Below, piece by piece: positions 1-64,000 of a stretch of 64,000 nt of DNA. The notes under the pieces were generated by a model. It saw only the letters and a program-made list of their open reading frames with translations, did no database searches and was not told the origin of the DNA. Each line of letters begins with the position of its first letter. Position 1 is the stretch's first letter. A program made the translations under genes and the position numbers. The stretch is from Protoeuglena noctilucae (lineage: Eukaryota): contig OY253685.1 of the NCBI GenBank assembly GCA_958009085.1, forward strand, positions 620,001 through 684,000. The letters are read 5' to 3'.

Positions 1-1911
1 GCAGTGACGGTGTGGGTGTCCGTGCGGGTGGGGTTGGTGAGGCTTGTCTAGCTCAAGCAAACAGCCCGACATTCAACCACTCCGCCATGCACTCACCGAC
101 CGTCTTGGCGTTCAGCTCCACCCGCATCTGCTGCAGCGCAGTGACAGCACGCTTGAGCACGTGGGGCGGGGGGTGGTGGGTCTCCAGGCGAGTGGGCAGC
201 TCCCTGCGATCGTGCATAGGAATGGGAACAACAGAATTAACAATATCAGTCATATTTGTATCAATCTCCACATGGTAGAGTCTTTCAACTAGCAACATAA
301 CCTCGCCTGAAGGCGTCGATGGCGGCCTGGTCAGCGTCGCGGAAGTTGTCGTGGGGGAACTCGTCGTAACGCTCCCACGTGCACTCGGAGTAGGGCCGGC
401 CGCGCCACTGTGGGAGATCCAGTGTTACTTTGTCATCACCACCGATCGCTGCAACAAACATGCAGCGGGAAACGCAACCCATTACATCTGCAGAGCGGGC
501 CCATCCATCAAACAACCCATCCGCCCCATCCAACCCAACCCCAATCTCACCTTGACCAGGAAGTACCGCACTTTGCGCTTGACCGACCGCTCGTATTCCT
601 CGGACTCGCCCAGCACGCGCTCCGCCTCCAGCCACTCGTCCTGGCACCCCAGCCCGGCCGCGAACTCCTCATCTTCCGATACCTTCTTGATGAAATTCGC
701 CACCAGCTGACGCCGCACGGGCTCCAGGTCTGCCCTCGCCACCCACCGCAGCTGGCGGTACGACCGACCCTTCACCTTCACCAAAAATGTCTCTGGCAGC
801 GAGAGCGGCTGCGCGTCCAGGATCACGTCCACCTCGTTCAGGTCCAGCTCCTCCTCCTCCCACCGCATCAGCGCAGGGGGCTCGTCGGCGGCGGGCGGTG
901 CGGCGGCATCGGCCGCGGCTTGCTCATGCCCCGCCCCCTCCTCTGCACCCTTCCCCGGCCGCCGGCCCTCCTCGATCAGAGCCCCGCTCGCGTCCCGCAG
1001 ACCCCACTCGTCGTCAAACACCTGCCGGGGCTGCAGCGCCGATCCCTGGCGCAGGGCGCGCGCGTTGCCGGCCATGTACGGCGACGTGCGGACCGTGGCG
1101 CCACCGCGCCGCGCCGGACGCGGCGAGCGGAGCGCCTCCTCGTCCCCGTCTTCATCGTTGTCATCTTCCGCATCCGCCGCGGCGCCGTCCGCCGCGCGGG
1201 GCGCGTCCCCGCGCTCGGGAGAAGCGTCCTCGTCGCGCGACGCCCCCTGCTCCGCCGCTTCCTCTGCTGTCCCGTCCGAATCGTCCCCCGCCGCAAATCC
1301 CGACCTCGCCACTTCGGCCGCGCGGCGCTGGGAGGGCTGCCGGACCGGCGCGCGCGCAGAGGCTCGCCCCGCGCGCCGGCCCCGCTTGTCCTCCGATGCG
1401 CTGGACTGCTGCCACGCGCCCTCGTCGGTGTCCTCCGAATCATCATTGACTGCAGGCCTGCGAGGCGCGGTCGGAGGACGCGCGGGGTCGCGCCGTAGAC
1501 GCGGCGCCTTTGCCGTGCCCAGCGCAACCCTGCTGTGCCTGGCGCGACTCACTCCGAGGCCGAGTCATCGTCAGACTCCTCCGAAGCGGCATCGAAGTTG
1601 TACTTTACGGGCTTCCGATCCCGGAGGGATCGCTGGGGAGCCTGGGAGCGAGCGAATCGAGTCGCGGGTTCCAAACTGCTGGGAGGGTCGATCGCCGGGC
1701 CCAGGCGCGGGGCAGGAAGCCCGGACATCATCCGGCGCCGACTGAAGGCGAGAAGGTCGCCACATCGCGCCAGTTCGCGCGCGACGCCCCTCACCTTGCG
1801 CTCCCGGGCATTCTGCCTTGCCACGCGCCCCCGGGCCCTCCTGGCCGGGCCCTCCGAGGATTCCTCGTCGACCTCCTCGATCTCCTCCGAGTCCGAGAGA
1901 TCGCGCACCAT
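1..1911 (-). CDS. Tandem chromodomain protein (CHD-remodeller-like N-terminus); spliced, 3' end runs off the window
   Basis: Acidic/basic disordered N-terminus (MVRDLSDSEE, ATG 1911), then two chromo motifs: ETFLVKVKGRSYRQLRWV and AERVLGE...YFLVK|WRGRPYSECTWE. GC-AG intron 204-306 joins AIDAFR|ELPTR. No helicase domain visible inside the window. Confidence 0.7.
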
Positions 1912-2165
1912 CCGGAGCCCCTCTCCAGGCGCTGCGCGAACACGCCGCGGCGCGGTCTGCCTGGGCTCGGGCTTCGCTCTGCTGCTGGGGTCCACTGCCT
2001 TCCGAGCGAACGCCTGTCAGTGCGCTACCAGGCTGAGGAACGGGAGGGCGCCGCGACAGCTGTTCACGCCGCAGCAAATCCCTGCGCCTGGCTGTTTCCT
2101 GCGTCCAGGCGCCACTCGTGATCTCGGGAGTTTGCGCAATCCGCCGGACAGTTCCTGCGGCAGCG

Positions 2166-4861
2166 ATGGACTCAGCCATGGACATCGACTGCCTGGACCT
2201 CGATGGCTTTGACGACGCCGAGCGGACGTTCGTCGCGGCCGCGCGGCGCAGCGCCGTGCTGAGGGAGGCGAGGCGCGCTTGCCAGCCCCGTTTGGTCACC
2301 AACGGCGTCTTTCATATGCAAGGTCTCGCTTACACAAGTAACCGATGCGCTGGGTGTTGCGCGCGCAGGTCCAGGCCCCAGCGTGCCCAGCACGACATCT
2401 TCCGCACAGCGCCGCTGCCAAGCGACCGGACCCGTACTTCCAGCATCCGCAAGCTGCTCCTCATGTCGCACCTGTGACGCAGCCGACGTCATTCCCCTCT
2501 CCCCAGGCAAGTTCGCGCGTGCATTCGCTCCAGCAGCCATGCTGACCTGCTTTCTCACTCCCCAGCTATCCTTCCCGCAGCCCGTCCCGCCCAAACGACT
2601 CATTCCTGGTCCCGCTGGCGTCCTGCAACTCGCGCGCCTCCGCGGCAAAGCCGTCGCGTCCCTCGGGGAGCTGGAAGCGCTGGCGCTCAGCCCCCACCCG
2701 GCGACCGCCGCGGCACCCGCATCCACGCCAGGCTTGACCAGGCGAGACAACAGCTAGGACAATTGTATACCTCCTCAGCAACAATGCTGGTCTTTTGCCG
2801 CTGCACACGTGCCTAAAATGCGCTGCTGCAGTCTCACTGCGCCCTTTCTCTTCACTCCCAGACCTCCCCCGGACGCGGCGTTCGAGAGCGCATCCTGGGC
2901 AGAGGGACTGCGCATCGCCGGGATCGATGCGGAGGATTTTTTCGGTGAGCTGCGATGCGGCCTATGTTGCCTCACGTTTGGCATGGGCGGAGCATACTGT
3001 AGGGGCTATACAGTCAAAATACCAGGGTACCACAGTATGCGTGGGATGTCATAGACGCCGCTCGCAGTCGACGGCACGCGTGGCCACCTGTACCCCGCAG
3101 TCGCGTCCCTAACCGTCGACTCCCGGCCCCAAAGACGGACCCCCCCTGACCCCATCTCGCGCGTGCGGAACCCCGCGTTTCCGAATGCCAACCGGGCCCG
3201 TCTCATGGTGCTGTACGTCGCGGGCGTGTTCCAGTGCGCAGCGGGAGACCTGAGGATGACGGTCAAGGTGACAACACGTGCCGAGAGCAACGTATCACGT
3301 TTAGTACTACCAATACCAAGCTGCGGCCACGCACACAACGTGCGAGCTGCTCGTAAATCTCGCAAGCATCTCATGGCCCACCCTACCCGTACCACCCCTT
3401 CTCACTCACCCACACTGGCCCATCCGCCCCCCTCGCCCACTCACCCCCACCCACCCCCACTCACCCTCCCAGGACCCGACGGGCACGATGACGGCCGCAG
3501 CGACGGCCGAGGTGGCTCGCCGCCACAAGCAGGGCCTCGCGCCAGGGGCCACGATCGTGCTTCGGGATGCCGCGGCAATCGGACTGGCGAACGCGGGCCG
3601 CCAGTATCTGTGCGTATCGCTGGGCAACGTGGTGGCGGTGGTGCCTCCGAGAGGCCACGCGGGGAGGGCAGACCTGCGGGAGTGCATGGGGCGGTTCGGC
3701 AGCCCCTCGTCGCCACGCAACAAGGTAATGGGTTGGGCGGGGGGCCGTGGATGCGGATGCAAATGCTTTTTTAGGATGCTTTTCTGCGAATGCTTTTGTT
3801 TCCAGTGTTCGCACGGCTTTGCTCTTGTCGCATATATGAGCCTTGTTATATCACCGATACTGCACCTGTATTGCTCATGATTGTCTTGAACATCTGCTCC
3901 CATGTGTATGGATGCACTCACCCTTCGGTTGCCACCCCCGCAGTCCTTCCTTCATCCAGACAGCCCCATGGCTGGCAGTGAGCTGGAGGGTACCCCTGTG
4001 CGTGACTGGGCGATGCAAGGGGCGACTCAGCACCAAAATGAGATGGGTGGTCATGACATGGCGACTCATGGGATGTGGAATCGTGGGATGGCTGCTCATG
4101 AGACGGCAAGCCACGGTCATGACATGGCGACTCATGGGATGGCGAGAGATCCACCATCGACAGCAACAGCGTGGGACCATGGGCAACCACATCCCAACCC
4201 CTGGGGCAATAACCCTCCGATGTCAGACCGGGGGTGTCAGAACGACGATGCGGGTTTCCCAGAGTTCCTTGATGCTACTTACGGGCCTGGTGCGGCACAC
4301 GAGCCGGCAGCTGGGGGCTGGCGGGGCATCGTGGGCGGTGGTCGTTGCGATGGCCTGGGGGTAACTGATACTGTGGTCGGTGCTGATGGTGGTATGGGTG
4401 TGGGGCAGGTCACAAGAGCAGGGGTTAGTATGGGGTATACTCATCATGATATCTTAGGTGATTTGGTAGGCAGTGCTGCAGTGCGCGGGGGTCACGGGGT
4501 GGGGTCTGGGTCAGGGTCGGTATTGCGAATGGACCACCCAGGGCTTGCCCATGAGGATGATAGTGATGATAATGATGGTGACGAGGACGACGGGAGCGGT
4601 TGCGAGAGCGAGGGAGGATTGGGCGCGGAGGTGGGTGATGGTGGCGGTGGTGGCGGTGGTGTGGAGCGGGGTGACGGTGCGGGGTGTAGCGATGGTGGTG
4701 GTGGTGGTGGCGGTGGTGGTGGTAGTCGACAGAGTGAGAGGGCGGTACCGGTAGCTGGCCAGGTTGGCGGCGGGGGCAGTAACAACCCACGTCAATTTGC
4801 CTCCCAAGCGTCGGGGAGCTCTGGGTACCTTTATGAGGACTCATCCCAAGGCCTGGATTGA
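2166..4861 (+). CDS. HROB: HROB/MCM8IP-like OB-fold homologous recombination protein, about 7 exons
   Basis: LIPGPAGVLQ motif, AFESASW motif, and the OB-fold segment MTVK|DPTGTMTAA...GLAPGATIVLRD...QYLCVSLGNVVAVVPP. Long Gly/Asp-rich last exon. Start codon (2166 vs 2178) uncertain. Confidence 0.72.
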
Positions 4862-4999
4862 ACACATGATGCACTGCGTATTGTCACTTGTTGAACTTGC
4901 CATCTGTGAAGCATGTATGAACATGGCATCTTCGCAATTTCAACCTCGGCCATAGTGCCGCTTGCCACCGCCCTCGCACCACACACACCACGCACACGC

Positions 5000-7900
5000 T
5001 CACACCATGCCCCGCCCCGCCTTGGCCAGCGCCCGGTCCTTGCGGCTGTGATTGGCGACGCGGGCCTTGTTCGTCTCCTTGCGGCGGTAGTTGGGCGGAC
5101 CATCGCCCCCACGCCCTCGCCCGCCCCTGCAATCACAAACGCACCGCCCATAACTCGCAACACGACGCGACAGGCGCCACTTGCCAGGCGCAACACAAAA
5201 CGCCACTTCCTGTCATGGACACACCACCTCTTATTACTTCACCACCCCTTCTTGTATGCAAACATCGCACTCGCACCAACCCACCCCACCCACACACACG
5301 CGCACCTGCCGCGCCCCCTCCCACCCCCGCCCCGCCCATCTGCCCCACCCTCCCCCTCCCCAGCACCCTCGCCCCCCCCCTCAGCAGCCGCCGCCTCTGC
5401 GGCCCTCGCTGCTGCCTCAAACACCGCACGGTTGCCCCCTGCAGGCATGCCCCCGATCATGGCCTGCTCCGCCTGGGTAGGTGAAGCAAGCGAAACGTTG
5501 TTGTACTCTCATTGCTCTTGCTATGGAAAGAACAAATCATGCACGCAATCATCCATTCACATCCAAGCGCAAATCAATTATCAAAGCACCCGTCTATTCA
5601 CAAAAATAACCAATTCCCTCACCTGTATCATCGCCTGCGCCTCGGCATGCGAGGACACCTGCACCGCCCCCTCCTTCTTGTAATTGTACACCCGCCCATC
5701 CAACAACCACACCGGCCTACCCCCACCCCCCTGCCCCCTGCCGCCCCTGCCACCTCCCCGACCCGCACCACTGGCCCCAGCAGCTCCGACAGCACCGGCA
5801 GCTGCAGCTGGGGGTTGCTCCAATCCCTGCGTTCGGGGTGCCACCCCCGAGGTCCCAGAGGGCCCAGGCGCAGGGCCAGGCGGCCTACCCTTGACACCAT
5901 CCGCCTGTGAGTGCAAGAGAGAGAGTGGTATGAGTGCAAGAGAGCGTGAGGCGGCATCGCAGGTTGCCGGTGCAACAGAGCGGCGTGCTGCAAGCATGTG
6001 TTAAGACGCTACATATGATACCTCCATACCCCACCCCACCCCCTCACCTGCCCCTCAGCCTCCGCCGCCCCATCGGCCCCCACTCCCACCGCGTCCTCAT
6101 ACGAGTCGTCGTATTCGTCCTCATATTCATCCAAATACGCCAGACTCGCCAATGTGCGCGCTTTCAGCTCCTTGTCTTTCCCTCGGTCGACCCACCGCGC
6201 CGTGCGGGCATCCACACGCCCCCGCACCTCCCGCTGCCGCTGTCTTTCTGCCTCCCTACGCAGCTCCTCCTCCACCTCCCGCTCCCGCCGCGCGCGCGCA
6301 GCCTCACGGTCCGCGATGCTGCCCTCGTACAGCGACACCCACGTCAACCGCTCTGGCCCCGCCCCAGCCCCAGCCCCCGCCCCAGCCCCAGCCCCAGCCC
6401 CCCGCGTCGCCAGGTACGCTCCCCACGTCATGTTTCGATCTAGACTGGCCGCCTCTTTCGCCAAGTCTCCCTCTAGCAGGTGGTTCATGGTCAATTCCTG
6501 GCTGCGCCCGTATCGCTCCAAACACGCTGCCAGGAACCCCAGGCCCATCCCCGGTAGCATCTCAGCGACGGACTCGGCCAATCGCATCAGCTCGGCCATT
6601 TCCGGATCCATAGACCCGGACGAGCCCGCCTCTGCACTGCCAGACCCACTTGCACCCGCCCTACCGACCCCCGACCCACTCGCACCCGCCCCACCTGCAC
6701 TAGACGCCCCCGCAGTGCGTTTCGCATCACGCGTGCTGCGAGAGGTCGGCTTCGGCGAGGCCCTTGGCGAGGCCCCGTCTGCGCTGTGCCCTCGTAGCAA
6801 TGCGATGAGATAGTCGAGTTGAGCATCGTCCATATCAGCCACACCGTCGCGAACGGCCCTGGCCACCTCAACCTCCACCCCGTAACGCACGGCGAGCGCG
6901 CGGAGGAGGTGGAGGGGCGAGGGGCGGCTGGGGGAGTGAGGGGTGTGAGGGGTGGAGGGTGCCTGGGAGCGGTGGCAGCGGGGAGGGACGGTGAGGGCGG
7001 CGAGGTGATGAGGGGCGACGTGCATGGGGTGTGGATGCAGGAAGCTGCTGTATGGTGGCTTAGAACAGAGGATGGGAACGACGGGGGCGACTAGGGTGGT
7101 TGTTATCGTAATGCAACTGGGTGCTATGACTCAGTAGCAAGCTCTCGTCCCCCACGCAGCTGCTCACCGCCGCCAGCGCTTGCAGGGCCGCCAGCAGACA
7201 CGTCCCGCGGTCCTCCGCCGTTTCTGGCAACGTCCTGGCAGAACCTGACAGCAGCTGCGCCACGGTCAGACCCGCAGGAAGGGTCACGCCCATCGCCGCC
7301 CAAGCCCCCGCTGCCGCCTCCGCATCCAGGAGCCCGTGCCGCAGCATCGCCCACGCCGCACCCTGCGCGGCGGCCACGGCGCCCGCCAGCCGCTGCGTCA
7401 GGGCTGCCGAGAGGCCACCGAGCGCGCCGTGCTTCTCCGGCGCGGGCAGGGTGGCCAACACTGCGGCAAGGACGAACAAGAAAGTCCCTTGATGAGGTAC
7501 ATGAGACTAAAACCATGAAGATGTAATGTGCGTGCAAGATGATACGAATGAGAAACGATTGATATTTGAGCCATCAGTCGCTCAGAAGGCTCACCATTTG
7601 GGAAAAGCGTGTCATGGATGGACCGAATCTCCTTCAGCAGTCCGAACGAGGGCGGGGACAGGAGGAAGACCGCGGCGGGAGGGTAGGCGCGCGCGAGGGC
7701 CAGGAGCGAGCACCCTGCGTCCGACAGATACTGCAGGGCGTCCTGGAGGGCCCGACTCAGGCGACCCGCAGCCTCGCCCCTGGCAGACTCGAGGTCTCTG
7801 CGGGCATCCGCGGACGGCGTGAGATCGCTTGCAGGATAAGCGTCTCTGATGTGCCGGCATAAGTCGCCGGGCCGCGACGCAGCGCTCGCTGCAGCGACCG

Positions 7901-8631
7901 CACCTGACCGCGACTGCAGTGCGGCTCCGGACCTCGGAGAGGTTCTCCGCAACGCGCACGGGGAGCTCCGTGAGGTCTCCCCATAGGTCCGGTCGCACCG
8001 TGAAAGCGTTGGACACGAGAAGGGCCGTGAGCTGCGCGTTGTGAGGGCCGTAGAGCGCCGCGGCATCCAAAAGCTGCGGAAGCGTCGCGAGGCGCGCGCC
8101 GGCGAGGGCGCTTCCCTGCGCTGCGGAAACTCCAGAGCTTCCCGCAGGAAACGCGCTGCTCGGGGAGACGATTCGCAGCAGGGTGGAGAAGACACGGCGC
8201 GCCAATGCCAGCCCTGCCTCCGAATCGGGAGCGGCCGCGGCGCCCGCCGCGGCGTTGGCCCGCGGATCGTGCCCACGCCTTCGATGCCGGAGGTACGAGT
8301 CGATGAAGTCCCCGAGCGACCCATCGGACTGCACGGCGGACCAGAAGGCCGCGTCGTCCAGCCGCAGCAGCGCCCCGAGCTCCTCGTTCAGGATCTCGAG
8401 CACTGCCGACGTGTCCTGCGGCATGACGAGTAGGCGTCGTTGCAGAGCGCAAGCCGGGACGACCCCGCTGCGAGTCCGCGCGACAAAACAGAGGACCTCG
8501 CTTGCCGCCGTGCTGCGAAGGGCCGGTGCCACGGCGAGCGGGGGCGGAAGGTCAGCCAGTCGCCATCGCACCTCATGACCCAAGGCATCGTTGTCGTCGG
8601 GAAGGAAGGGGGGGAAACGCCCTCGGCCCAT
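5000..8631 (-). CDS. ASCC2: Activating signal cointegrator 1 complex subunit 2 (CUE domain), spliced
   Basis: N-terminal LLRLDDAAFWSAV...FIDSYLRHRRR...LLDAAALYG; CUE domain VAEMLPGMGLGFLAACLERYG...NHLLEGDL; YEDEYDDSYE; C-terminal KETNKARVANHSRKDRALAK. Confidence 0.88.
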
Positions 8632-8959
8632 TCCCCAGCCGGCCGGTGTGCAAAGAGGACTGTCCTGTTCGCCGCGAGACAAGCCGTCCGCAAATCCTGT
8701 CGCACCGAAGGCTTGCGTCTGAATTGCTGGGTCTGGCAGGTGCTGAAAGAACTGAAAACTCGCATCAGCTCACGTGCCTGGCGCCGACACTGCTTGATGG
8801 AAGCGTGCAGTGAATGAGCCAGAGACTCTCGTGCCTAGGCAGAACCACGCATGCACGTCGGTGCCGTGGATCGGCTCATGGCTGGCTACAGCGCGAGGTA
8901 GCCCCCACTTAACTCGTTTTCCCAGCTCTCGACCGTCCCCGAGCTCGCATGGGTCCATC

Positions 8960-9445
8960 ATGTCCAAGTCGTGTAAAGGCCTAATTACAGACTTCGTCAA
9001 GTGCATTATGGAGGCAAGAGGGGGTCGCCCCGCGGCTCCGCACTGGGCATGATGCTCGCCGCGCTTTGGATGCCTGATGAGCGCCGTGGAATTGGGAATA
9101 GATCGGCAATTTGGCGCGGCTGACGAGAAATTGCTCATGTTTACGCAGTCTGAATGTTATAGGAGCGGCGGGACGCTGGACGGGTGCAAGCTGAAGGTCG
9201 TGAAGGAGAACCAGGAGTGCGAGGCGCTGAGGCGAGGCTGGGGCCAGCATTCGCTCTGCGCGAGCATGCAGCGTATCATACCCGCACGTATGTCTTCCTC
9301 GCGCCTGTCGATCGTGGCTAGGGCGCAGCGCATCGCTAACCCTGGCGCACGCGGCGCTTTTCCATGCAGGCAGGGGGTGTTTGCGTGCCGGAGGGGCCAG
9401 CTCGACGCTAGGAATCGCATCCGAGGGAACAAGGGATACTGGTGA
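8960..9445 (+). CDS. PET191: Cytochrome c oxidase assembly factor PET191/COA5; exons 8960-9013, 9149-9231, 9370-9445
   Basis: Spliced product MSKSCKGLITDFVKCIME|SECYRSGGTLDGCKLKVVKENQECEALR|QGVFACRRGQLDARNRIRGNKGYW has the twin-Cys pattern and the family C-terminus C(K/R)RGQxDxRxRIRGNKGY. Both introns are GC-AG. Confidence 0.9.
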
Positions 9446-9815
9446 GGCTCGCGTGTGGTCGCAAGCGTGGCATTCGTGGCATTCGTGGCATTCGCGGTCG
9501 GCAATGCGTGTGACCCGTTTCTCCTCTCCGCAGACGCGTCTCTCAGCCGCAGACAAGATGCAGCGCGTGAGGACGTACGTTCGTGGCCATCCGGCTCTCG
9601 TGAGCCAGTGTGGCGCCTTCATTCGCCTGCGGCATCGCCTGGCGGGATGTCCCTTCCACAGCGTCCCGGCCCACGCTGGGGGCGGTCCAGGCGAGCGGCG
9701 CTTGCGCGGTTATGTGGTGTGGTTGATACTAATGATGCTGAAGTCTTATGCGACCGATGGCGGGAGTCGGGATGTCGCTTCGCCGCGACCGCAGGGGCCG
9801 ACGCATCTCCCAGTG

Positions 9816-12800
9816 ATGGTGCTGCGCCTGGCGGCGGCGCTCCCGCGCGCGGCGGACGGCGGCTCATGGATGCCAAGCAAGTGCTTGCTGCGGAACAGAG
9901 CGCGTGGTATCCCCCGCCCGCCGCGCGGGGGCCGGAGGCGCCGGCTGCATCGGAGGATGTGCTTGACAGCACGGGTGCGTCCGCCCCGCGCCCCTCGGGC
10001 CACCGCAGCCGCTCAGCGTGGTGCGCATTCCTCCATTACCTTTGTCACTTGCGTTTGCAGACGACGAGTCGCTCTCGGATCGGCTCCTGGACGTGGAGGG
10101 CCTGCTGAAAGCCCCGGGCATGGACGGCGACCCGCGCGTGCGCGCGGCGATCGAGTCCGGCCGGGCCGACATGGAGAGCGTACTTCAGGCCTTCCCTTTC
10201 GAGCTCGACGCGTTCCAGCAGCAGGCGGTGCGGGAGCTGCTGGATGGACGCTCAGTCGTGGTTTGCGCCCCGACGGGCGCCGGGAAGACGGCGATTGCCG
10301 AGGCAGCGGCCATCGCCTGCCTCGCGATGGGCCAGCGCGCCATCTACACCACGCCGCTCAAGGCCCTCAGGCGAGCGGCGGCGCACAGAAGGAGCACGGT
10401 GGGCGTTTCCTTCCCGCCCAGCGCAACTCGCTGTCCGCAACTTGCCGAGCGACGCATCTAGTGTATCCAAACTGCATCTACTGTAACCAAATGTGACTGT
10501 TGAAGCTCTCTGGTGGCGCCCGCAGCAACCAGAAGCTGTTTGAGATGCGCGCGCGGTTCGGTTCCGACCGCCTGGGCCTTCAGACGGGCGACATCTCGCT
10601 CAACAACGAGGCCGACATCACGATCATGACCACGGAGATCCTCCGCAACATCATGTATCGCATCCAGGTCGAGCGGCAGCGCGGCGGCGACGCGACCTCG
10701 GCTGCGGCGTCCACCAGCCTGCCGCCGGCTGTGGCGACCCAGATGCTCAGCGGCGGATCCTCAGCTCGCCTGGACGACGTCGGGCTCATCGTTCTCGACG
10801 AGGTGCACTACCTGGGGGACCCCTACAGGCGAGCGCGGGCGTGTCACAGCTGTTCGCTTATCTTGCAAAGCTGCGTCTGGTTCTTTAAGCTACATCTTTT
10901 CAACTATTCCTCTTAATAATAAATTGCATTGCGCCCGCGCAGGGGCACGGTGTGGGAGGAGGTCCTGATCAACTGCCCCAAGCACGTCCGCATCCTGGCC
11001 ATGTCGGCCACCGTCCGCAACCCCGACGAGCTCGGGAGCTGGATCAACGACATCCACGGGGACTGCAGCACTGTCAAGACAAGCAAGCGGCCCGTGCCGC
11101 TACTCTGGCGAGTCGGCGGCGAGATTGCAGACGTGCCCTGCACTTGCAGGCAGCAGCGCATCGCTTGCGCAGTGGGTGTGCGGGGAAGGATACCCCTGCT
11201 TACTTCCTTGCTTGTACTATCTACCATTCGTTTCCTCCTTCATTCAGCACTCGATTGCTTTGCGAACAGCTCTCGCACAAGGCTTGTGCTTATCTACAAC
11301 CCAGGGTGCATATCGAAGAAGTGCAGATCCCCTTCTCCCCTACTCGTAGGCAGTTCTGCATGAGGGAGGGCCGCCGCACACGAATGGTCCCCCTGCTCGC
11401 GCCGTCGGGGCGGCAGCTGAGCCGGGAGCTGAGGGCCCCGCAGGACAGACTGCGCGAGCTGGTCGAGGTGAGGGCATGGAGTGGGCGCATTCGTAATGCA
11501 TGGGTAACGACGATTGTCTCGTCGCATTGACAATGACGCTGCCTGCGGTGGGTATGAGTGGCTGCTTCTGCCATGTTGTTATAACTTATTTTTACCGCAG
11601 GAAGCGGGTGGCAGCTGGCAGGAGTGGCGGGGACTGCGGTTCAAGGGCGACGGTCAGGGGCGAATTGAGGACGGGGGCAAGCCATGGAGCCTGTTTGACG
11701 AGCGCATGGCCGAGGTGAGAGTAGCTTTTATTGAGTGAGATGGATCACCCAGGGGCTTGATTGACGACCGCATGGGCGAGGTGAGAGAGTAGCTATGGGT
11801 ATCTATGCTAGTTTGCCCAAAAACGCGTTTGACTGTCATCCACGTCACCCTTTCTATTCCTCAGATGGTAGTACTATCTAAATCAGACACATCTATATCG
11901 AAGCACACAATAATGCCGCTCCCATCCCCGACTCCTCATCTAAGCACACGTCCCTGTCTCCCTCATTTCACTCCCCAGGCCCCCATCATGCGCTCCGCCC
12001 GAACAAACATGTTTGTCGTACCCCCATTCCTTTTCTAAGACCCCTATGTCACCCTCATCTCACTCCCCTCTGTCCAAACACACAACCCTGTCGCCCTCAT
12101 CCCCTTTCCATACCCACACACACCCCTATCACCCTCACCCCCAGGCCCCCACCATGCGGTCCGTCCCCCCCATGGACGATGTGATCGAGGAGCTCCGTTC
12201 CCGACAGATGCTGCCCGCCATTTGGTTCGTGTTCTCCCGGAAGGGGTGTGACGCGGCGGCCGCGCAGATCGCCAGGGACTGCCGGGCGCTGGTGACGGAG
12301 GCAGGTGAGAGAGTGGATGAGTAAAGATGGCAGGGCGCTGGGTCATGGTACGATGTGATTGAGAGAAGGCAGTTGCAGGGCATTGGTTATTGCACCTAGA
12401 CTCCGACATTGTCGTTACTTTTGCCATCAACACCCTCGTTGAGACCCCACTCATCAACTCCAGCCCCACCACTCGCACCCAGAGCGCCGCGCGATCGAGG
12501 CGGAGGTGTCGCGCGTCCGGGAGACGCAGCCCGAATGCCTGCGCCCCGACGTGGTCGGCCTGCTGAGTCAGGGCATCGCGTCGCACCACGCGGGGTGCCT
12601 GCCGGGATGGAAGGCGCTGGTGGAGAGGCTCTTCCAGCGAGGGCTGGTGAAGGTCGTCTTTGCCACCGACACGCTCGCCGCCGGCATCAACATGCCCGCC
12701 AGGACCACCGGTGCGGAAGCGATGCGATCTGTTTATGATGTATGGTTGTTGACATGGCTCGCTGGGTTTGGTCGATATCATGTTTGATCCATCCGACCCC

Positions 12801-15800
12801 GCCGCAAGTTTGCATCACATCACGACTAATGACCCCGCATCCCATCTCTTCCATCTACCTCCCGCACCCTCCACATCCCCCCGCAGTCATCGACACCCTC
12901 TCCCGCCGCCGCGGCGCCACCCCCTTCCAGCGCCTGACCCACAACGAGCTGCTGCAGATGGCGGGGCGCGCGGGCAGGCGCGGCTACGACACCGTCGGCC
13001 ACTGCGTGTTAGTGCAAGGCCGCTTCGAGGGAGCGGATGAGGCGTTCGAGATTATCTCATCGGGACCGGAGGCCCTAGCGTCTCAGTTCACCGCTGGCTA
13101 TGGCATGGTGCTGAACGTGCTTGCGACGCGGACGCTTGACGAGGCGCGCGCCTTCTTGGAGAGGAGTTTCGGTTCGTATCTCTCTGGAAAGGGCCTGGCG
13201 GCTAGGATGAGGGAGGTGGAGGGGCTGGAGCAAGAGGCGGCTGAGGCGATGCGGCGGCTGAGGAAAAAGTACAAGGGACTGGGGGCGGGGGTGGGGGGGA
13301 GCGAGGAGGCGAAGAGAGAGGCGAGGTGAGGGGTTTGGGTGGGCGAGGGGTGGGTTGGGGGTAGCATTGAGGGTAGCAGTGGGGGTGGGAGTGAGGGTAG
13401 CAGTGAAGGTGGCGGTGTGTTAGTTGGGTGGTGGTGGGAGTGAGGGTGGCAGTGAGGGTGGCAGTGGGGGTAGCAGTGAGGGTGAGGAAGGAACCATTCG
13501 CATTTTTTCTGCCCATTATTGTTACCAACAATACACCAATCACTTTCTCCTTACCAGTAAATCCTCCACTGCCCCTCACCCCCAGGCGCCTCCAGTCCCG
13601 TTACGCCGACGAGAGTCGAACCCTCGACCTCTTGGAGAGCCAGCTGACCGAGGCAGCGGGGGAAGACCTCTTGGCTGCTTTGGCAGACGAGGAATCGGAT
13701 CTTTGCATGCCGAGGGTGGTGGGGCTGCGGCTGCCGGGGCCGCAGGGTGCCGTGCCGGCGCTGGCGATGGCGGTCGTGCCGGTCGACCAGATCACGTGTC
13801 TGAGCGAGGTGAGAGGTGTGGCGTGGGTAGGTGAATGAGTTTACATGGGGTGAGATTGCATGTATTTAGTTAGTGACTACTTACTATGAGCGGGCTTTTT
13901 TTTTTTTTTTTAGTAGTCACTAACTAAATGACGGTTGCGGTCCAGATGTCCTCTACTCACGCTCTCTCCCGCAGTTGCCTTCCGGCCATGAGCCCGCCTC
14001 TCTGCGCGGTGGCGATGCGGAGGGCGACAGCGGCGACATCGATGGGGAGAAGGAGGAGGGGTCAGGTGGGGACGGCAGAGGGAGTTCGCTGGTTGTTCGT
14101 TCACTACTATCAGTTGGTTGCAAATCCCCTCAAGGACCATTGTTGTAGTACTATCATCACTCGATGATAGTACTACAAGAGTGATGATGCACTCCATGAC
14201 AGCTAGACTTACTTCCACAACAATCAATCAATCAACCAACCAACCAATCATCACTCAATTGATAATCGCAGGTTCCTTGGATGATGACGAGGAGGACGAC
14301 GACGATAACAACATCAATAACGACATCGATAAGTATACCGATAACGACGACGCGACAATCGACGAGTCCGAGTCGTCCATATCCTGGCAGGAGCGCCTGC
14401 TGTGCGTGCTGAGGGACGGTCGCATTGTGGCAGTGACGCCGGACATGGTGGTGGCGGTCATGAGGGAGGGGCAGCCAGAGCTTGGGGGGGCGACGGCGGC
14501 GGTGGCTGAGTGAGTGGTGGGTGGGGGTGGTGGGGGTGTGGGGTGGTAGTAAGGGTGGTGGAGGTGGTGGTGGTGGTGTTGTGGTAGTAAGGGTGGTGGG
14601 GTTAGTGGTGTGGGGCAGTCACAGTGTGAGTGGGGTGTGGGGTGTGTAAAGGCGGTGGTAGCAGGGTGAGTGTCATTGTTGGGTTATCATCTCATCCCCG
14701 CCGTATCACCTTTTCCCCTTATCACCTTATCCTCGCAGGCATCTGGCGTCCCTGCCAGAATGGGATTTCAGGCCCTGGGGCGCCGATGCGGGGGGCAAGG
14801 GGTGGGCGGTGACGGGCACGGCAGACCGGAGAGGTGAGAATGCGGGATGTGGTGTGATGTGTGCATGATTGCAGGTTTGAAATGTGGAGGGTGGGTCGCA
14901 CACACAGGAGAGCATGGAGTGCCCATCCATTACCCACCCCTCCATGCACCCCCCCCTCGCATCCCCTTACCCCAACCCACCCCTCACACCCCACCTTAAC
15001 CCCTCTCCACCCCCCCCAGCCCCCCCCGTCGCCGTCCTCGCCCCGTCTGCCCCCTCCCGCACCCTCGGCCCCCTCATCCCCGCCTCCCTGACCGCCATGG
15101 ACCCCGCCCCGGTCCCATCAGCCCTCGCCGCATCCGTCGAATTCCAAAAGCGCATCGTCGATCGCGTGCTGAGGGAGCTGAGGGCGGTGGATAAGGCCGG
15201 GGCGGAGAGCATGCCCAAGCTGCCGCCCAAGGCCGCCAAGAAGCTCGCACGGGCCAACCGACTCATGAGGTGATTGCGAAAGATGTAGGTATCTTATATA
15301 TGACCATAGAGTATCATATGTTATCCTCATCCTCTCCCACCTGACATGCGACCCGACACCCAGACCCCTCCTCTCCCACCACCCCCCAGCCACCCCAACC
15401 ACCCCTCCAACAACAAAACTAATAACTTTCTATTCCTAATCCCCCCCCAGGCGCGCCGAGCGCATCCGCGAGGAGATCGAGGAGGACCGCGCCCGCACCT
15501 GGCGATCCTTCGAGGGATCGCTGACCGTGCTGCGGCGCATGGGGGCGGTGGAGCACGATTTGCGCGAGGGACGTGCTGTGGCGACCGCCCTGGGGGAGGT
15601 GGCGAGGGAGGTCCGGAGCGAGAACGAGCTTTGGATGGCGATGGCGCTGACCGGCCCGGCGGCCCAGGGTTTGCCCCCGGGGGCTCTGGCGGCGTTCGTG
15701 TCGTGTCTGACGGCGGGGGACGTGCTGGGGACCAAGCCGGGGGTGCGGTGCAGTTATGCGCCCACGGAGCAGGCGAGTGGGAGGGTGGGATGTGTGCTTC

Positions 15801-16299
15801 TACAGCGTTGCGACATTATCGATAGTAGCTCCTGCCTCCCTTCGCAGGTGGTGTTGGCTGCGGAGGCCCTGGAGATGTCGCGGGTTGCATTGGAGGATGC
15901 GCAGTCGGAGGCAGGGATCGCGGGGCCGGGGTCGACGGTGGCCATCGACGCGAGGCTGGCGGGGCTGGTGGAGGTGAGAGTGATTGCGTTTGCTGTTATT
16001 TCTGGCGTCTGTGGTTTTGGTTGCAGTCGCGCCAACGTCGTCACCCCACCATCACCGCTCACCCACCGTCCGTGCCCACCGCCCACCCCTCCCCCCAGGC
16101 CTGGGCAGCCGGCGCGTCGTGGGAGCAGATCACCAAGGACACGACGGTGGACGACGGGGACCTCGCGAGGCTGCTCTCTCGCGTGGTGGATGTGCTTAGG
16201 CAGGTGGCTCACTGCCGGCACCTCGACCCCAACATGCGCGCCACTGCCCGGGCCGCGGTCAAGGCCATGGTGCGGCAGCCCATCTCGGACCTCCTCTGA
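9816..16299 (+). CDS. ISE2: Ski2-like DExH-box RNA helicase, chloroplast ISE2 type, about 17 exons
   Basis: [92 protein letters not shown]-like end [18 protein letters not shown]. Arg/Ala-rich transit-peptide-like first exon. Confidence 0.88.
13357..13487 (+). repeat. Degenerate 12-bp intronic minisatellite (GTGAGGGTRGCA)n
   Basis: Repeated gagggtagcagt / gagggtggcagt / gggggtagcagt units in ISE2 intron 13326-13585. Confidence 0.75.
13864..13929. repeat. Perfect 18-bp inverted repeat enclosing a T16 tract, intronic
   Basis: atttagttagtgactact (13864-13881) and agtagtcactaactaaat (13912-13929); T run 13896-13911. Confidence 0.9.
14143..14178. repeat. Perfect 16-bp palindromic hairpin with 4-nt loop, intronic
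   Basis: ttgtagtactatcatc-actc-gatgatagtactacaa. Confidence 0.9.
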
Positions 16300-16705
16300 A
16301 TTTGGAAATAACCGGTTTTGAATGCGAACGCGGTGCGGGCGGCGACCTTGGCGGAATCCACCGCACGCAGTTTGATGTTGATGCCCGCTTGCGTGAAGCA
16401 AGCGGCTGTCGCTGTACTGTTGTATTCTAGTGGATTCACACGTTGTCGTCGTCGTCGCGGGGAGAAGGGACGCAGCGAAACGAGGCCCACCCCAAAAGAA
16501 ATTCAACAACCCCACCATGCCACACCGCCCCACGCCACGCCCGGCGACACACAGCGGCAGCCTATCTAAGCCCCAATCGAGCTCTCAAAGCCCTCCGCCT
16601 ATCGCGCCGCCCGTGTTGAGAAGTGAGAGTCCTTGCACTACCCTCTGACGCGAGAGGTGCGGCCAGAATCGGGTGCGCACCCACGCACCCCACGACTTTC
16701 AGCCC

Positions 16706-18237
16706 TTACGCCTTCTTGGGTGCGGGCCACACCTCCACCTCGTGGTTGGGGTTGATCTCGATCAGCGGCCGCGCGTTGACGCCGAGGCTGTCGCCCTTGG
16801 CCACGTAGCGCTGGAAGGCCAGAACCTGGTCCGCCGACGCGTACCCCTCGCGCTTGCACACCAGCCAGCGGACGCCCTCGCTGCGGGGGAGAGACAGAGG
16901 CCATGGTTGGTTGTTTTACGTGCTTTACTCATCAACAACCAACAACATGCTAGCCCTTGGGTGGGGTGACACCCTTGGCGGTCACGGTACCAGCGTGAGC
17001 GTGCCGGTCGCTCGCGTGACGTTGGCAGCGCGGGGTGCGCCCGTCACAACGCGCACCTGCAGGGCGGGGTGGTCAAAGAGCCCTGGTAGGTGATGATTTC
17101 GGTCTTGTTGACGCCGCCCGGGGGAAGGAGGTCTGCGGGATCTACCTGGCACTCGACCTTCGTGTTGACGAGGAAGGGCGCCGAGTTGAGGGCCGCGGAC
17201 AGCGCGCGGTTCTTCTTGAGGTTCGAGCCGGCGGAAAGCATCACGCCCAGCACCGCCAGGTCGTTCTTGCTGCCGCGACGGCGGTGCACGAGGTGCGCCT
17301 CCATCTCCGTCCGGCGCTCGTCGAAAGCGTGCTCCGACGGCGAGTGGAAGTGGAACTGCAGCAGATCGTACTGCGGGCGCGGGGAGAGGCGACGGAGAGG
17401 CCGTCGGAAGCCGCGCATCGCGAGCGAAAGCGGTGCGCCCTAATTGGAGGGAAACGCGCGGGCGATCTGCGGCATGTTCGGGAAAAATCCGCGCGAGTTG
17501 CAAATATAATGCCATTTTACAAAGACGTGTGCTTGCGCGGAGCGGCGAGTGCCGCGGGAGGCGCCGTCGCGGTCACACATGCGGATGAGGCCGACCTTTG
17601 GACGGTCACCGCGCGCAGGAGACGGCCGCTCAGGCCCGCGCGTCCTCGCCTGCGTGTCCCCGACGACCATAGAATTGGAACCCGGCGGGAAGTTGACCTG
17701 CATCGTGCCGTGGCCCGTGTTGATGCAGGATGCCTTGGTGGCCTGGTACTTGGTGATGATCTTGGGCGGGTCCTGGGTCACGGGGGTCCGGAGAAGGGCG
17801 GTGCGAATGTCAATCGGGCTCTGGTTGACCCCCTCGACGCAGAAGCCGCGCCACCGCGGGGGCCCGTTCTCGTAGCCGTAGCCCCAAACCTCGGCCTTGG
17901 CAGGGTTGCAGACAGGGCACACCACGGCTGCGGGAGCGCGCGATGCAGCGAGATTGAGCGATTTGACGCCCACTGCGGCGGCGCAGCGGCGCGGGGGCGA
18001 GGGGGCGCGGCCGCCGGCCGCGGGCAGCATCCACTCACAAGGGAACAGGGCGGCCCCCGCCGCCAGGACCGATCGCCGCGCAAGGGACGGCCCTCGCATC
18101 TCCTTATCTCCCCCATCACCCGTCACGCCCGCTTCGCCGGCTTCCCGGCTCGCGGCGCGGCATACGGCCACCCTCTGGGGCGGCGTCCGGACTGCAGGCG
18201 TGGAAGCCGGGGTCTTCAGGCTTGCGAGGCCCAGCAT
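16706..18237 (-). CDS. CAH3: Alpha-carbonic anhydrase, thylakoid-lumen CAH3 type
   Basis: WGYGYENGPPRW..C..GVNQSPIDI, NTGHGTMQVNFP, QFHFHSPSEH, EAHLVH (three Zn-binding His), LAVLGVM, YQGSLTTPPCSEGVRW; transit peptide with twin-Arg RRSVLA. Confidence 0.85.
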
Positions 18238-18792
18238 CTCGCCTTGCCGGCCGCGAACGCACGCAGACTAAGTTCGCGATGCGTTTGGGCGGGAAGGCGG
18301 GGAGTATTCCCTCGATGGGGCGGCGCAAGGGGAGGCTAGAGCGCGGCGTCGACGTCGGTGGAAAAGGCCTCGCCGCTCGTGCTAGCAGCTGCGGGGACAG
18401 GCTGTGTGCGTGCAAGATGGCGATTGCTTGCCGAACCCGCGTTATATGCTGGGAAAGGGGCGCTGGGCGAAGTTCCTACCACAGGACACGCTGTTCTGGT
18501 GGGTACGTGGCCCCCGTTCTTCAGCCCAACCGGACAACCGATGGCCACGCGGCTCTCACGGCGCTTCTTTTCGGCAAATTTCCCCGCGCGCCCGCCCCCC
18601 ACCGTGCGGGACGGGTTCCCGCCACGGTTCCTTAGGTCGCGGCACGCGCGATGGCCGCGCCTCGGCGCCGATGGCATCCTTTTGCGTTTATTGATTCTCT
18701 CGACAAGAGGGCTGGGCTTCAGATACGCCCGCTAGGTCCCTGTGCTGCACGTCGCATCCCTTGGCATTCTCTCACCACTCGCTACCTTTTCC

Positions 18793-19933
18793 CTACTGCG
18801 CCCCTGCTGCTGCGCGCGTCATCTCCACGATAATCTCTTTGACGGCCTTCCGGTCCTTGGCCTCCCTCGTCCACGGCACCCGCGCCTTGAAGGTCTGCTC
18901 GCCTTTCGAGCACTGGACGACCATCCCCAGGCGATCGAGCGAGAGCATCGATGCACGCTCGATCGAAGCCATCTTGGTGTAGCCCCGCACGATCGCCAGC
19001 ACTGCGAGTGAGCGCGGGTTACAGTTGCTGCAGCCGGTCACGCCAACATGCAGCAGCAACCCCTGCATGCACCCTGCACCTGCCACCACGCAACCATTGC
19101 ACACACTCAGCCCCTGCACACACTCTGCCCCCTGCATCCACCCAACCACAACCATCACACCCACCCACGCACCCGCGTCGGTGTGGTCGTCGTTCATGTG
19201 CGAGCACACGGGTTCGCTAAACTTGGAAACGGGGTCCTCCGCCGCCTCCACGTATTCTGCCCCCAGCACGGACCCCGCCCGCCCGAAGCCCGACACCAGC
19301 CGCGCCAGCTTGACGTCCTTCATGTGGAAAAAGCTGAAGTCGCCAAAGTCCACCCAGAAGCTCTGCGGGTGCTTGGCCAGAAAGGCCGCGCGGAGCTCGT
19401 CGCGCTCCGGGCCCTGCGCTACGATGCTGACGGTGCCCGTGAGGGTGACGCGGGCGTCCGACAGGCCCGACCAGTTGCGGGCGCCGACCGTCAGCGAGGC
19501 GCGGGGGTCGGCGACGAGGTTGCCGTAGTGCGCCGAGAGGCGGCTCAGGGCGAAGATGGGAAGGCCCTTGGCGTCAAGGGCGTAGTCTGCCATCGCGCCC
19601 GATGGGAACCCTGCCGTGTCGCCCTTCGCGTCGATCGTGGACAGCACCCCGTGAGAGCCCTGCATGATCAGGGACTTGGCCTCCTCGGCTATCGTGATCC
19701 GGGGGGCGTTCTGCTGAGACTCCCTGCGGCGCAGCGGGGGGGGGCAGGGGTGGGGCTTGGTTTGGACCCCAGGTCACCAACACTCGGGCCCGTTGAGACA
19801 CGAACCTGAACGACACGACCTCGGGGTCGACGTTTTCTTCGCTGACCACGCTGTCCTTGTTCACCTCGTGCCCCGTCTGCGACGCCCGTGCCGCGGCGAA
19901 GCGGCGCGGGGCCGGGGGCGAGGAAGGCCGCAT
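18793..19933 (-). CDS. HOZ: HugZ-like split-barrel heme-binding protein with DUF2470-type C-terminus (plant HOZ-like); 5' end uncertain, may extend to about 20140
   Basis: GFPSGAMADYALDAKGLPIFALSRLSAH, FLAKHPQSFWVDFGDFSF, DPVSKFSEPVCSHMNDDH, MLSLDRLG, FKARVPW...DRKAVKEIIVEM. Confidence 0.8.
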
Positions 19934-20353
19934 CGACGCGGCCCGCAGGAAGAGTCGGCCGCTTGCGGGGGATGCGCTGGTCGATGGAATAGTCTTTACT
20001 GCGGCGAGGAAGTCGGAAAAATCTCAGATAGGCTTTCGTGGCGCGTGCGGAAGCTCCTCATGGAACGCACGCTTCCGCGGCCCCCCGCGACCGCTACCAG
20101 CCCATCCGCTCCACGACGGCATCGCAGCAACGCCGAACATGTCTCTATCTTCGTCCCTGCACGCTCAAAGCTGGCGCAATCGCTTCAGCTCACCGAGCAA
20201 GCCCAGGCGGGTGGAGCAGTTGAGCAGGCTCGGCATGGTCGCCCGCCCGTATCGCATGTGCGAGAAGCAAACACGTCGATCGTGAAGCCTGGTCATTAGC
20301 GCCGCGCTCGCCGCGTCCAAGAGCTCCACAACGCCGCTGTCGTCAGAAGCGGG

Positions 20354-21070
20354 TCATCGTTCGGGGAAGAACCCCGCGGGAGAGGTGAAGTTTGCTGGCT
20401 CATCCCGTTCGCGTGCTCGAGACAAAGCCTCACGAGCGATGGCGAGCCGCGTTTTCAGGACGTGGGGAGCCGGTGGCTCGCCCTCCGTGCCGCCCCGTGC
20501 ACCCTCGCCCCTCCTCCCCAGCGACGCCGTCAGCTGGCGCTGCAGTTCGGCCACCGTCCGCGTCAGATCGCGCACGCCCATCCCATGCAGCGTGGCGGCG
20601 AAATTGTCGACCTCGGGAGCCGGTGCCGCCCTCGCGTCGGCGGCACGGGGTGGAGCCTGCGAAATCGTCCACTCATCCCACTCCTCCCACCACGCATCGG
20701 CCTCATCGCGCCGCGTCGGCGACGCGCCCCGCTCGGCCCTCCGCGCAAGCTCCTCCACCGAGCGCTGCAGCGCTTGGAACGCGTCGCCCGCGTGGGCCAG
20801 CCGGCACTTGTCGGGGTGCACGAGCCGCCCTATGGACCGGTACGCCGCCTTGAGACCCGGCGTGGACAGGTCTCCATGCTTTGCAGCTTCGCACACCCAT
20901 CCAGGCATGCGGAGCGCCTCGTCCCAGTCGTGAGTAGCAGCGCATCGAAGGACGTGGGCGATGGCGAACGCCTGCCGGATCGCCAGGTCCTCAGGATCGC
21001 CAACCGTCTGCGCGTGCTCCTCGACAGCAACAAAATCGCGGCTCTCTAGCAACAAAGAGAGCCGCTCCAT
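20354..21070 (-). CDS. DnaJ/J-domain protein, single exon
   Basis: LKAAYRSIGRLVHPDKCRLAHAGDAFQALQ, an HPD motif in J-domain helix context. Confidence 0.75.
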   Translation of the reverse strand: MERLSLLLESRDFVAVEEHAQTVGDPEDLAIRQAFAIAHVLRCAATHDWDEALRMPGWVCEAAKHGDLSTPGLKAAYRSIGRLVHPDKCRLAHAGDAFQALQRSVEELARRAERGASPTRRDEADAWWEEWDEWTISQAPPRAADARAAPAPEVDNFAATLHGMGVRDLTRTVAELQRQLTASLGRRGEGARGGTEGEPPAPHVLKTRLAIAREALSRARERDEPANFTSPAGFFPER

Positions 21071-22729
21071 ACTGCGTGGCCCTGATCACGCAGTGGCCGC
21101 TCAGCGTAATGGGAAGGACACGACATATGCCACTCGCATAACACATTTGTCTCGCGCAGGACACGAGAAGGCGTCGCATTGGCCCTGCCGAGCCTATTCT
21201 GGCGTGCATTGCCCCTTAGACTCAGGATTGCGTCCTGGCCTAGCCATGAGCATCGGGAAAAGGGTGTCGGCCGTGCACAGAAAACAGACAGGACGCGCGC
21301 CGCTGATGATGATGGGCGTTTGGGCAGGAGAGATGAGGGGAGAGAGCGCGTGACGCCCACCGGGCATGAACTAGCAGGCAGGACGCGTCATGGCGTCCCC
21401 GCCGGAGAGCGCAACCACGCTGCTCAAATCGGCTCTCGAGGCCGTCAGGCGGACTTCTTGGAACTCGGACTCGGACGAAAGGTGAGTGGGATCCTTGACC
21501 CTGCGAGCGCCTTCCTGCGGGGCCTGATTCCGGTTCTGTCGCCGGGCCTCGTGCCTTTAGTGTGTCCATCGTCATATGCCAGCGCTGCGGTGTACCGGAG
21601 CAGCGCGTTCGCTGCTTTCATGCCCGCGGTCGCCTTGTGGGTCACGACCGGGCCCTCTCTGCGTCGCTGGGGGCCGAGATGCGCAGACCCGGCTTCTTCC
21701 ATGTCGTCTGTTTGCGTCGTCCAGCGGCGATGGGCCAGGGCGTCGCCAACTACCCTCACCATGCCCCGCACCGCGCTTGCAGCTCTGATGACGGGCCGCG
21801 GCGTCGCACGTCCTCCGGCGCCGAGTCTGGGAGCCGGTCCACCTCTGTCGGAGGACAGACTCCGGCACAGGGCTTCCGACAGCGCTTGCAGCAGCTCATC
21901 AGCAAGACATCGCGGCCCGCGGGCAGGTGCGATGGCATTTTGCGGCCGCGGCACGCCGGCCGTGGATCATGCGAGCCGTCGCGACGTTCCTCAGTAGCTG
22001 TACCGCCGCACGCGCGGGCTGTTTATCGGCGTTCGTCCGTAGCCCGCGCGGGGCGAGGCTTGAGATGTGTTTTGTCCCCATTTCCTGCAGGACCGAGCGC
22101 CCTGCAGCTCCGGAGCTGGGCTCCTCTGCGGGTGGTCGTGACAGCGTGACGTCCGGTCCCAACGACAGCTACGCGACGCGCAATTCCCTGGACATCGCCT
22201 CCGCACATCGTGAGTTGATGGGGACGCGCGATGTTTCCCTTTCTGCGGGCCGCGAGGGCCGGAGCTTCGCGTCAGTGCTTCGTTTTGTCACCGCGATTCG
22301 TTTCTCACGCCCGCAGCGTCGCTCAGCGAGCGCCTGGAGAGCGCCGGCCGGGCGATGGCAGCGCGTGGCGCAGCCGTTGGGAGCCTGACCCTCGCGGACG
22401 TCATGGCCGTGCCTGATTCAGTCCTTTTCTCCACGAGCCGATCCGCGGACGGGGCTCAGGCCACTGCCAAGTCCGCATCGTCCTCCAATCGGTGAGCCGG
22501 TCGCAGCAACACGACACTCCCGCACCCCGCACCTGCCCTGCAGCGATGCACAGCACGCGACCGCTTCGTGATGCGCCATTCCGCCTCATCGCATCCAGCT
22601 GCACCCCGCCCTGCCTGCAGCGTGCCACCTGACCCGCTCGACGCGACTTCTGGCAGCGTCGGTCCGGCGGACCTACCGCCCCGCATATCTGCGACTGAGT
22701 CGCTGGGAACCTCCCCGAAGCCGAGCACG

Positions 22730-25700
22730 ATGGCCATGGCCCTTCTGCGCCAACGGGCGCTCGCCGCGGGTCTGTCCGCGAGCCCGGGAGATAGTCGGCG
22801 ACCTTCGTCCAGCGGAAATGGCCCCTCCTTTCCCGCTCTTTCCACGAGCAACGGCCCGGCCGTCCCCGCGCAAGCCGCGTCGGTCACTGGCGCCAATGAT
22901 GCCACCCCGTTCGTCCCCACCGTTTCGCCGGAGGGCCCCTGGGGCCTCGCGCCGGTGCCAGAAATGCGTGGCGGCGTGGTCAGCGCAGAGGCCTATCACC
23001 CCAGCCATGGGCACCCCGCCGGGGGCCTGACGGACTGGGCGCGGGTGGGGCTGGAGCCTGTGGAGCCCGCGGGGCCTTCGCCTGTTGGCTACGTGCCTCC
23101 GGGCGCACACGCACGGGGCGGCGTGAGCAGCGGGGTGCCGGTACAGAATGGGGGCCCTCGGGTGGGCTCGGTGTCGCCCACCGCACGTGGCGTGGTGTCC
23201 GGGGATGGCCGGGAGAAGGGCAAGCGGGGCAAGGGGCCTGCGGCGAACGGCGGTGCATCGGGGCGATACATCGACATGCTGCGGACGCTGCAGGAGGCAC
23301 GGGCGCCCGCACAGGCGAGTGGGTGTGGCACATGGTGCGAGCGAGCGAACGGTGAGGGAGATGTAGCCCCTAGATATGAAGGGAGCGGAACAGACCGCTA
23401 CCTGTGGCTCTTGCCCCTGCATTTCAAGGACACCCAGGCCAGCCTTGGGTCGCTGTTCTTACCATGTTTTCACCTGTCTTAATGCATCTCCCCTTCTCGT
23501 GCTTTGCAGGCTCCCGAGGGCACCCCGGCCGGCCCCGGGGGGTCTCTGTTCCCCGACGCCGTCTCCGGGGCACACGTGCGCGTGTGGGCCGAGCGGCTGG
23601 TGCGTCGGTGCGAGAGGGAGGTGCAGGCGCTCGAGTTGAAGCTGCGGGAACACCGCAAGGCGTGGAATGCGCAGCGGTGAGGGTCGGGGACAGGTTGCGT
23701 TGGGTGGGCGACGGTGGATGCGAAGGGAGGTGTTTAGCGATGAGGGTGGGGAATGGGTGGCAAGTTAAGAGCATGACTCACAGTCCACCTCGAATTGTTG
23801 TATCAATCGCTAGAAACCCCCTGTCGTGCTCTCTGTGCAGTGACGAGATGGCCTCGGAGCTTGAGACGCTGCGCCGGGCGTCGTTGCGCGCGGAGGAGGA
23901 GGTGGCGCACGCGGTGGCGGAGGTGCGGGAGGAGGCGCGGGCGGAGATGGATGCGGCGGAGGAGAGGCACCGGAAGCTGCTGGAGAGGCTGGAGAGGCAC
24001 ACCCGGCAGGCGCTCAAGGTGAGAGGCATTGGTAACTGTGGGAGAGGAGAGCGGGGCACACGGGGCAAGTTACTGGAGAGGCTGGAGAGGCACACTGCTA
24101 CTAGCCTCCAGTTGCATCGAATGTTTGTCAGTATGAGCGTGTGGGTGTGTAAGTGTGCATGGTGAACCAAGGTTGATTGTCAACTGCAGGCCCGTGATGA
24201 CGCGGCTTTGGAGCGACTGGAGGAGGCGAGGAGGGAATTGGAGGCTGGGGTGGTGCACTACGAGGCAGTGGCGGAGAGGTGAGGGGTGGAACGAAGACGC
24301 ACGAGGGTGTTGAGCGTCATGAGGCAGTGACGTATGCAGTGACTCGCTAGTTCTGCGGATGGACCCAATTGATTTGCTCGTATTGTTTCGTCAACCGTCC
24401 CAGGACCCTCATGGCGTATACGCGGGTGAAGGACTGGGCGAGGAGGAAGCTGATTCTCCGGGAGTGGCTGCTGCTGGCGAACCACTCGCGCGCTGCCAAG
24501 GTGCACGAGTCGCTGGTGCAGGTGAATGGCGGGGCGGGGGTGCGGGTGGGGGTGCGGGCATGAAGCAAGGCACGAGTGCGGGTGCGGGGTTTTCAGTCCC
24601 TACCAGCGCAAGCAGAGCCAGACCCGCCGGTACCTTGATAGCACGTCTCGAGCTTGCCAGCTTGCTTGTGCACTCTTTAGCACTTCGCTCCCGCCACTCC
24701 CACCCGCACCGTCCCCTACTACTCCCCACCCCACCCAACACAAACACAGGTGAAGGACCGAGAGCTGAAGCGCATCAAGGACCGACTGACCACGGAACTG
24801 GAAGAGGCGGGGAGGAGGCAGGTGCAGCGGCTCGTGATGCACACGTGGCGGCTGATGGCGTCGGGGGAGAGGGGCAGGGACGAGGTGGTGGAGCATCTGC
24901 TGCGGTACAAGCGGAGGTCGCACGCGCGTGCTGTGCTGCACGCGTGGAGAGAGCTGGTGCAGGAGGCAGGGTCACAGAGGGCGGCAGCAGAGCAACGGGC
25001 CGAGAGCAAGGCGGAGGCGGGGGCGCGCGCCGCGATGCGGGCGTGGGCGGCGGTCGCGGCGCGGCACCGGGCCGTGCGGCGGCAGCTGGCGGCGTCGGCG
25101 GCTGCCCGGGAGAGGCGGCTGGCGGCCACGGTTCTGGCGGCGTGGACGGTGCTGACTCAGGCGGGGCGAAACGCCAGAGAGGAGCGGGCGGAGCGGGAGG
25201 CCCGGGAGCGCGCGGACGGGGCCGCGGGGGAGCTGCGGCGGCTGGTGGCGGCGTGGCGGGAGGTGGCGCGGGGCAATGGGGCCAGGCGACACCGACTGGA
25301 GATGCTCATCAGCCGCGTGCAGGTGATGTCTCTCTCTTGAGAGCTTGAAGGAGGCCAGAGCACGTTCTCATGACATGCACATGAGATGCATCCATCATGT
25401 GTGTATTGCGCGCGCACCCCATCGCCCAGCCGCCTGCCTGCCACTGACCTGCCCAAGACACCACGCCCCCTCCCCCGCCCGCAGCTCCGCGTGCAGCGTT
25501 GCGCCTTCACCGCGTGGCTCGAGGTCTGCCGGGCCCGCCAGACCACGAGGTGGTGCGTGGAGACGGCGGCGAGGGGCCGGGAACGTCGCATGGCGCGATC
25601 GGCTTTGCTCTCTTGGTCTGCGCTAGCTGAGGACCTCTCGCGCGCCCGCGCCCGCGCGGACGAGATGCGCCGGGAGCGCGACGCGGCGGCGCTGGCGGAG

Positions 25701-27880
25701 GCGTGGGAGGGGTGGCGCGGGGTGGCGCGGGGCGATCACATCGACATCGACACATCGAGCGATGAGGCTGAGCCTGGCTGGGAAGGGGACGACGACGGCC
25801 GCGGCGACTCGAGCGCTGCGGAGAGCGGCGAGGAGGCGAACGCGGATGCGAGTGCGGATGCGGGGAGGGAGGCAAAGGAGAGCGAGCGGACGCGAAGGGT
25901 GGCCGCCCACGTCCACGCCCTCCCACGCCGCGCCCTCCTCCGCTCCCTCTGCCGCCCCGCGTCCGTCCGGTTCCTCCTAGCGTCCATCACGGCCGCGTGG
26001 CGCCTCCAGGCAGCCCAGTCTCGATCTCTGCGGCTGGCGAGAGAGACAATGCACACCCGCAGTCCGAGCGTCGAGCCCTCGTCGGCGCTTGCCAAGCGAG
26101 CGCAGGAGTTCCAGCGGCAGGGGTCGCGCGTGACGCGGTCGGGGAAATACGCAGAGGCGATTGACGCGGGGGCGGTGGCGGGGCAGGCTGGGGGCAAGGG
26201 TGCACGCGGGGGCGGGGGTGGCGCGGGCGGTGGCGAGAGCCGCCCTGCGAGCGCCGGGGGCGGCGCGGCGAGCGCGGATCGCGTGGCGAAGTTGCGGCGG
26301 GAGGTGGAGCGCGTGAGGGTCGAGAAGGATCACTTGGTGGCATTGTTGCAAGCGCTGCAGAGCTCGAGCGCCCAGCGTGTCGCGCAGCAGCAAGACGCCA
26401 TCGACAAGCGGGGCGAGCGCATCGCGGCGATGTTCGCGGCGCAGCGGGGCGCTATGAAGCGCGCGCAGTGCTTCCGGGGGTGGGCGGCGGTGGCGGGTGT
26501 GGGGGCGGGGGCGGGAGCGGGAGCGGGGGATGGCGGGGCGGCGTGGCGCTCTGCGAGGCGCGCGCACCGCACCGACGACACAGCGTCATCACAAGGCGGA
26601 GACAAGCCGGCATCTGTGGCGGGGGCGAGGGCGGCGTCTGGGGCGGCACCCCACGCACCCCACTCAAGCTCTCATGCAAACACTCATCATGCAAACGCTC
26701 ATGCCCACAAGCCCGGGTCTGCGAAGAAGAGTCCCTTAGGCATGGGTGGGGTTACTGGGGCGGGGTACGCGGACGCAGGGGCGCAGCATGAGGCATGGGG
26801 AGCGGGGTCGGGGGCGGGGGCGGGGTTGGTGGCGGGGGGTGGGGAGGAGCGGTGGGGCTCGCCGCAACGGCAGCAGGTGAGTGGATGGGATGTCATGGTT
26901 TGGCTGCGTTTTCAGTGGAAAGCGTCGATATCAATGTCTGGTCGTCCAAAGCACGTATCGCGTGCTGTGCTGCACCGCCGCAGGACGGCCAAGGCCCTCC
27001 CTCGCCATCGGGCCCCTCTTCATCTGCCAATGCGGTGGCTGGGACTGCGTACGACGCCCACGGGTCAAGTGTCGGGGATGCAGGGGCAGCAGGCGCAGGG
27101 GCCACCGCCCAGGGCGCACAGGCGAGGCGCACACGCACTTTGCATGTAATGCCAATGCTTTGCTTTGCAAACAACTGTGCACGTACTGGGCAGCAATCAC
27201 TTTTGCGCACCCTACGCTGCCCTGCTTTCGCCTGCAGGCGCGCCGCGGCATCATGTTCCGTCCCTTCCGTCAGTTCGCTGCCGGTGGCCGCCCCCTAGCA
27301 TCGCAGTCATCGATCGGCGCCAAATCGGTGGTCAGCGTGGGCGGATCCGCACCTGTGGATGGGGGGCTGCATCTGGGGAGCGCCAATGGCAGCATGCAGG
27401 GGCTGGGGAGCACCGCGCCGGTGGGGAGTCTGGGGCCCAGGGTGCAGAGGTGAGGAGACGGTGTGCATGAATAGAACAGGGCTGGTTGCAATACGGCGAC
27501 GGGGGTGGTTGTGGAGTGGCTGGGTGCACAGGGGCCAAATGCTTTACCCTGAGCAATCGGGGAATATATATACTACATATACCGGGCATTATCTGATTGC
27601 TTCTATTGTTTATTTTATGAATGCAGTGCCGAGCACAGTCCCAAGGCGGGTGGGCCGCGGGCCGACGGGCGGGCGTGGAAGGGAGCGGAGGCACCGGAGG
27701 GGTACAAGGACAGGTGAGGAGGGCTGTGGGTGAGATGATGGGTGTGGTAATTACGGTGTGGCGCCAGAGGGGTACAAGGACAGGCATAGGCATATTCGTG
27801 ACCCTCACTGCCGCTTTGTTCCCTGCAGGATTCACTTGTGGCTGGATACCGTGGACAGCATGTCGCAGCTGCAGATGTGA
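22730..27880 (+). CDS. Coiled-coil protein with Sfi1-like Trp repeats (putative centrin-binding/basal-body protein); multi-exon, ends uncertain
   Basis: Frame-consistent exons with recurring helical motifs: KLILREWLL, LVMHTWRL, AVLHAWRE, AAMRAWAA, TVLAAWTV, RCAFTAWLE, ALLSWSAL, AQCFRGWAA; coiled-coil segments. Confidence 0.55.
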
Positions 27881-28216
27881 CGGCCTATGTATTGGCGAGA
27901 CATATGGCTAGGTGCATGCCCTGATTTGCCTGGTCTGCCTGGCCGGCGCCGTACAGCAGCTCCGCTCGCTCCGTATCTGTGACTCTAATGCATGTGTGGC
28001 TCTCAAACCCTCTTCTTCAATGGAAAGATATTTAGTCGCGTAGGGTATGACCATGCGTGGTCGAGTGTCGCAACGTGGAGAGAGAAGCGTAGAAAGCAAG
28101 GCAGGTCCGTAGAGAATAAGTGCATATTGTGTGCGGCAATGCAGCCGAGACCCGTGGTGGGTTGGTTAGTTTGTAGTTGCAAAGCAGCAAGTCCCCCCCG
28201 GTCTGCTGGGGCAGCA

Positions 28217-29054
28217 TCATGCCAGGGGCGCACTGGGCCCCGCAGGAGCCGGCGCCGCGGCATCCTTGCCCTCCTGTGCGGCCTCTCGTCTTGCCGACGC
28301 CTTCTGCAGCGGCGGGAGAGGGCAGCTGCGGTCACTGCACACCACGCGCCCCAGCCAGCGCCAGTGCACTCGCCTACCAGCACCCACCCACCTGCGCCAT
28401 TTCCGCGAAATACTCGGACCATTTCCTGCTCGTCTCCTTCTTCTTCGTGTCCTCTTCTTCCTGCTTGTCGAAGCCCCCCGCAGGATAGGTCCCCTGCTCA
28501 CGCAACGCAGCAAGACGGATTGCGATCGGCCGCGCGGGGCCCGCTGCGCCGTCCCGAGCATCCGCTGCAGCCCCAACGACTCGCCTTCATTTGCAAATGC
28601 CCGAACATGGACTGCCAGTCGCGCGCGGCCTCCTCTTCCGACTTCAGCGCCCACAGACTCTCCCCTTTGGGACGCAGCGGCGTGGCTCCCCTCGCTGCGG
28701 GCGAGATCGGGCGGCGATATGCAGCGCGATGTCATGAACTGCGACGAGCAGACCCGGCAGGCCGCGCGCGGGCCCTCACATCGCCCTGCCGTGCAGGCCA
28801 GGAACCGCCGCCAGAGCTCCCCGCAGTTGCGCGCCGTTCCGTCGAAGTAGACCTGCTCCATCTGAGACTGGGGCGTCGGACAGAGGCCCGCCTGCGCGCC
28901 ATCGCCAGGAACGACGATGGGGGTTGTAGAAAGCAGGAGCGACGCGCCGTCCGCATCCCATCGCCCATGGACCCTCGCCGGCCCTCGCCTCATTGAATAG
29001 CGTCACGCAGTTCTCCTTCTCGGAGTGGTCGTCCACGTCCGTGGGGAGCCACAT
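28217..29054 (-). CDS. EMI1/UPF0545 (C22orf39)-like small Cys-motif protein, 5 exons
   Basis: Spliced NCVTLFNE|AGLCPTPQSQMEQVYFDGTARNCGELWRRFLAC ... SLWALKSEEEAARDWQSMFGHL matches the remembered family pattern. Two GC-AG introns (28892-28988, 28494-28584). Confidence 0.62.
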
Positions 29055-29816
29055 GCGGCCCGCGCCTCACCAGGGCGGGGGCTCCGCGATGGCTTGCGGC
29101 ACGTGCCCGGCCTGCACGACCCCAGCGGAGGTTCAGCAGCAGAGGCGACAGGTGCTGAGCGCGATTTGCTACGTGAAGATTCCGCAGCGATAGACCCACC
29201 GGCAGCTTTCGTGTCGCTGCCCCTGCAACAGCTTCCTGACAAGGGCAAAACGCCAGTCCAGGTCCGCGCGCGCGGACTTGCGTGGGTGGGTGCGCTGCCG
29301 TTCGCTGCATCCGTCGCTAGCTCGGGAGGGGACAGCAGCTACCCGAGGGAGGAGCGCAGGGACGAGGACACATGTTGCCGTGCCCCGTCGCGGCCGGACC
29401 GGTCGCGACGAGGATTTCTGCGCGAGTTGGTGTGGATCGACTGCCGGTCCGCGTGGTGGGGTCGCTGGGATTGCCCGGGAGGAGCGAGAAATGCATCCGG
29501 ACAGGTAGGGCGTGCGCCCTGGGGCCCGGGACGGCCCACGGGACCGATGGGGGAAAGATTGGTTTGTGACGCGTCCACCTCGACCCTCGCGCCCGCGTCT
29601 TGGCTGCCCCTCTCGCCCCAAGCGTCCGGCTATTTCGTGTTCCCCCTTGCTGACCGGGGACGGCTCCTCGCGCCCCGCGCCTTTCGCGGCTTGATCTTTG
29701 CGGTATATCTGATTCCCCGCTGGACGCGCATCCCGCGTGGTGCCTTGCCGGCGACGAAATCGGGTATTTCCGTGGCCACCCCTGAGGGACGCCGAGTGTG
29801 GGGACTGCCGCGTCGG

Positions 29817-32800
29817 ATGAGCGCTTGCGATCGCCATCGCTCGATTACGCGACGCGCCTGGCCCCGCGCCGACGCGTCCCCCCTCCCCGGCGCGCGGGGA
29901 GGCCGTCTTGTGGTGGTCCCCCTTCGCCGGCCGACGCGACGCTGACCGAGCGGGATCCCCTTTTCCATGGCGAGCCCTCGTCGCAGCTCCCCGAACCAGT
30001 CGCCCGCCCGAGGCCGGCGGCGGAGCGGACCGCCACCTCCCTTTTTCGCGCGCCCGCACGCGGGGCTCCCCTCCGCCGCTTGCCGGGGCGCCCGGCGCTC
30101 CCCGGCGTCCCCGCCGCGTCGAGCGATTGCGTCTTTCTATCCCCTGCGCAGGTCCGAGGCTGCCCTCGAGGGCCCCGCGCGCTCCGGCGGAGGCACATGC
30201 GGGGTCCGACCGCGTGCCCTCCGATGACCGGGACGCAGCGAGCCAGCGCTCCGGGGAGGAGGCATCGAGCAGTTCGAATCCCGTCGAGGATCGCATGCGC
30301 GAGGCGCTGCTGCGCCAGGTCGCGCGATCGGCGGCCAAGGAGGTGTCGAAAGAGACGGCGGCCGTGATCAAGTTCATCACGAGCGGCCACAACGTCGACG
30401 CGGCCTACCTCCGCAAGCGCAGGCGCAGCCGGTGGTGGTCCAAAGTCAAGAAGTCCAAGCTGGCGGTGCCTGCGGGTGAGAAAAGAGCAGCCAGGGGGCA
30501 GGGCGGGTAGGGATGTGCGAGCGCAAGACTGTGCCATGCTTTGCTGTAGCTTCCCTCGCTCTGGCCGCACCGCACTTGTCGTCCCTTGCTTCCTCGTTAC
30601 CCGTCTCGACTCGATTATTTCTTTTTGTACGTAGGTTTACCTTTGGCAAAGACAACCCCAGGTCCCCGACCCTGCCACCCAACCCCCTTCCCTCTCCCTC
30701 CCCTTACCCCCCAGTGATGGTGGAGAAGATCCAGCTCCCCGACTCCGCCTGGGCCATTCTCCGCAAGATGCTCCCGTTGGGCGCCATCTTCTTCGGGTCC
30801 TCCTTCAACCTCACGCTCTTGCAGAATCTGAGGGATGCGCTGGTGGTGACCACCTCGGGGGCGGAGGTGCTGCCGTTCCTGTCCGCGCTGTGGTGAGGGA
30901 TTTGATGACAGGAGTCGTGATTTCAATTGCTCTGTACTGTCCGCACTGTGGTCAGAGTTGGGAGGGAGGGTGTGGGGGTGTCATGTGGGTTGCTTTGTGC
31001 TGTCCTGTCCGTGCTGTGGTGAGATGGGAGGGGAGAGAGGGTGTGGGGGATGAGTGATATATGTGTGGCCCCTTCCGTCTCTCCACTACCCACCCCCTTG
31101 CTTTTTAACCGACCTCCACCCCCTCCCACCCCACACCCCCACTCCACTACCCCACTACCCTCCCCAGTGTCCTCCCCGCCTCCATCCTCTTCTTCATGTA
31201 CTACTCCGCCCTCATCCAACTGGTGCCCCAGAAGGCCATCTACTATGTCGCCATCAGCACCCTCGTCGCCATCTATGCGGTGTTCGCCGTCGCGCTCTAC
31301 CCCATCCACACGTCGATCCACTTATACGGAGTGGGGGAGGCTCTGAGGGCCGCGCTGCCAGCCGGGTTGCACGGGCTGGCGACGGTCGTGCAGGTGAGGG
31401 GTAGGGGTGGGGTTCACGGGGGGTGGTGGTGGGTAATGGTGGTGCAGGTGAGGGGTGGGGGTTGATGAGGGTGGGAATGGGTGATGGTAGTGCAGGTGAG
31501 GGGCGTGGAGTGGGGTTGGCGGGGGGGTCATGGTGGGTGGTGGTGGTGCAGGTGGGGTGTGGTTGACGGGGCGGTTGCTCGGGGGCCCACGGCTCACCGC
31601 ACTCGTTGCACAACTCGGCAGCCATGCGTGCCTAGACGAGAGAGGCACGCATGGCTGCCGAGTTGTGCAACGAGTGAGGTGAGCCGTGGGCCGCCGGCAC
31701 CGCCACCTCTATCAGCCCCATCTATCAACCCCACTCTCCCCACCCACTCCCCACCCCATCCCCCACTCACCCCCCCAGGACTGGGCCCTTTCCCTCATCT
31801 TTTATCCCTATTCGTCCTCACTCCTTTGTCAATCGCCCCACCCCACTCGCACCCATGCCCCCACCCACTCTGAACCCCCCCAACCCCACCCACACTCCCT
31901 CCAGGACTGGACCCTGTCCCTTTTCTTCTGCTTCGCGGAGATCTGGGGATCCGTGGTCATCTCCCTGCTCTTCTGGGGGCTGGCCAACGACGTGTGCAGC
32001 GTCGACGAGGCAAAGACGATTTATCCATTGATGGGAATGGCGGCCAACGTGGGGCTGATCGTGTCGGGGTCGTTTATGAAGTGGGCGGGGGACTTCTTCC
32101 AACACGCGGGGGGTGGGGGGACCAACACGCAGGTGAGGGGGTGGGGTGGGGCTGGCGTGCGGGTGTGAGGGGTGTGAGGGGTGGAGTGGGCAGTGTCAGT
32201 TAAACGCGCACACACCTATCCACTCATTCATCCATCCACCCACCCACCACACCTCTATCCGCAGGCATTGCTCCAGATGTATGTGGCGACGATGGTGGTG
32301 GTGACGGGCGCGATGTTCGCCTTTAAGGGGTACATTGATCGGACCTTTTTGAAGGAGAGGGACGACAGGGACGCGATGGATCCCCTGAAGAAGAAGGCGA
32401 GTGGATGGTGGACAGGGGTGTTGATATGGGGATGCTACGCATGCACAATGACAACGTCATTCACAAATTTCATACTTATCATCCCTCCCCTCTCTCCCCA
32501 GAAGAAGAAGAAGGGCAGCATGCAGGAGAACCTCGCGCTGCTCACCAAGTCCCCCAAGATCCTCAACCTGGCCCTGCTGGTCATGTGTTACTCGGTCGCC
32601 CACCGACTGTTCGAGTTCTCATGGAAGGGCCAGCTGCGCACCATCTACCCCACCATGATTGAGTATCAGTCGGTGCTGGCAAGCGTGTCTATCGGCACGG
32701 GGTGGGCCACCATGCTCATGATGCTGCTGGGGAGGTTCGTGTTCCAGTACCTGGGGTGGGGGTTCGCGGCGCAGGCCACGCCCCTCGTCATGCTGCTGTC

Positions 32801-34025
32801 GGGTGAGAGGGAGTGGGAGAGGGTGTTGGGGAGAGAGGGGTGGGCGCAACGCTTCTTTCCCCACACTCACTGCCACCCTCACTGCAACCCTCACTGCCAC
32901 CCTATCCTCGTCCTCACTGCCACCCCCACCCCGCATCTCTCCAACACTCACCCACCCCCCCCCTCAGGCGGCTTCTTCTTCATCTCCTCCCTCGCCCCCC
33001 GCCTCACCTCGGTGCTCCCCCTGGGTGGATTCGACCCCACCTGGCTCCTCACGGCAGGGGCGCTGGCCGGGTGCATCACGCAGGTGTTCGCGCGGTCGTC
33101 CAAGTTCTCGCTGGTGAGTCGTTTATCACTGTCAGTTATCATTATCGTTGATCATAAGGTATGCAAACACACTCTGGCGCACTGTTGCCCCACCATTCCA
33201 CCACCCCACCTACGACCTACCGCTGCCCCAGCTACCGGCCCCACTCTCACCCCCACGCCCTCAACCCACACACCACCCTCCCACAACCCTCAACACCCAC
33301 CATCCCCCACCACCCCCTTCAGTTCGACCCGGCGAAGGAGATGGTATACATCGAGATGAGCAAGGAGGAGAAGCAGCGTGGCAAGGCGGCTGTGGACCTG
33401 ATCGGGGCGCAAGTGGGCAAGTCGGGCGGCGCTTGGATCACACAAGCATTGCTGCTGGTGACTGGCACCCTGACCCAGTCCCTCCCGTTCGTGATGGGGG
33501 CGTTCACGTTCATCATCGCCGTGTGGCTGCGGGCGGCGAGGCAGCTTGAGAAGGAGATGAAGAGGACGGAGGAGAGGAGGACGGAGGTGAGTCACTGTGG
33601 GGTGTTTGAAGATGAATGTCAGGGTGGCGGAGGTGAGGGGGTGTGTGGGGTGTTGTTGTGGAGAAGGAGGGAGAAGGAGATGAAGAAGACGGAAGAGAGG
33701 AGGACGGAGGTGAGCGTGGGGTGGTGGGTGTGTTTGGGTCATGTGTGCGGGTGGGCGGGTCAAGGTCAATCGCTGCTGAGTGCCACTAAGCTCTCTGTTC
33801 CATGTTGCGGTTCAAAGTGTATATAGCAACTAAACTCACATATTCCATCTCGTCCCACCCCCCCAGGAGATCGTGCAGGAGCAGGAGGCACGCGACAAGA
33901 AGTGGCGTGACGAGTCGGCGCTCTGGCAGACGGCGCAGGGGACAGGCGGCAATGGGGCCAACGGGGCGAGGGTGGGGGCGGGGGGGGACCCGGTTCCCAT
34001 GCAGACGGCGAGCCAGGGGGCGTGA
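29817..34025 (+). CDS. NTT: Plastid-type ATP/ADP nucleotide transporter (NTT/TLC family), divergent; 5' end uncertain
   Basis: KMLPLGAIFF..FNLTLLQNLRDALVVTTSGAEVLPFL, FAEIWGSVVISLLFWGLAND, AKTIYPLMGMAANVGLI, KFSLFDPAKEMVYI, GKAAVDLIGAQVGKSGG. Confidence 0.9.
31584..31692. repeat. Intronic inverted repeat: 50-bp arms, 1 mismatch, 9-nt loop
   Basis: Arm 31584-31633 is the reverse complement of 31643-31692 except at one position; loop agacgagag. Confidence 0.95.
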
Positions 34026-34947
34026 CGGCACGGCACGGCATGGCATTGCATGGCATGACGGCCGGGGCGAGCGTTTGTCCATTACGCCGAGCCATGCGCG
34101 TTTGCTTATCCCGGGTGTCCCACTGTAGGTCACTGGACTGCTCGATGTTCTCCACTTGTTTCGCTTTGCTTGTCCACTCAGCCCAGCTGGGCCGGGGCAG
34201 TCGTCTGCAGAAACAGCGACCTGCCCATCGCTGCCTTACTCCTTGCCCCTCGCTGCTCCCCTCTCACCTCTCTGGTGCGGCCGTGTGCCGTCGGGCCACC
34301 CGCGGCCGCCCCTCCCTAGCACGTTCCTGAGCCACGGCACGATCCCGCCGCACCCCCAGCACGGCCAGGGGCGCCGGGTGGCCCTTCCTTGCCTCTCCCC
34401 ACTGCGCACCAACGCACGCACCCCTTTTGTGGGGCAAACTCCTTTTCGGGGCATCTAGCGCGCCGATAAGTCGCGGCGTTGAATGAAGGCCGTCGTACTT
34501 TGCTTGCCAAAGCGGGTGTGACAGGCGCACCTAATTCGCGTCGCATGCGGTTGGACTTTCGATTCGCCGGATTGACGGCACGGGCATCAGTAGAGCCGCG
34601 AGCTGCCTATCAATAGCCGAGTCGCCGGTCGAACCGTGTTGACAACAGTGCATGCCATCGGTAGCCCCAACATCGTGCGTTTAGCGGTGCTGGCGGGCGC
34701 GGGGCGCTCGCCCCGAAACTCTCATCCGCACCCGCGCCCGTGACGCGACCGCGGCTGTGCAGGCAAACAAAGCAATGGAAAACAAATCTCGTCAAGCCGA
34801 CCAACCCATTGCATCACGCTGCATCGAGCCACCACACCCATGCTGACACGACGGCGAGACAAGGGTTAAGGTCAGGGCTCTTGGACGCTCGTGGTGCGTA
34901 TCAGGTAGTTTCTTGGCTGCTTCTGGCCTGCGTCCATCCCATCCCAC

Positions 34948-36375
34948 TCAGTCCTTCTTCGCGGGCGTCCGCGCCTTGCTGGGCGTCTTGGCCCGGGACT
35001 TGGAGGGGGTCTTGGCGCGGGCGGCCTTGGCGCCTGAGGAGAGGGCAAGCAGGACAGGGCACATGACCGTCCCTATCGCATGGGCTTTGCAAGGCGTCAG
35101 AGGGTGCTGCTTGCGCCCCTCGCGCTATGTTGTGCACTCATGGGCAGCGTGTGGCAAGTCGACTTCGTCTCTTGTAAATGGCTTTGCCATCTACATCTAC
35201 AAGTCGCTTCATAGTGGGTGTATGCGCCGCACCTGTCCGGGGCGTCTTAGGCTCCTTCTCCTCCTCCTTCTCCTCCTTTTTATCCTCCGCCTTAGCGTCC
35301 GCGCGGACCGGCTTGACGGGAGACGCGGCGCGGCTGCGGGGAGTCTGCGGGTGAGCAAAGGAACAAGCAGCGTTTGCACGACAGTCGCTCCCATAGAGCC
35401 CTGAAGCGGGTCCGCTGCTGCGGCCCGTACCCTGGCGCTCGGCGTGCGGCCCGTCTTCATCCCCGTGGGGCTGCTGAGGTCGTCGGGGGACCACTTGTCG
35501 GCCTTGCGGGTAGAGCTGCGGGGGGGAAAGCGCGGCACGCAGTGGAAGTCGCAGCCGGTCACTGGAGGCCCCATACGAACGCACGGCGCATGAAGCAGAA
35601 ATCACTTGACAAACTCGCTTGACTCACATGCCAAGCAGCGAGACAGACGATGAAACAACGACAAGAGAGAGGCGACGTCATTTGGTCACAAAAAGGTCGC
35701 TGCGGAGCGAGGCGGGCGATTGCGTGGGCGGCGAGAGGCACGCAACGAGTCGGGTCGTCAAGATACAGGAGCAGGCGAAGCGCAAGAGGCGCGAACGTGG
35801 CCCAGAAAGCTGAGCTTGGAGCGGACATTGTCGCGCATGGGAAGGCCTGCCGCGCTGCGGCGCCGCAAGGATGGGACCCAGCGAGGTGGCCATCGGAATT
35901 TGATACAATCAACAATGCGACGAAAGCGTTTGGCTTTTGAATCGCGTCTGCAGAGGACGCCCGGGGGCCGCTTCTGTGTGGGAAGGCCCAGTCCCTCACC
36001 GGGTGCTCCGTCGGACGACGTGGTCGCCCTCCACCACGGTCTTCGTCCCCTCAGCGGTCGATTTGCGCAGCCCCTTCTTCACGGGCTTGCTGCCCGACCC
36101 CCCGATGAGAACGAGCGCCCCCAGCGCCAACTGCGGGCCCTCGGATCACCCCTTTTGCCGCATCGCCCGCCGCGCCGACTCTATTTCAAATTCCGATCGT
36201 CCGCGGTCATCGGGGCGGCGGACCGATGCCCGCGCGGCAGCTGCCGCGCGCTGACGTTGTGATGCAGCCGCAAACCGAGTGCCCCCGCCGCCCCGGGCGT
36301 CGAGCTCAGCTGGAGCAAGCTCACCATGACGACCACGAACGCCACGACCAAGGCCGTGAAGTTGGGCGCCGACAT
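34948..36375 (-). CDS. Hypothetical protein of about 155 aa: N-terminal membrane anchor plus basic S/T-P-rich tail, 5 exons
   Basis: Four phase-consistent GT-AG introns give MSAPNFTALVVAFVVVM|LALGALVLIGGSGSKPVKKGLRK...VVRRSTR|STRKADKWSPDD...TPSAR|TPRSRAASPVK...KTPRTG|AKAARAKTPSKSRAKTPSKARTPAKKD. Confidence 0.6.
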
Positions 36376-36751
36376 GCCCACGCCCGCTGCGACCCGCGCG
36401 AGCAGGCCCCCCGGCCTGACCGGGGCGGGCGGGGCCGCGCGCCTGAAGGTCCCGTTCATGTCTGCGCCACCCGCTCCCCAAAGTTGGACAGATGGACGGC
36501 GCTGTGGCCAGCTTGGCTGGGCAGGCAGGGGCTTAGATCAAGCCGACGTCAGCGCCGCCAGAGCGTGTGCTTTGCCCCGGGCCATCTTCGTCGCCGTAAC
36601 AGGGCCCGGCGCACTAACATCTCTTAAACGTGACGTAGTCGGCGCAGCGAAAGCTGTTAGGAGCAACGAGCGCGTGCACTCTGGCCTGCGCACGTTCAAC
36701 TTTCTAAAGCACGCCCCGCGCTTCTCGGTCCCCGAGGAGTTGCGCCGCATC

Positions 36752-37631
36752 ATGCCACCGTTCTCCATTGTCGGGGCCGCTACGTGAGCCTCGGCCCAGG
36801 GGGCCTCGGTGCCCACGCTCGGAGCGCACACCTGCATGCGGCCTTCAATTCCCGTCAGTCTCAAAGCCCCGCTTGCTCCGTTGCTCCCCCGCAGGGTCAC
36901 CGTGGGCCTCATCTTCCCTGCTTTCCGCACGATGCAAGCGATCGAGCAATCATCGTCGGGAACTCAGCGCTGGGCGCAGTTTTGGACGCTGATCGGCATA
37001 TTGGGCGGCATCGACTATCTGTTCAGCTTCATCCTGCACCATGTGCCGCTCTACCCCTACCTCAAGCTGGGTGAGCATGCTAGGCCGTTCGCGCATCGCA
37101 TTCGAGACCACAAGGTCCCAAAGGTCTAACCCATCTCTGAACTATCATATGCAGGTATCGTCTCGTGGTTACTCCCCGCCGAGAACGTGCAGTGGGCGTA
37201 CCGGGTGTGCATCCTGCCCAACCTGGGCCACTACCAGCACCACATCGACTCGGCGCTGCAGCAGGGAGGCGTGATGGCGTCGGGGGTCGTGACGGCAGCT
37301 GCAGGGATGCTGCCCACCCAGGCACGCAGCCAGGTGTTGCGGGGGCTGGGGCAGGACGGCCTCGCGACGACGCAGGCGGCGCGGGGGGCTCACGCGGAGC
37401 CAGGTGAGGGTTTGGGCTCTGTGCAGCACGGGCCATGTGCAAGCACAAACGCTGTGATGAGGATGCAGGCTGAGGTGAGCATGTGCCGGCAAGCGCACGT
37501 GGGCGAGCGCAGATGACCCACACATGTTGGACGACCGAGACTGTGCTGACTGGGCTGCAGCTGGATTCACAATCACCGTGCCTGCAGATGCGGTCCCTAC
37601 GCAGCAGGCACTGTCTCAGGGCTTCCGCTGA
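36752..37631 (+). CDS. HVA22/TB2-DP1 (REEP) family protein
   Basis: VGLIFPAFRTMQAIE...QRWAQFWTLIG...HVPLYPYLKLG|IVSWLLP...AYRVCILPNLGHYQHHID; last exon inferred. Confidence 0.8.
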
Positions 37632-38581
37632 TGTCTCATGGCTCTCAGGGCCTCTGCTGGTGTCACGTAACTTCCGCTGGTGCCCAGTCGCGGGCACGGC
37701 AGTGGCAATGAGCCCATAAGCCAAGCGCCACCCCCTCACTCTGTTTGGATAGGTCCCACCCTCGCCCTTGTTCTCGCGAAACGCCTGCCCGGCTGGCGCC
37801 TGTTGGGATGTATCTTCAGCATCTTGAAATCCACTCTATGATGCGTGAGACCCTGTTGGTGTCTATCGTGTCGCACTGACCAAGGTAGTTATCCAAAGGC
37901 TCTCATCGAAGGTCACTACAGTGGGTACCGTTTGTCTTTCCTGGTTCAATGACCGGGTCGAAAGGGCGGGGTGGCAAGGCATCGCCGGATGCTCACACGC
38001 TGCCAAAGAGGCGCCGACGACGCACATCGCGTGGCTGCAAGGCTGGCTGAGTTAAGCACGGAAGGGCGCCCGTGGGCGAGGGCGGGCGTGAAACAGGTCA
38101 TCAAGCGATCGGGAGGGGGTAAGGCAGTGAATCTAGGGTTCTAGAGGACTAGAGAGATGGGGCGGGCCAAGGTTATGCAGGGAAAAGAGCGAGCGGTGGA
38201 GAGCAAAGCTCCCAGGGCTGTGATAGCGTATCTCAGGCCCCTGGATAACGGGTAGTCACCCAGCACATGCCCTGCACTCCCTCTGCCACCGTGCGATGGC
38301 TGCGTGAAACCTGCAGGGCGGCCCCTCGGCACAAAGCGCCACGGTCGCTCGAGTGTGACTGGTGGGCTCGACAAGCAGTTCCGACCGTCACAACCCATGG
38401 CGATCACCGAACGGCGAGCCACAGTGACACGGGAGGTGAAAAAAGGAAGGCGGACTCCACCCTGAGCCCGTGAGCACACCGCCGGCGAAGCGGGGGCGAT
38501 ATGTGCCGGCGTGCGCCCCAGCCCCGCGCCCCCTCATGCAGGTTACCCCCGGCGCTGGTTGGTCGCACCAAGCGGCCCTCT

Positions 38582-41500
38582 TCATGCAGCGCCGAGAATC
38601 TGCTTCTCCTTGCGCTCAAGGTTCCTGGCCTTAAGCATGTTGGCCGCCGTGAGTGCGCCGAAGATGGCCGCGGCACCAAATGCGGCGTACGAGGCGGCGG
38701 TCATGGGCACCACGGCCAGCACCGTGCCCACGTTGACCATCATCGACGCCATGATGGCCGTCGCCGTCGCCTGCTGCGTCACCGCCACGCGCGCCAAAGC
38801 ACGCTCGGCCTCCAGGGCCCTGCAGGAGTGACACACAGGGATGGGCACGTTACCACAAGTGACGGCAAGTTGACGCAATGAGTCCAAGGGCCGTCGGGGC
38901 CGTCCGCCCTTCATATGTAAGACATATGAAGCATGGGCTTGTTCCCACCCAACCCCACCCAACCTGCCAGCATCGACTCTAGTCGCTCGCCTGACCCTCA
39001 GCTTCAGGTCCCCCCTCTCGAGCCTCTGCGCGAACCCGGCCACGTCCTCGATCATGTTGGGCCCCCGGAACAGGTTGACGACCGCCCGGTTCTGCAGCGC
39101 CGCGCGCTGCTTGAGCTCCTCCTCCCATTTCTTGAGCAGCGGGCGGGACTCGAGCAGCAGTCCCCGCGCGTAAGGGGCCGACACCTCCGTAATGTCGAAC
39201 TTCTTGTCGAGCGCCTTGCCGATGCCGTCGAGGACCGTAAAGGATCGAACCACAAAGGTGAACTCCGCCGGGAAGCGGAACGGCTGGTCCTGCGCCACGC
39301 TGAGCAGGTCCTCGCCGATCGCCTCCAGGATCTGCTTGCGCCGCATCTTGGCCTCCTCCTTGCTCTTCGGTTTCTTGAACTCCTGGCCGTACTCCGTCCC
39401 CATCTCCTCCCGCTGCACCCGCTGCTCGTCCAGACGGGTCTCGAAAGACTTGAGGAAGAACTCGCCCACACGGCGCACCGCCGTGCGGTCGCTCCCCGGG
39501 TTGGGGATCAGCACGCCCATCTGCACGAGGGCGTCGATGCAGCGGTCGGCGTCCTTGGCGTAAACGCCGTAGAAGAGCTTCAGCAGGCCCTCGCGCACGC
39601 CCGGCCGCAGCTGCCCCATCATGCCGAAGTCGTAGTAGATGAGCTTGCCCGTCGCGGGGTCCACGGACACGTTGCCGGGGTGCGGGTCTGCGGTGGGGAG
39701 AGGTGGGGGGTGAGTGGATCGTGGGTGACGGGGCAGCAAGCGTGCGTGGGGCGCTGTCGTCACAGTCGTGCATCCATCTCCGATAGCTATATAAACTATA
39801 TATGGTGAGCACCAGCGTAACATCCATGCAACATTATACATGACATCACAATCCATGCAGCCACTCTCCGCCTGCGCCTCACCGGCGTGGAAGAACCCGT
39901 GCCGCAGGATCTGAATGAGGTACGACTCCACGGCCAACCTGGCGATCTGCTTCTCGTCGATCCCCTGCTTGACCAGCTCCTTCTTCCTGTTGATCTTGAT
40001 GCCGGGCACGTACTCCATCACCAGCACCTGGGGGGAGGTGTAGTCCCACAGCACGCGGGGCACGCGCACCCACTGCTGGGGAGGGAGTGAGAGGGAGGTG
40101 AGGAGAGAGGAGTGGGTGAGACGAGTGTTACTCCGCACATCCATGGCCATCTCGATTCACATCTCCTACATCTGTTCGTGTCAAGCACCCGCCCCGCTCT
40201 CCGGCCCATCATGCACCCTCCACTCTCGCCAACCTCACAACTACAGTCCACGTCGTCACCCACAATCCTCATTCTACCCCTTTATCCATTCAGCAATCCC
40301 CAACACAACCCCACGCACCTCTGTTTCCGCGAAGTTCTCCCGGAAGCGGTCGGCGTTGTTGCCCTCCTGGCGGTAATCGATCTCCTGGTACAGGATGCGG
40401 CTGCACTCGTCGTAGATGGCAACCCAGTCCCTGCGACACACGAACACGGCAGATGCAACCCGGTCAGTGCAGTTCCAGTTGGGAAGGTTTCCTTTCCTAC
40501 CCCGCAGCCCCTGCCTGACCGCCCCACCAGGTCGGCACTACCGCATTGTTTACCGCATTGTTTACCGCATTGTTTACCTGGCTGTGCCGTCCGTCTTGGG
40601 GTCGAGCTTCTGCAGCCATTGCGCCAGGACGCGCACATTCTTGAGATCGATGTCGAAGAGCTCCTTGAGCCCTGGGCGCTGGATCTTGACGACCACCTTG
40701 CGACCCTCGCCGGGTGGGGAGCCGTCCCGCAGGCGCGCCAGGTGCACCTGCCCCAGCGACGCGGCCGCGATGGGCTCCGCCTCGATATGCTCGAAAACCT
40801 CAGACACCGGGCGGCCCAGGCTCGTCTCCAGGATGCGCATGGCGGCCCCGCTGTCAAACGCCGGGACGCGGTCCTGCAGCTGCTCCAGCTCCTCGATGAA
40901 CTCCTTGCTCAGCACGTCCACGCGCGTCGAGAACTGCTGCCCGATCTTGATGAACGTCGGGCCTAAGCGCACCAAGCCCTCGACCAGCCACTTGGCCAGC
41001 TCCCGCTTGCGCGCGCTCACGCGCTGCGGCGTCATGCCCTCGCGGCCGTACGTGAAGCGGCGACCGAGGAGCCAGTATCGAAAGAAGAACTTGACGGCGA
41101 ACGACCAGATCTCCCAACTCCGCTGCAGCGTCGAGTAGCCCTTGATCTTGCTCCACCGCGCCGGCGCCGCGTACGGCGTCCCCGCCGCGGACGACAGCGA
41201 CTCCTCCTCCGATTGCTGCTCGTCGCCGCTCTCCGCGTCCCCCGCGCCCGTCTCCCGCGGGCCCGCCACCACCTCTGCCTCCACCGCTGCCCCGGATGAC
41301 GATGCCCCCGCCTCCGCCCCCGCGCCGCGGACCGGCTCCGCGCCGTTCGTCCCCGGCTCCTCCACTCGCACCGTCAGCTCCTCCTCGCCCGCGTGGGCCG
41401 CGCCGTGCCCGTTGGCGCCGTTGGCCCCGTTCACGCGCGCCACGCCATTGCCATTGCTCGCGCCGTTCCACGGGCGATCCCCGCCCTCGTCTTCGTCCAC

Positions 41501-41968
41501 CCGCCTGACCGCAGACTCCGCCACCGCCTGCGGCAGAGGAGAGCCGGGCGGAGTCTGCAGCGCCGGCACAGGGCGCGCGCGTTGCCCGCTGCCCGCCCAA
41601 AGAGAGCTGCGAGCGCCTGCCCCGCCACGCAGCTGGCGCGGCATCGCGGCCACAAGCCACGCTTCGCAGGAAACGGGGGGCGAGGCCCCGGCGCCGCGGA
41701 AGCCGCACGCGCCCGCGGGCCAGCCCGGGGCCCCAGGAGAGAATCTGGTGCGCGCCGGCCGCTCGCGCGCCCGCCTCGTGGCAAGGCGCGGTCGGCGAAA
41801 CGCATACGAAAGCGCAGGACCCCTCCTCGCGCACTGCCGGAGGACGGCCGGAATGCGCTTGGGGTCCAGATGCCGGGTCGATCTCCCGGGGCGCCGGGAA
41901 GCGACGCGCGTGGCCGGGACGGCCTCATTTACAGGCAAATGGCCGATGACGGCAAGGCTGCGCGACAT
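38582..41968 (-). CDS. ABC1K8: Chloroplast ABC1 atypical kinase, ABC1K8/OSA1 type
   Basis: WSKIKGYSTLQRSWEIW, LGPTFIKIGQQFSTRVD, PIAAASLGQVHLARL, VVVKIQRPGL, VMEYVPGIKI, GFFHADPHPGN, IYYDFGMMG, DQPFRFPAEFTFVVR. Confidence 0.92.
40539..40578 (-). repeat. Three 12-bp tandem copies of the intron 5' end (GTAAACAATGCG) in ABC1K8
   Basis: Plus strand (taccgcattgtt)x3 followed by tacc; the minus strand reads CAG|GTAAACAATGCG GTAAACAATGCG GTAAACAATGCG GTA. Confidence 0.9.
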
Positions 41969-42477
41969 CCGCCCGCATTCCGAGCCCCGCCCAGCCGAGC
42001 GCCCGAGGCCAAACAATCGAGACCCCGCGCCGGCGGCAAGGTCCCGGGCCCGTGGGGAGGGGCGGAAAAGCACAGTCGGATATATCGAGCATCGGCCTCC
42101 CGTGGTCTCGGGAGCCCCCGCCGTCGCCGGGTGCGTCACCTCAAAAGGAACCACGACGTCCGGGCGCCGGGACCGCCTCGCCGTGCCCCAGCTCCGTGGG
42201 GGCAGGCGAGGGGTGAAATGCGCCTGCGGGACCTGCCGCGAACATGCACCCAGGTGGGCTTGGGCCCGCAGAGGGACCCCCGGAGCCGCAGCGCCGCTCA
42301 TGCCCTGGCGACCGTGCTTGCGGGACACGGGGAAGGGATCATTGCGCCGTGTCGGCCGAGTGGGGACGAGAAAACGCGAGCCGGTCTGGCTCGTTTCTGG
42401 CGGGGGAACCCAACCGGCAGGTTCACATCTTGAGTGGAATCGTGACGCCCGCTACAGCAAGACACAGAGTGAGACAC

Positions 42478-44936
42478 CTAGAGATTCTTGCGGCTCTTGA
42501 GGACGGTGTCCACGAAGCCAAACGCGTCCGCCGTGTTCGCTGTGGCCGCGCGGGCCTGCCCCCGCGGCGCCATCGCGGCGCCAATGGCCGAGCCACCTCC
42601 CCGCGCCTCGAGCCCCGCCATCGGCATCATGGCAGCCGCGGGAGGAGGCCCCCCCGACATGCTCCACGGTGCATTGGGCCCGGCGCTGCCCATCGCCATG
42701 CTCGCCATACCCGGGGCCGGCGGGGCGTACATGGATGCAAAGGGGTCGGCGGTGGGGCAGGCCACTGCTGGCCCTGATGCAGTGGCTGACGTCATCCCTG
42801 ACGTAGATGCAGCGGGGGCCGACGTCGGGGCCGCGGCCCACGTGGCGGGGCTGAGGAGGTCGCCCATAAGATCTGCAGTCATGGTGTATGAAACGTGTCG
42901 TGTGAACCCGAGACAAACTGTGCGCACGCATCCCCGGTGCGTGCAACCCATCCGCGGCCCTCACCGGACAGCCCAGACGTGTCAGGCGCCGGGCGCATCG
43001 GCGGAGCAGGGTGTGATGCCATACCCGACCCGCCACCCAACAGGTCCATCCCACCCATTCCAGCCCCCGCTGCGCCCGCGGCCGCCGCCTTCGGCGCAGA
43101 CACTGCCGCAGCGGGTGCAGACGAGTGCGCAGCATCCGCCCCCAGCAGGTCCAGCCCCCCCAGCAAGTCCACTGCACCGCCGTTCCCCGATGCCGCGGGC
43201 TTGGACGCGCTCTCCGCCCTTGCGGGCGCGCCGCCGGCCACCCCACCCCCTGCGTGCGCCCCCATCGCACCAGCCCCGCTTGCCCCGCTCTCCGCCCCCA
43301 TCGCCGAGAGCACCTCGGCTGCCTTCTTGGCCAGCGCGGACTGCGGCGACCGCCCCGCCGCGCGCAGGGACTCGAGCGCCCCGGGCTTGGACAGCGCCTT
43401 GCGCGAGCGGTCGGCCGTGGTCGGGTCGTGGAGCAGTGCAGCCAAGGCACACAGCGCACGTAGGCCGGCCTCCCAAGGGTGCCCCTGCACGCGTTCCAAC
43501 AGGAGATCCACACCCTTGGCTGCAAGCGAGGTGTGCGGAGGCGAAGGTAGCAGGGTGGAAGCACTGTATGCGAGGTGCGGTGCCTTGAGCGGGGTGACGC
43601 GCGTCGATGCGACATCGGTGTGCCAGTCTCCCATACAAGATGACACCGAGCGTCACGCACCGAGGTTCCCGCCTTGCAGAGTGGCGACGACGGCCCGGAG
43701 CTCCTCGCGCGACGGTTGGAGTCGCACGCTGCCCCCACGCACCAAATCTGCCACCGCCGCCGCCTCCGGCGATGTCTCGCCTCCGTCTCCGTTGCCCGCG
43801 CCCCCCTCGAACTCCAGATTGACCCGCGGGGGCGGGGCGGGGGCCCTGGCGGCCGCGGCGGGCGCGTAGGCCGGCGGAGGTGCCACTGACATGAAGGCGG
43901 AGCGTGGTTGGGGTTGGGTTTGGGGTGCGTTGCGGAAGCCACCCGACTGGGGTGCCGGGGGCGGTGGGAGTGTCCCGGGACCTTGCGCATACGCATCTGC
44001 GATATAGGAACGCGAAGGTTAGCTTAGCAGAAGGGACTTGGAATGGGTGAGGCACTGGGGCAGACGACGCTCACAGTAAGCCAACCAAGGAGGGTAGCGA
44101 GCCATGCAGCTGCACGTGTTGTTGATCGCTGTTGCTAGTAGTGGCTTTGGAGCTGTTTCGCCAGCTGTCTCGCCTGAGGTGACGGCCCCCAGCCCATCAG
44201 AGAAGGGCGTGTACCCGGACCCCGCACCACGCCCCTGCCCCCCAGGCCCAGGCGCAGTGTTGCCCACGCCACCGCTCGCGTCGCTCGTCACGGCGCCCAG
44301 GCCGTCGCTGAAGAGCCCGCCGCCGGGCAAGGCGCCCCCCGAGCCCTGTAACACGCACGAGCGCACAACGCACGTCACGAAACGCGTCACGGGGCAAGCC
44401 ACCACAAGTGAACGTCGGTCTGATCGCGAGACGTGAGGCGCAAGACATGACGCACATGACACAGCACCAGGCAGCCGTCGCACGCCACTTTGGCCAGAGC
44501 ACACGCAATGGGTCTTTGCTAAAAGCCTCGTAGCAGGGACATCGACACACACCTGGGAGTACATGGACTCAGAGGCCTTGGACGCCCACTCCCGGACCTT
44601 GGCGTTGATCGACTGCCCCTTGAAAACGTCCGGCGGCCCCTGGAACGTTATGTGCTTGCGGATCGCCTCGGCTCCCTTGCGCTGCAACACCGCCCGAAAG
44701 GCTGGGGAGCCGTTCTTGGCGATGTAGTCGATTGCCCACAATGCCTTGTACTTAAGCGTCGCTTGTGCATTGCTCGCGTTGCTCAGGCGCGCAAGAAGGT
44801 CGTCCGCGACGGCGGAGGCGTCCGTAGGAGCCTGGTGCGTGAGCTTGACGAGCTCGTTGAGCTCGTAGATCGGCGGAGGAGCGTCCACGGAGCTGCACAC
44901 GGCCTCGATATGGCGCATGCGGTCCAGTCCGCCCAT
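42478..44936 (-). CDS. MTV1: Tepsin/MTV1-like ENTH-VHS domain AP-4 accessory protein
   Basis: ENTH-like PPPIYELNEL...LKYKALWAIDYI..NGSPAFR...FQGPPDVFKGQSINAKVRE; second domain LVRGGSVRLQPSREEL; disordered tail with DLL motifs and DAFGFV. Confidence 0.78.
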
Positions 44937-45545
44937 CAAGCTCTTGGCGAACTGCGGAATCGGATCGACGCAGGGGCTCGAGCTGCCCGTACGTTCTGCT
45001 GGAAGAAAGAGAGCCATCTGCGTCTCCCGGCACACCCCGCCAGCGTCACCTGCATCTCTACTTAGCTATGCGCGTAATGCCGAGGGCGTGGTGGCTCAAG
45101 CGCGGCGGGGATGACGCCTCGCTGCGAAGCAATGAACAGGCTGCCCTACCGCGCACTCTCGCGCCGGTATCCCCTGAAGCGAGTGAGCCAGGCGTGATTG
45201 ACACGATTCTCCCGCCCGCACACGCTGGCTGTTGGCGTCGACCAGCGTGGCTTCATGCCAGCTGGGCAGGCGTCAGTACGCGTCAGTTCCTGCAGCCCGC
45301 TGTCGTCACGGCTGAACTTCCTCGCGAACAGCACAGCGCACGACCATCATATGCGTCCGATCGTTAGCCGCGAGGGACAAACAACGCTATCAAGCTTTCA
45401 GGCGACTGCAAGCCTGGTCAAAGCAACTTTGCCTCGTTTGCGTCGCGATCCCCGCCTTGGCGTCGTTCTCGGGTCGCTGGTGAAGCTTCTCTGAGGCCCT
45501 AGACCCCTTTGGCAGCGCGCGTGCGCTGTCCTCGGGGGCCGCGGC

Positions 45546-48500
45546 ATGTCGCAGCCTGCGCCCCAGGCCCCTCTTCCGCCGGAAAAGTGAGAATAAGACA
45601 GCGAACATCTGCAGTGCCTAGTCAGTGTCACACTTCGCCCCGTTTGCCGCCGCTTCACGCGCCACGCTCCCGCTGATTCTCTCCCAACACTCGTACACAC
45701 TCGCCGCGCTCTCTGCAGTGTCCGGTGGTTCTACTATACCTTCCCGCTGGAGGCCCTGAACAGCCCCAAGGGCTCCAAGATTCTCCCCGCGCAGTTGGCA
45801 TCCGACGTCTGTCCCAAGGTCTGTCACTGTCTTCGAGCACCATGCACACGTCGTAACTCACTGCCTATCTAACTACTTAATAACTTATCTCCCACTTCAT
45901 CGCCGTGGCAACTTCTTCCGTCGCAGGGCTGCGTGCTCCCCTTCGCGTATCAGGAGTCGCTGGTCTTGGAAGCTGTGCACCGCCAGCACCCAAGCGTGCG
46001 TGCCTGCCCCCAGCGCGGCCACAAGGCGCCCAGTGCCACGGCATACACGGAATGGTGACGGTTGCGATACAAGAATGCAATTGGAAATGAATGCGATTGG
46101 AAAGGATGTGCAGCGTCGACTGTGTTTGGCCCAAGCGCCGCCTAGGCTATCAGCTCCCTGCTATTGGCTAGCTATCGGCCCAAATATGCACTGCACACCC
46201 GCCAATGCGCTCATCCACTTTCAGGAACTCGCGAGCGGACCAGCCGACCGAGCCCGGCACCGACTGCCCCAAGGTGTGCGTGAGGGGCGCGTTGTACGAC
46301 GCCCTGCTGGGGAGGCGCGAGATGGAGGCGGCGTACTGGCCAGGGTCCACGCACGCCATCGTCAGGGGCACGTGGTTCTGGTGAGGGTGGCAGGGTGATG
46401 ATAATGCGCTGTAGCTAGCTGCCTGTCACGCATGGCACGAACACCGTGCCATTCCCGCAGCAACGCCTCCAAGAAGGCTCCCAAGAAGGAGAAATGGGTT
46501 CCATTACGGGAATCCTTAGCAGATAAGATCGAGGAGATATGGGCGTCGAAGCCGTGGGTGCAGGGTCTGTCTGACGTGGCCCTGACCACAGCGGCGGGGG
46601 CGTGGGTGGTGTCGTTCCGAGGAGAGGGGGAGGTGTACCTGTCAGCGCAGGTGATGGGGTGTGTGGCGATGTGAGAGAAAGGGAGGGGGTTCAGTGATGA
46701 GTGTACCGGTCGGCGCAGGTGAGGGTGAGGCGATGAGAGAGAGAGAGGGTGTGGTGATGGGTGCCCTGAGTGGGGGTGACCTCCATTTACGAAACCCAAC
46801 CTTGCTGTGACCTCCAGGAGCCCTCGGCCATGGACAGGCTCAAGGGGTTCTTTCGCATGAAGAACGCCTCCAGTCTGCCGCCGGGAGCCATGGCCATCAG
46901 GCGAGAGCAACACGCAATGCGCAACGTGCAATGTTTCACGGCCGCCTCCCTGCCGCCACAGCGTGCGTCTGCTGCTTTGCTGCTTCCATTGCAGTCATAT
47001 CTCTACTCTCGCAGAACCCCGCTGCCCCTCTCACCCCACCGCCCACCCCAAACACCCCGCCTCTCCTCACTCGCAGGCGCGGCCTGGACACCTCCTGCCC
47101 CACCCCCCTGGGCTTCGATCTGGATGTGGACGAGTACGCGTCCAAGACGCCCGTCACCCACCTCGTGTTTACTGTGCACGGCATCGGGCAGAACCTCCCC
47201 TACACATCGACGGTGTGGAGCGACTCCAACGCCCTTCGGCGGCGCATGGTGAGGGGTGTTGGCGTGGAGTAGTGTTGCAGAGGGTGGGTTGCAATGCTTG
47301 GTGGGTGCGTGTTGGGGGGGAGTGGCATAGCAAAGCGGGGTTGGCGGCAGTCGCGAATAAAACAGAGGTCAATGACACCGCAAGCAAATCCACATCGATA
47401 CGCTCTCCCCTCAGTTCGCCTTGGCGGGCAAGCACATCCCCGCCGACGTCGCTGCTGCGGGGAGGGTCGAGTTCATCCCCATCAACTGGCGCAGCGCCAT
47501 CACCCTCGTGAGTGGCATGCATGGTATCTGCATGCAGCGTGATGCTGTATCCCGGCCCACTGCCTCAGTCGTTGATCCCGCTTCGCTTGCCATATGAAGT
47601 GCAGCCATTGGGACATATGATGGCGGCTGACCCTGGTTGACACCAGCTGGCCCATGAGCTATTTATGCTACAAGCACTCGTGCTGTTTCACTTATGTGCG
47701 TCTCACTAACATCGTCGTCGTCTCTGTCAACCGCAGCCGAGCGATGACCTCGTGCCCCTCGTGTCGCCCCAAGGGGCCGCCAATCTGCGATCCCTCATGG
47801 CCAACACCATGCACGAGGTGCTGGCCTACATGAGCCAGCCACAGGTGAGTGCAGATTGTGGTATTTTGCACAGAATGTGGTACACTCCCTCATTACCGCT
47901 CAGGTCAATGCTACCCTCACTCACTCACACCGCCACCCTCACCCGCCCACCCACACCACTGCAGGCACAGCAGATGGTCCACTCCCTCACCGCCACCCTC
48001 AACCGCGCCTACGCCAAGTTCAATTACCGCCACCGCTCCTTCCAAGGCAAGGTCTCTATCCTCGGCCATTCTCTTGGATCCGTGATGTGCTATGACGTGC
48101 TTTGCAACCAGCCGAGCCTCTACGCCAACCTGGGCGTACCCACCCGCCCCGCACCATCAACCAGCATCCACTTCCCCGCCCTGGCGTTCCCAGGCGAGTC
48201 GATGTTAATGTGATTTACGATGGAACATGATAAGCATGATAGTAAGAGAACATACACAGCACGAACACATGCGTGATGCGTCGAGCTGTGAGCCGTCAGT
48301 TGATGTTACTATCATCACTAATGATAGTGCGTAATCTGAGGTGATATGTGTACTATTTACGCTCCTTTTGCCCCGCAGTCGACAACCTCTTCCTCCTGGG
48401 CAGCCCCCTCACCGCCTTCCTCTCGCTGCGCGGGTGCAACCCCGCTGCCCCGGGAGCGTCCCCCACCACCCTCGGCATTCCCAAAGACAACAACAACAGC

Positions 48501-50109
48501 AGTAACAACAGTGTTAATGACAACAGAGTTCGCAGGGAAGACTCCCGCACCTCCATCGCCAACGCCCGCACCCCCAGCACCTCACAAGCCACCGCCGCCC
48601 ACGCCACAGCCACTGCCCTTGACGCGAGAGCCCCCGCCGGCCCCACCGCCCCGCACCCGCCCCCGCACGGCTACGGCGGCGTCGGGGACGGCCTGCCAGC
48701 TGTGCGCCGGCTGTGGAACGTGTTTCATCAGTATGACCCAATCGCCTATCGGGTAGAGCCCTTGGTGGATGTCGCCATGAGCGGGACGGCGGTGGTGGAG
48801 ATGCCGCGGGTGCCGCGGTCAGCATACGACGAGGTGAGAAAGGTGGTGTCCCTTTGGGTGTGCCAAACACCTCGCGCAGCACGTTCTCCCAGCATCCCCA
48901 TGTCACACATCACGCAGCACGTTCCCTTCCGCCCCCGCCCCCCGCAGGCGCTGGGCAGCGTGTCCGACAAGCTGTCCTCAATGCTTCACATGGCCAAGTC
49001 GACCATCAAGGTTGGGGATGCTGCCGTTGAAGCCGAGGAGGCGGCGGCGGAGGCGATGGACGCCGCGCAGCAGAACACCAGGCGAGCGGTGGGAGAGTTG
49101 GATGGGTGCATTTGATGATCGATGAATGGATGGATTGAATTGGATGAATTCAGTGAGTTGCCAATACCTCACTGTGAGTATCACTCACTTGTTCTCTCTT
49201 GGCTGGCTCATGCGCTGGTCAGGTGTGAAGGCCTTTCCTTGTCGCAGGAGCACGGTGGAGGAATTCGAATTCGCGACCGGGGACCTCCCCGGGTCGGAGC
49301 GGCGAGGCAGCGTCCCGGCCCCGTCGCTGCTCGCGTCCCGGGCCACCTCGGCATGGCGTGTCACGGTGAGATGGGGATCGTGCTGAGGACAAGACTGCCT
49401 GTTGATTGCGCTGCTGATGCATTGTGGATGGGACTGCCTTGGGTTATTGTGCTACTCCCTTGCGCACCCACAATTCACACAACACCCGAGACTCCCCCCA
49501 CGCCACCACGCCACCATTCCATGCCACACACAGCGCAACCCACTCCCGCCCTGCCCCCAGGGCGGCCTCCCCACCGCCCAGTCCCTGGGCCCCGACTGCG
49601 CGTCGATCAGCAGCGTGCAGGGGCGCATCGACGTGGCTATGCCACCCGACTCGTCCAACTCCATCGTGCAGGCCATACGCGCTGTCAGGGCGCATACGGG
49701 GTACTGGTGAGTGTGCGCATACGGGGTGGTACTGGTGAGCGTGTGCATGTGGGGTACTGGTGAGCGAGATTGTACTTGTCTTTATTGCTCGTGGTCGTGG
49801 GATCAGTGTATGGGAACGTTTGGGGCATGGTCCGGGCACAGGTGAGCCAAGCGGCATGGTGCGCGGGCGAGCGTTGCTGGGGCTAGTGGTACACTGCACT
49901 GTGTCACCGCTGATCGTCACCCTTGTTGGCCGCAGTGAGAGCAACAGCGTAGTACTCGTCGTCACTCTTAATCGTCACCATTGACTGTCACCTATGTTTG
50001 TCACCTCTGATACCCACTCCATGGTCGCAGTGAGAGCAACAGCGTGGCCCTCTTCCTCGCCCGCGTGTGCTACGGCATCGACCCTCTCGCCAAGACCAAA
50101 GCAGCGTGA
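45546..50109 (+). CDS. DDHD-domain phospholipase A1 (PA-PLA1/SGR2-like)
   Basis: VRWFY, VRGALYD...YW...IVRGTWF, THLVFTVHGIGQNL, VEFIPINWR, lipase motif ILGHSLGSV, NLFLLGSPL, NVFHQYDPIAYRVEPLV, GRID...AHTGY. Confidence 0.88.
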
Positions 50110-50757
50110 CGACATTGGTTTGCCAAGACCAGAGCCACGTGACCGCATCTGCACACTCGCCAAGACCAAAGCCACGTGACGACATTGGCTGATCAAGACC
50201 ATCGTAGCACTGACATCGAAAAGGTCTGTCGAGCTGATGTCTAGCACTGCTGCCTTGGACATGACCCACAAAGCCGACTGTTAGATGTGACGCGCACTGC
50301 TCCTGCCACACAGGGCCATGCGTTTCCAAGTGTCTTGTGTTTGTTTGTTCCCGATAGCCCATGTAAACCAGAAGATATGCCAAGCGGCCTTCAATGAGTC
50401 AGCTTGCGCTGTCACGACGCTGTGCGGCCTGCCTAGCACGATCACAACTAGGACCTTGATGCTTGAAACCCGATGCAATGCCATCAGGAGGATCCATCAA
50501 AAGGTCTCGTCCATTTAGCTACACTACAGTCAAAGACAGGGTGGGTCACGGAACAGCAAGGGCACAGAACGTGAGGTGAGGAAACGTCGCATGTCATGGT
50601 ATGCAGCTGGGTGCGTGTAGGCAAGGGGGCTCGCGATCCCCAATCCCACCGTCGGTCGTGGAAAGGAATTCATGCCAGAGATCACGGACCATGCGCGCCG
50701 TCAGAGTGCGTCCGCGTAAGATGCCCCGTCTCAGACGTCACGAGGCTTGAAGTAGAC

Positions 50758-53700
50758 TCACAACGCTCGATATTCGTTGTCACGAAGCCCCTTGCGCACC
50801 GTCCGTCTGCGCCGGGCCGCCCTCGTCCCTGCTCCGGTCGACCCCTGCACTCTCGGCATCGACTGCCGGGTCGTGCAGCGTGGCCAGGAGGGGCGGGGGT
50901 GGCAGGGCGATGCCTGGGAGGGCCATGGACGCCACTGCGAGGGCGGGGGGTTGGGGGTGCAAGTGAGGGATGGTGGAGGGTGAGGGGAGGCAAGGGCAGG
51001 CAAGGCAACCGCAACACACATATAAACACACACAACCAAGCACTCGACCCATCGCTTTTCGCCACGCTCACCGACATGGATGCGCCTGGCGGCGACCGGG
51101 GCGCGACCGGCGGTGCTGGGCGTGCCAGTTGGCTGCGCGGGAGACGCCGATGCCGATGTCGACGCCGGCGCATGGGTCGCGTCGCGCAGGTTGGTGCGGA
51201 TGGGGGCCAGGGAGCTCATGGGGTCGAATCGGCGCAGGGGAGGGAGCACGGAGCCGCGGGGGAGGAACTGCGGGGGTGGGAGAGGGGGGTGGTTGGGTGA
51301 GTAAGGGTAGATCAATACTCGCACGCGACAGGCATTACATGCGTGGTGCGAGGTGGAGTTATTCTCTAACAAAACAACAGCTGCTCACCTGAGGCGGCGA
51401 TTGGGGTTTCGCCCCGTGCGGACTCCTGGGCTCCGGTTCCCTGCCCTGACTGACACTGGCATTGACACTGGCGGCCACACTGGCTGCGGCGCTCTCGGCG
51501 GTGGACCCCGGGCGGGACGCGTCCGCGGGGTGGGGGTGGCGGAAACCGTCGTTGGCGGGCATCGAACCCGTGTCGGACAGGCGCAAGCTGCCGTGGGTGA
51601 AGCCGCTCATGTGCCCCGTGTCCGGGCCCTGGGGAGGTGGGGAAGGGGGAGGGGTCATGGGGACAGGGAGGCGTGAGCTGGAAGGGGCAGTGGGCGGGTT
51701 GAAGGTGCGAGGGGGCAGTGAAGGACACAGCAGACACCAACAACCCACACACAGCCACCCCCACACCCCATACCCCAACCCACAGTCAGCAATCTCTCAC
51801 CTCCGGGTCCCGCGAGCTGGTGACGGAGAGCCGGCTGGTGCGGCCGACGTGCCCGGTGGACCCGACCAGCGACGAGCGGACCTCCGAAAGGGCCAGGAGA
51901 GAGCTGGGCATCGCCGCGCCACCCCCGGGGCCCAGGGGCACCACGGGGGCGCCTGGTGCGAGCGCGGGCGACAATCGGTGCAGGCGAGACATGGCGGCCG
52001 ACAGCGGCCCGGGGACCGAGGGCCCGTCCCGCGGCGACGGTGACGGCGCGTCGTTCGCCGCGAAGTGCGGGTCGGGGCCGGCGTGGACGTGGATGCCCCT
52101 GCCGGACGACGCCCGGCCCCGCACCATGCTGCCGTGCCCACCCTGACCACCTGCCCCGGGCGCGGGCGCCGGCTGCGTCTGCGGGCGGGACCCTGCGTCG
52201 CCCGGGCGCGGCCCCGTGTTCCTTCGCGAGTCGGCGAGCGTGGACAGCACCTCGCCCGTCGCCCCCGTCTGGGGCCGCGACACCACCACCCGCCGCACCA
52301 TGCTGCCGTCCGACGGGCGCAGCTCCAGCCGGCTCGAGTCCCGCGTCGGGCCCGCCCCGCTCGGTCGGCCCACGCGCAGCTCCCGCCGCGAACCCCCCGC
52401 CGCCGCCAGCGCCGCCGCCCGCACACCCGCATTGGACACCCGCCTTGACCCGGCCCGCGACCCCCCCGCCATCTCCGCCGCCTCCGCCGCCGCCATCGCG
52501 CTCCGCATCTCGGCTTCCGCCAGCGCAATCAGCATGCTCTCGTAGTGCCCCAGCCCCGCGAAGCTCCGCGACCGCTGCCGCGGGTTGTGACCCCTCCCTG
52601 ACCCCGCCTCCCTCCCCCGGTCCTCCCGGGGCTGCCCCCGCTCCCCCGCCGTCTCCAAAGTCGGCACCTCGTCCATCTCCGCCTCGCCGCGCCCGGGCTT
52701 GGCCGGCAGCGTCATGTTCAACGGGTCCACGCGACCCGGACCCACCCCGCGTGACCCCTCGCGGCTGCCCCCGCCCCGCGACTTGCCGCCCCGCCCGCTC
52801 CCCTCCGCCTCCTCCTCCACCGCAGACAACTCTTCTCGGTTCTCCTTGCTCCCCGGGCGCGTCAAGTCCCCCTCGCTCCCCTCCGCCTCCGTTTCCGCCT
52901 CCCGGTCCGCCCCCCGCCCCGACACTGAAGTGTCCCCCGCCCCCCCCGCGCTCACCAGCGACGGCGGGCTCCCCGACGACCCCGCGGGGTCGCTCCCGTC
53001 CTTCTCGCGACGCCGCCGGGCCCCCCGCCCCCAGCGCTTGCCACCCCGGGGGCCGTCCCCATCGCCCTCGTCGCCTTTTGCCTCTGCGATCGTTGACAAG
53101 TGGCCCCCCATGCCAGCCGGGCTCCGCGGCCGCGCCGGCGCATCGCTGTCTCCCCGCGACGACGCAGACAGCCGCGCCAGGCCGTGACCGTGGCCGTGGG
53201 CGTGACCGTGGCCGTCCGCATCCTTGCGTGCCCCCCGCCCAACACGCCCGCCGTCGTCGCCCACCTGCCCCGCCACCCCCGCGCCGCTCGAACCCCGGCT
53301 CCGCCAGCTCGACACGCGCATGTTCAGCGCCGACCGCAGCTCGTGGCCGTGCAGGCTCAGCGCCTTGCCCACACGCCACAGCGGTCCAATCGGCTCCGCG
53401 TGGGACTGGGTCCCGTGCGTCCCGCGCCCCTGCCCCAGCCGCCCCGTCGCGCGCAGGTCGTCCCGCAGGAAGGCGTTGTGCCCCCCACCGCCAAACAGCA
53501 TCCCACGCAGGCTGAACGCCCTTGCCGCCTGGGCCCGAGGGTCCCGATCCTCGTTTCCCATCGGATGCACCCGGCCCGTCCCGCCCAGCCGGTGGCGCGT
53601 CCCGATCCCCGCCTGAACACCGAACAGACCCAGGAAGTTGATGCCCGACATGGCGGACGGCGCTGGCTGCACCAGATCCTCTACCACAGGCCCGGGCTGC

Positions 53701-56339
53701 CCCTCGGCGCCCGGCACCTCCCGCACCACCCCCAGCCGACCCCGGGAAAGCCCGAGGAAGTTCCCGGCCTCCGCCAGCACGCGCATGCCGATCTTGCTGG
53801 CGCCGCGCGTGAGGCGGCGGGCCCAGGGGCGCTTCGCGTGGGCACGGCCGTCGGGGGAGCCGCTTGCCGACGGCGTGCCCGACCCCTGGCTGCTCATCGT
53901 CCGCGCCGGCGCCAGCTGCTGCAGCGGCATCTCGCGGCGCCGCGCCATGCTCGCGGCCGCGGTGAGCTCGGCGGACGGGGCAGAGCCCTCCACGGAGGGC
54001 CGCCCGTGTCGCGCGTCCGGCGACGTGCCCGGCGCCCACGGCCGGCCGTTGCGGGTGGCCGGGGACGCGGGGGACTCGTTGAGGAGGCCCGGGGAGGGCC
54101 GCACGAGGTTGGGGACCGGCACCGGGCCCGGCCGGGGCTCCTCGAACACCGCGCTGTCTTGCAGGACGCGTTCCGAGGGTCGGCGGCCCTGGGAGGGTAG
54201 CGTCCGGTGCAGCAGCGGCGCGGCGACGTCCGGCAGGCCCTTGGGCCCGTCTGAGTGCCGCGTGCCCCACGCCAGCTGCGGGTTGGCGGGTGGGGAGACT
54301 GGCACCATCCCGTTGCGCACGCAGGTCGCCGCCCCCGCCTCCACGTCCGCCGGGATGCCCGGCGCAGCTGCGGGTGCGAGATGCGTCATCGGAATGAATC
54401 TCGGCTTGTGTGGCACGGTGCAGCAAACGGCTCTGAAGCGCTCCCTTCCCTCACGCACCCGCCCAACTTTGCCAATCTGCTGAGGGCCTGACCCGGATCC
54501 CTCGGCCCTCACCTTCTGCCCCGGTGGCATCGTTCATGGGCTCGTACTCTGCCAATGCCTCAGCGCTTGCGTCCTGGGAGGGCTGCAGTAAGGCGATGCC
54601 GATGAGCACCAGTGCCACTCCCAGGGGCGACATGATGTAGGAGATGGGCTTGAACGAGGTCCACTCCTGGAAGTACATCATGCCGGCCAGGACTGCGGGG
54701 GTGGCGGGCACGAAGGTTCGGTCACATGACCGGCCGCTATGCCTCTAGCCGGAGGCGCATGCACGGGCGTTCACCTGACAACAGCGTCCAGAAGGTCTGC
54801 ATGATGGGGACGATGACGGTGGACGGGAAGAGCTGGAGGCCCAGGTTGAGCCGGGTGACCCAGAAGGATGCGACAAAGACGAAGCAGGCCAGCATGACCC
54901 ACGTGTACCAGTTGCCGGCCTGGTTGCTGCCGGACGCCGTGGTGCGGATGAGGGTCGAGAGTGATTTCGAAAACACCATCGTGAGGGTGCCGATGAGCGC
55001 GGCGTAGAGGCCAAAGGCGACGGGCGTGATAATGCGCCACGCGCGGCTGGCACCCTTCTTGGCGCCCGTCTTGGCCCGCCAGTCACCCTGCCGGTAGATG
55101 GCGTAGAAGGCGATGGAGCCACCAGCGCAGAAGAGCAGGTACGCCACCCACGCGGGGCGCGCCTGCATGTGCTCCAGCTCCGTCACTGCGGGGGGGTAAC
55201 GGGGTACCCATGTCGCGTTCGACACTTGGGAGCGGCGTGGGGGGTCCCAGATGGCGGCCCGGGTGACCGCAGTGACTAACCGGTGTAGGATATGCTCGAG
55301 TGGTTGCCGAAGAAGACCAAGACAATGCAGCCGGCGACGATGAAGGTCGTGGCGATGATGTACTTGACCGTCACGGGCTCGTGGAGCACCGCCCAGGAGA
55401 AAAGGATGTTCACGACGAATTGCGAGGCTCCCAGGACTGCCAGGAGGGACACGGAGGCGAACGCTGTGGAGCCGAACGTCAGGAGATTGCCCGCCATCAT
55501 CGACGACACCCCGAACAGCCACGTGCGGTGCTTCCAGCTCGGCCCAATCAGCTTGCGCTCCTGCGCGAAGAAGGCTACGCGTCTGAGGCCGCCATGCGCA
55601 GGCGTCGCGGCGGGCGCCGCGCGCGGTGGGGCTGCACGCACCCGGGCTGCGGCGACCGCCTCCGCGGGCGTGAGAGGGAACCCGGACGGGCCGAGCTCGC
55701 CCTCCGTGAGTTCCATGGCCTCCTTCTGGATCTTGTCATGCCCGAGCTTCATCACGTTGTAGCCGAAGTTGATGAGGACGTTCCCGGCCTGCGGGGAGTG
55801 GGGTAACGCGCGTTCCCGGACGGCTGCGCGCGTTCACGACAGGGTCACGCCAACACGTGTCGTAGCTTGCGATGCGAGCGCGCCCTCGATGCGGGAGGCC
55901 GCAGTCGCGGAGCGCAAGGACGTAGGCCCGCCGGGCATGCAAGCCGGGACGCGAGCCGGATGGGGCCCGGAAACCGGGTAGGCAGGCGCCGCTGGAAACA
56001 GAACATGTAAATGCTTCGCGGACATCGCGCGGCCCCGGCGCAGATGGCACGATGGGGTCCCGGCCCAAGAAAAGCGACGCCCGTTCAGGTGGGCTGCCCA
56101 GGGGACCTGGCCGGCACGTTCAGGGTTACGCCAGGCACGACGGCCCTCCTCCCCACGTCCGCAGACGTTTCGCCAGCCCTCCGGTCCCCCCCTTGAGGCA
56201 AGCGCCCGGAAAACCTCTCGGACATGCAGTCGGGGCGGATACGACGCGTCATTCCAAACAGTATAGCATACATTCGACGACGGGCTTGTCCCCTCACCAC
56301 GTTAATCACGGCTCCGATAACCCAAGCCGGGACCCCCAT
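50758..56339 (-). CDS. NIPA-family probable magnesium transporter (plant NIPA8-like) with a very long disordered C-terminus
   Basis: WVIGAVINV|AGNVLINFGYNVMKLGH, AGNLLTFGS..FASVSLLAVLGASQFV, VFFGNHSS, FSKSLS, FWVTRLNLGLQLFP..IVPIMQ, GMMYFQEW; then an in-frame low-complexity exon of about 900 codons and 3 more exons. Confidence 0.85.
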
Positions 56340-56849
56340 CCTGAGCCGGCTCCACCCCCCCGACGGCAGCCGACGCCCTCACAGGGGCGATGACAAGCTC
56401 AAGTGTTGCTGGGCATCCTTCGTCGCGCTGCCGGCGCAGTCCGGGCGGACTTGGCTCGCGTCCAAGCGCAGATGACCTCACCACGGGCTCGCGACAGCCC
56501 ACGTGTCGAAGTTGGCATCCCGAACAGACGCATCCGGTGGATGGAAGCCCCCGCCCACCTCGTTCCCCTGGCACACACTTCTGGTAACAAAGGACGAGGG
56601 CTTTGCGACATGAGCAGCCAAGAACGCGCTTCTTGTGTCCATCAAAAAGCGCCGGGTACTGACATTGGTGGCTCTGCGTCCTCGTGCGCGCTACTTGGTG
56701 CGCATCTGTTACAAGCAGCTCTTCAGCGGCGTCACCCTCCGGCGCCGCTGTGTCCCTTTGTTTCGTGTTGGATGCTGAACTCGTGAAGCACCACTGGAGG
56801 ACATCTAACCCGCCCGTCGGCGCGGCATCTCCCGCTGCCCGTGCCCGTC

Positions 56850-59561
56850 ATGGCGCAACTCGAGATTCAGGCCACGGATGTCATCAAGGCGACCGATGGC
56901 TGCGGCTGCCATCTATACCGCCTTCCCGTTGTCGGGCGACCTAGCATCGGCGCCGATGTCGGCGACAGACGCCTGCACTCGCCGGACCGTGACGCGAGCT
57001 GCCCCGATGCTGCCCCGACGCCGCCCGCCAGACACCGCCCCCGCTCCCTGCGCGTGCAGGTCATCTTGCAATTCTGCAAGGAGAACAACCTCATGCAGAC
57101 CTTCGAGGCCCTGCAGAGCGAGTGCGGCGTGTCGCTCAACACAGGCGCGTGGGCCGTGCCCATGCCCCGCCGCTTTCTGCGGCTCGTGGGGATGCCAACC
57201 TCGGCCCGCGTGTTGCCCTTGCAGTGGACTCGCTGGAGCAGTTCGTGGCCGATGTGCAGAAGGGTCGATGGGAGGTCATCCTCCCACAAATCCAGTCTTT
57301 GAAGCTCCCGGCCGAAGTCATGTGGACCTTGTACGAGCAGATCGCCATGGAGCTCATCGAGCTGAAGGAGATCGAGGCCGCGCGCGCCATGCTACGCCAG
57401 ACCCAGGTGACCTGAGCGGCTCTGTGTGTCTCGAAGGCACAACGATGACACGGCTCCGGTTCGCCTTGTCGCATGCTGCGCTGGGCAAGACTGATTTCCA
57501 GCCGCCGGGCGCGCACGTGGACATCGCTTAGGGAGTCAAGGGTTTGTATAAGGGTGCCCCGATTTGGCGCTCCTCAATGCTTGCGCCACGCATCATGAAT
57601 ACGCAGGTATTTCAAACGATGAAGTCCGAGGACCCCGAGCGGTGCGTTCGGTTGGAACGACTCACCAAGGAGGCCTATGCGGATCTGAGGGACCTGTACG
57701 GCATTGGGATGACGAAGGTGCGTGCGGAGCGTGGCACAGCAGCGGGCGCGGCTATTGCAAGCAGGTTCGCCGCAACCACGTTGCATCTGCGGTCGCAGGA
57801 CAAGCGGAGGGCGCAGCTGGCGCAGAGCCTGAGTCAGGAGGTCGTGGTGGTGCCCCCACAGCGACTGATGTCACTGGTGGGGCAGGCGCTTAAGTGGCAG
57901 CAGCTGCAGGGCATGCTGCCGCCGGGTGCGGCCTTCGATCTCTTCAGGTTCGATGCGGCTAAAGGGGTTGTTACCTTACACATTTTTCACGCACCCCCAC
58001 CCGCATACGCATCGCATCCCATGCAACAAGCGCCACGCATGGCGTCCCCACCCCTGACCCATCACAGGGGCACAGCGCAGTCCAAGAAGGACGAGCAGGA
58101 AATGTTCCCGAGGGATCTGGACCGCACGATCAAAGTGGGATCGAAGAAGTCCCACCCGGAGGTGGCGCGATTCTCGCCGGACGGCCAGGCACTCGCCACC
58201 GGCTCCGTCGACGGCTTCATTGAGGTTTGGGACTACATGACGGGGAAGCTCAAGACGGATCTGCAGTACCAGGCGGAGGAGATGTTTATGATGCACGACA
58301 CGCCCGTTCTGGCGCTCGCGTGGTCGCGAGACTCGGAGCTCCTGGCGTCAGGTGCGCGCTTGAAACGCAGCCCCTCGTGCAGCATAGCGGGCTCTTGGCG
58401 ATCCCCAGGATTGCCATTGGTATCAGCGGTGGCTGGGAGTCGTCTCAAATGTCGCAAATGGATCGCAATGGGTGCTGGCTGCAGGGTCCCAGGACGGGCA
58501 GGTCAAGGTGTGGCGTGTCAAGACCGGCCAGTGCTTGAAGAAGTTCGAGCACGCGCACACCGAGGGCGTCACCTCGCTGGCCTTCTCGCGCGACAGCACC
58601 CAGGTGAGGCCCTGAGAGGAAGGCTCTACCGTGCCTTGCGCCTGAAAAGCCGCGAGCGCTGTGCGGCACAGACACCGACAGGCTGAGCTCATCACCATGC
58701 CATCGATCGATTCCCTTACAGGTCCTGTCGTCTTCGTTCGACGGGACGGCGCGCGTCCACGGCCTCAAGTCGGGCCGCCTGCTGAAAGAGATGCGTGGGC
58801 ACGGGAGCTACGTCAACGGCGCGGTGTGGAGCGCAGACGGGGGCAACGTGTACACGGCTTCGTCGGACGGCACCGTGCGCGTGTGGGACGCCAAGACGTG
58901 CAAATGCATGCACACGTTCGCGCCGCCTGCCTCGGCTGGGACGGAGCCAACCGTCAACGGTGAGGAGCGTCGTCGTCGCGCTGCGCCAGCTGCGAGCCCT
59001 GCCGCTGCTGGCGGGTTTTTGCTTATGAAATGCTTTTCAGCTGAGATGTACATTCAGTCGACGGATGTCTGTATACAAGCTTGCTCTGAGCTAGCTCTGA
59101 GAGAGCTTGGATTTGATTCCCCTCCCACGCGCACGCAGACGTCCACCTGCTGACGGCCACGTCCGTGGCTGGCGCGGAGATGCTCGTGTCCACGCGGTCT
59201 CCCGAGGCGTTCTTGATGAACGCGCAGGGCCAGGTGGTCAAGACGCTCGCGAGCGGCAAGCGGCAGGGGGGCGACTTCCTGTGCTCCCTCGTCACGCCCC
59301 GCGGCAAGTACATCTACTGCCTGGGCGAGGACTCGACGATCTACTGCTTCTCTTCAGAGGTACGTGATCGACTGCTGCCATTTACAGGGACTATGGCTGT
59401 GCTCGGCGGTCAACAGCGGTCCCTTTTCTCCGCAGACGGGCAAGCTGGAGCACATCATCAGCACGCACGAGTCGGGGGCGATCGGGATGACGCTGCACCC
59501 GCACCGGAACATGATCGCGACGTGGGGAGAGGACGGGACCGTGCGGACGTGGGTCGCGTGA
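56850..59561 (+). CDS. SMU1: WD40-repeat spliceosomal protein SMU1
   Basis: LEIQATDVIK|VILQFCKENNL...SLNT|VDS (LisH/CTLH), LYEQIAMELIELKE, VVPPQRLMSLVGQALKWQQ, FSPDGQALATGSVDGFIEVW, DLQYQAEE, HPHRNMIATW. Confidence 0.96.
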
Positions 59562-59680
59562 TCGTTTCAGTGAAACAGGGTAGGGTTTGGCGCGCCCTGA
59601 AGGCTTTGAACCTCGCCGGCGAGAGAGGACGATGCTTTCGACGCGAGATCTCCATCCTGGTTCCATCGGGGCTGCGCACT

Positions 59681-59685
59681 TGTAA
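59681..59685 (+). promoter_or_regulatory. Possible chlorophyte polyadenylation signal TGTAA
   Basis: TGTAA 120 nt after the SMU1 stop codon. A short motif, so a chance match is plausible. Confidence 0.3.
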
Positions 59686-59837
59686 GCAAACAAGCCGCGA
59701 CGCCACGCTGCGCCACGTTCCCCGAGGAGCCTGCGCCCACGTCGCGCGAATGGCGCTTGAGGGGCCGGCGACCCTGAAGGCAGTTTCTATGGGATCACGT
59801 GCGGCGACTGCGAACGAGTAGTGGGTTCGGGTCGACT

Positions 59838-62651
59838 ATGGCGCCGCAGGCGAGAGGCTTCAGGTTCCGAGTGCGTCGACGAGCTCGCTTGGCCAGTCGT
59901 CCGATTGTCGCGCTGCAGCGCTGCGTCGCAGGGCCTCCGCAATCCGAAAGCGAAGGGGAGGAGGACGCCGTCCTTACCCGAGGCCGCGAGCCTCGGATCC
60001 ATCGACGAACATGATTTGCTCCTGCCAACGGTGGAGTCGCACGGCAGCGCTTTCGGCATCGCGTCGCCCACCCGGCTTAGCTTGGGTCAACAGCCATACG
60101 CTGGCCCATCGGGGCATCAACATGACCGCGAGGCGCAAGAGCACGCAGAGGGGGACCGAGACCCACACACGAGCCATGGGTCCGGCAAGGTGTGTCTCCG
60201 TGCCATGCCGCAGAGACAGCCCTGTTCCTTCCTCCCGGCGACACCGATGGGGACGTGCAGTGCGGCTGTGCATCATGCAGACCCAGAGTGTGCTTGGCCC
60301 CTGCAGTCGGGCACCGGGCGAACGATGGTCAACATCTGCATCAGCTTCGTGGGCTCTGGGATCCTAGGCCTGCCCTACGCCTTCTCCAAGGGCGGCATGG
60401 TCCAGGGCATCGCCATTATGGCCGCCGTGGGCGTGGTTGCTTATCACAACATGATGAAGCTTGTCGCATGCAAGCGGAAGGCCGCCAATCGCGACGTGCA
60501 TACCTACAGCGAGCTCGCCGCGCACTACCTGGGCCCGTGGGTGCGTCCGGGATTGCTGATGGGTTATGCCTAGTTGACGAATGCATCACACCGGTGTTCG
60601 TGTGGTGACAGTATAGTGACCAGTGTGCTTTGGCATTACCGCCCCTTCCCTAATCGTCTTTGCAGGCCCGGGCGGTCGTGGAGGCGGCCATCGTGTCCAG
60701 CCAGGCGGGCTTCTCGATCGCCTACATGCTGTTTATCGGGAAGAACATGTCTGGCATCACGGGTGAGAGCTTGGTGGGAGCGAGGCAACGAGCGAGTCGT
60801 GGTACATGGCAGCATGGGCCCCCTGTTAGGGCCCACACGCTGCCCCATAGACTCGTCTTCGCAGCCTAATCCTTGTAGCCCCATCGCACCCCTTCAGGCC
60901 TCCCCGGCTTGCTCCTCATCACTGTCTCTGAGCTTCCCAACCCCAATCGCCCCCCCCCCCCCCCTGCCCCCAGGCCTCCCCGGCTGGCTCATCATCGCAG
61001 TCTGATCTTCCCCAAATCCCAGACTGATCTTCCTAACCCCCATCGCCCCTTCTCTCAGGCCTCCCCGGCTGGCTCCTCATCACTGTCACTGATCTTCCCA
61101 ACCCAAATCCCAGACTGATCTTCCTAACCCCCATCGCCCCCTTCAGGTCTCCCCGGCTGGCTCCTCATAGCAGCCTGCGCCCCCGTGGAGATGGCCCTCG
61201 CCCTCGTCCGCTCCCTCACCTCCCTCGCGCCCTTCTCCCTCATCGCCAACGCCGCCAACCTCATCGGCGCCCTCGTTGTGCTCGCGGAGGACGTCCAGCA
61301 CTTCCCGCAAGCCCCCGGCATCCACGCATGGGACACGCGGGGCTTCACGTTCCTGTTCGGGGTGTCCGTGTACTGTTTCGAGGGGATGGCGATGGTGCTG
61401 CCTCTGGAGGACGCGGCTAAGGACAAGAGGGCGTTTCCCAGAGACCTCGCGATCGGATTGGCGGGCATCACGGCGCTGTACGTGTCCTTCGCTGGGGCGG
61501 GGTGAGACGCGGGGCTGTTGGGGGTTGGATGAAGTGAGCTGGTTGCTGCGAGGGGTGAGGTGCGTGGCTGCTTGGGGTGAGATAGGGGTGAGAGGGGAGC
61601 TGCAAGGGGTGAGATGCGTAGCAAGCAGGGACAGCTGCGTGCGCAATGGCAGCAAAGCATTGGCAGACCGCCTGACGCCGACGCCAGCGGTGTCGGTGTT
61701 CTAAGAAGGGTTCAACAGCGATCGACGGCACTCTCGCAGGTACTGGGCGTTTGGTGCGGTGCAATGACAAAAGACATCATTATGCTCAACATCTTTGTAT
61801 CCTCGCAGGTACTGGGCGTTTGGTGCTGAGACGAAAGACATCATCACGCTCAACATCTCAGGGCGTGCGGGGGCGTTGGTCCAGACGTGCCTGAGCGCGG
61901 GGTTGCTGCTGACCATGCCCATCATGATGGTCCCATGTGAGCCGCATGCAAGTGATGATGATAGTCCCACGTGAGCTGGGGTTTGACTGGATTCAGAACG
62001 GTCATGTCGCTCACCGTAACGTCAGACAAGAGGGGATAGGATCCAATAGGTTCTGACAGACTTAGCACACCCAGCGCTTTCTTCGCTGCTACCCAGGTTA
62101 CGAGATTTTCGAGCGGTCGATGCTCCAGGCCCCGCTCAGCAAGGGCGCGGAGGGACACGTGAGGCTGACCGTGTTCCGGCTGACCCGGGTGCTGGCGGTG
62201 GCGGGGGTGGTGACGGGTGAGGGCTGCGGGAGTGGCAGGGTTGCAGAGCTTGCGCGCTTGTTGGCCGGCCTCTCACCAACTTGTCAACAAGGCTTGCAAC
62301 ACATTCCTATCCTCCTGTGACCTGCTCCCTCGTTCCGCTGCCACTTCCAGGCCCCCACGTTCTCCGTGTCCCTCCCTGCACCCCGCAGCGTCGCTGTTCA
62401 TCCCCTCTTTCGGGGCACTGATGGAGCTGATTGGGAGCGTGTCGTGTTCCACCCTCGCCTTCGTCATGCCACCCCTGATCGAGCTGGGAGCCAGCAAGAA
62501 GGACCTGCCCATCCCCTCCATCATCCTGAACGTGCTCTACATGCTCGCGGGGGTGTACCTGGCCCTCACGGGGGTCGCCGATGCCGCAGCCAACATGTTA
62601 TCGGCAACAGGCCACCATACCGCACCTGCCCCATCTGGCACCCACGCATAG
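59838..62651 (+). CDS. Amino acid transporter (AAAP/Aa_trans family, ANT1/AVT3-like)
   Basis: NICISFVGSGILGLPYAFSKGG, TYSEL, SQAGFSIAYMLFIGKN, RSLTSLAPFSLIAN, FGVSVYCFEGMAMVLPLE, GYWAFG..TKDIITLN, IPSFGALMELIGS. Confidence 0.9.
60891..61175 (+). repeat. Four tandem copies (about 75-90 bp period) of a splice acceptor plus exon start; only the last copy is coding
   Basis: cagg(c/t)ctccccggct(t/g)gctc(c/a)tcat at about 60895, 60971, 61056 and 61144. Confidence 0.9.
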
Positions 62652-63149
62652 CCCAGCCTGGAGTGGGAGCGGTGGTGTGCACATCCGTGCGGTGTGCACT
62701 TCTCGCCTGCCGCGTGCACGAGCATTGCGTCGGACCTTGTGTTTTGCTTGTCTCAGCGCCCATTGCGCACGCACCCAGCTGAAGCGTCGTTGTGGCGTCA
62801 TATCAGCGCATGTTGCGAGTCCATGTTTCCGAGACGCCGCATCTTCTATCAGTCACGGCATCTATCATTTGTCACGAGAGTCAAGAGCTTAGGCACGCCC
62901 AGTGTGTGCACCACATGCTCATCCCGCCTGTTGTCGGTGAGCCTCTCTTATCTCGCAACCCCTGGCGTGCAGCGCTGCTTGCTGTGGCATGGCACCACTT
63001 AGGTCGCCGAGCCTTGCAGGAGGAGTTGAACGGAAAAGGCTCAGATAGAGGACACTACTCGATTGAGGCGGCACCAGTCGCGTCAACATGTGGCATCACG
63101 TCACGACTAGTACCACTACTAAACACACATGCGATTGCCATGCAAGCAG

Positions 63150-64000
63150 TTAGGAGCGCTTGACGACCAGGACATCACCCCGGGAGTCCTCCGCAACCCT
63201 GCAAAGGCCATGGCACGGATAGCGCACATATAACAGACCCAGCCTCAAGACAGCCAATGACTCAGAGCCTGTTCTTGAAATGGACGCTGTTGGTATGCAC
63301 ATACGCAAGGGATGCCTGCTAATATGCACGTTCCACTATCTAGTACCATTTCACACTCTCATGCACTCACCGGAACGTGGGCCCCACGTACACGTTGTCG
63401 AACCACCCCTGGCCAAAGGGAGGGAAAGGGATGGTGCCCTGGGCGCGCTCGAGCCGCGCTGATGTGAATTTGAATTGCACTCTCTGGATGGCAGGGCAGG
63501 GACCGGGGATGGCTGTGCTGATGGTCGCTCATCCTAGCCAGTCAAATGAACCGTCACAAAGGTGGTCATAAGGACGGACAGCCAGTGACAACGAGCCCAC
63601 TAAGAGAGCACAGCACGTTTTGCGAGAGACCTAATCACCTGTGCGCCCACCAGTTCGATGGTGGAGTCGACAGCAAAGGCGCCCGTGGGTGGGAATGTGA
63701 TGAGGTTCTGCAGCGTCAGCTTCTGCGTGTCGATGCTCTGGTAGATGGGCCCTGCTTTTGTGCCGAACAGCCCCGCTTTCTCCACGATAAAGAGCGTCTC
63801 CTGTGCAGGGAAGGCATTACAGGTGCAGTGGGTGGGTTAGCTATAGGAGTGGAGTCGCTGAGCATGGCCACCGCAAGCCTGGTGGGCGTGAGTAACACTA
63901 GCATGGTCAGCAGCCATGGCATCCACACAGTCATGCCGCATCCACAATCATGGCATCAACACAGTCACGGTCATGCATCGCACATGGCCCAGTGCGACTC
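63150..64000 (-). CDS. PAP/fibrillin plastid lipid-associated protein; 5' part outside the window
   Basis: ETLFIVEKAGLFGTKAG..QSIDTQKLTLQNLITFPPTGAFAVDS, RVQFKFTSA, PFPPFGQGWFDNVYVGPTFR|VAEDSRGDVLVVKRS. Confidence 0.85.

Follow-up and report, generated by a model that had tools for sequence, protein, structure and literature searches.

The 64-kb stretch of DNA analysed here, which we call the window, raises the question of how many of its introns truly start with GC in place of GT, and what permits them to do so. A first-pass annotation had listed 20 GC donors and estimated 100-130 introns, ~15% of them GC-AG. By direct check, all 20 coordinates carry G-C at intron +1/+2 on the strand it gave and, as it had noted, 16 of the 20 start with GCGAG and 19 follow an exonic AG. 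Our curated model of the window holds 106 introns (82 GT and 24 GC). This count falls inside the estimated range, and the GC share comes to 23%, with a conservative floor of 14% when only the 13 supported GC introns are counted (13/(13 + 82 GT)). Frequent GC-AG introns are confirmed as real for these 64 kb, with donor position +2 occupied by C rather than T in about 20% of introns.

The window has a GC content of 65%, and its introns are best explained as nuclear introns of a marine chlorophyte whose genome is GC-rich and intron-dense. In a quick single-gene tree of ISE2, the window's own sequence grouped with P0001, P0016 and Pedinophyceae sp. YPF-701 (SH-aLRT 100), and YPF-701 was also the best named match for the ABC1-kinase (71%). 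Intron density differs sharply within this clade, since ISE2 is a single intronless ORF in L001, a related alga that encodes P0016, compared to 17 introns in the window's ISE2.

Spliced sequence fixes four of the 24 GC introns and continuity of homologues or profiles another nine; the other 11 come from our own parser or weak homology. For the 20 donors listed earlier, the corresponding numbers are three by spliced sequence, nine by homologue, Pfam or PDB continuity and seven by parse or weak homology, with one unsupported. The junctions fixed by spliced sequence are as follows, with a slash at the exon-intron boundary:

9691..9794, + strand: GC-AG intron in the 5' part of ISE2 (cag/GCGAGC); RNA contig joint in 4/4 runs.
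15773..15847, + strand: GC-AG intron of 75 nt in ISE2 (cag/GCGAGT); RNA contig joint in 4/4 runs.
17371..17649, - strand: GC-AG intron in an alpha carbonic anhydrase gene (cag/GCGAGG); RNA contig joint in 4/4 runs.
38820..38990, - strand: GC-AG intron in an ABC1-kinase gene (cag/GCGAGC); public protein P0122.

These three GC joints were found among 15 of 34 RNA joints; contig joints were used, and all four runs come from one study. At 15773 and 17649(-) the contig joints show splicing just as the first-pass annotation had claimed. The DSHCT profile is continuous across the first of these junctions, where ten homologues align without a gap; the second has the ends CT..GC on the + strand, and the Carb_anhydrase profile continues across it. 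The joint at 9691..9794, an intron absent from the earlier list, has a 4-base placement ambiguity in which GC..AG is the sole canonical option. P0122 equals the spliced ABC1-kinase translation over 468/468 residues, with one GC-AG and three GT-AG introns removed. Three RNA contig joints and one exact spliced database protein thus show that GC-AG introns are removed from mature RNA.

Nine further junctions are supported by homology:

9014..9148, + strand: GC-AG intron 1 of a PET191/COA5-like gene (gag/GCAAGA); homologues and Pet191_N numbering.
9232..9369, + strand: GC-AG intron 2 of the PET191-like gene (gag/GCGAGG); Pet191_N profile.
10371..10525, + strand: GC-AG intron in ISE2, within TPLKAL/SNQK (helicase motif Ia); homologues and DEAD profile.
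10829..10942, + strand: GC-AG intron in ISE2, within GDPY/RGTVWEE; gap-free alignment of ten homologues.
11108..11349, + strand: GC-AG intron in ISE2 (ctg/GCGAGT); PVPLLW/QF gap-free at the junction in ten homologues.
32397..32501, + strand: GC-AG intron in a TLC ATP/ADP transporter gene (aag/GCGAGT); TLC profile.
46901..47076, + strand: GC-AG intron in a DDHD-type phospholipase gene (cag/GCGAGA); homologue alignment.
48194..48378, + strand: GC-AG intron in the DDHD gene (cag/GCGAGT); profile and homologues.
57145..57224, + strand: GC-AG intron in the SMU1 gene (cag/GCGCGT); PDB 6q8j_A numbering.

ISE2 has five GC donors among 17 introns, rather than the four among about 16 counted before; the donors 9014 and 9232 lie outside it, in a PET191-like gene of their own. 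The spliced model of that gene is a complete 70-aa ORF whose N-terminus aligns to Trebouxia and Chlorella models; its exon 3 covers Pet191_N positions 50-67 of 67, with exon residue 3 being residue 49 of the spliced protein. We observed errors in existing annotation as well, namely the unspliced ORF calls P0121, P0123 and P0242, as well as models in related algae that fuse PET191 with ISE2. Within ISE2, the predicted restoration of KALSNQK at 10371 and of DPYRGTVWEE at 10829 was borne out by gap-free alignment in ten homologues; the 10371 junction is invariant among them and agrees with the DEAD profile. The donor at 11108 is the sole listed one that lacks an exonic AG. At 32397, the TLC profile stops at about position 264 in the upstream exon and begins at 265 in the following one. 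In the DDHD gene, removal of the 46901 intron restores a conserved xRRG motif, gap-free in ten homologues. The exon upstream of 48194 carries GHSLGS and read-through meets a stop; the exon after this intron begins at DDHD profile position 6, with F-VDxLFLLGSPL gap-free. The SLNTVDS proposed at 57145 agrees with the residue numbering of 6q8j_A: residue 41 (SLNT) is the last of the upstream exon and 43 (DS) the first of the downstream one, with the split codon as residue 42.

The candidates by parse or weak homology include seven listed donors (306(-), 2742, 23315, 28584(-), 28988(-), 59850 and 56889) and four parse-only introns that join 9691-9794 as additions to the list:

204..306, - strand: candidate in a chromodomain gene (cag/GCGAGG); ab initio parse only.
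2268..2580, + strand: candidate in place of 2507 (gag/GCGAGG), an addition; ab initio parse, in phase with PVPPKRLIPGPAG.
2742..2861, + strand: candidate in an HROB-like gene (cag/GCGAGA); ab initio parse, read-through meets a stop.
23315..23509, + strand: candidate in a coiled-coil gene (cag/GCGAGT); ab initio parse only.
28494..28584, - strand: candidate in a PANTS-like small gene (aag/GCGAGT); ab initio parse only.
28868..28988, - strand: candidate in the PANTS-like small gene (gag/GCGAGG); ab initio parse, with the next exon beginning at position 19 of the PANTS-like profile.
43520..43780, - strand: candidate in an ENTH gene (gag/GCGAGA), an addition; ab initio parse only.
43886..44173, - strand: candidate in the ENTH gene (cag/GCGAGA), an addition; ab initio parse only.
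49082..49247, + strand: candidate in the DDHD gene (cag/GCGAGC), an addition; ab initio parse.
56889..57059, + strand: probable GC-AG intron in SMU1 (aag/GCGACC, a weak donor); LisH match directly after the proposed acceptor.
59850..60306, + strand: candidate in an amino-acid transporter gene, after a 4-codon first exon; ab initio parse only.

The last of these is the weakest candidate. Homologues provide no test of 49082..49247 because the stretch is unconserved. The first 13 aa encoded there may resemble the N-terminus of SMU1. Donor 2507 was not supported: an acceptor-like tract lies ahead of it, its phase does not fit that of the following exon PVPPKRLIPGPAG, and the parse prefers 2268.

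We then compared GC donors with decoys in a parse that permitted GT, GC, GG and GA donors on equal terms and recovered 12/15 RNA joints. With both flanking exons at 10 bits or more, it placed 47 GT, 11 GC, 3 GG and 1 GA introns; at a flank score of at least 15, these numbers were 33, 8, 1 and 0. The motif AGGCGAG occurs 33 times in the window, compared to 13.7 +/- 4.3 in shuffles, and none of 100 shuffles reached 33. The control motifs AGGGGAG (21 vs 12.1) and AGGAGAG (14 vs 7.8) showed a mild excess only.

The earlier proposal that a strong exonic AG and a following GAG compensate for the C was supported by the donor context. In the curated set, the perfect context AG/GYGAG surrounds 20/24 GC donors and 24/82 GT donors (Fisher p = 3e-6), a contrast inflated by curation, which removed 10 parser GC calls, partly for weak donors; the RNA-only set points in the same direction (3/3 GC joints vs 3/12 GT joints). 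An exonic AG precedes 23/24 GC and 44/82 GT donors (p = 7e-5). Put differently, GC makes up 45% of donors in perfect context and 6% otherwise, and the former value is near the C/(C+T) of 0.56 in intron interiors. GC and GT introns are otherwise alike, with median lengths of 160 and 172 nt, an intron GC content of 0.60 in both, and acceptors formed by a C-rich tract and then (G/C)CAG. No similarity to the U12-type donor (TATCCTT) is seen among the 24 GC donors, and an Rfam search of the 64-kb window found no snRNA genes.

We consider it likely, with a probability of roughly three in four, that these are ordinary U2-type introns in which C at +2 is tolerated in strong sites and driven by GC-biased substitution. 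A C at this position would lose one base pair with U1 (and later U6) snRNA, a pairing step that we infer, and the loss would be tolerated only with full pairing at -2, -1 and +3 to +5. At strong donors, +2 would then be close to neutral, and GC-biased substitution would push T to C toward the balance of the two bases expected under neutrality (a C share of 56% in intron interiors, compared to 45% observed at these donors). Selection would keep T at weaker donors (6% C). GC pressure, suggested as the driver in the first-pass annotation, is plausible in view of these proportions and of published parallels, but GC content alone may be insufficient for the rate, because at four chlorophycean ISE2 loci (one 69% GC), read by eye, GT lies next to 21 of 23 HSP ends and GC next to none.

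The same comparison lends some weight to readings in which the splicing machinery itself has changed. It is possible, though we hold it doubtful, that the window reflects an independently evolved spliceosome for which T and C are in effect interchangeable at +2 of otherwise-consensus sites, a third origin after haptophytes and pelagophytes; recognition of the 5' splice site would have changed in this lineage, GC content alone not being the cause because chlorophycean orthologues just as rich in GC retain GT. A lineage-specific machinery change such as a C-pairing U1 variant or altered contacts of U6, U5 or U1C, with GC pressure not the sole cause, seems unlikely to us. The five GC donors among 17 ISE2 introns differ from the chlorophycean HSP ends (hand-computed p ~0.012) and 45% C at perfect-context donors is unusually high, but an unchanged U1 that tolerates one mismatch would be expected to demand a perfect context as strictly as is seen here, and a C-pairing U1 should permit GC in weak contexts as well.

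Another idea, compatible with tolerance of C in strong U2-type sites, is that GC-AG introns are kept as weak, retention-prone regulators of expression. One X2 RNA contig continues unspliced for 68 nt past the 10371 donor, 38820-38990(-) and 56889-57059 are both 171 nt, in frame and stop-free, the latter may be retained, and the accessible text of the E. huxleyi paper ties GC donors to intron retention (PMC4028052). However, the efficiency of splicing cannot be read from contigs, the host genes have housekeeping roles with no relation to one another, and GC introns are like GT introns in position, length and composition; we regard this role as improbable. The intronless ISE2 of L001, set against 17 introns here, would fit GC donors brought by recently inserted introner-like mobile elements with their own splice sites. 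Introner elements of Micromonas and Aureococcus, which are abundant introns in marine picoalgae, form sequence families, whereas an all-vs-all blastn of the 106 introns found no repeat family and returned 20 hits (10 reciprocal pairs), short and low-complexity and none with a GC-AG intron, making such an origin most unlikely. Hardly any credence goes to mis-modelled junctions and a true GC-AG share near the usual 1-2%. The 11/24 introns from our own parser or weak homology, the 3 GG and 1 GA decoys at a flank score of at least 10 and the failure of donor 2507 speak for such an artefact, but it is contradicted for 13 junctions of about 95, because spliced sequence (4) or homologue/profile continuity (9) fixes each.

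Animals and plants have U2-type GC-AG introns with an otherwise reinforced donor consensus. The introns of the window share this reinforcement with them, as well as the GC donor, an ordinary AG acceptor and the major spliceosome, but their frequency is ten to fifty times higher. In animals and plants, such introns make up about 0.3-2% (bioRxiv 10.1101/2024.10.30.620910). Closer parallels exist in other GC-rich algae. In Emiliania huxleyi (genome ~65% GC), 56% of 241 manually mapped junctions are GC-AG, which the authors attribute to GC content, and GA donors are also present at 4% (PMC4028052). Like the window, Emiliania combines ~65% GC and very common GC donors with an acceptor that stays AG; unlike it, Emiliania belongs to another eukaryotic supergroup, has 56% GC-AG compared to about 20% and uses GA donors, and the accessible text reports no strict context dependence of the kind seen here. 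In the pelagophytes, figures derived from gene predictions put GC-AG introns at about 14-17% in Aureococcus anophagefferens and about 14% in Pelagomonas calceolata (bioRxiv 10.1101/2024.10.30.620910). These algae have a similar share, are marine and GC-rich, and their GC-AG introns are likewise explained by GC in the accessible text of that preprint, but they are stramenopiles with 0.19-0.92 introns per gene, in contrast to the intron-dense genes here (17 in ISE2).

With 24/106 curated introns and 3/15 RNA joints being GC-AG, the GC-rich window falls among the high-GC-AG lineages (more than ~10% of introns). It represents a real additional lineage with an already-known type of high GC-AG use, sampled over 64 kb. 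We found no literature report of a high GC-AG rate in green algae; if true, this would be the first green-lineage case found in the literature at the level of Emiliania and the pelagophytes. Gene finders restricted to GT would mis-model about one intron in five here, harming most multi-intron genes. The rule in the window is unusually clean, with T or C at +2 nearly free in perfect context and almost no C elsewhere. The genome would offer a natural test bed for the base pairing that a 5' splice site requires, and for the way in which a near-universal signal is worn down under GC-biased substitution.

Frequent GC-AG splicing is a real feature of the window, where such introns make up ~20% of the total. 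The 64 kb has a GC content of 65% and is tightly packed with intron-rich eukaryotic genes, with very strong codon periodicity and a GC3 of ~0.9 in the RNA-supported exons. Pfam searches of exon translations gave the following products, and the last two genes were added later:

Chromodomain protein
HROB-like protein
CUE protein
9540-16299, plus strand: ISE2-type DEAD/DSHCT helicase
Alpha carbonic anhydrase
CREG/DUF2470 protein
DnaJ protein
PANTS-like small protein
TLC ATP/ADP transporter
HVA22 protein
ABC1 kinase
ENTH protein
NIPA/EamA transporter
SMU1 (LisH and WD40 domains)
Amino-acid transporter
Fibrillin
DDHD lipase
8960-9445, plus strand: PET191-like gene, directly upstream of ISE2

An Rfam search of the window returned no family above threshold. 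The top protein matches of the window genes are from chlorophyte green algae. A quick maximum-likelihood search on the single gene ISE2 placed the window with two database proteins (P0001 and P0016) and Pedinophyceae sp. YPF-701 (SH-aLRT 100). In four marine metatranscriptome runs from one study, 20-37% of words sampled from 2001-12000 were present, the share expected if only exons were represented. We observed an 855-aa open exon without a Pfam match (51801-54365, minus strand) in the GC-richest region of the window (73%), adjoining the NIPA/EamA transporter exons; an intron that ends at 51268 has a very strong acceptor, and no donor could be located for it.

The first-pass annotation had claimed exceptionally frequent GC-AG introns and listed 20 GC donors. 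All 20 coordinates carry GC at intron positions +1/+2, with 16 of the introns starting GCGAG and 19 preceded by AG. The claim held in substance and in nearly all of its detail. The exception was the donor at 2507, which found no support; it is preceded by an acceptor-like tract, and its phase does not match that of the conserved exon downstream. The better fit is a GC donor at 2268.

Spliced sequences provided direct support. RNA contigs were placed on 1-20000, and 15 of 34 joints were examined after each had been shifted inside its stated ambiguity. Twelve of these were GT-AG and three GC-AG: 15773-15847, 17371-17649 (minus strand) and 9691-9794, the last absent from the first-pass list, each confirmed in four of four runs. 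A search with the ABC1-kinase exon found a 468-aa database protein, P0122, that is identical at every residue to the window translation after removal of three GT introns (40431-40577, 40073-40318 and 39688-39882) and one GC intron, 38820-38990, which brings the GC-AG introns established from spliced sequence to four. At 2604, contigs from two RNA runs match rightwards, preceded by 255 unrelated letters with no AG acceptor at that point; this may be a chimeric contig or a conserved PGPAG stretch of another organism.

Homology fixed further junctions. The spliced ISE2 model is gapless against 10 homologues across 10370/10371 (TPLKAL|SNQK), 10828/10829 (GDPY|RGTVWEE), 11107/11108 and 15772/15773, and TLC profile numbering shows exact continuity across 32397-32501. 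In SMU1, compared with PDB 6q8j_A, residue 41 closes the exon upstream of 57145 and residue 43 opens the following one, residue 42 coming from the split codon. The PET191-like model (exons 8960-9013, 9149-9231 and 9370-9445) is a complete 70-aa ORF, and its last exon matches Pet191_N 50-67 of 67 in a register that agrees with the spliced length. GHSLGS lies in the DDHD-gene exon that precedes 48194, read-through meets a stop, and the exon after the intron begins at DDHD profile position 6; the junctions at 46900 (xRRG) and 48193 (F-VDxLFLLGSPL) are gapless in 10 distant homologues. A homologue search with the DDHD exon 47078-47248 matched solely the window's own unspliced ORF, P0121, and the representative search had another unspliced ORF, P0242, as its top match, with usable distant full-length matches. 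Pfam searches of short exons in the PANTS-like and HROB-like genes and in parts of the DDHD gene gave no usable coordinates. For seven listed donors (306, 2742, 23315, 28584, 28988, 56889 and 59850) the support is ab initio or weak only.

We assessed the excess over chance with an exon/intron dynamic-programming parser that combined codon log-odds, an acceptor matrix and a donor matrix omitting +2. Training of the matrices started from all 15 RNA joints and was repeated with GT introns alone; GT, GC, GG and GA donors competed on equal terms, with GG and GA serving as decoys. Blind to the list, the parser recovered 12 of 15 RNA joints and 16 of 20 listed donors; its acceptor for 9232 was wrong and was corrected by hand. 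It accepted 72 GT, 25 GC, 12 GG and 3 GA introns, falling to 47, 11, 3 and 1 when both flanking exons scored at least 10 bits, and to 33, 8, 1 and 0 at 15 bits. Motif counts agree with these numbers: the window has 33 copies of AGGCGAG, where shuffles give 13.7 ± 4.3, and 41 copies of AGGTGAG, where they give 8.4 ± 3.0, with only a mild excess for the decoys AGGGGAG (21 against 12.1) and AGGAGAG (14 against 7.8).

A parse restricted to GT and GC donors on the true strands gave 110 introns (81 GT and 29 GC). Curation removed ten GC introns and one GT intron that disagreed with RNA, ran from one gene into another, were of great length or began with a very weak donor, and added five GC and two GT introns on RNA or homology grounds. 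The resulting 82 GT and 24 GC introns correspond to 23% GC-AG; one further GT intron, 9975-10060, was noticed after this count. If the GC class is limited to the 13 introns backed by spliced sequence or homology, the floor is 14%. The first parse had fused neighbouring genes and placed a wrong GCAAG donor at 48047, the latter corrected by hand.

Within the curated set the two classes are alike in median length (160 nt for GC, 172 nt for GT) and GC content (0.60 in both), and in both the acceptor is a C-rich tract followed by (G/C)CAG. No U12-type donor was found among the 24 GC introns. The perfect donor context AG|GYGAG is present in 20 of 24 GC donors against 24 of 82 GT donors (p = 3e-6), and GC makes up 45% of perfect-context donors against 6% of imperfect ones, contrasts that are both biased by curation partly on donor strength. 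The RNA-only joints point in the same direction (3 of 3 GC against 3 of 12 GT; hand-computed probability 0.044). With C/(C+T) at 0.56 within introns, the 45% share suggests that +2 is nearly neutral at perfect sites. Strong sites, being nearly neutral at +2, would drift toward C, and weak sites would retain T. The one lost U1/U6 base pair would be offset by full pairing elsewhere in the donor, as expected from what is established about how 5' splice sites are recognised.

Introner-type elements could in principle supply GC donors, but comparing all 106 introns with one another by blastn revealed no families. High GC content is the cause given for elevated GC-AG rates in the available text of two sources (PMC4028052; bioRxiv 10.1101/2024.10.30.620910). 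A changed spliceosome is the less probable reading. In metagenome contigs, four ISE2 loci of chlorophycean algae, one of them 69% GC, gave 21 GT and no GC at 23 HSP ends read by eye, against 5 GC among the 17 introns of the window's ISE2 (hand-computed p ~0.012), so that GC content by itself may fall short as the explanation. Regulated intron retention is only hinted at. One contig from marine RNA run X2 (record 6), with upstream introns spliced, extends 68 nt past the GC-AG donor at 10371 (10371-10438) and ends inside the intron, which may represent a retained or unspliced form. The GC-AG introns 38820-38990 (minus strand) and 56889-57059 (plus strand) are both exactly 171 nt, in frame and stop-free, so that prokaryote-style gene callers read through (database protein P0123).

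The ISE2 locus showed several further features. In three database proteins from Trebouxia and Chlorella sorokiniana (P0014, P0020 and P0063), Pet191_N is fused to the helicase; these look like mis-fused annotations, and the PET191-ISE2 adjacency seems conserved in core chlorophytes. P0016, the closest ISE2 relative after P0001, is encoded on a 69%-GC metagenome contig (L001:5746-9552) as a single intronless ORF of 1269 aa, and intron density thus differs sharply inside this clade (17 introns versus 0). The metagenome scan for ISE2 relatives reached 59-73% identity at best and gave no near relative for orthologous-intron comparison. Match ends on metagenome contigs L007, L008, L018 and L023 place a GT intron right after TTPLK in chlorophycean ISE2 genes; the window's GC-AG intron follows TTPLKAL+AG, 8 nt further downstream. 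Intron sliding could account for the offset, as could independent gain. A second copy of the donor region of the intron at 11715 lies ~65 nt downstream of the first, with another ...cgcatgg(g/c)cgaggtgaga (11690-11790), and in contigs from RNA runs X1 and X3 position 11700 is preceded by a 255-nt loose end without a match in the window. At 14270-14360, an Asp/Asn-rich acidic insert is encoded by AT-rich codons, while the rest of the gene is GC3-rich; a similar insert is present in P0001 and the pedinophyte protein, and other chlorophytes are without it.

The available text of published reports gives GC-AG as 56% of 241 junctions in Emiliania huxleyi (PMC4028052), ~14-17% in Aureococcus, ~14% in Pelagomonas and 0.3-2% in plants and animals (bioRxiv 10.1101/2024.10.30.620910). 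The available part of a 121-plant-genome survey shows no comparable outlier (PMC6310983). Literature searches on GC-AG introns in green algae, Chlorophyta, Chlamydomonas/Chlorella and GC-rich algal genomes found no green-lineage report, and one on pedinophyte nuclear introns, with the pedinophyte nuclear genome paper outside its scope, found nothing on nuclear splice sites. The GC-AG introns of the window are a further case of an already known phenomenon and not a new kind. Their main value is practical, for annotation, and they illustrate cleanly, in a natural setting, how tolerance of C at +2 depends on donor context.

What the first reader, a model, noticed from the sequence alone, without database searches (positions are those of the whole stretch)
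11695..61860. Introns that carry degenerate 'echoes' of their own splice junctions
Seen: at least 11 introns in 6 unrelated genes (ISE2, Sfi1-like, NTT, ABC1K8, DDHD, amino-acid transporter) contain imperfect 12-65 nt copies of their own exon end plus donor in the 5' part, and/or their own acceptor plus exon start in the 3' part. Some have 2-3 copies. Where homology constrains the frame, the outermost copy is the functional one. Echoes are gene-specific, so this is not a dispersed repeat family. All echo-bearing introns I found have GT donors. Established: tandem duplication across a splice-like site is a proposed route to intron gain and splice-site sliding. Inference: there may be a junction-focused local duplication process (slippage, or templated repair near splice sites) that grows introns and creates decoy, alternative or recursive splice sites. 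I do not know of this being described at such density, but I cannot check the literature.
Basis: partly seen in the sequence, partly recalled or inferred. Interest (0 to 1): 0.85.

Follow-up and report, generated by a model that had tools for sequence, protein, structure and literature searches.

The report
Splice-junction copies inside algal introns
In this marine green alga about one intron in seven carries decayed copies of its own splice junction; they look like leftovers of ordinary local DNA duplications that do no harm because the cell still splices at the outermost site.

Summary
With my own gene models (110 introns; 14 fixed by RNA contigs, more by a transcript-derived protein and homologues), the last or first 24 nt of an exon has a copy in its own intron in 6 of 110 donors and 6 of 110 acceptors. 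Exon ends of other introns score as well in 19 and 22 of 11,990 pairings. About 15 introns in 7 genes are affected, some with 2-3 copies. Wherever RNA, protein or homology decides, the outermost site is used. An independent contig set reproduces the DNA exactly.

In longer context most echoes are degenerate tandem or near-tandem duplications of 12-125 nt units. Introns here are rich in tandem repeats. Windows inside introns have same-intron copies about as often as junction windows do. Junction-spanning loci exceed a uniform-placement model about 1.5-2 fold. Most of that excess, not all, goes if the constrained exon copy keeps echoes recognisable for longer.

The closest precedents are in print: the human F7 intron-7 minisatellite, and tandem repeats concentrated near intron ends in Chlamydomonas and Volvox. 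I file this as a new member of a known kind. A truly junction-focused process is not excluded.

The parts
11682..11794 (+). ISE2 intron 11715-12144, donor side: exon end plus donor (11682-11726) and its echo 11749-11794 (39 of 47 identical, offset 66-67)
   Evidence: exon structure from homologue P0001 and my model
11968..12166 (+). ISE2 same intron, acceptor side: echo 11968-12000 of acceptor plus exon start (real junction 12144|12145), with further copies of the C-rich acceptor tract between
23970..24100 (+). Sfi1-like intron 24019-24189: exon piece 23974-24002 copied at 24067-24095 (93%); the donor itself is not included
   Evidence: (family D16); intron is ab initio only
24497..24588 (+). 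Sfi1-like intron 24522-24749: weak echo 24566-24588 of the exon end (21 of 26)
   Evidence: ab initio only
27671..27784 (+). Sfi1-like intron 27714-27828: echo 27740-27784 of the last 43 exon nt (34 of 45; the last 22 nt identical by my count); GT lost in the copy
   Evidence: ab initio only
30868..31023 (+). NTT intron 30893-31167: exon end plus GTGAG, echoed at 30928-30955 (GTCAG) and 30998-31023 (GTGAG)
   Evidence: (RNA joint at the first site)
31378..31560 (+). NTT intron 31394-31904, donor array: CAG|GTGAGG echoed at 31438-31459, 31480-31503 and 31542-31560; unit about 48-56/102 nt, 72 of 90 identical over the long unit
   Evidence: family D3; RNA joint
31763..31927 (+). NTT same intron, acceptor echo 31763-31801 of CAG|GACTGG... 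(real junction 31904|31905), offset about 126
33548..33714 (+). NTT intron 33587-33866: exon end plus GTGAG (33548-33591), echoed at 33607-33637 (degenerate) and 33671-33714 (42 of 44). The frame stays open to the second echo donor (+123 nt).
   Evidence: families D8, D18; RNA joint
37612..37668 (+). HVA22 intron 37404-37648: candidate acceptor echo, offset 29
   Evidence: intron is ab initio only
40539..40578 (-). ABC1 kinase intron 40431-40577: perfect 12-nt array (GTAAACAATGCG on the coding strand, 3.3 copies) whose first unit starts at the donor G
   Evidence: (RNA joint)
46633..46749 (+). DDHD intron 46651-46817: exon end plus donor echoed at 46701-46727; near-tandem unit of 68 nt (44 of 55)
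   Evidence: homologue P0123 aligns across the intron
47868..48006 (+). DDHD intron 47845-47964: exon-start pieces echoed at 47868-47892 and 47918-47946
   Evidence: homologue P0123 shows a 40-residue gap exactly over the intron
49690..49766 (+). DDHD intron 49707-50030, donor side: 25-nt tandem repeat, 3 copies; the first unit spans the exon-intron boundary
   Evidence: (RNA joint at the first donor)
49927..50058 (+). DDHD same intron, acceptor echo 49927-49963 of GCAG|TGAGAGCAACAGCG... (real junction 50030|50031), offset 95
60882..61168 (+). Amino-acid transporter intron 60763-61146: three echoes (60882-60919, 60967-61004, 61041-61080) of acceptor plus exon start; array unit 76-91 nt
   Evidence: (families D9, D10, D13); P0121 (99% identical, transcript-derived) joins 60764 to 61143/61147
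61733..61858 (+). Amino-acid transporter intron 61502-61808: 64-nt tandem duplication (1.9 copies, 87%). The upstream copy has frame-breaking indels; the downstream copy is the exon.
61921..61976 (+). Amino-acid transporter intron 61937-62096: exon end plus GTGAGC echoed at 61955-61976 (19 of 22), offset 34

Best explanation
The echoes are remnants of ordinary local tandem or near-tandem duplications with units of about 12-125 nt. This is minisatellite-type slippage, unequal exchange or repair synthesis, and it is frequent in the introns of this green alga.

A duplication that straddles a donor or an acceptor adds a second splice site inside the intron. The spliceosome keeps using the outermost site, so the mRNA is unchanged and the extra copy is neutral, like a duplication wholly inside the intron. 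The same events inside coding sequence survive only when they keep the frame.

The intronic copy then decays. The exon-derived part stays recognisable longest, because its template copy is held constant by selection and is not low-complexity. This makes echoes look junction-centred.

Shown: the copies, their gene-specificity, their near-tandem layout, use of the outer site, the high repeat load of introns, and the frame filter in exons.
Inferred: the mutational mechanism, the neutrality, and the decay bias.
For: Echoes are real and gene-specific: 6 of 110 and 6 of 110 own junctions against 19 and 22 of 11,990 other pairings.

Layout: in longer context many are near-tandem. NTT 31394: 72 of 90 identical, offset 102, gap 14. 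NTT 33587: 76 of 98, offset 123. DDHD 46651: 44 of 55, offset 68. DDHD 49707: period 25-28. TRF calls four arrays across junctions, with periods 15, 25, 91 and 64.

Background: intron-internal 24-nt windows have a same-intron copy downstream in 33 of 716 cases and upstream in 30 of 716, against 6 of 110 for each kind of junction window. Exon windows further in drop to 2 of 110 and then 0 of 110.

Selection filter: TRF arrays per kb are 1.79 in introns, 0.83 in CDS and 0.48 elsewhere. 18 of 24 CDS arrays have periods divisible by 3, against 12 of 33 intronic arrays (P = 0.007).

Outermost site used: RNA joints for NTT 30893, 31394 and 33587, ABC1K 40431 and DDHD 49707; P0121 for three transporter introns; P0123 for DDHD 46651 and 47845.

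Other points: the exon share of the duplicated unit varies widely. Echo material accounts for the extra intron length, residual median 149 against 138 nt. No crossed or target-site-duplication pattern: 1 of 110 and 1 of 110, both in short introns where the regions overlap.

Precedents: the human F7 IVS7 minisatellite, whose first unit spans the boundary and whose pseudo-sites stay silent (abstract); tandem repeats densest in introns and near intron-exon junctions in two green algae (abstract and passages).
Against: Junction-spanning loci are more frequent than uniform placement predicts: 15 of 22 against 9.06 (P = 0.005); 15 of 19 against 7.38 at score >=16 (P = 0.0001).

In NTT intron 8 the exon-derived echo is 42 of 44 identical, while the intron-derived rest of the same unit is only about 63% alike. 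That is more contrast than a two-fold rate difference gives.

Intron-internal TRF arrays also lean towards intron ends: mean normalised distance 0.39 against 0.5, KS P = 0.064. Eight arrays lie within 12 nt of the acceptor. The only expectation I computed is for the donor side (3.13, against 2 observed); the acceptor-side expectation should be similar but was not computed.

Echoes are unevenly spread: 14 of 74 introns in + strand genes against 1 of 36 in - strand genes (P = 0.02, post hoc).

Most introns are my own ab initio calls, and the sample is one 64-kb window.
Confidence: 0.6

Rival explanations
1. A mutational process truly focused on intron ends. For example, replication or transcription stalls at the G-rich 5' and C-rich 3' intron flanks and is followed by template switching. 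This would duplicate junction-proximal DNA preferentially and grow introns from their ends.
For: Excess of junction-spanning loci over uniform placement. Intron-internal arrays lean towards the ends, free of exon-constraint bias. Introns are strongly G-rich in the first 60 nt (+0.175) and C-rich in the last 60 nt (-0.222). Strand bias of 14 of 74 against 1 of 36. Five donor echoes share an offset of 66-70 nt. A U-shaped repeat distribution in green algal introns is in print.
Against: Window-level rates at junctions and inside introns do not differ clearly (P = 0.49 raw, 0.064 specific). Breakpoints are spread over the unit. The whole-window offset histogram has only a mild bump at 64-71 nt. 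The strand and offset patterns were found post hoc in a small sample.
Confidence: 0.22
2. Some echoes are kept by selection as working splice sites: backup, decoy or alternative sites, including in-frame alternative donors.
For: By my reading of the alignments, about 10 of 14 donor echoes keep an intact GTGAG-type or identical donor, and the acceptor echoes keep CAG. The NTT intron 8 echo is 42 of 44 identical and the frame stays open, so its use would add 41 residues. 5 of 11 donor echo offsets are multiples of 3. GGTGAG is enriched in 5' intron halves, 20 against 7.7 expected.
Against: No RNA contig joint shown uses an echo site. P0121 uses the outer sites. Several echoes have lost GT or carry frame-breaking indels. 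The GGTGAG excess is about the number of echo copies themselves, by my count. 5 of 11 in frame is not different from one third.
Confidence: 0.1
3. Footprints of intron creation: either a tandem duplication of an AGGT-containing exon piece, or a mobile 'introner' with target-site duplication.
For: Direct repeats at introns are the hallmark of both models (recalled; search listing). Marine algae are known introner hosts (recalled; listing).
Against: Both models predict a crossed pattern, with the upstream exon end repeated at the 3' end of the intron. I found 1 of 110 and 1 of 110, both explained by short introns. There is no shared intron family. The echo-bearing positions in DDHD and ISE2 separate blocks that align to homologues as separate exons.
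Confidence: 0.03
4. Chance similarity, gene-model error or assembly artefact.
For: 96 of the 110 introns rest on my own gene finder. The composition is biased.
Against: The control with other introns' exon ends. RNA, protein or homology support for 10 echo introns. Identical sequence in the contigs of run X3.
Confidence: 0.02

Closest known systems
Human F7 intron 7 (IVS7) 37-bp minisatellite (Borensztajn et al. 2006, PMC1557585; abstract read)
   Same: A tandem repeat whose first unit spans the exon-intron boundary. The true donor is therefore followed by copies of itself that stay silent, and the most upstream site is chosen. DDHD 49690-49766 and ABC1K 40539-40578 have exactly this layout, and RNA contigs use the first site.
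   Different: Here there are many loci in one 64-kb window, on the acceptor side as well. Most are degenerate and near-tandem rather than clean arrays. No splicing assays exist.
Tandem repeats in Chlamydomonas reinhardtii and Volvox carteri introns (Zhao et al. 2014, PMC3887541; abstract and 12 passages read)
   Same: In those green algae the tandem-repeat density is highest in introns and then CDS, and repeats are significantly more frequent near intron-exon junctions. The window shows 1.79, 0.83 and 0.48 arrays per kb, and a lean towards intron ends.
   Different: In the passages I saw, that survey treats repeat motifs and their positions. It does not treat repeats that cross the junction and copy the exon end and splice site. 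The organism here is a different, marine chlorophyte.
Intron gain by tandem genomic duplication (Rogers model; potato RdRp case PMC4974935, seen only in the search listing)
   Same: A local tandem duplication involving splice-site-like sequence in a gene.
   Different: That model makes a new intron between the two copies and leaves a crossed repeat pattern. Here the intron was already there and the pattern is uncrossed.
Introners / introner-like elements (recalled; review PMC11282704 seen only in the listing)
   Same: Repeats at intron borders in aquatic algae.
   Different: Introners are dispersed families with target-site duplications. The echoes are gene-specific, and no family was found.

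Membership tests
Boundary-spanning intronic minisatellite with silent pseudo splice sites (F7 IVS7 type) | Head-to-tail repeat units | tested here: met
   TRF arrays 49690-49766 (period 25, 3 copies), 40539-40578 (period 12, 3.3 copies, 100%), 60961-61177 (period 91) and 61733-61858 (period 64). Other echoes are near-tandem, with 3-56 nt between the copies.
Boundary-spanning intronic minisatellite with silent pseudo splice sites (F7 IVS7 type) | Outer unit spans the exon-intron boundary, so the splice site is repeated | tested here: met
   Alignments run through GT or AG in most echoes. Three echoes lack the donor (Sfi1-like 24019, 24522 and 27714).
Boundary-spanning intronic minisatellite with silent pseudo splice sites (F7 IVS7 type) | Outermost site used, inner copies silent | tested here: inconclusive
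   The outer site is used in all 10 echo introns that have RNA, protein or homology evidence. Silence of the inner sites cannot be shown from contigs, and 26 of 41 joints were not displayed.
Intron gain by tandem duplication (Rogers model) | Crossed repeats: upstream exon end repeated at the 3' end of the intron, downstream exon start repeated at its 5' end | tested here: not met
   1 of 110 and 1 of 110 at score >=11, both in 115-120 nt introns where the tested regions overlap the uncrossed echo.
Introners / introner-like elements | Dispersed family of similar intron sequences in unrelated genes | tested here: not met
   13 inter-intron BLAST hits, all low-complexity or a shared 12-nt minisatellite unit. 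One window only; no genome was available.
Recursive splice sites (ratchet points) | Juxtaposed acceptor and donor (AG|GT) inside long introns, used stepwise | not testable with these tools
   The echoes are copies of a donor or of an acceptor with exon-like flanks, in introns of 115-511 nt. Stepwise use would need lariat or nascent RNA data.
Green algal junction-proximal tandem repeats (Zhao et al. 2014) | Repeat density highest in introns and raised towards intron ends | tested here: met
   1.79 arrays per kb in introns, 0.83 in CDS, 0.48 elsewhere. Relative positions of 30 intronic arrays in five bins: 7, 6, 3, 5, 9; KS P = 0.064, so the end bias is only a trend here.

The most novel reading that the evidence does not exclude
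Introns of this alga may grow mainly from their ends, through a duplication process that is biased to exon-intron junctions. The bias could depend on gene orientation relative to replication, or on G-rich and C-rich flanks. Such a process would keep seeding intact spare donors and acceptors, giving raw material for splice-site sliding and in-frame alternative isoforms such as the +41-residue NTT form. Hints: the 1.5-2 fold junction excess, the strand bias (14 of 74 against 1 of 36), the recurrent 66-70 nt offset, and the unusually well kept NTT echo.
Probability: 0.2. Interest if true: 0.7.

Novelty: new member of a known kind. Interest (0 to 1): 0.35.

Why it matters
If the ordinary reading holds, the echoes are a clear natural record of how short introns lengthen by local duplication, and of how robust outermost-site choice makes such events harmless. 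They are also a practical warning for gene prediction in GC-rich algae: intact decoy donors and acceptors lie 25-250 nt inside about one intron in seven.

If a true junction bias exists, this alga would allow a direct test of intron growth and splice-site turnover. It is cultured, has short introns, and is abundant in marine samples.

Tried and rejected
- Earlier notes of this scan: nothing on this genome. A word search gave only unrelated windows.
Seven are without introns in the matched gene; two (L008, L009) are intron-rich but distant, at 41-83% protein identity per block. With my window-trained gene finder, 0 of their 17 predicted introns had an echo at score >=13. Those models are rough, so this is weak.
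- ISE2 exon search: no near-identical transcript-derived protein, best 71%. DDHD exon search: only distant homologues, used for exon checks.
- A special 68-nt unit: five donor echoes have offsets of 66-70 nt, but the whole-window offset histogram shows only a mild bump. Left as unexplained.
- GT-only rule: 0 of 26 GC introns carry echoes (P = 0.02). Only 2 GC introns are RNA-supported and 1 homology-supported, so I do not rely on it.
- Rfam: no family in the window.
- RNA cover outside the joints shown, and the small-share runs, were not used as evidence.
- One literature search failed on syntax. It was replaced.

Full report
What the window is. The 64 kb are GC-rich (0.59-0.77 per 2 kb) nuclear DNA of a marine green alga. 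The best named relatives of its proteins are core chlorophytes: Gonium, Volvox, Trebouxia, Chlorella and Coccomyxa. Marine metagenome and metatranscriptome runs and runs of a cultured 'organism A' hold the stretch 30401-40400. No whole genome is held.

Introns. RNA contigs from three metatranscriptome runs gave 13 usable splice joints in NTT, the ABC1 kinase and DDHD. Two of them are GC-AG with GCGAG donors. One more NTT intron follows from the reading frame. I wrote an exon-chain gene finder, trained it on these introns, retrained it once on its own confident genes and curated by strand and Pfam evidence. It returned 13 of its 14 training introns. The result is 110 introns: 84 GT-AG and 26 GC-AG, median 151 nt. 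Independent checks:
- ISE2 homologue P0001 matches the predicted exons.
- P0121, a 424-residue protein 99% identical to the transporter exon and encoded on a 2,095-nt contig, confirms five transporter introns.
- DDHD homologue P0123 aligns across introns 46651-46817 and 47845-47964.
- The Sfi1-like, HVA22 and most other introns are ab initio only.

Noticed in passing
31580-31696: Near-perfect inverted repeat inside NTT intron 3: 54-nt arms, 96% complementary, 9-nt loop. The contigs of DNA run X3 break there. No Rfam family matches anywhere in the window.
   Followed up: partly
13359-13484; 32861-32929; 47905-47957: The 12-nt minisatellite unit GGGTGGCAGTGA of an ISE2 intron recurs reverse-complemented (88-94%) in an NTT intron, and less well in a DDHD intron. 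Other contigs of run X3 also match 32866-32903, so the unit is dispersed in the genome.
   Followed up: partly
32397-32501 (+); 38820-38990 (-); 10371-10525 (+): GC-AG introns with a GCGAG donor: two supported by RNA, one by homology. 26 of 110 predicted introns are GC-AG, an unusually high share if the predictions hold.
   Followed up: partly
all introns of 130 nt or more (n = 67): Strong compositional polarity: the first 60 nt are G-rich (mean (G-C)/60 = +0.175) and the last 60 nt are C-rich (-0.222) on the coding strand.
   Followed up: partly
50086-50201: A tandem repeat of period 33 (3.4 copies) starts in the last DDHD codons and runs across the stop codon into the 3' flank.
   Followed up: no
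33587-33823: The first 237 nt of NTT intron 8 are open in the exon's frame. Use of the echo donor at about 33710 would insert 41 residues that end in a repeat of the exon's EKEMK.TEERRTE motif.
   Followed up: partly
62216-62418: The transcript-derived protein P0121 leaves my transporter model after 62216 and maps to 62344-62418. This suggests an alternative acceptor or a retained intron near the 3' end.
   Followed up: no
9008-10461: A PET191-like gene lies directly upstream of ISE2. Some Trebouxia ISE2 records carry the PET191 Pfam domain, which suggests the same neighbourhood (or fused models) there.
   Followed up: no
51801-54275 (-): A very GC-rich (0.77) 2.5-kb open frame encoding a low-complexity Ala/Gly/Ser/Pro/Arg-rich protein was fused by my gene finder to the NIPA-type transporter gene. 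It is probably a separate gene or a long disordered tail.
   Followed up: no
window-wide: Echo-bearing introns sit almost only in + strand genes: 14 of 74 against 1 of 36 (Fisher P = 0.02, post hoc).
   Followed up: partly
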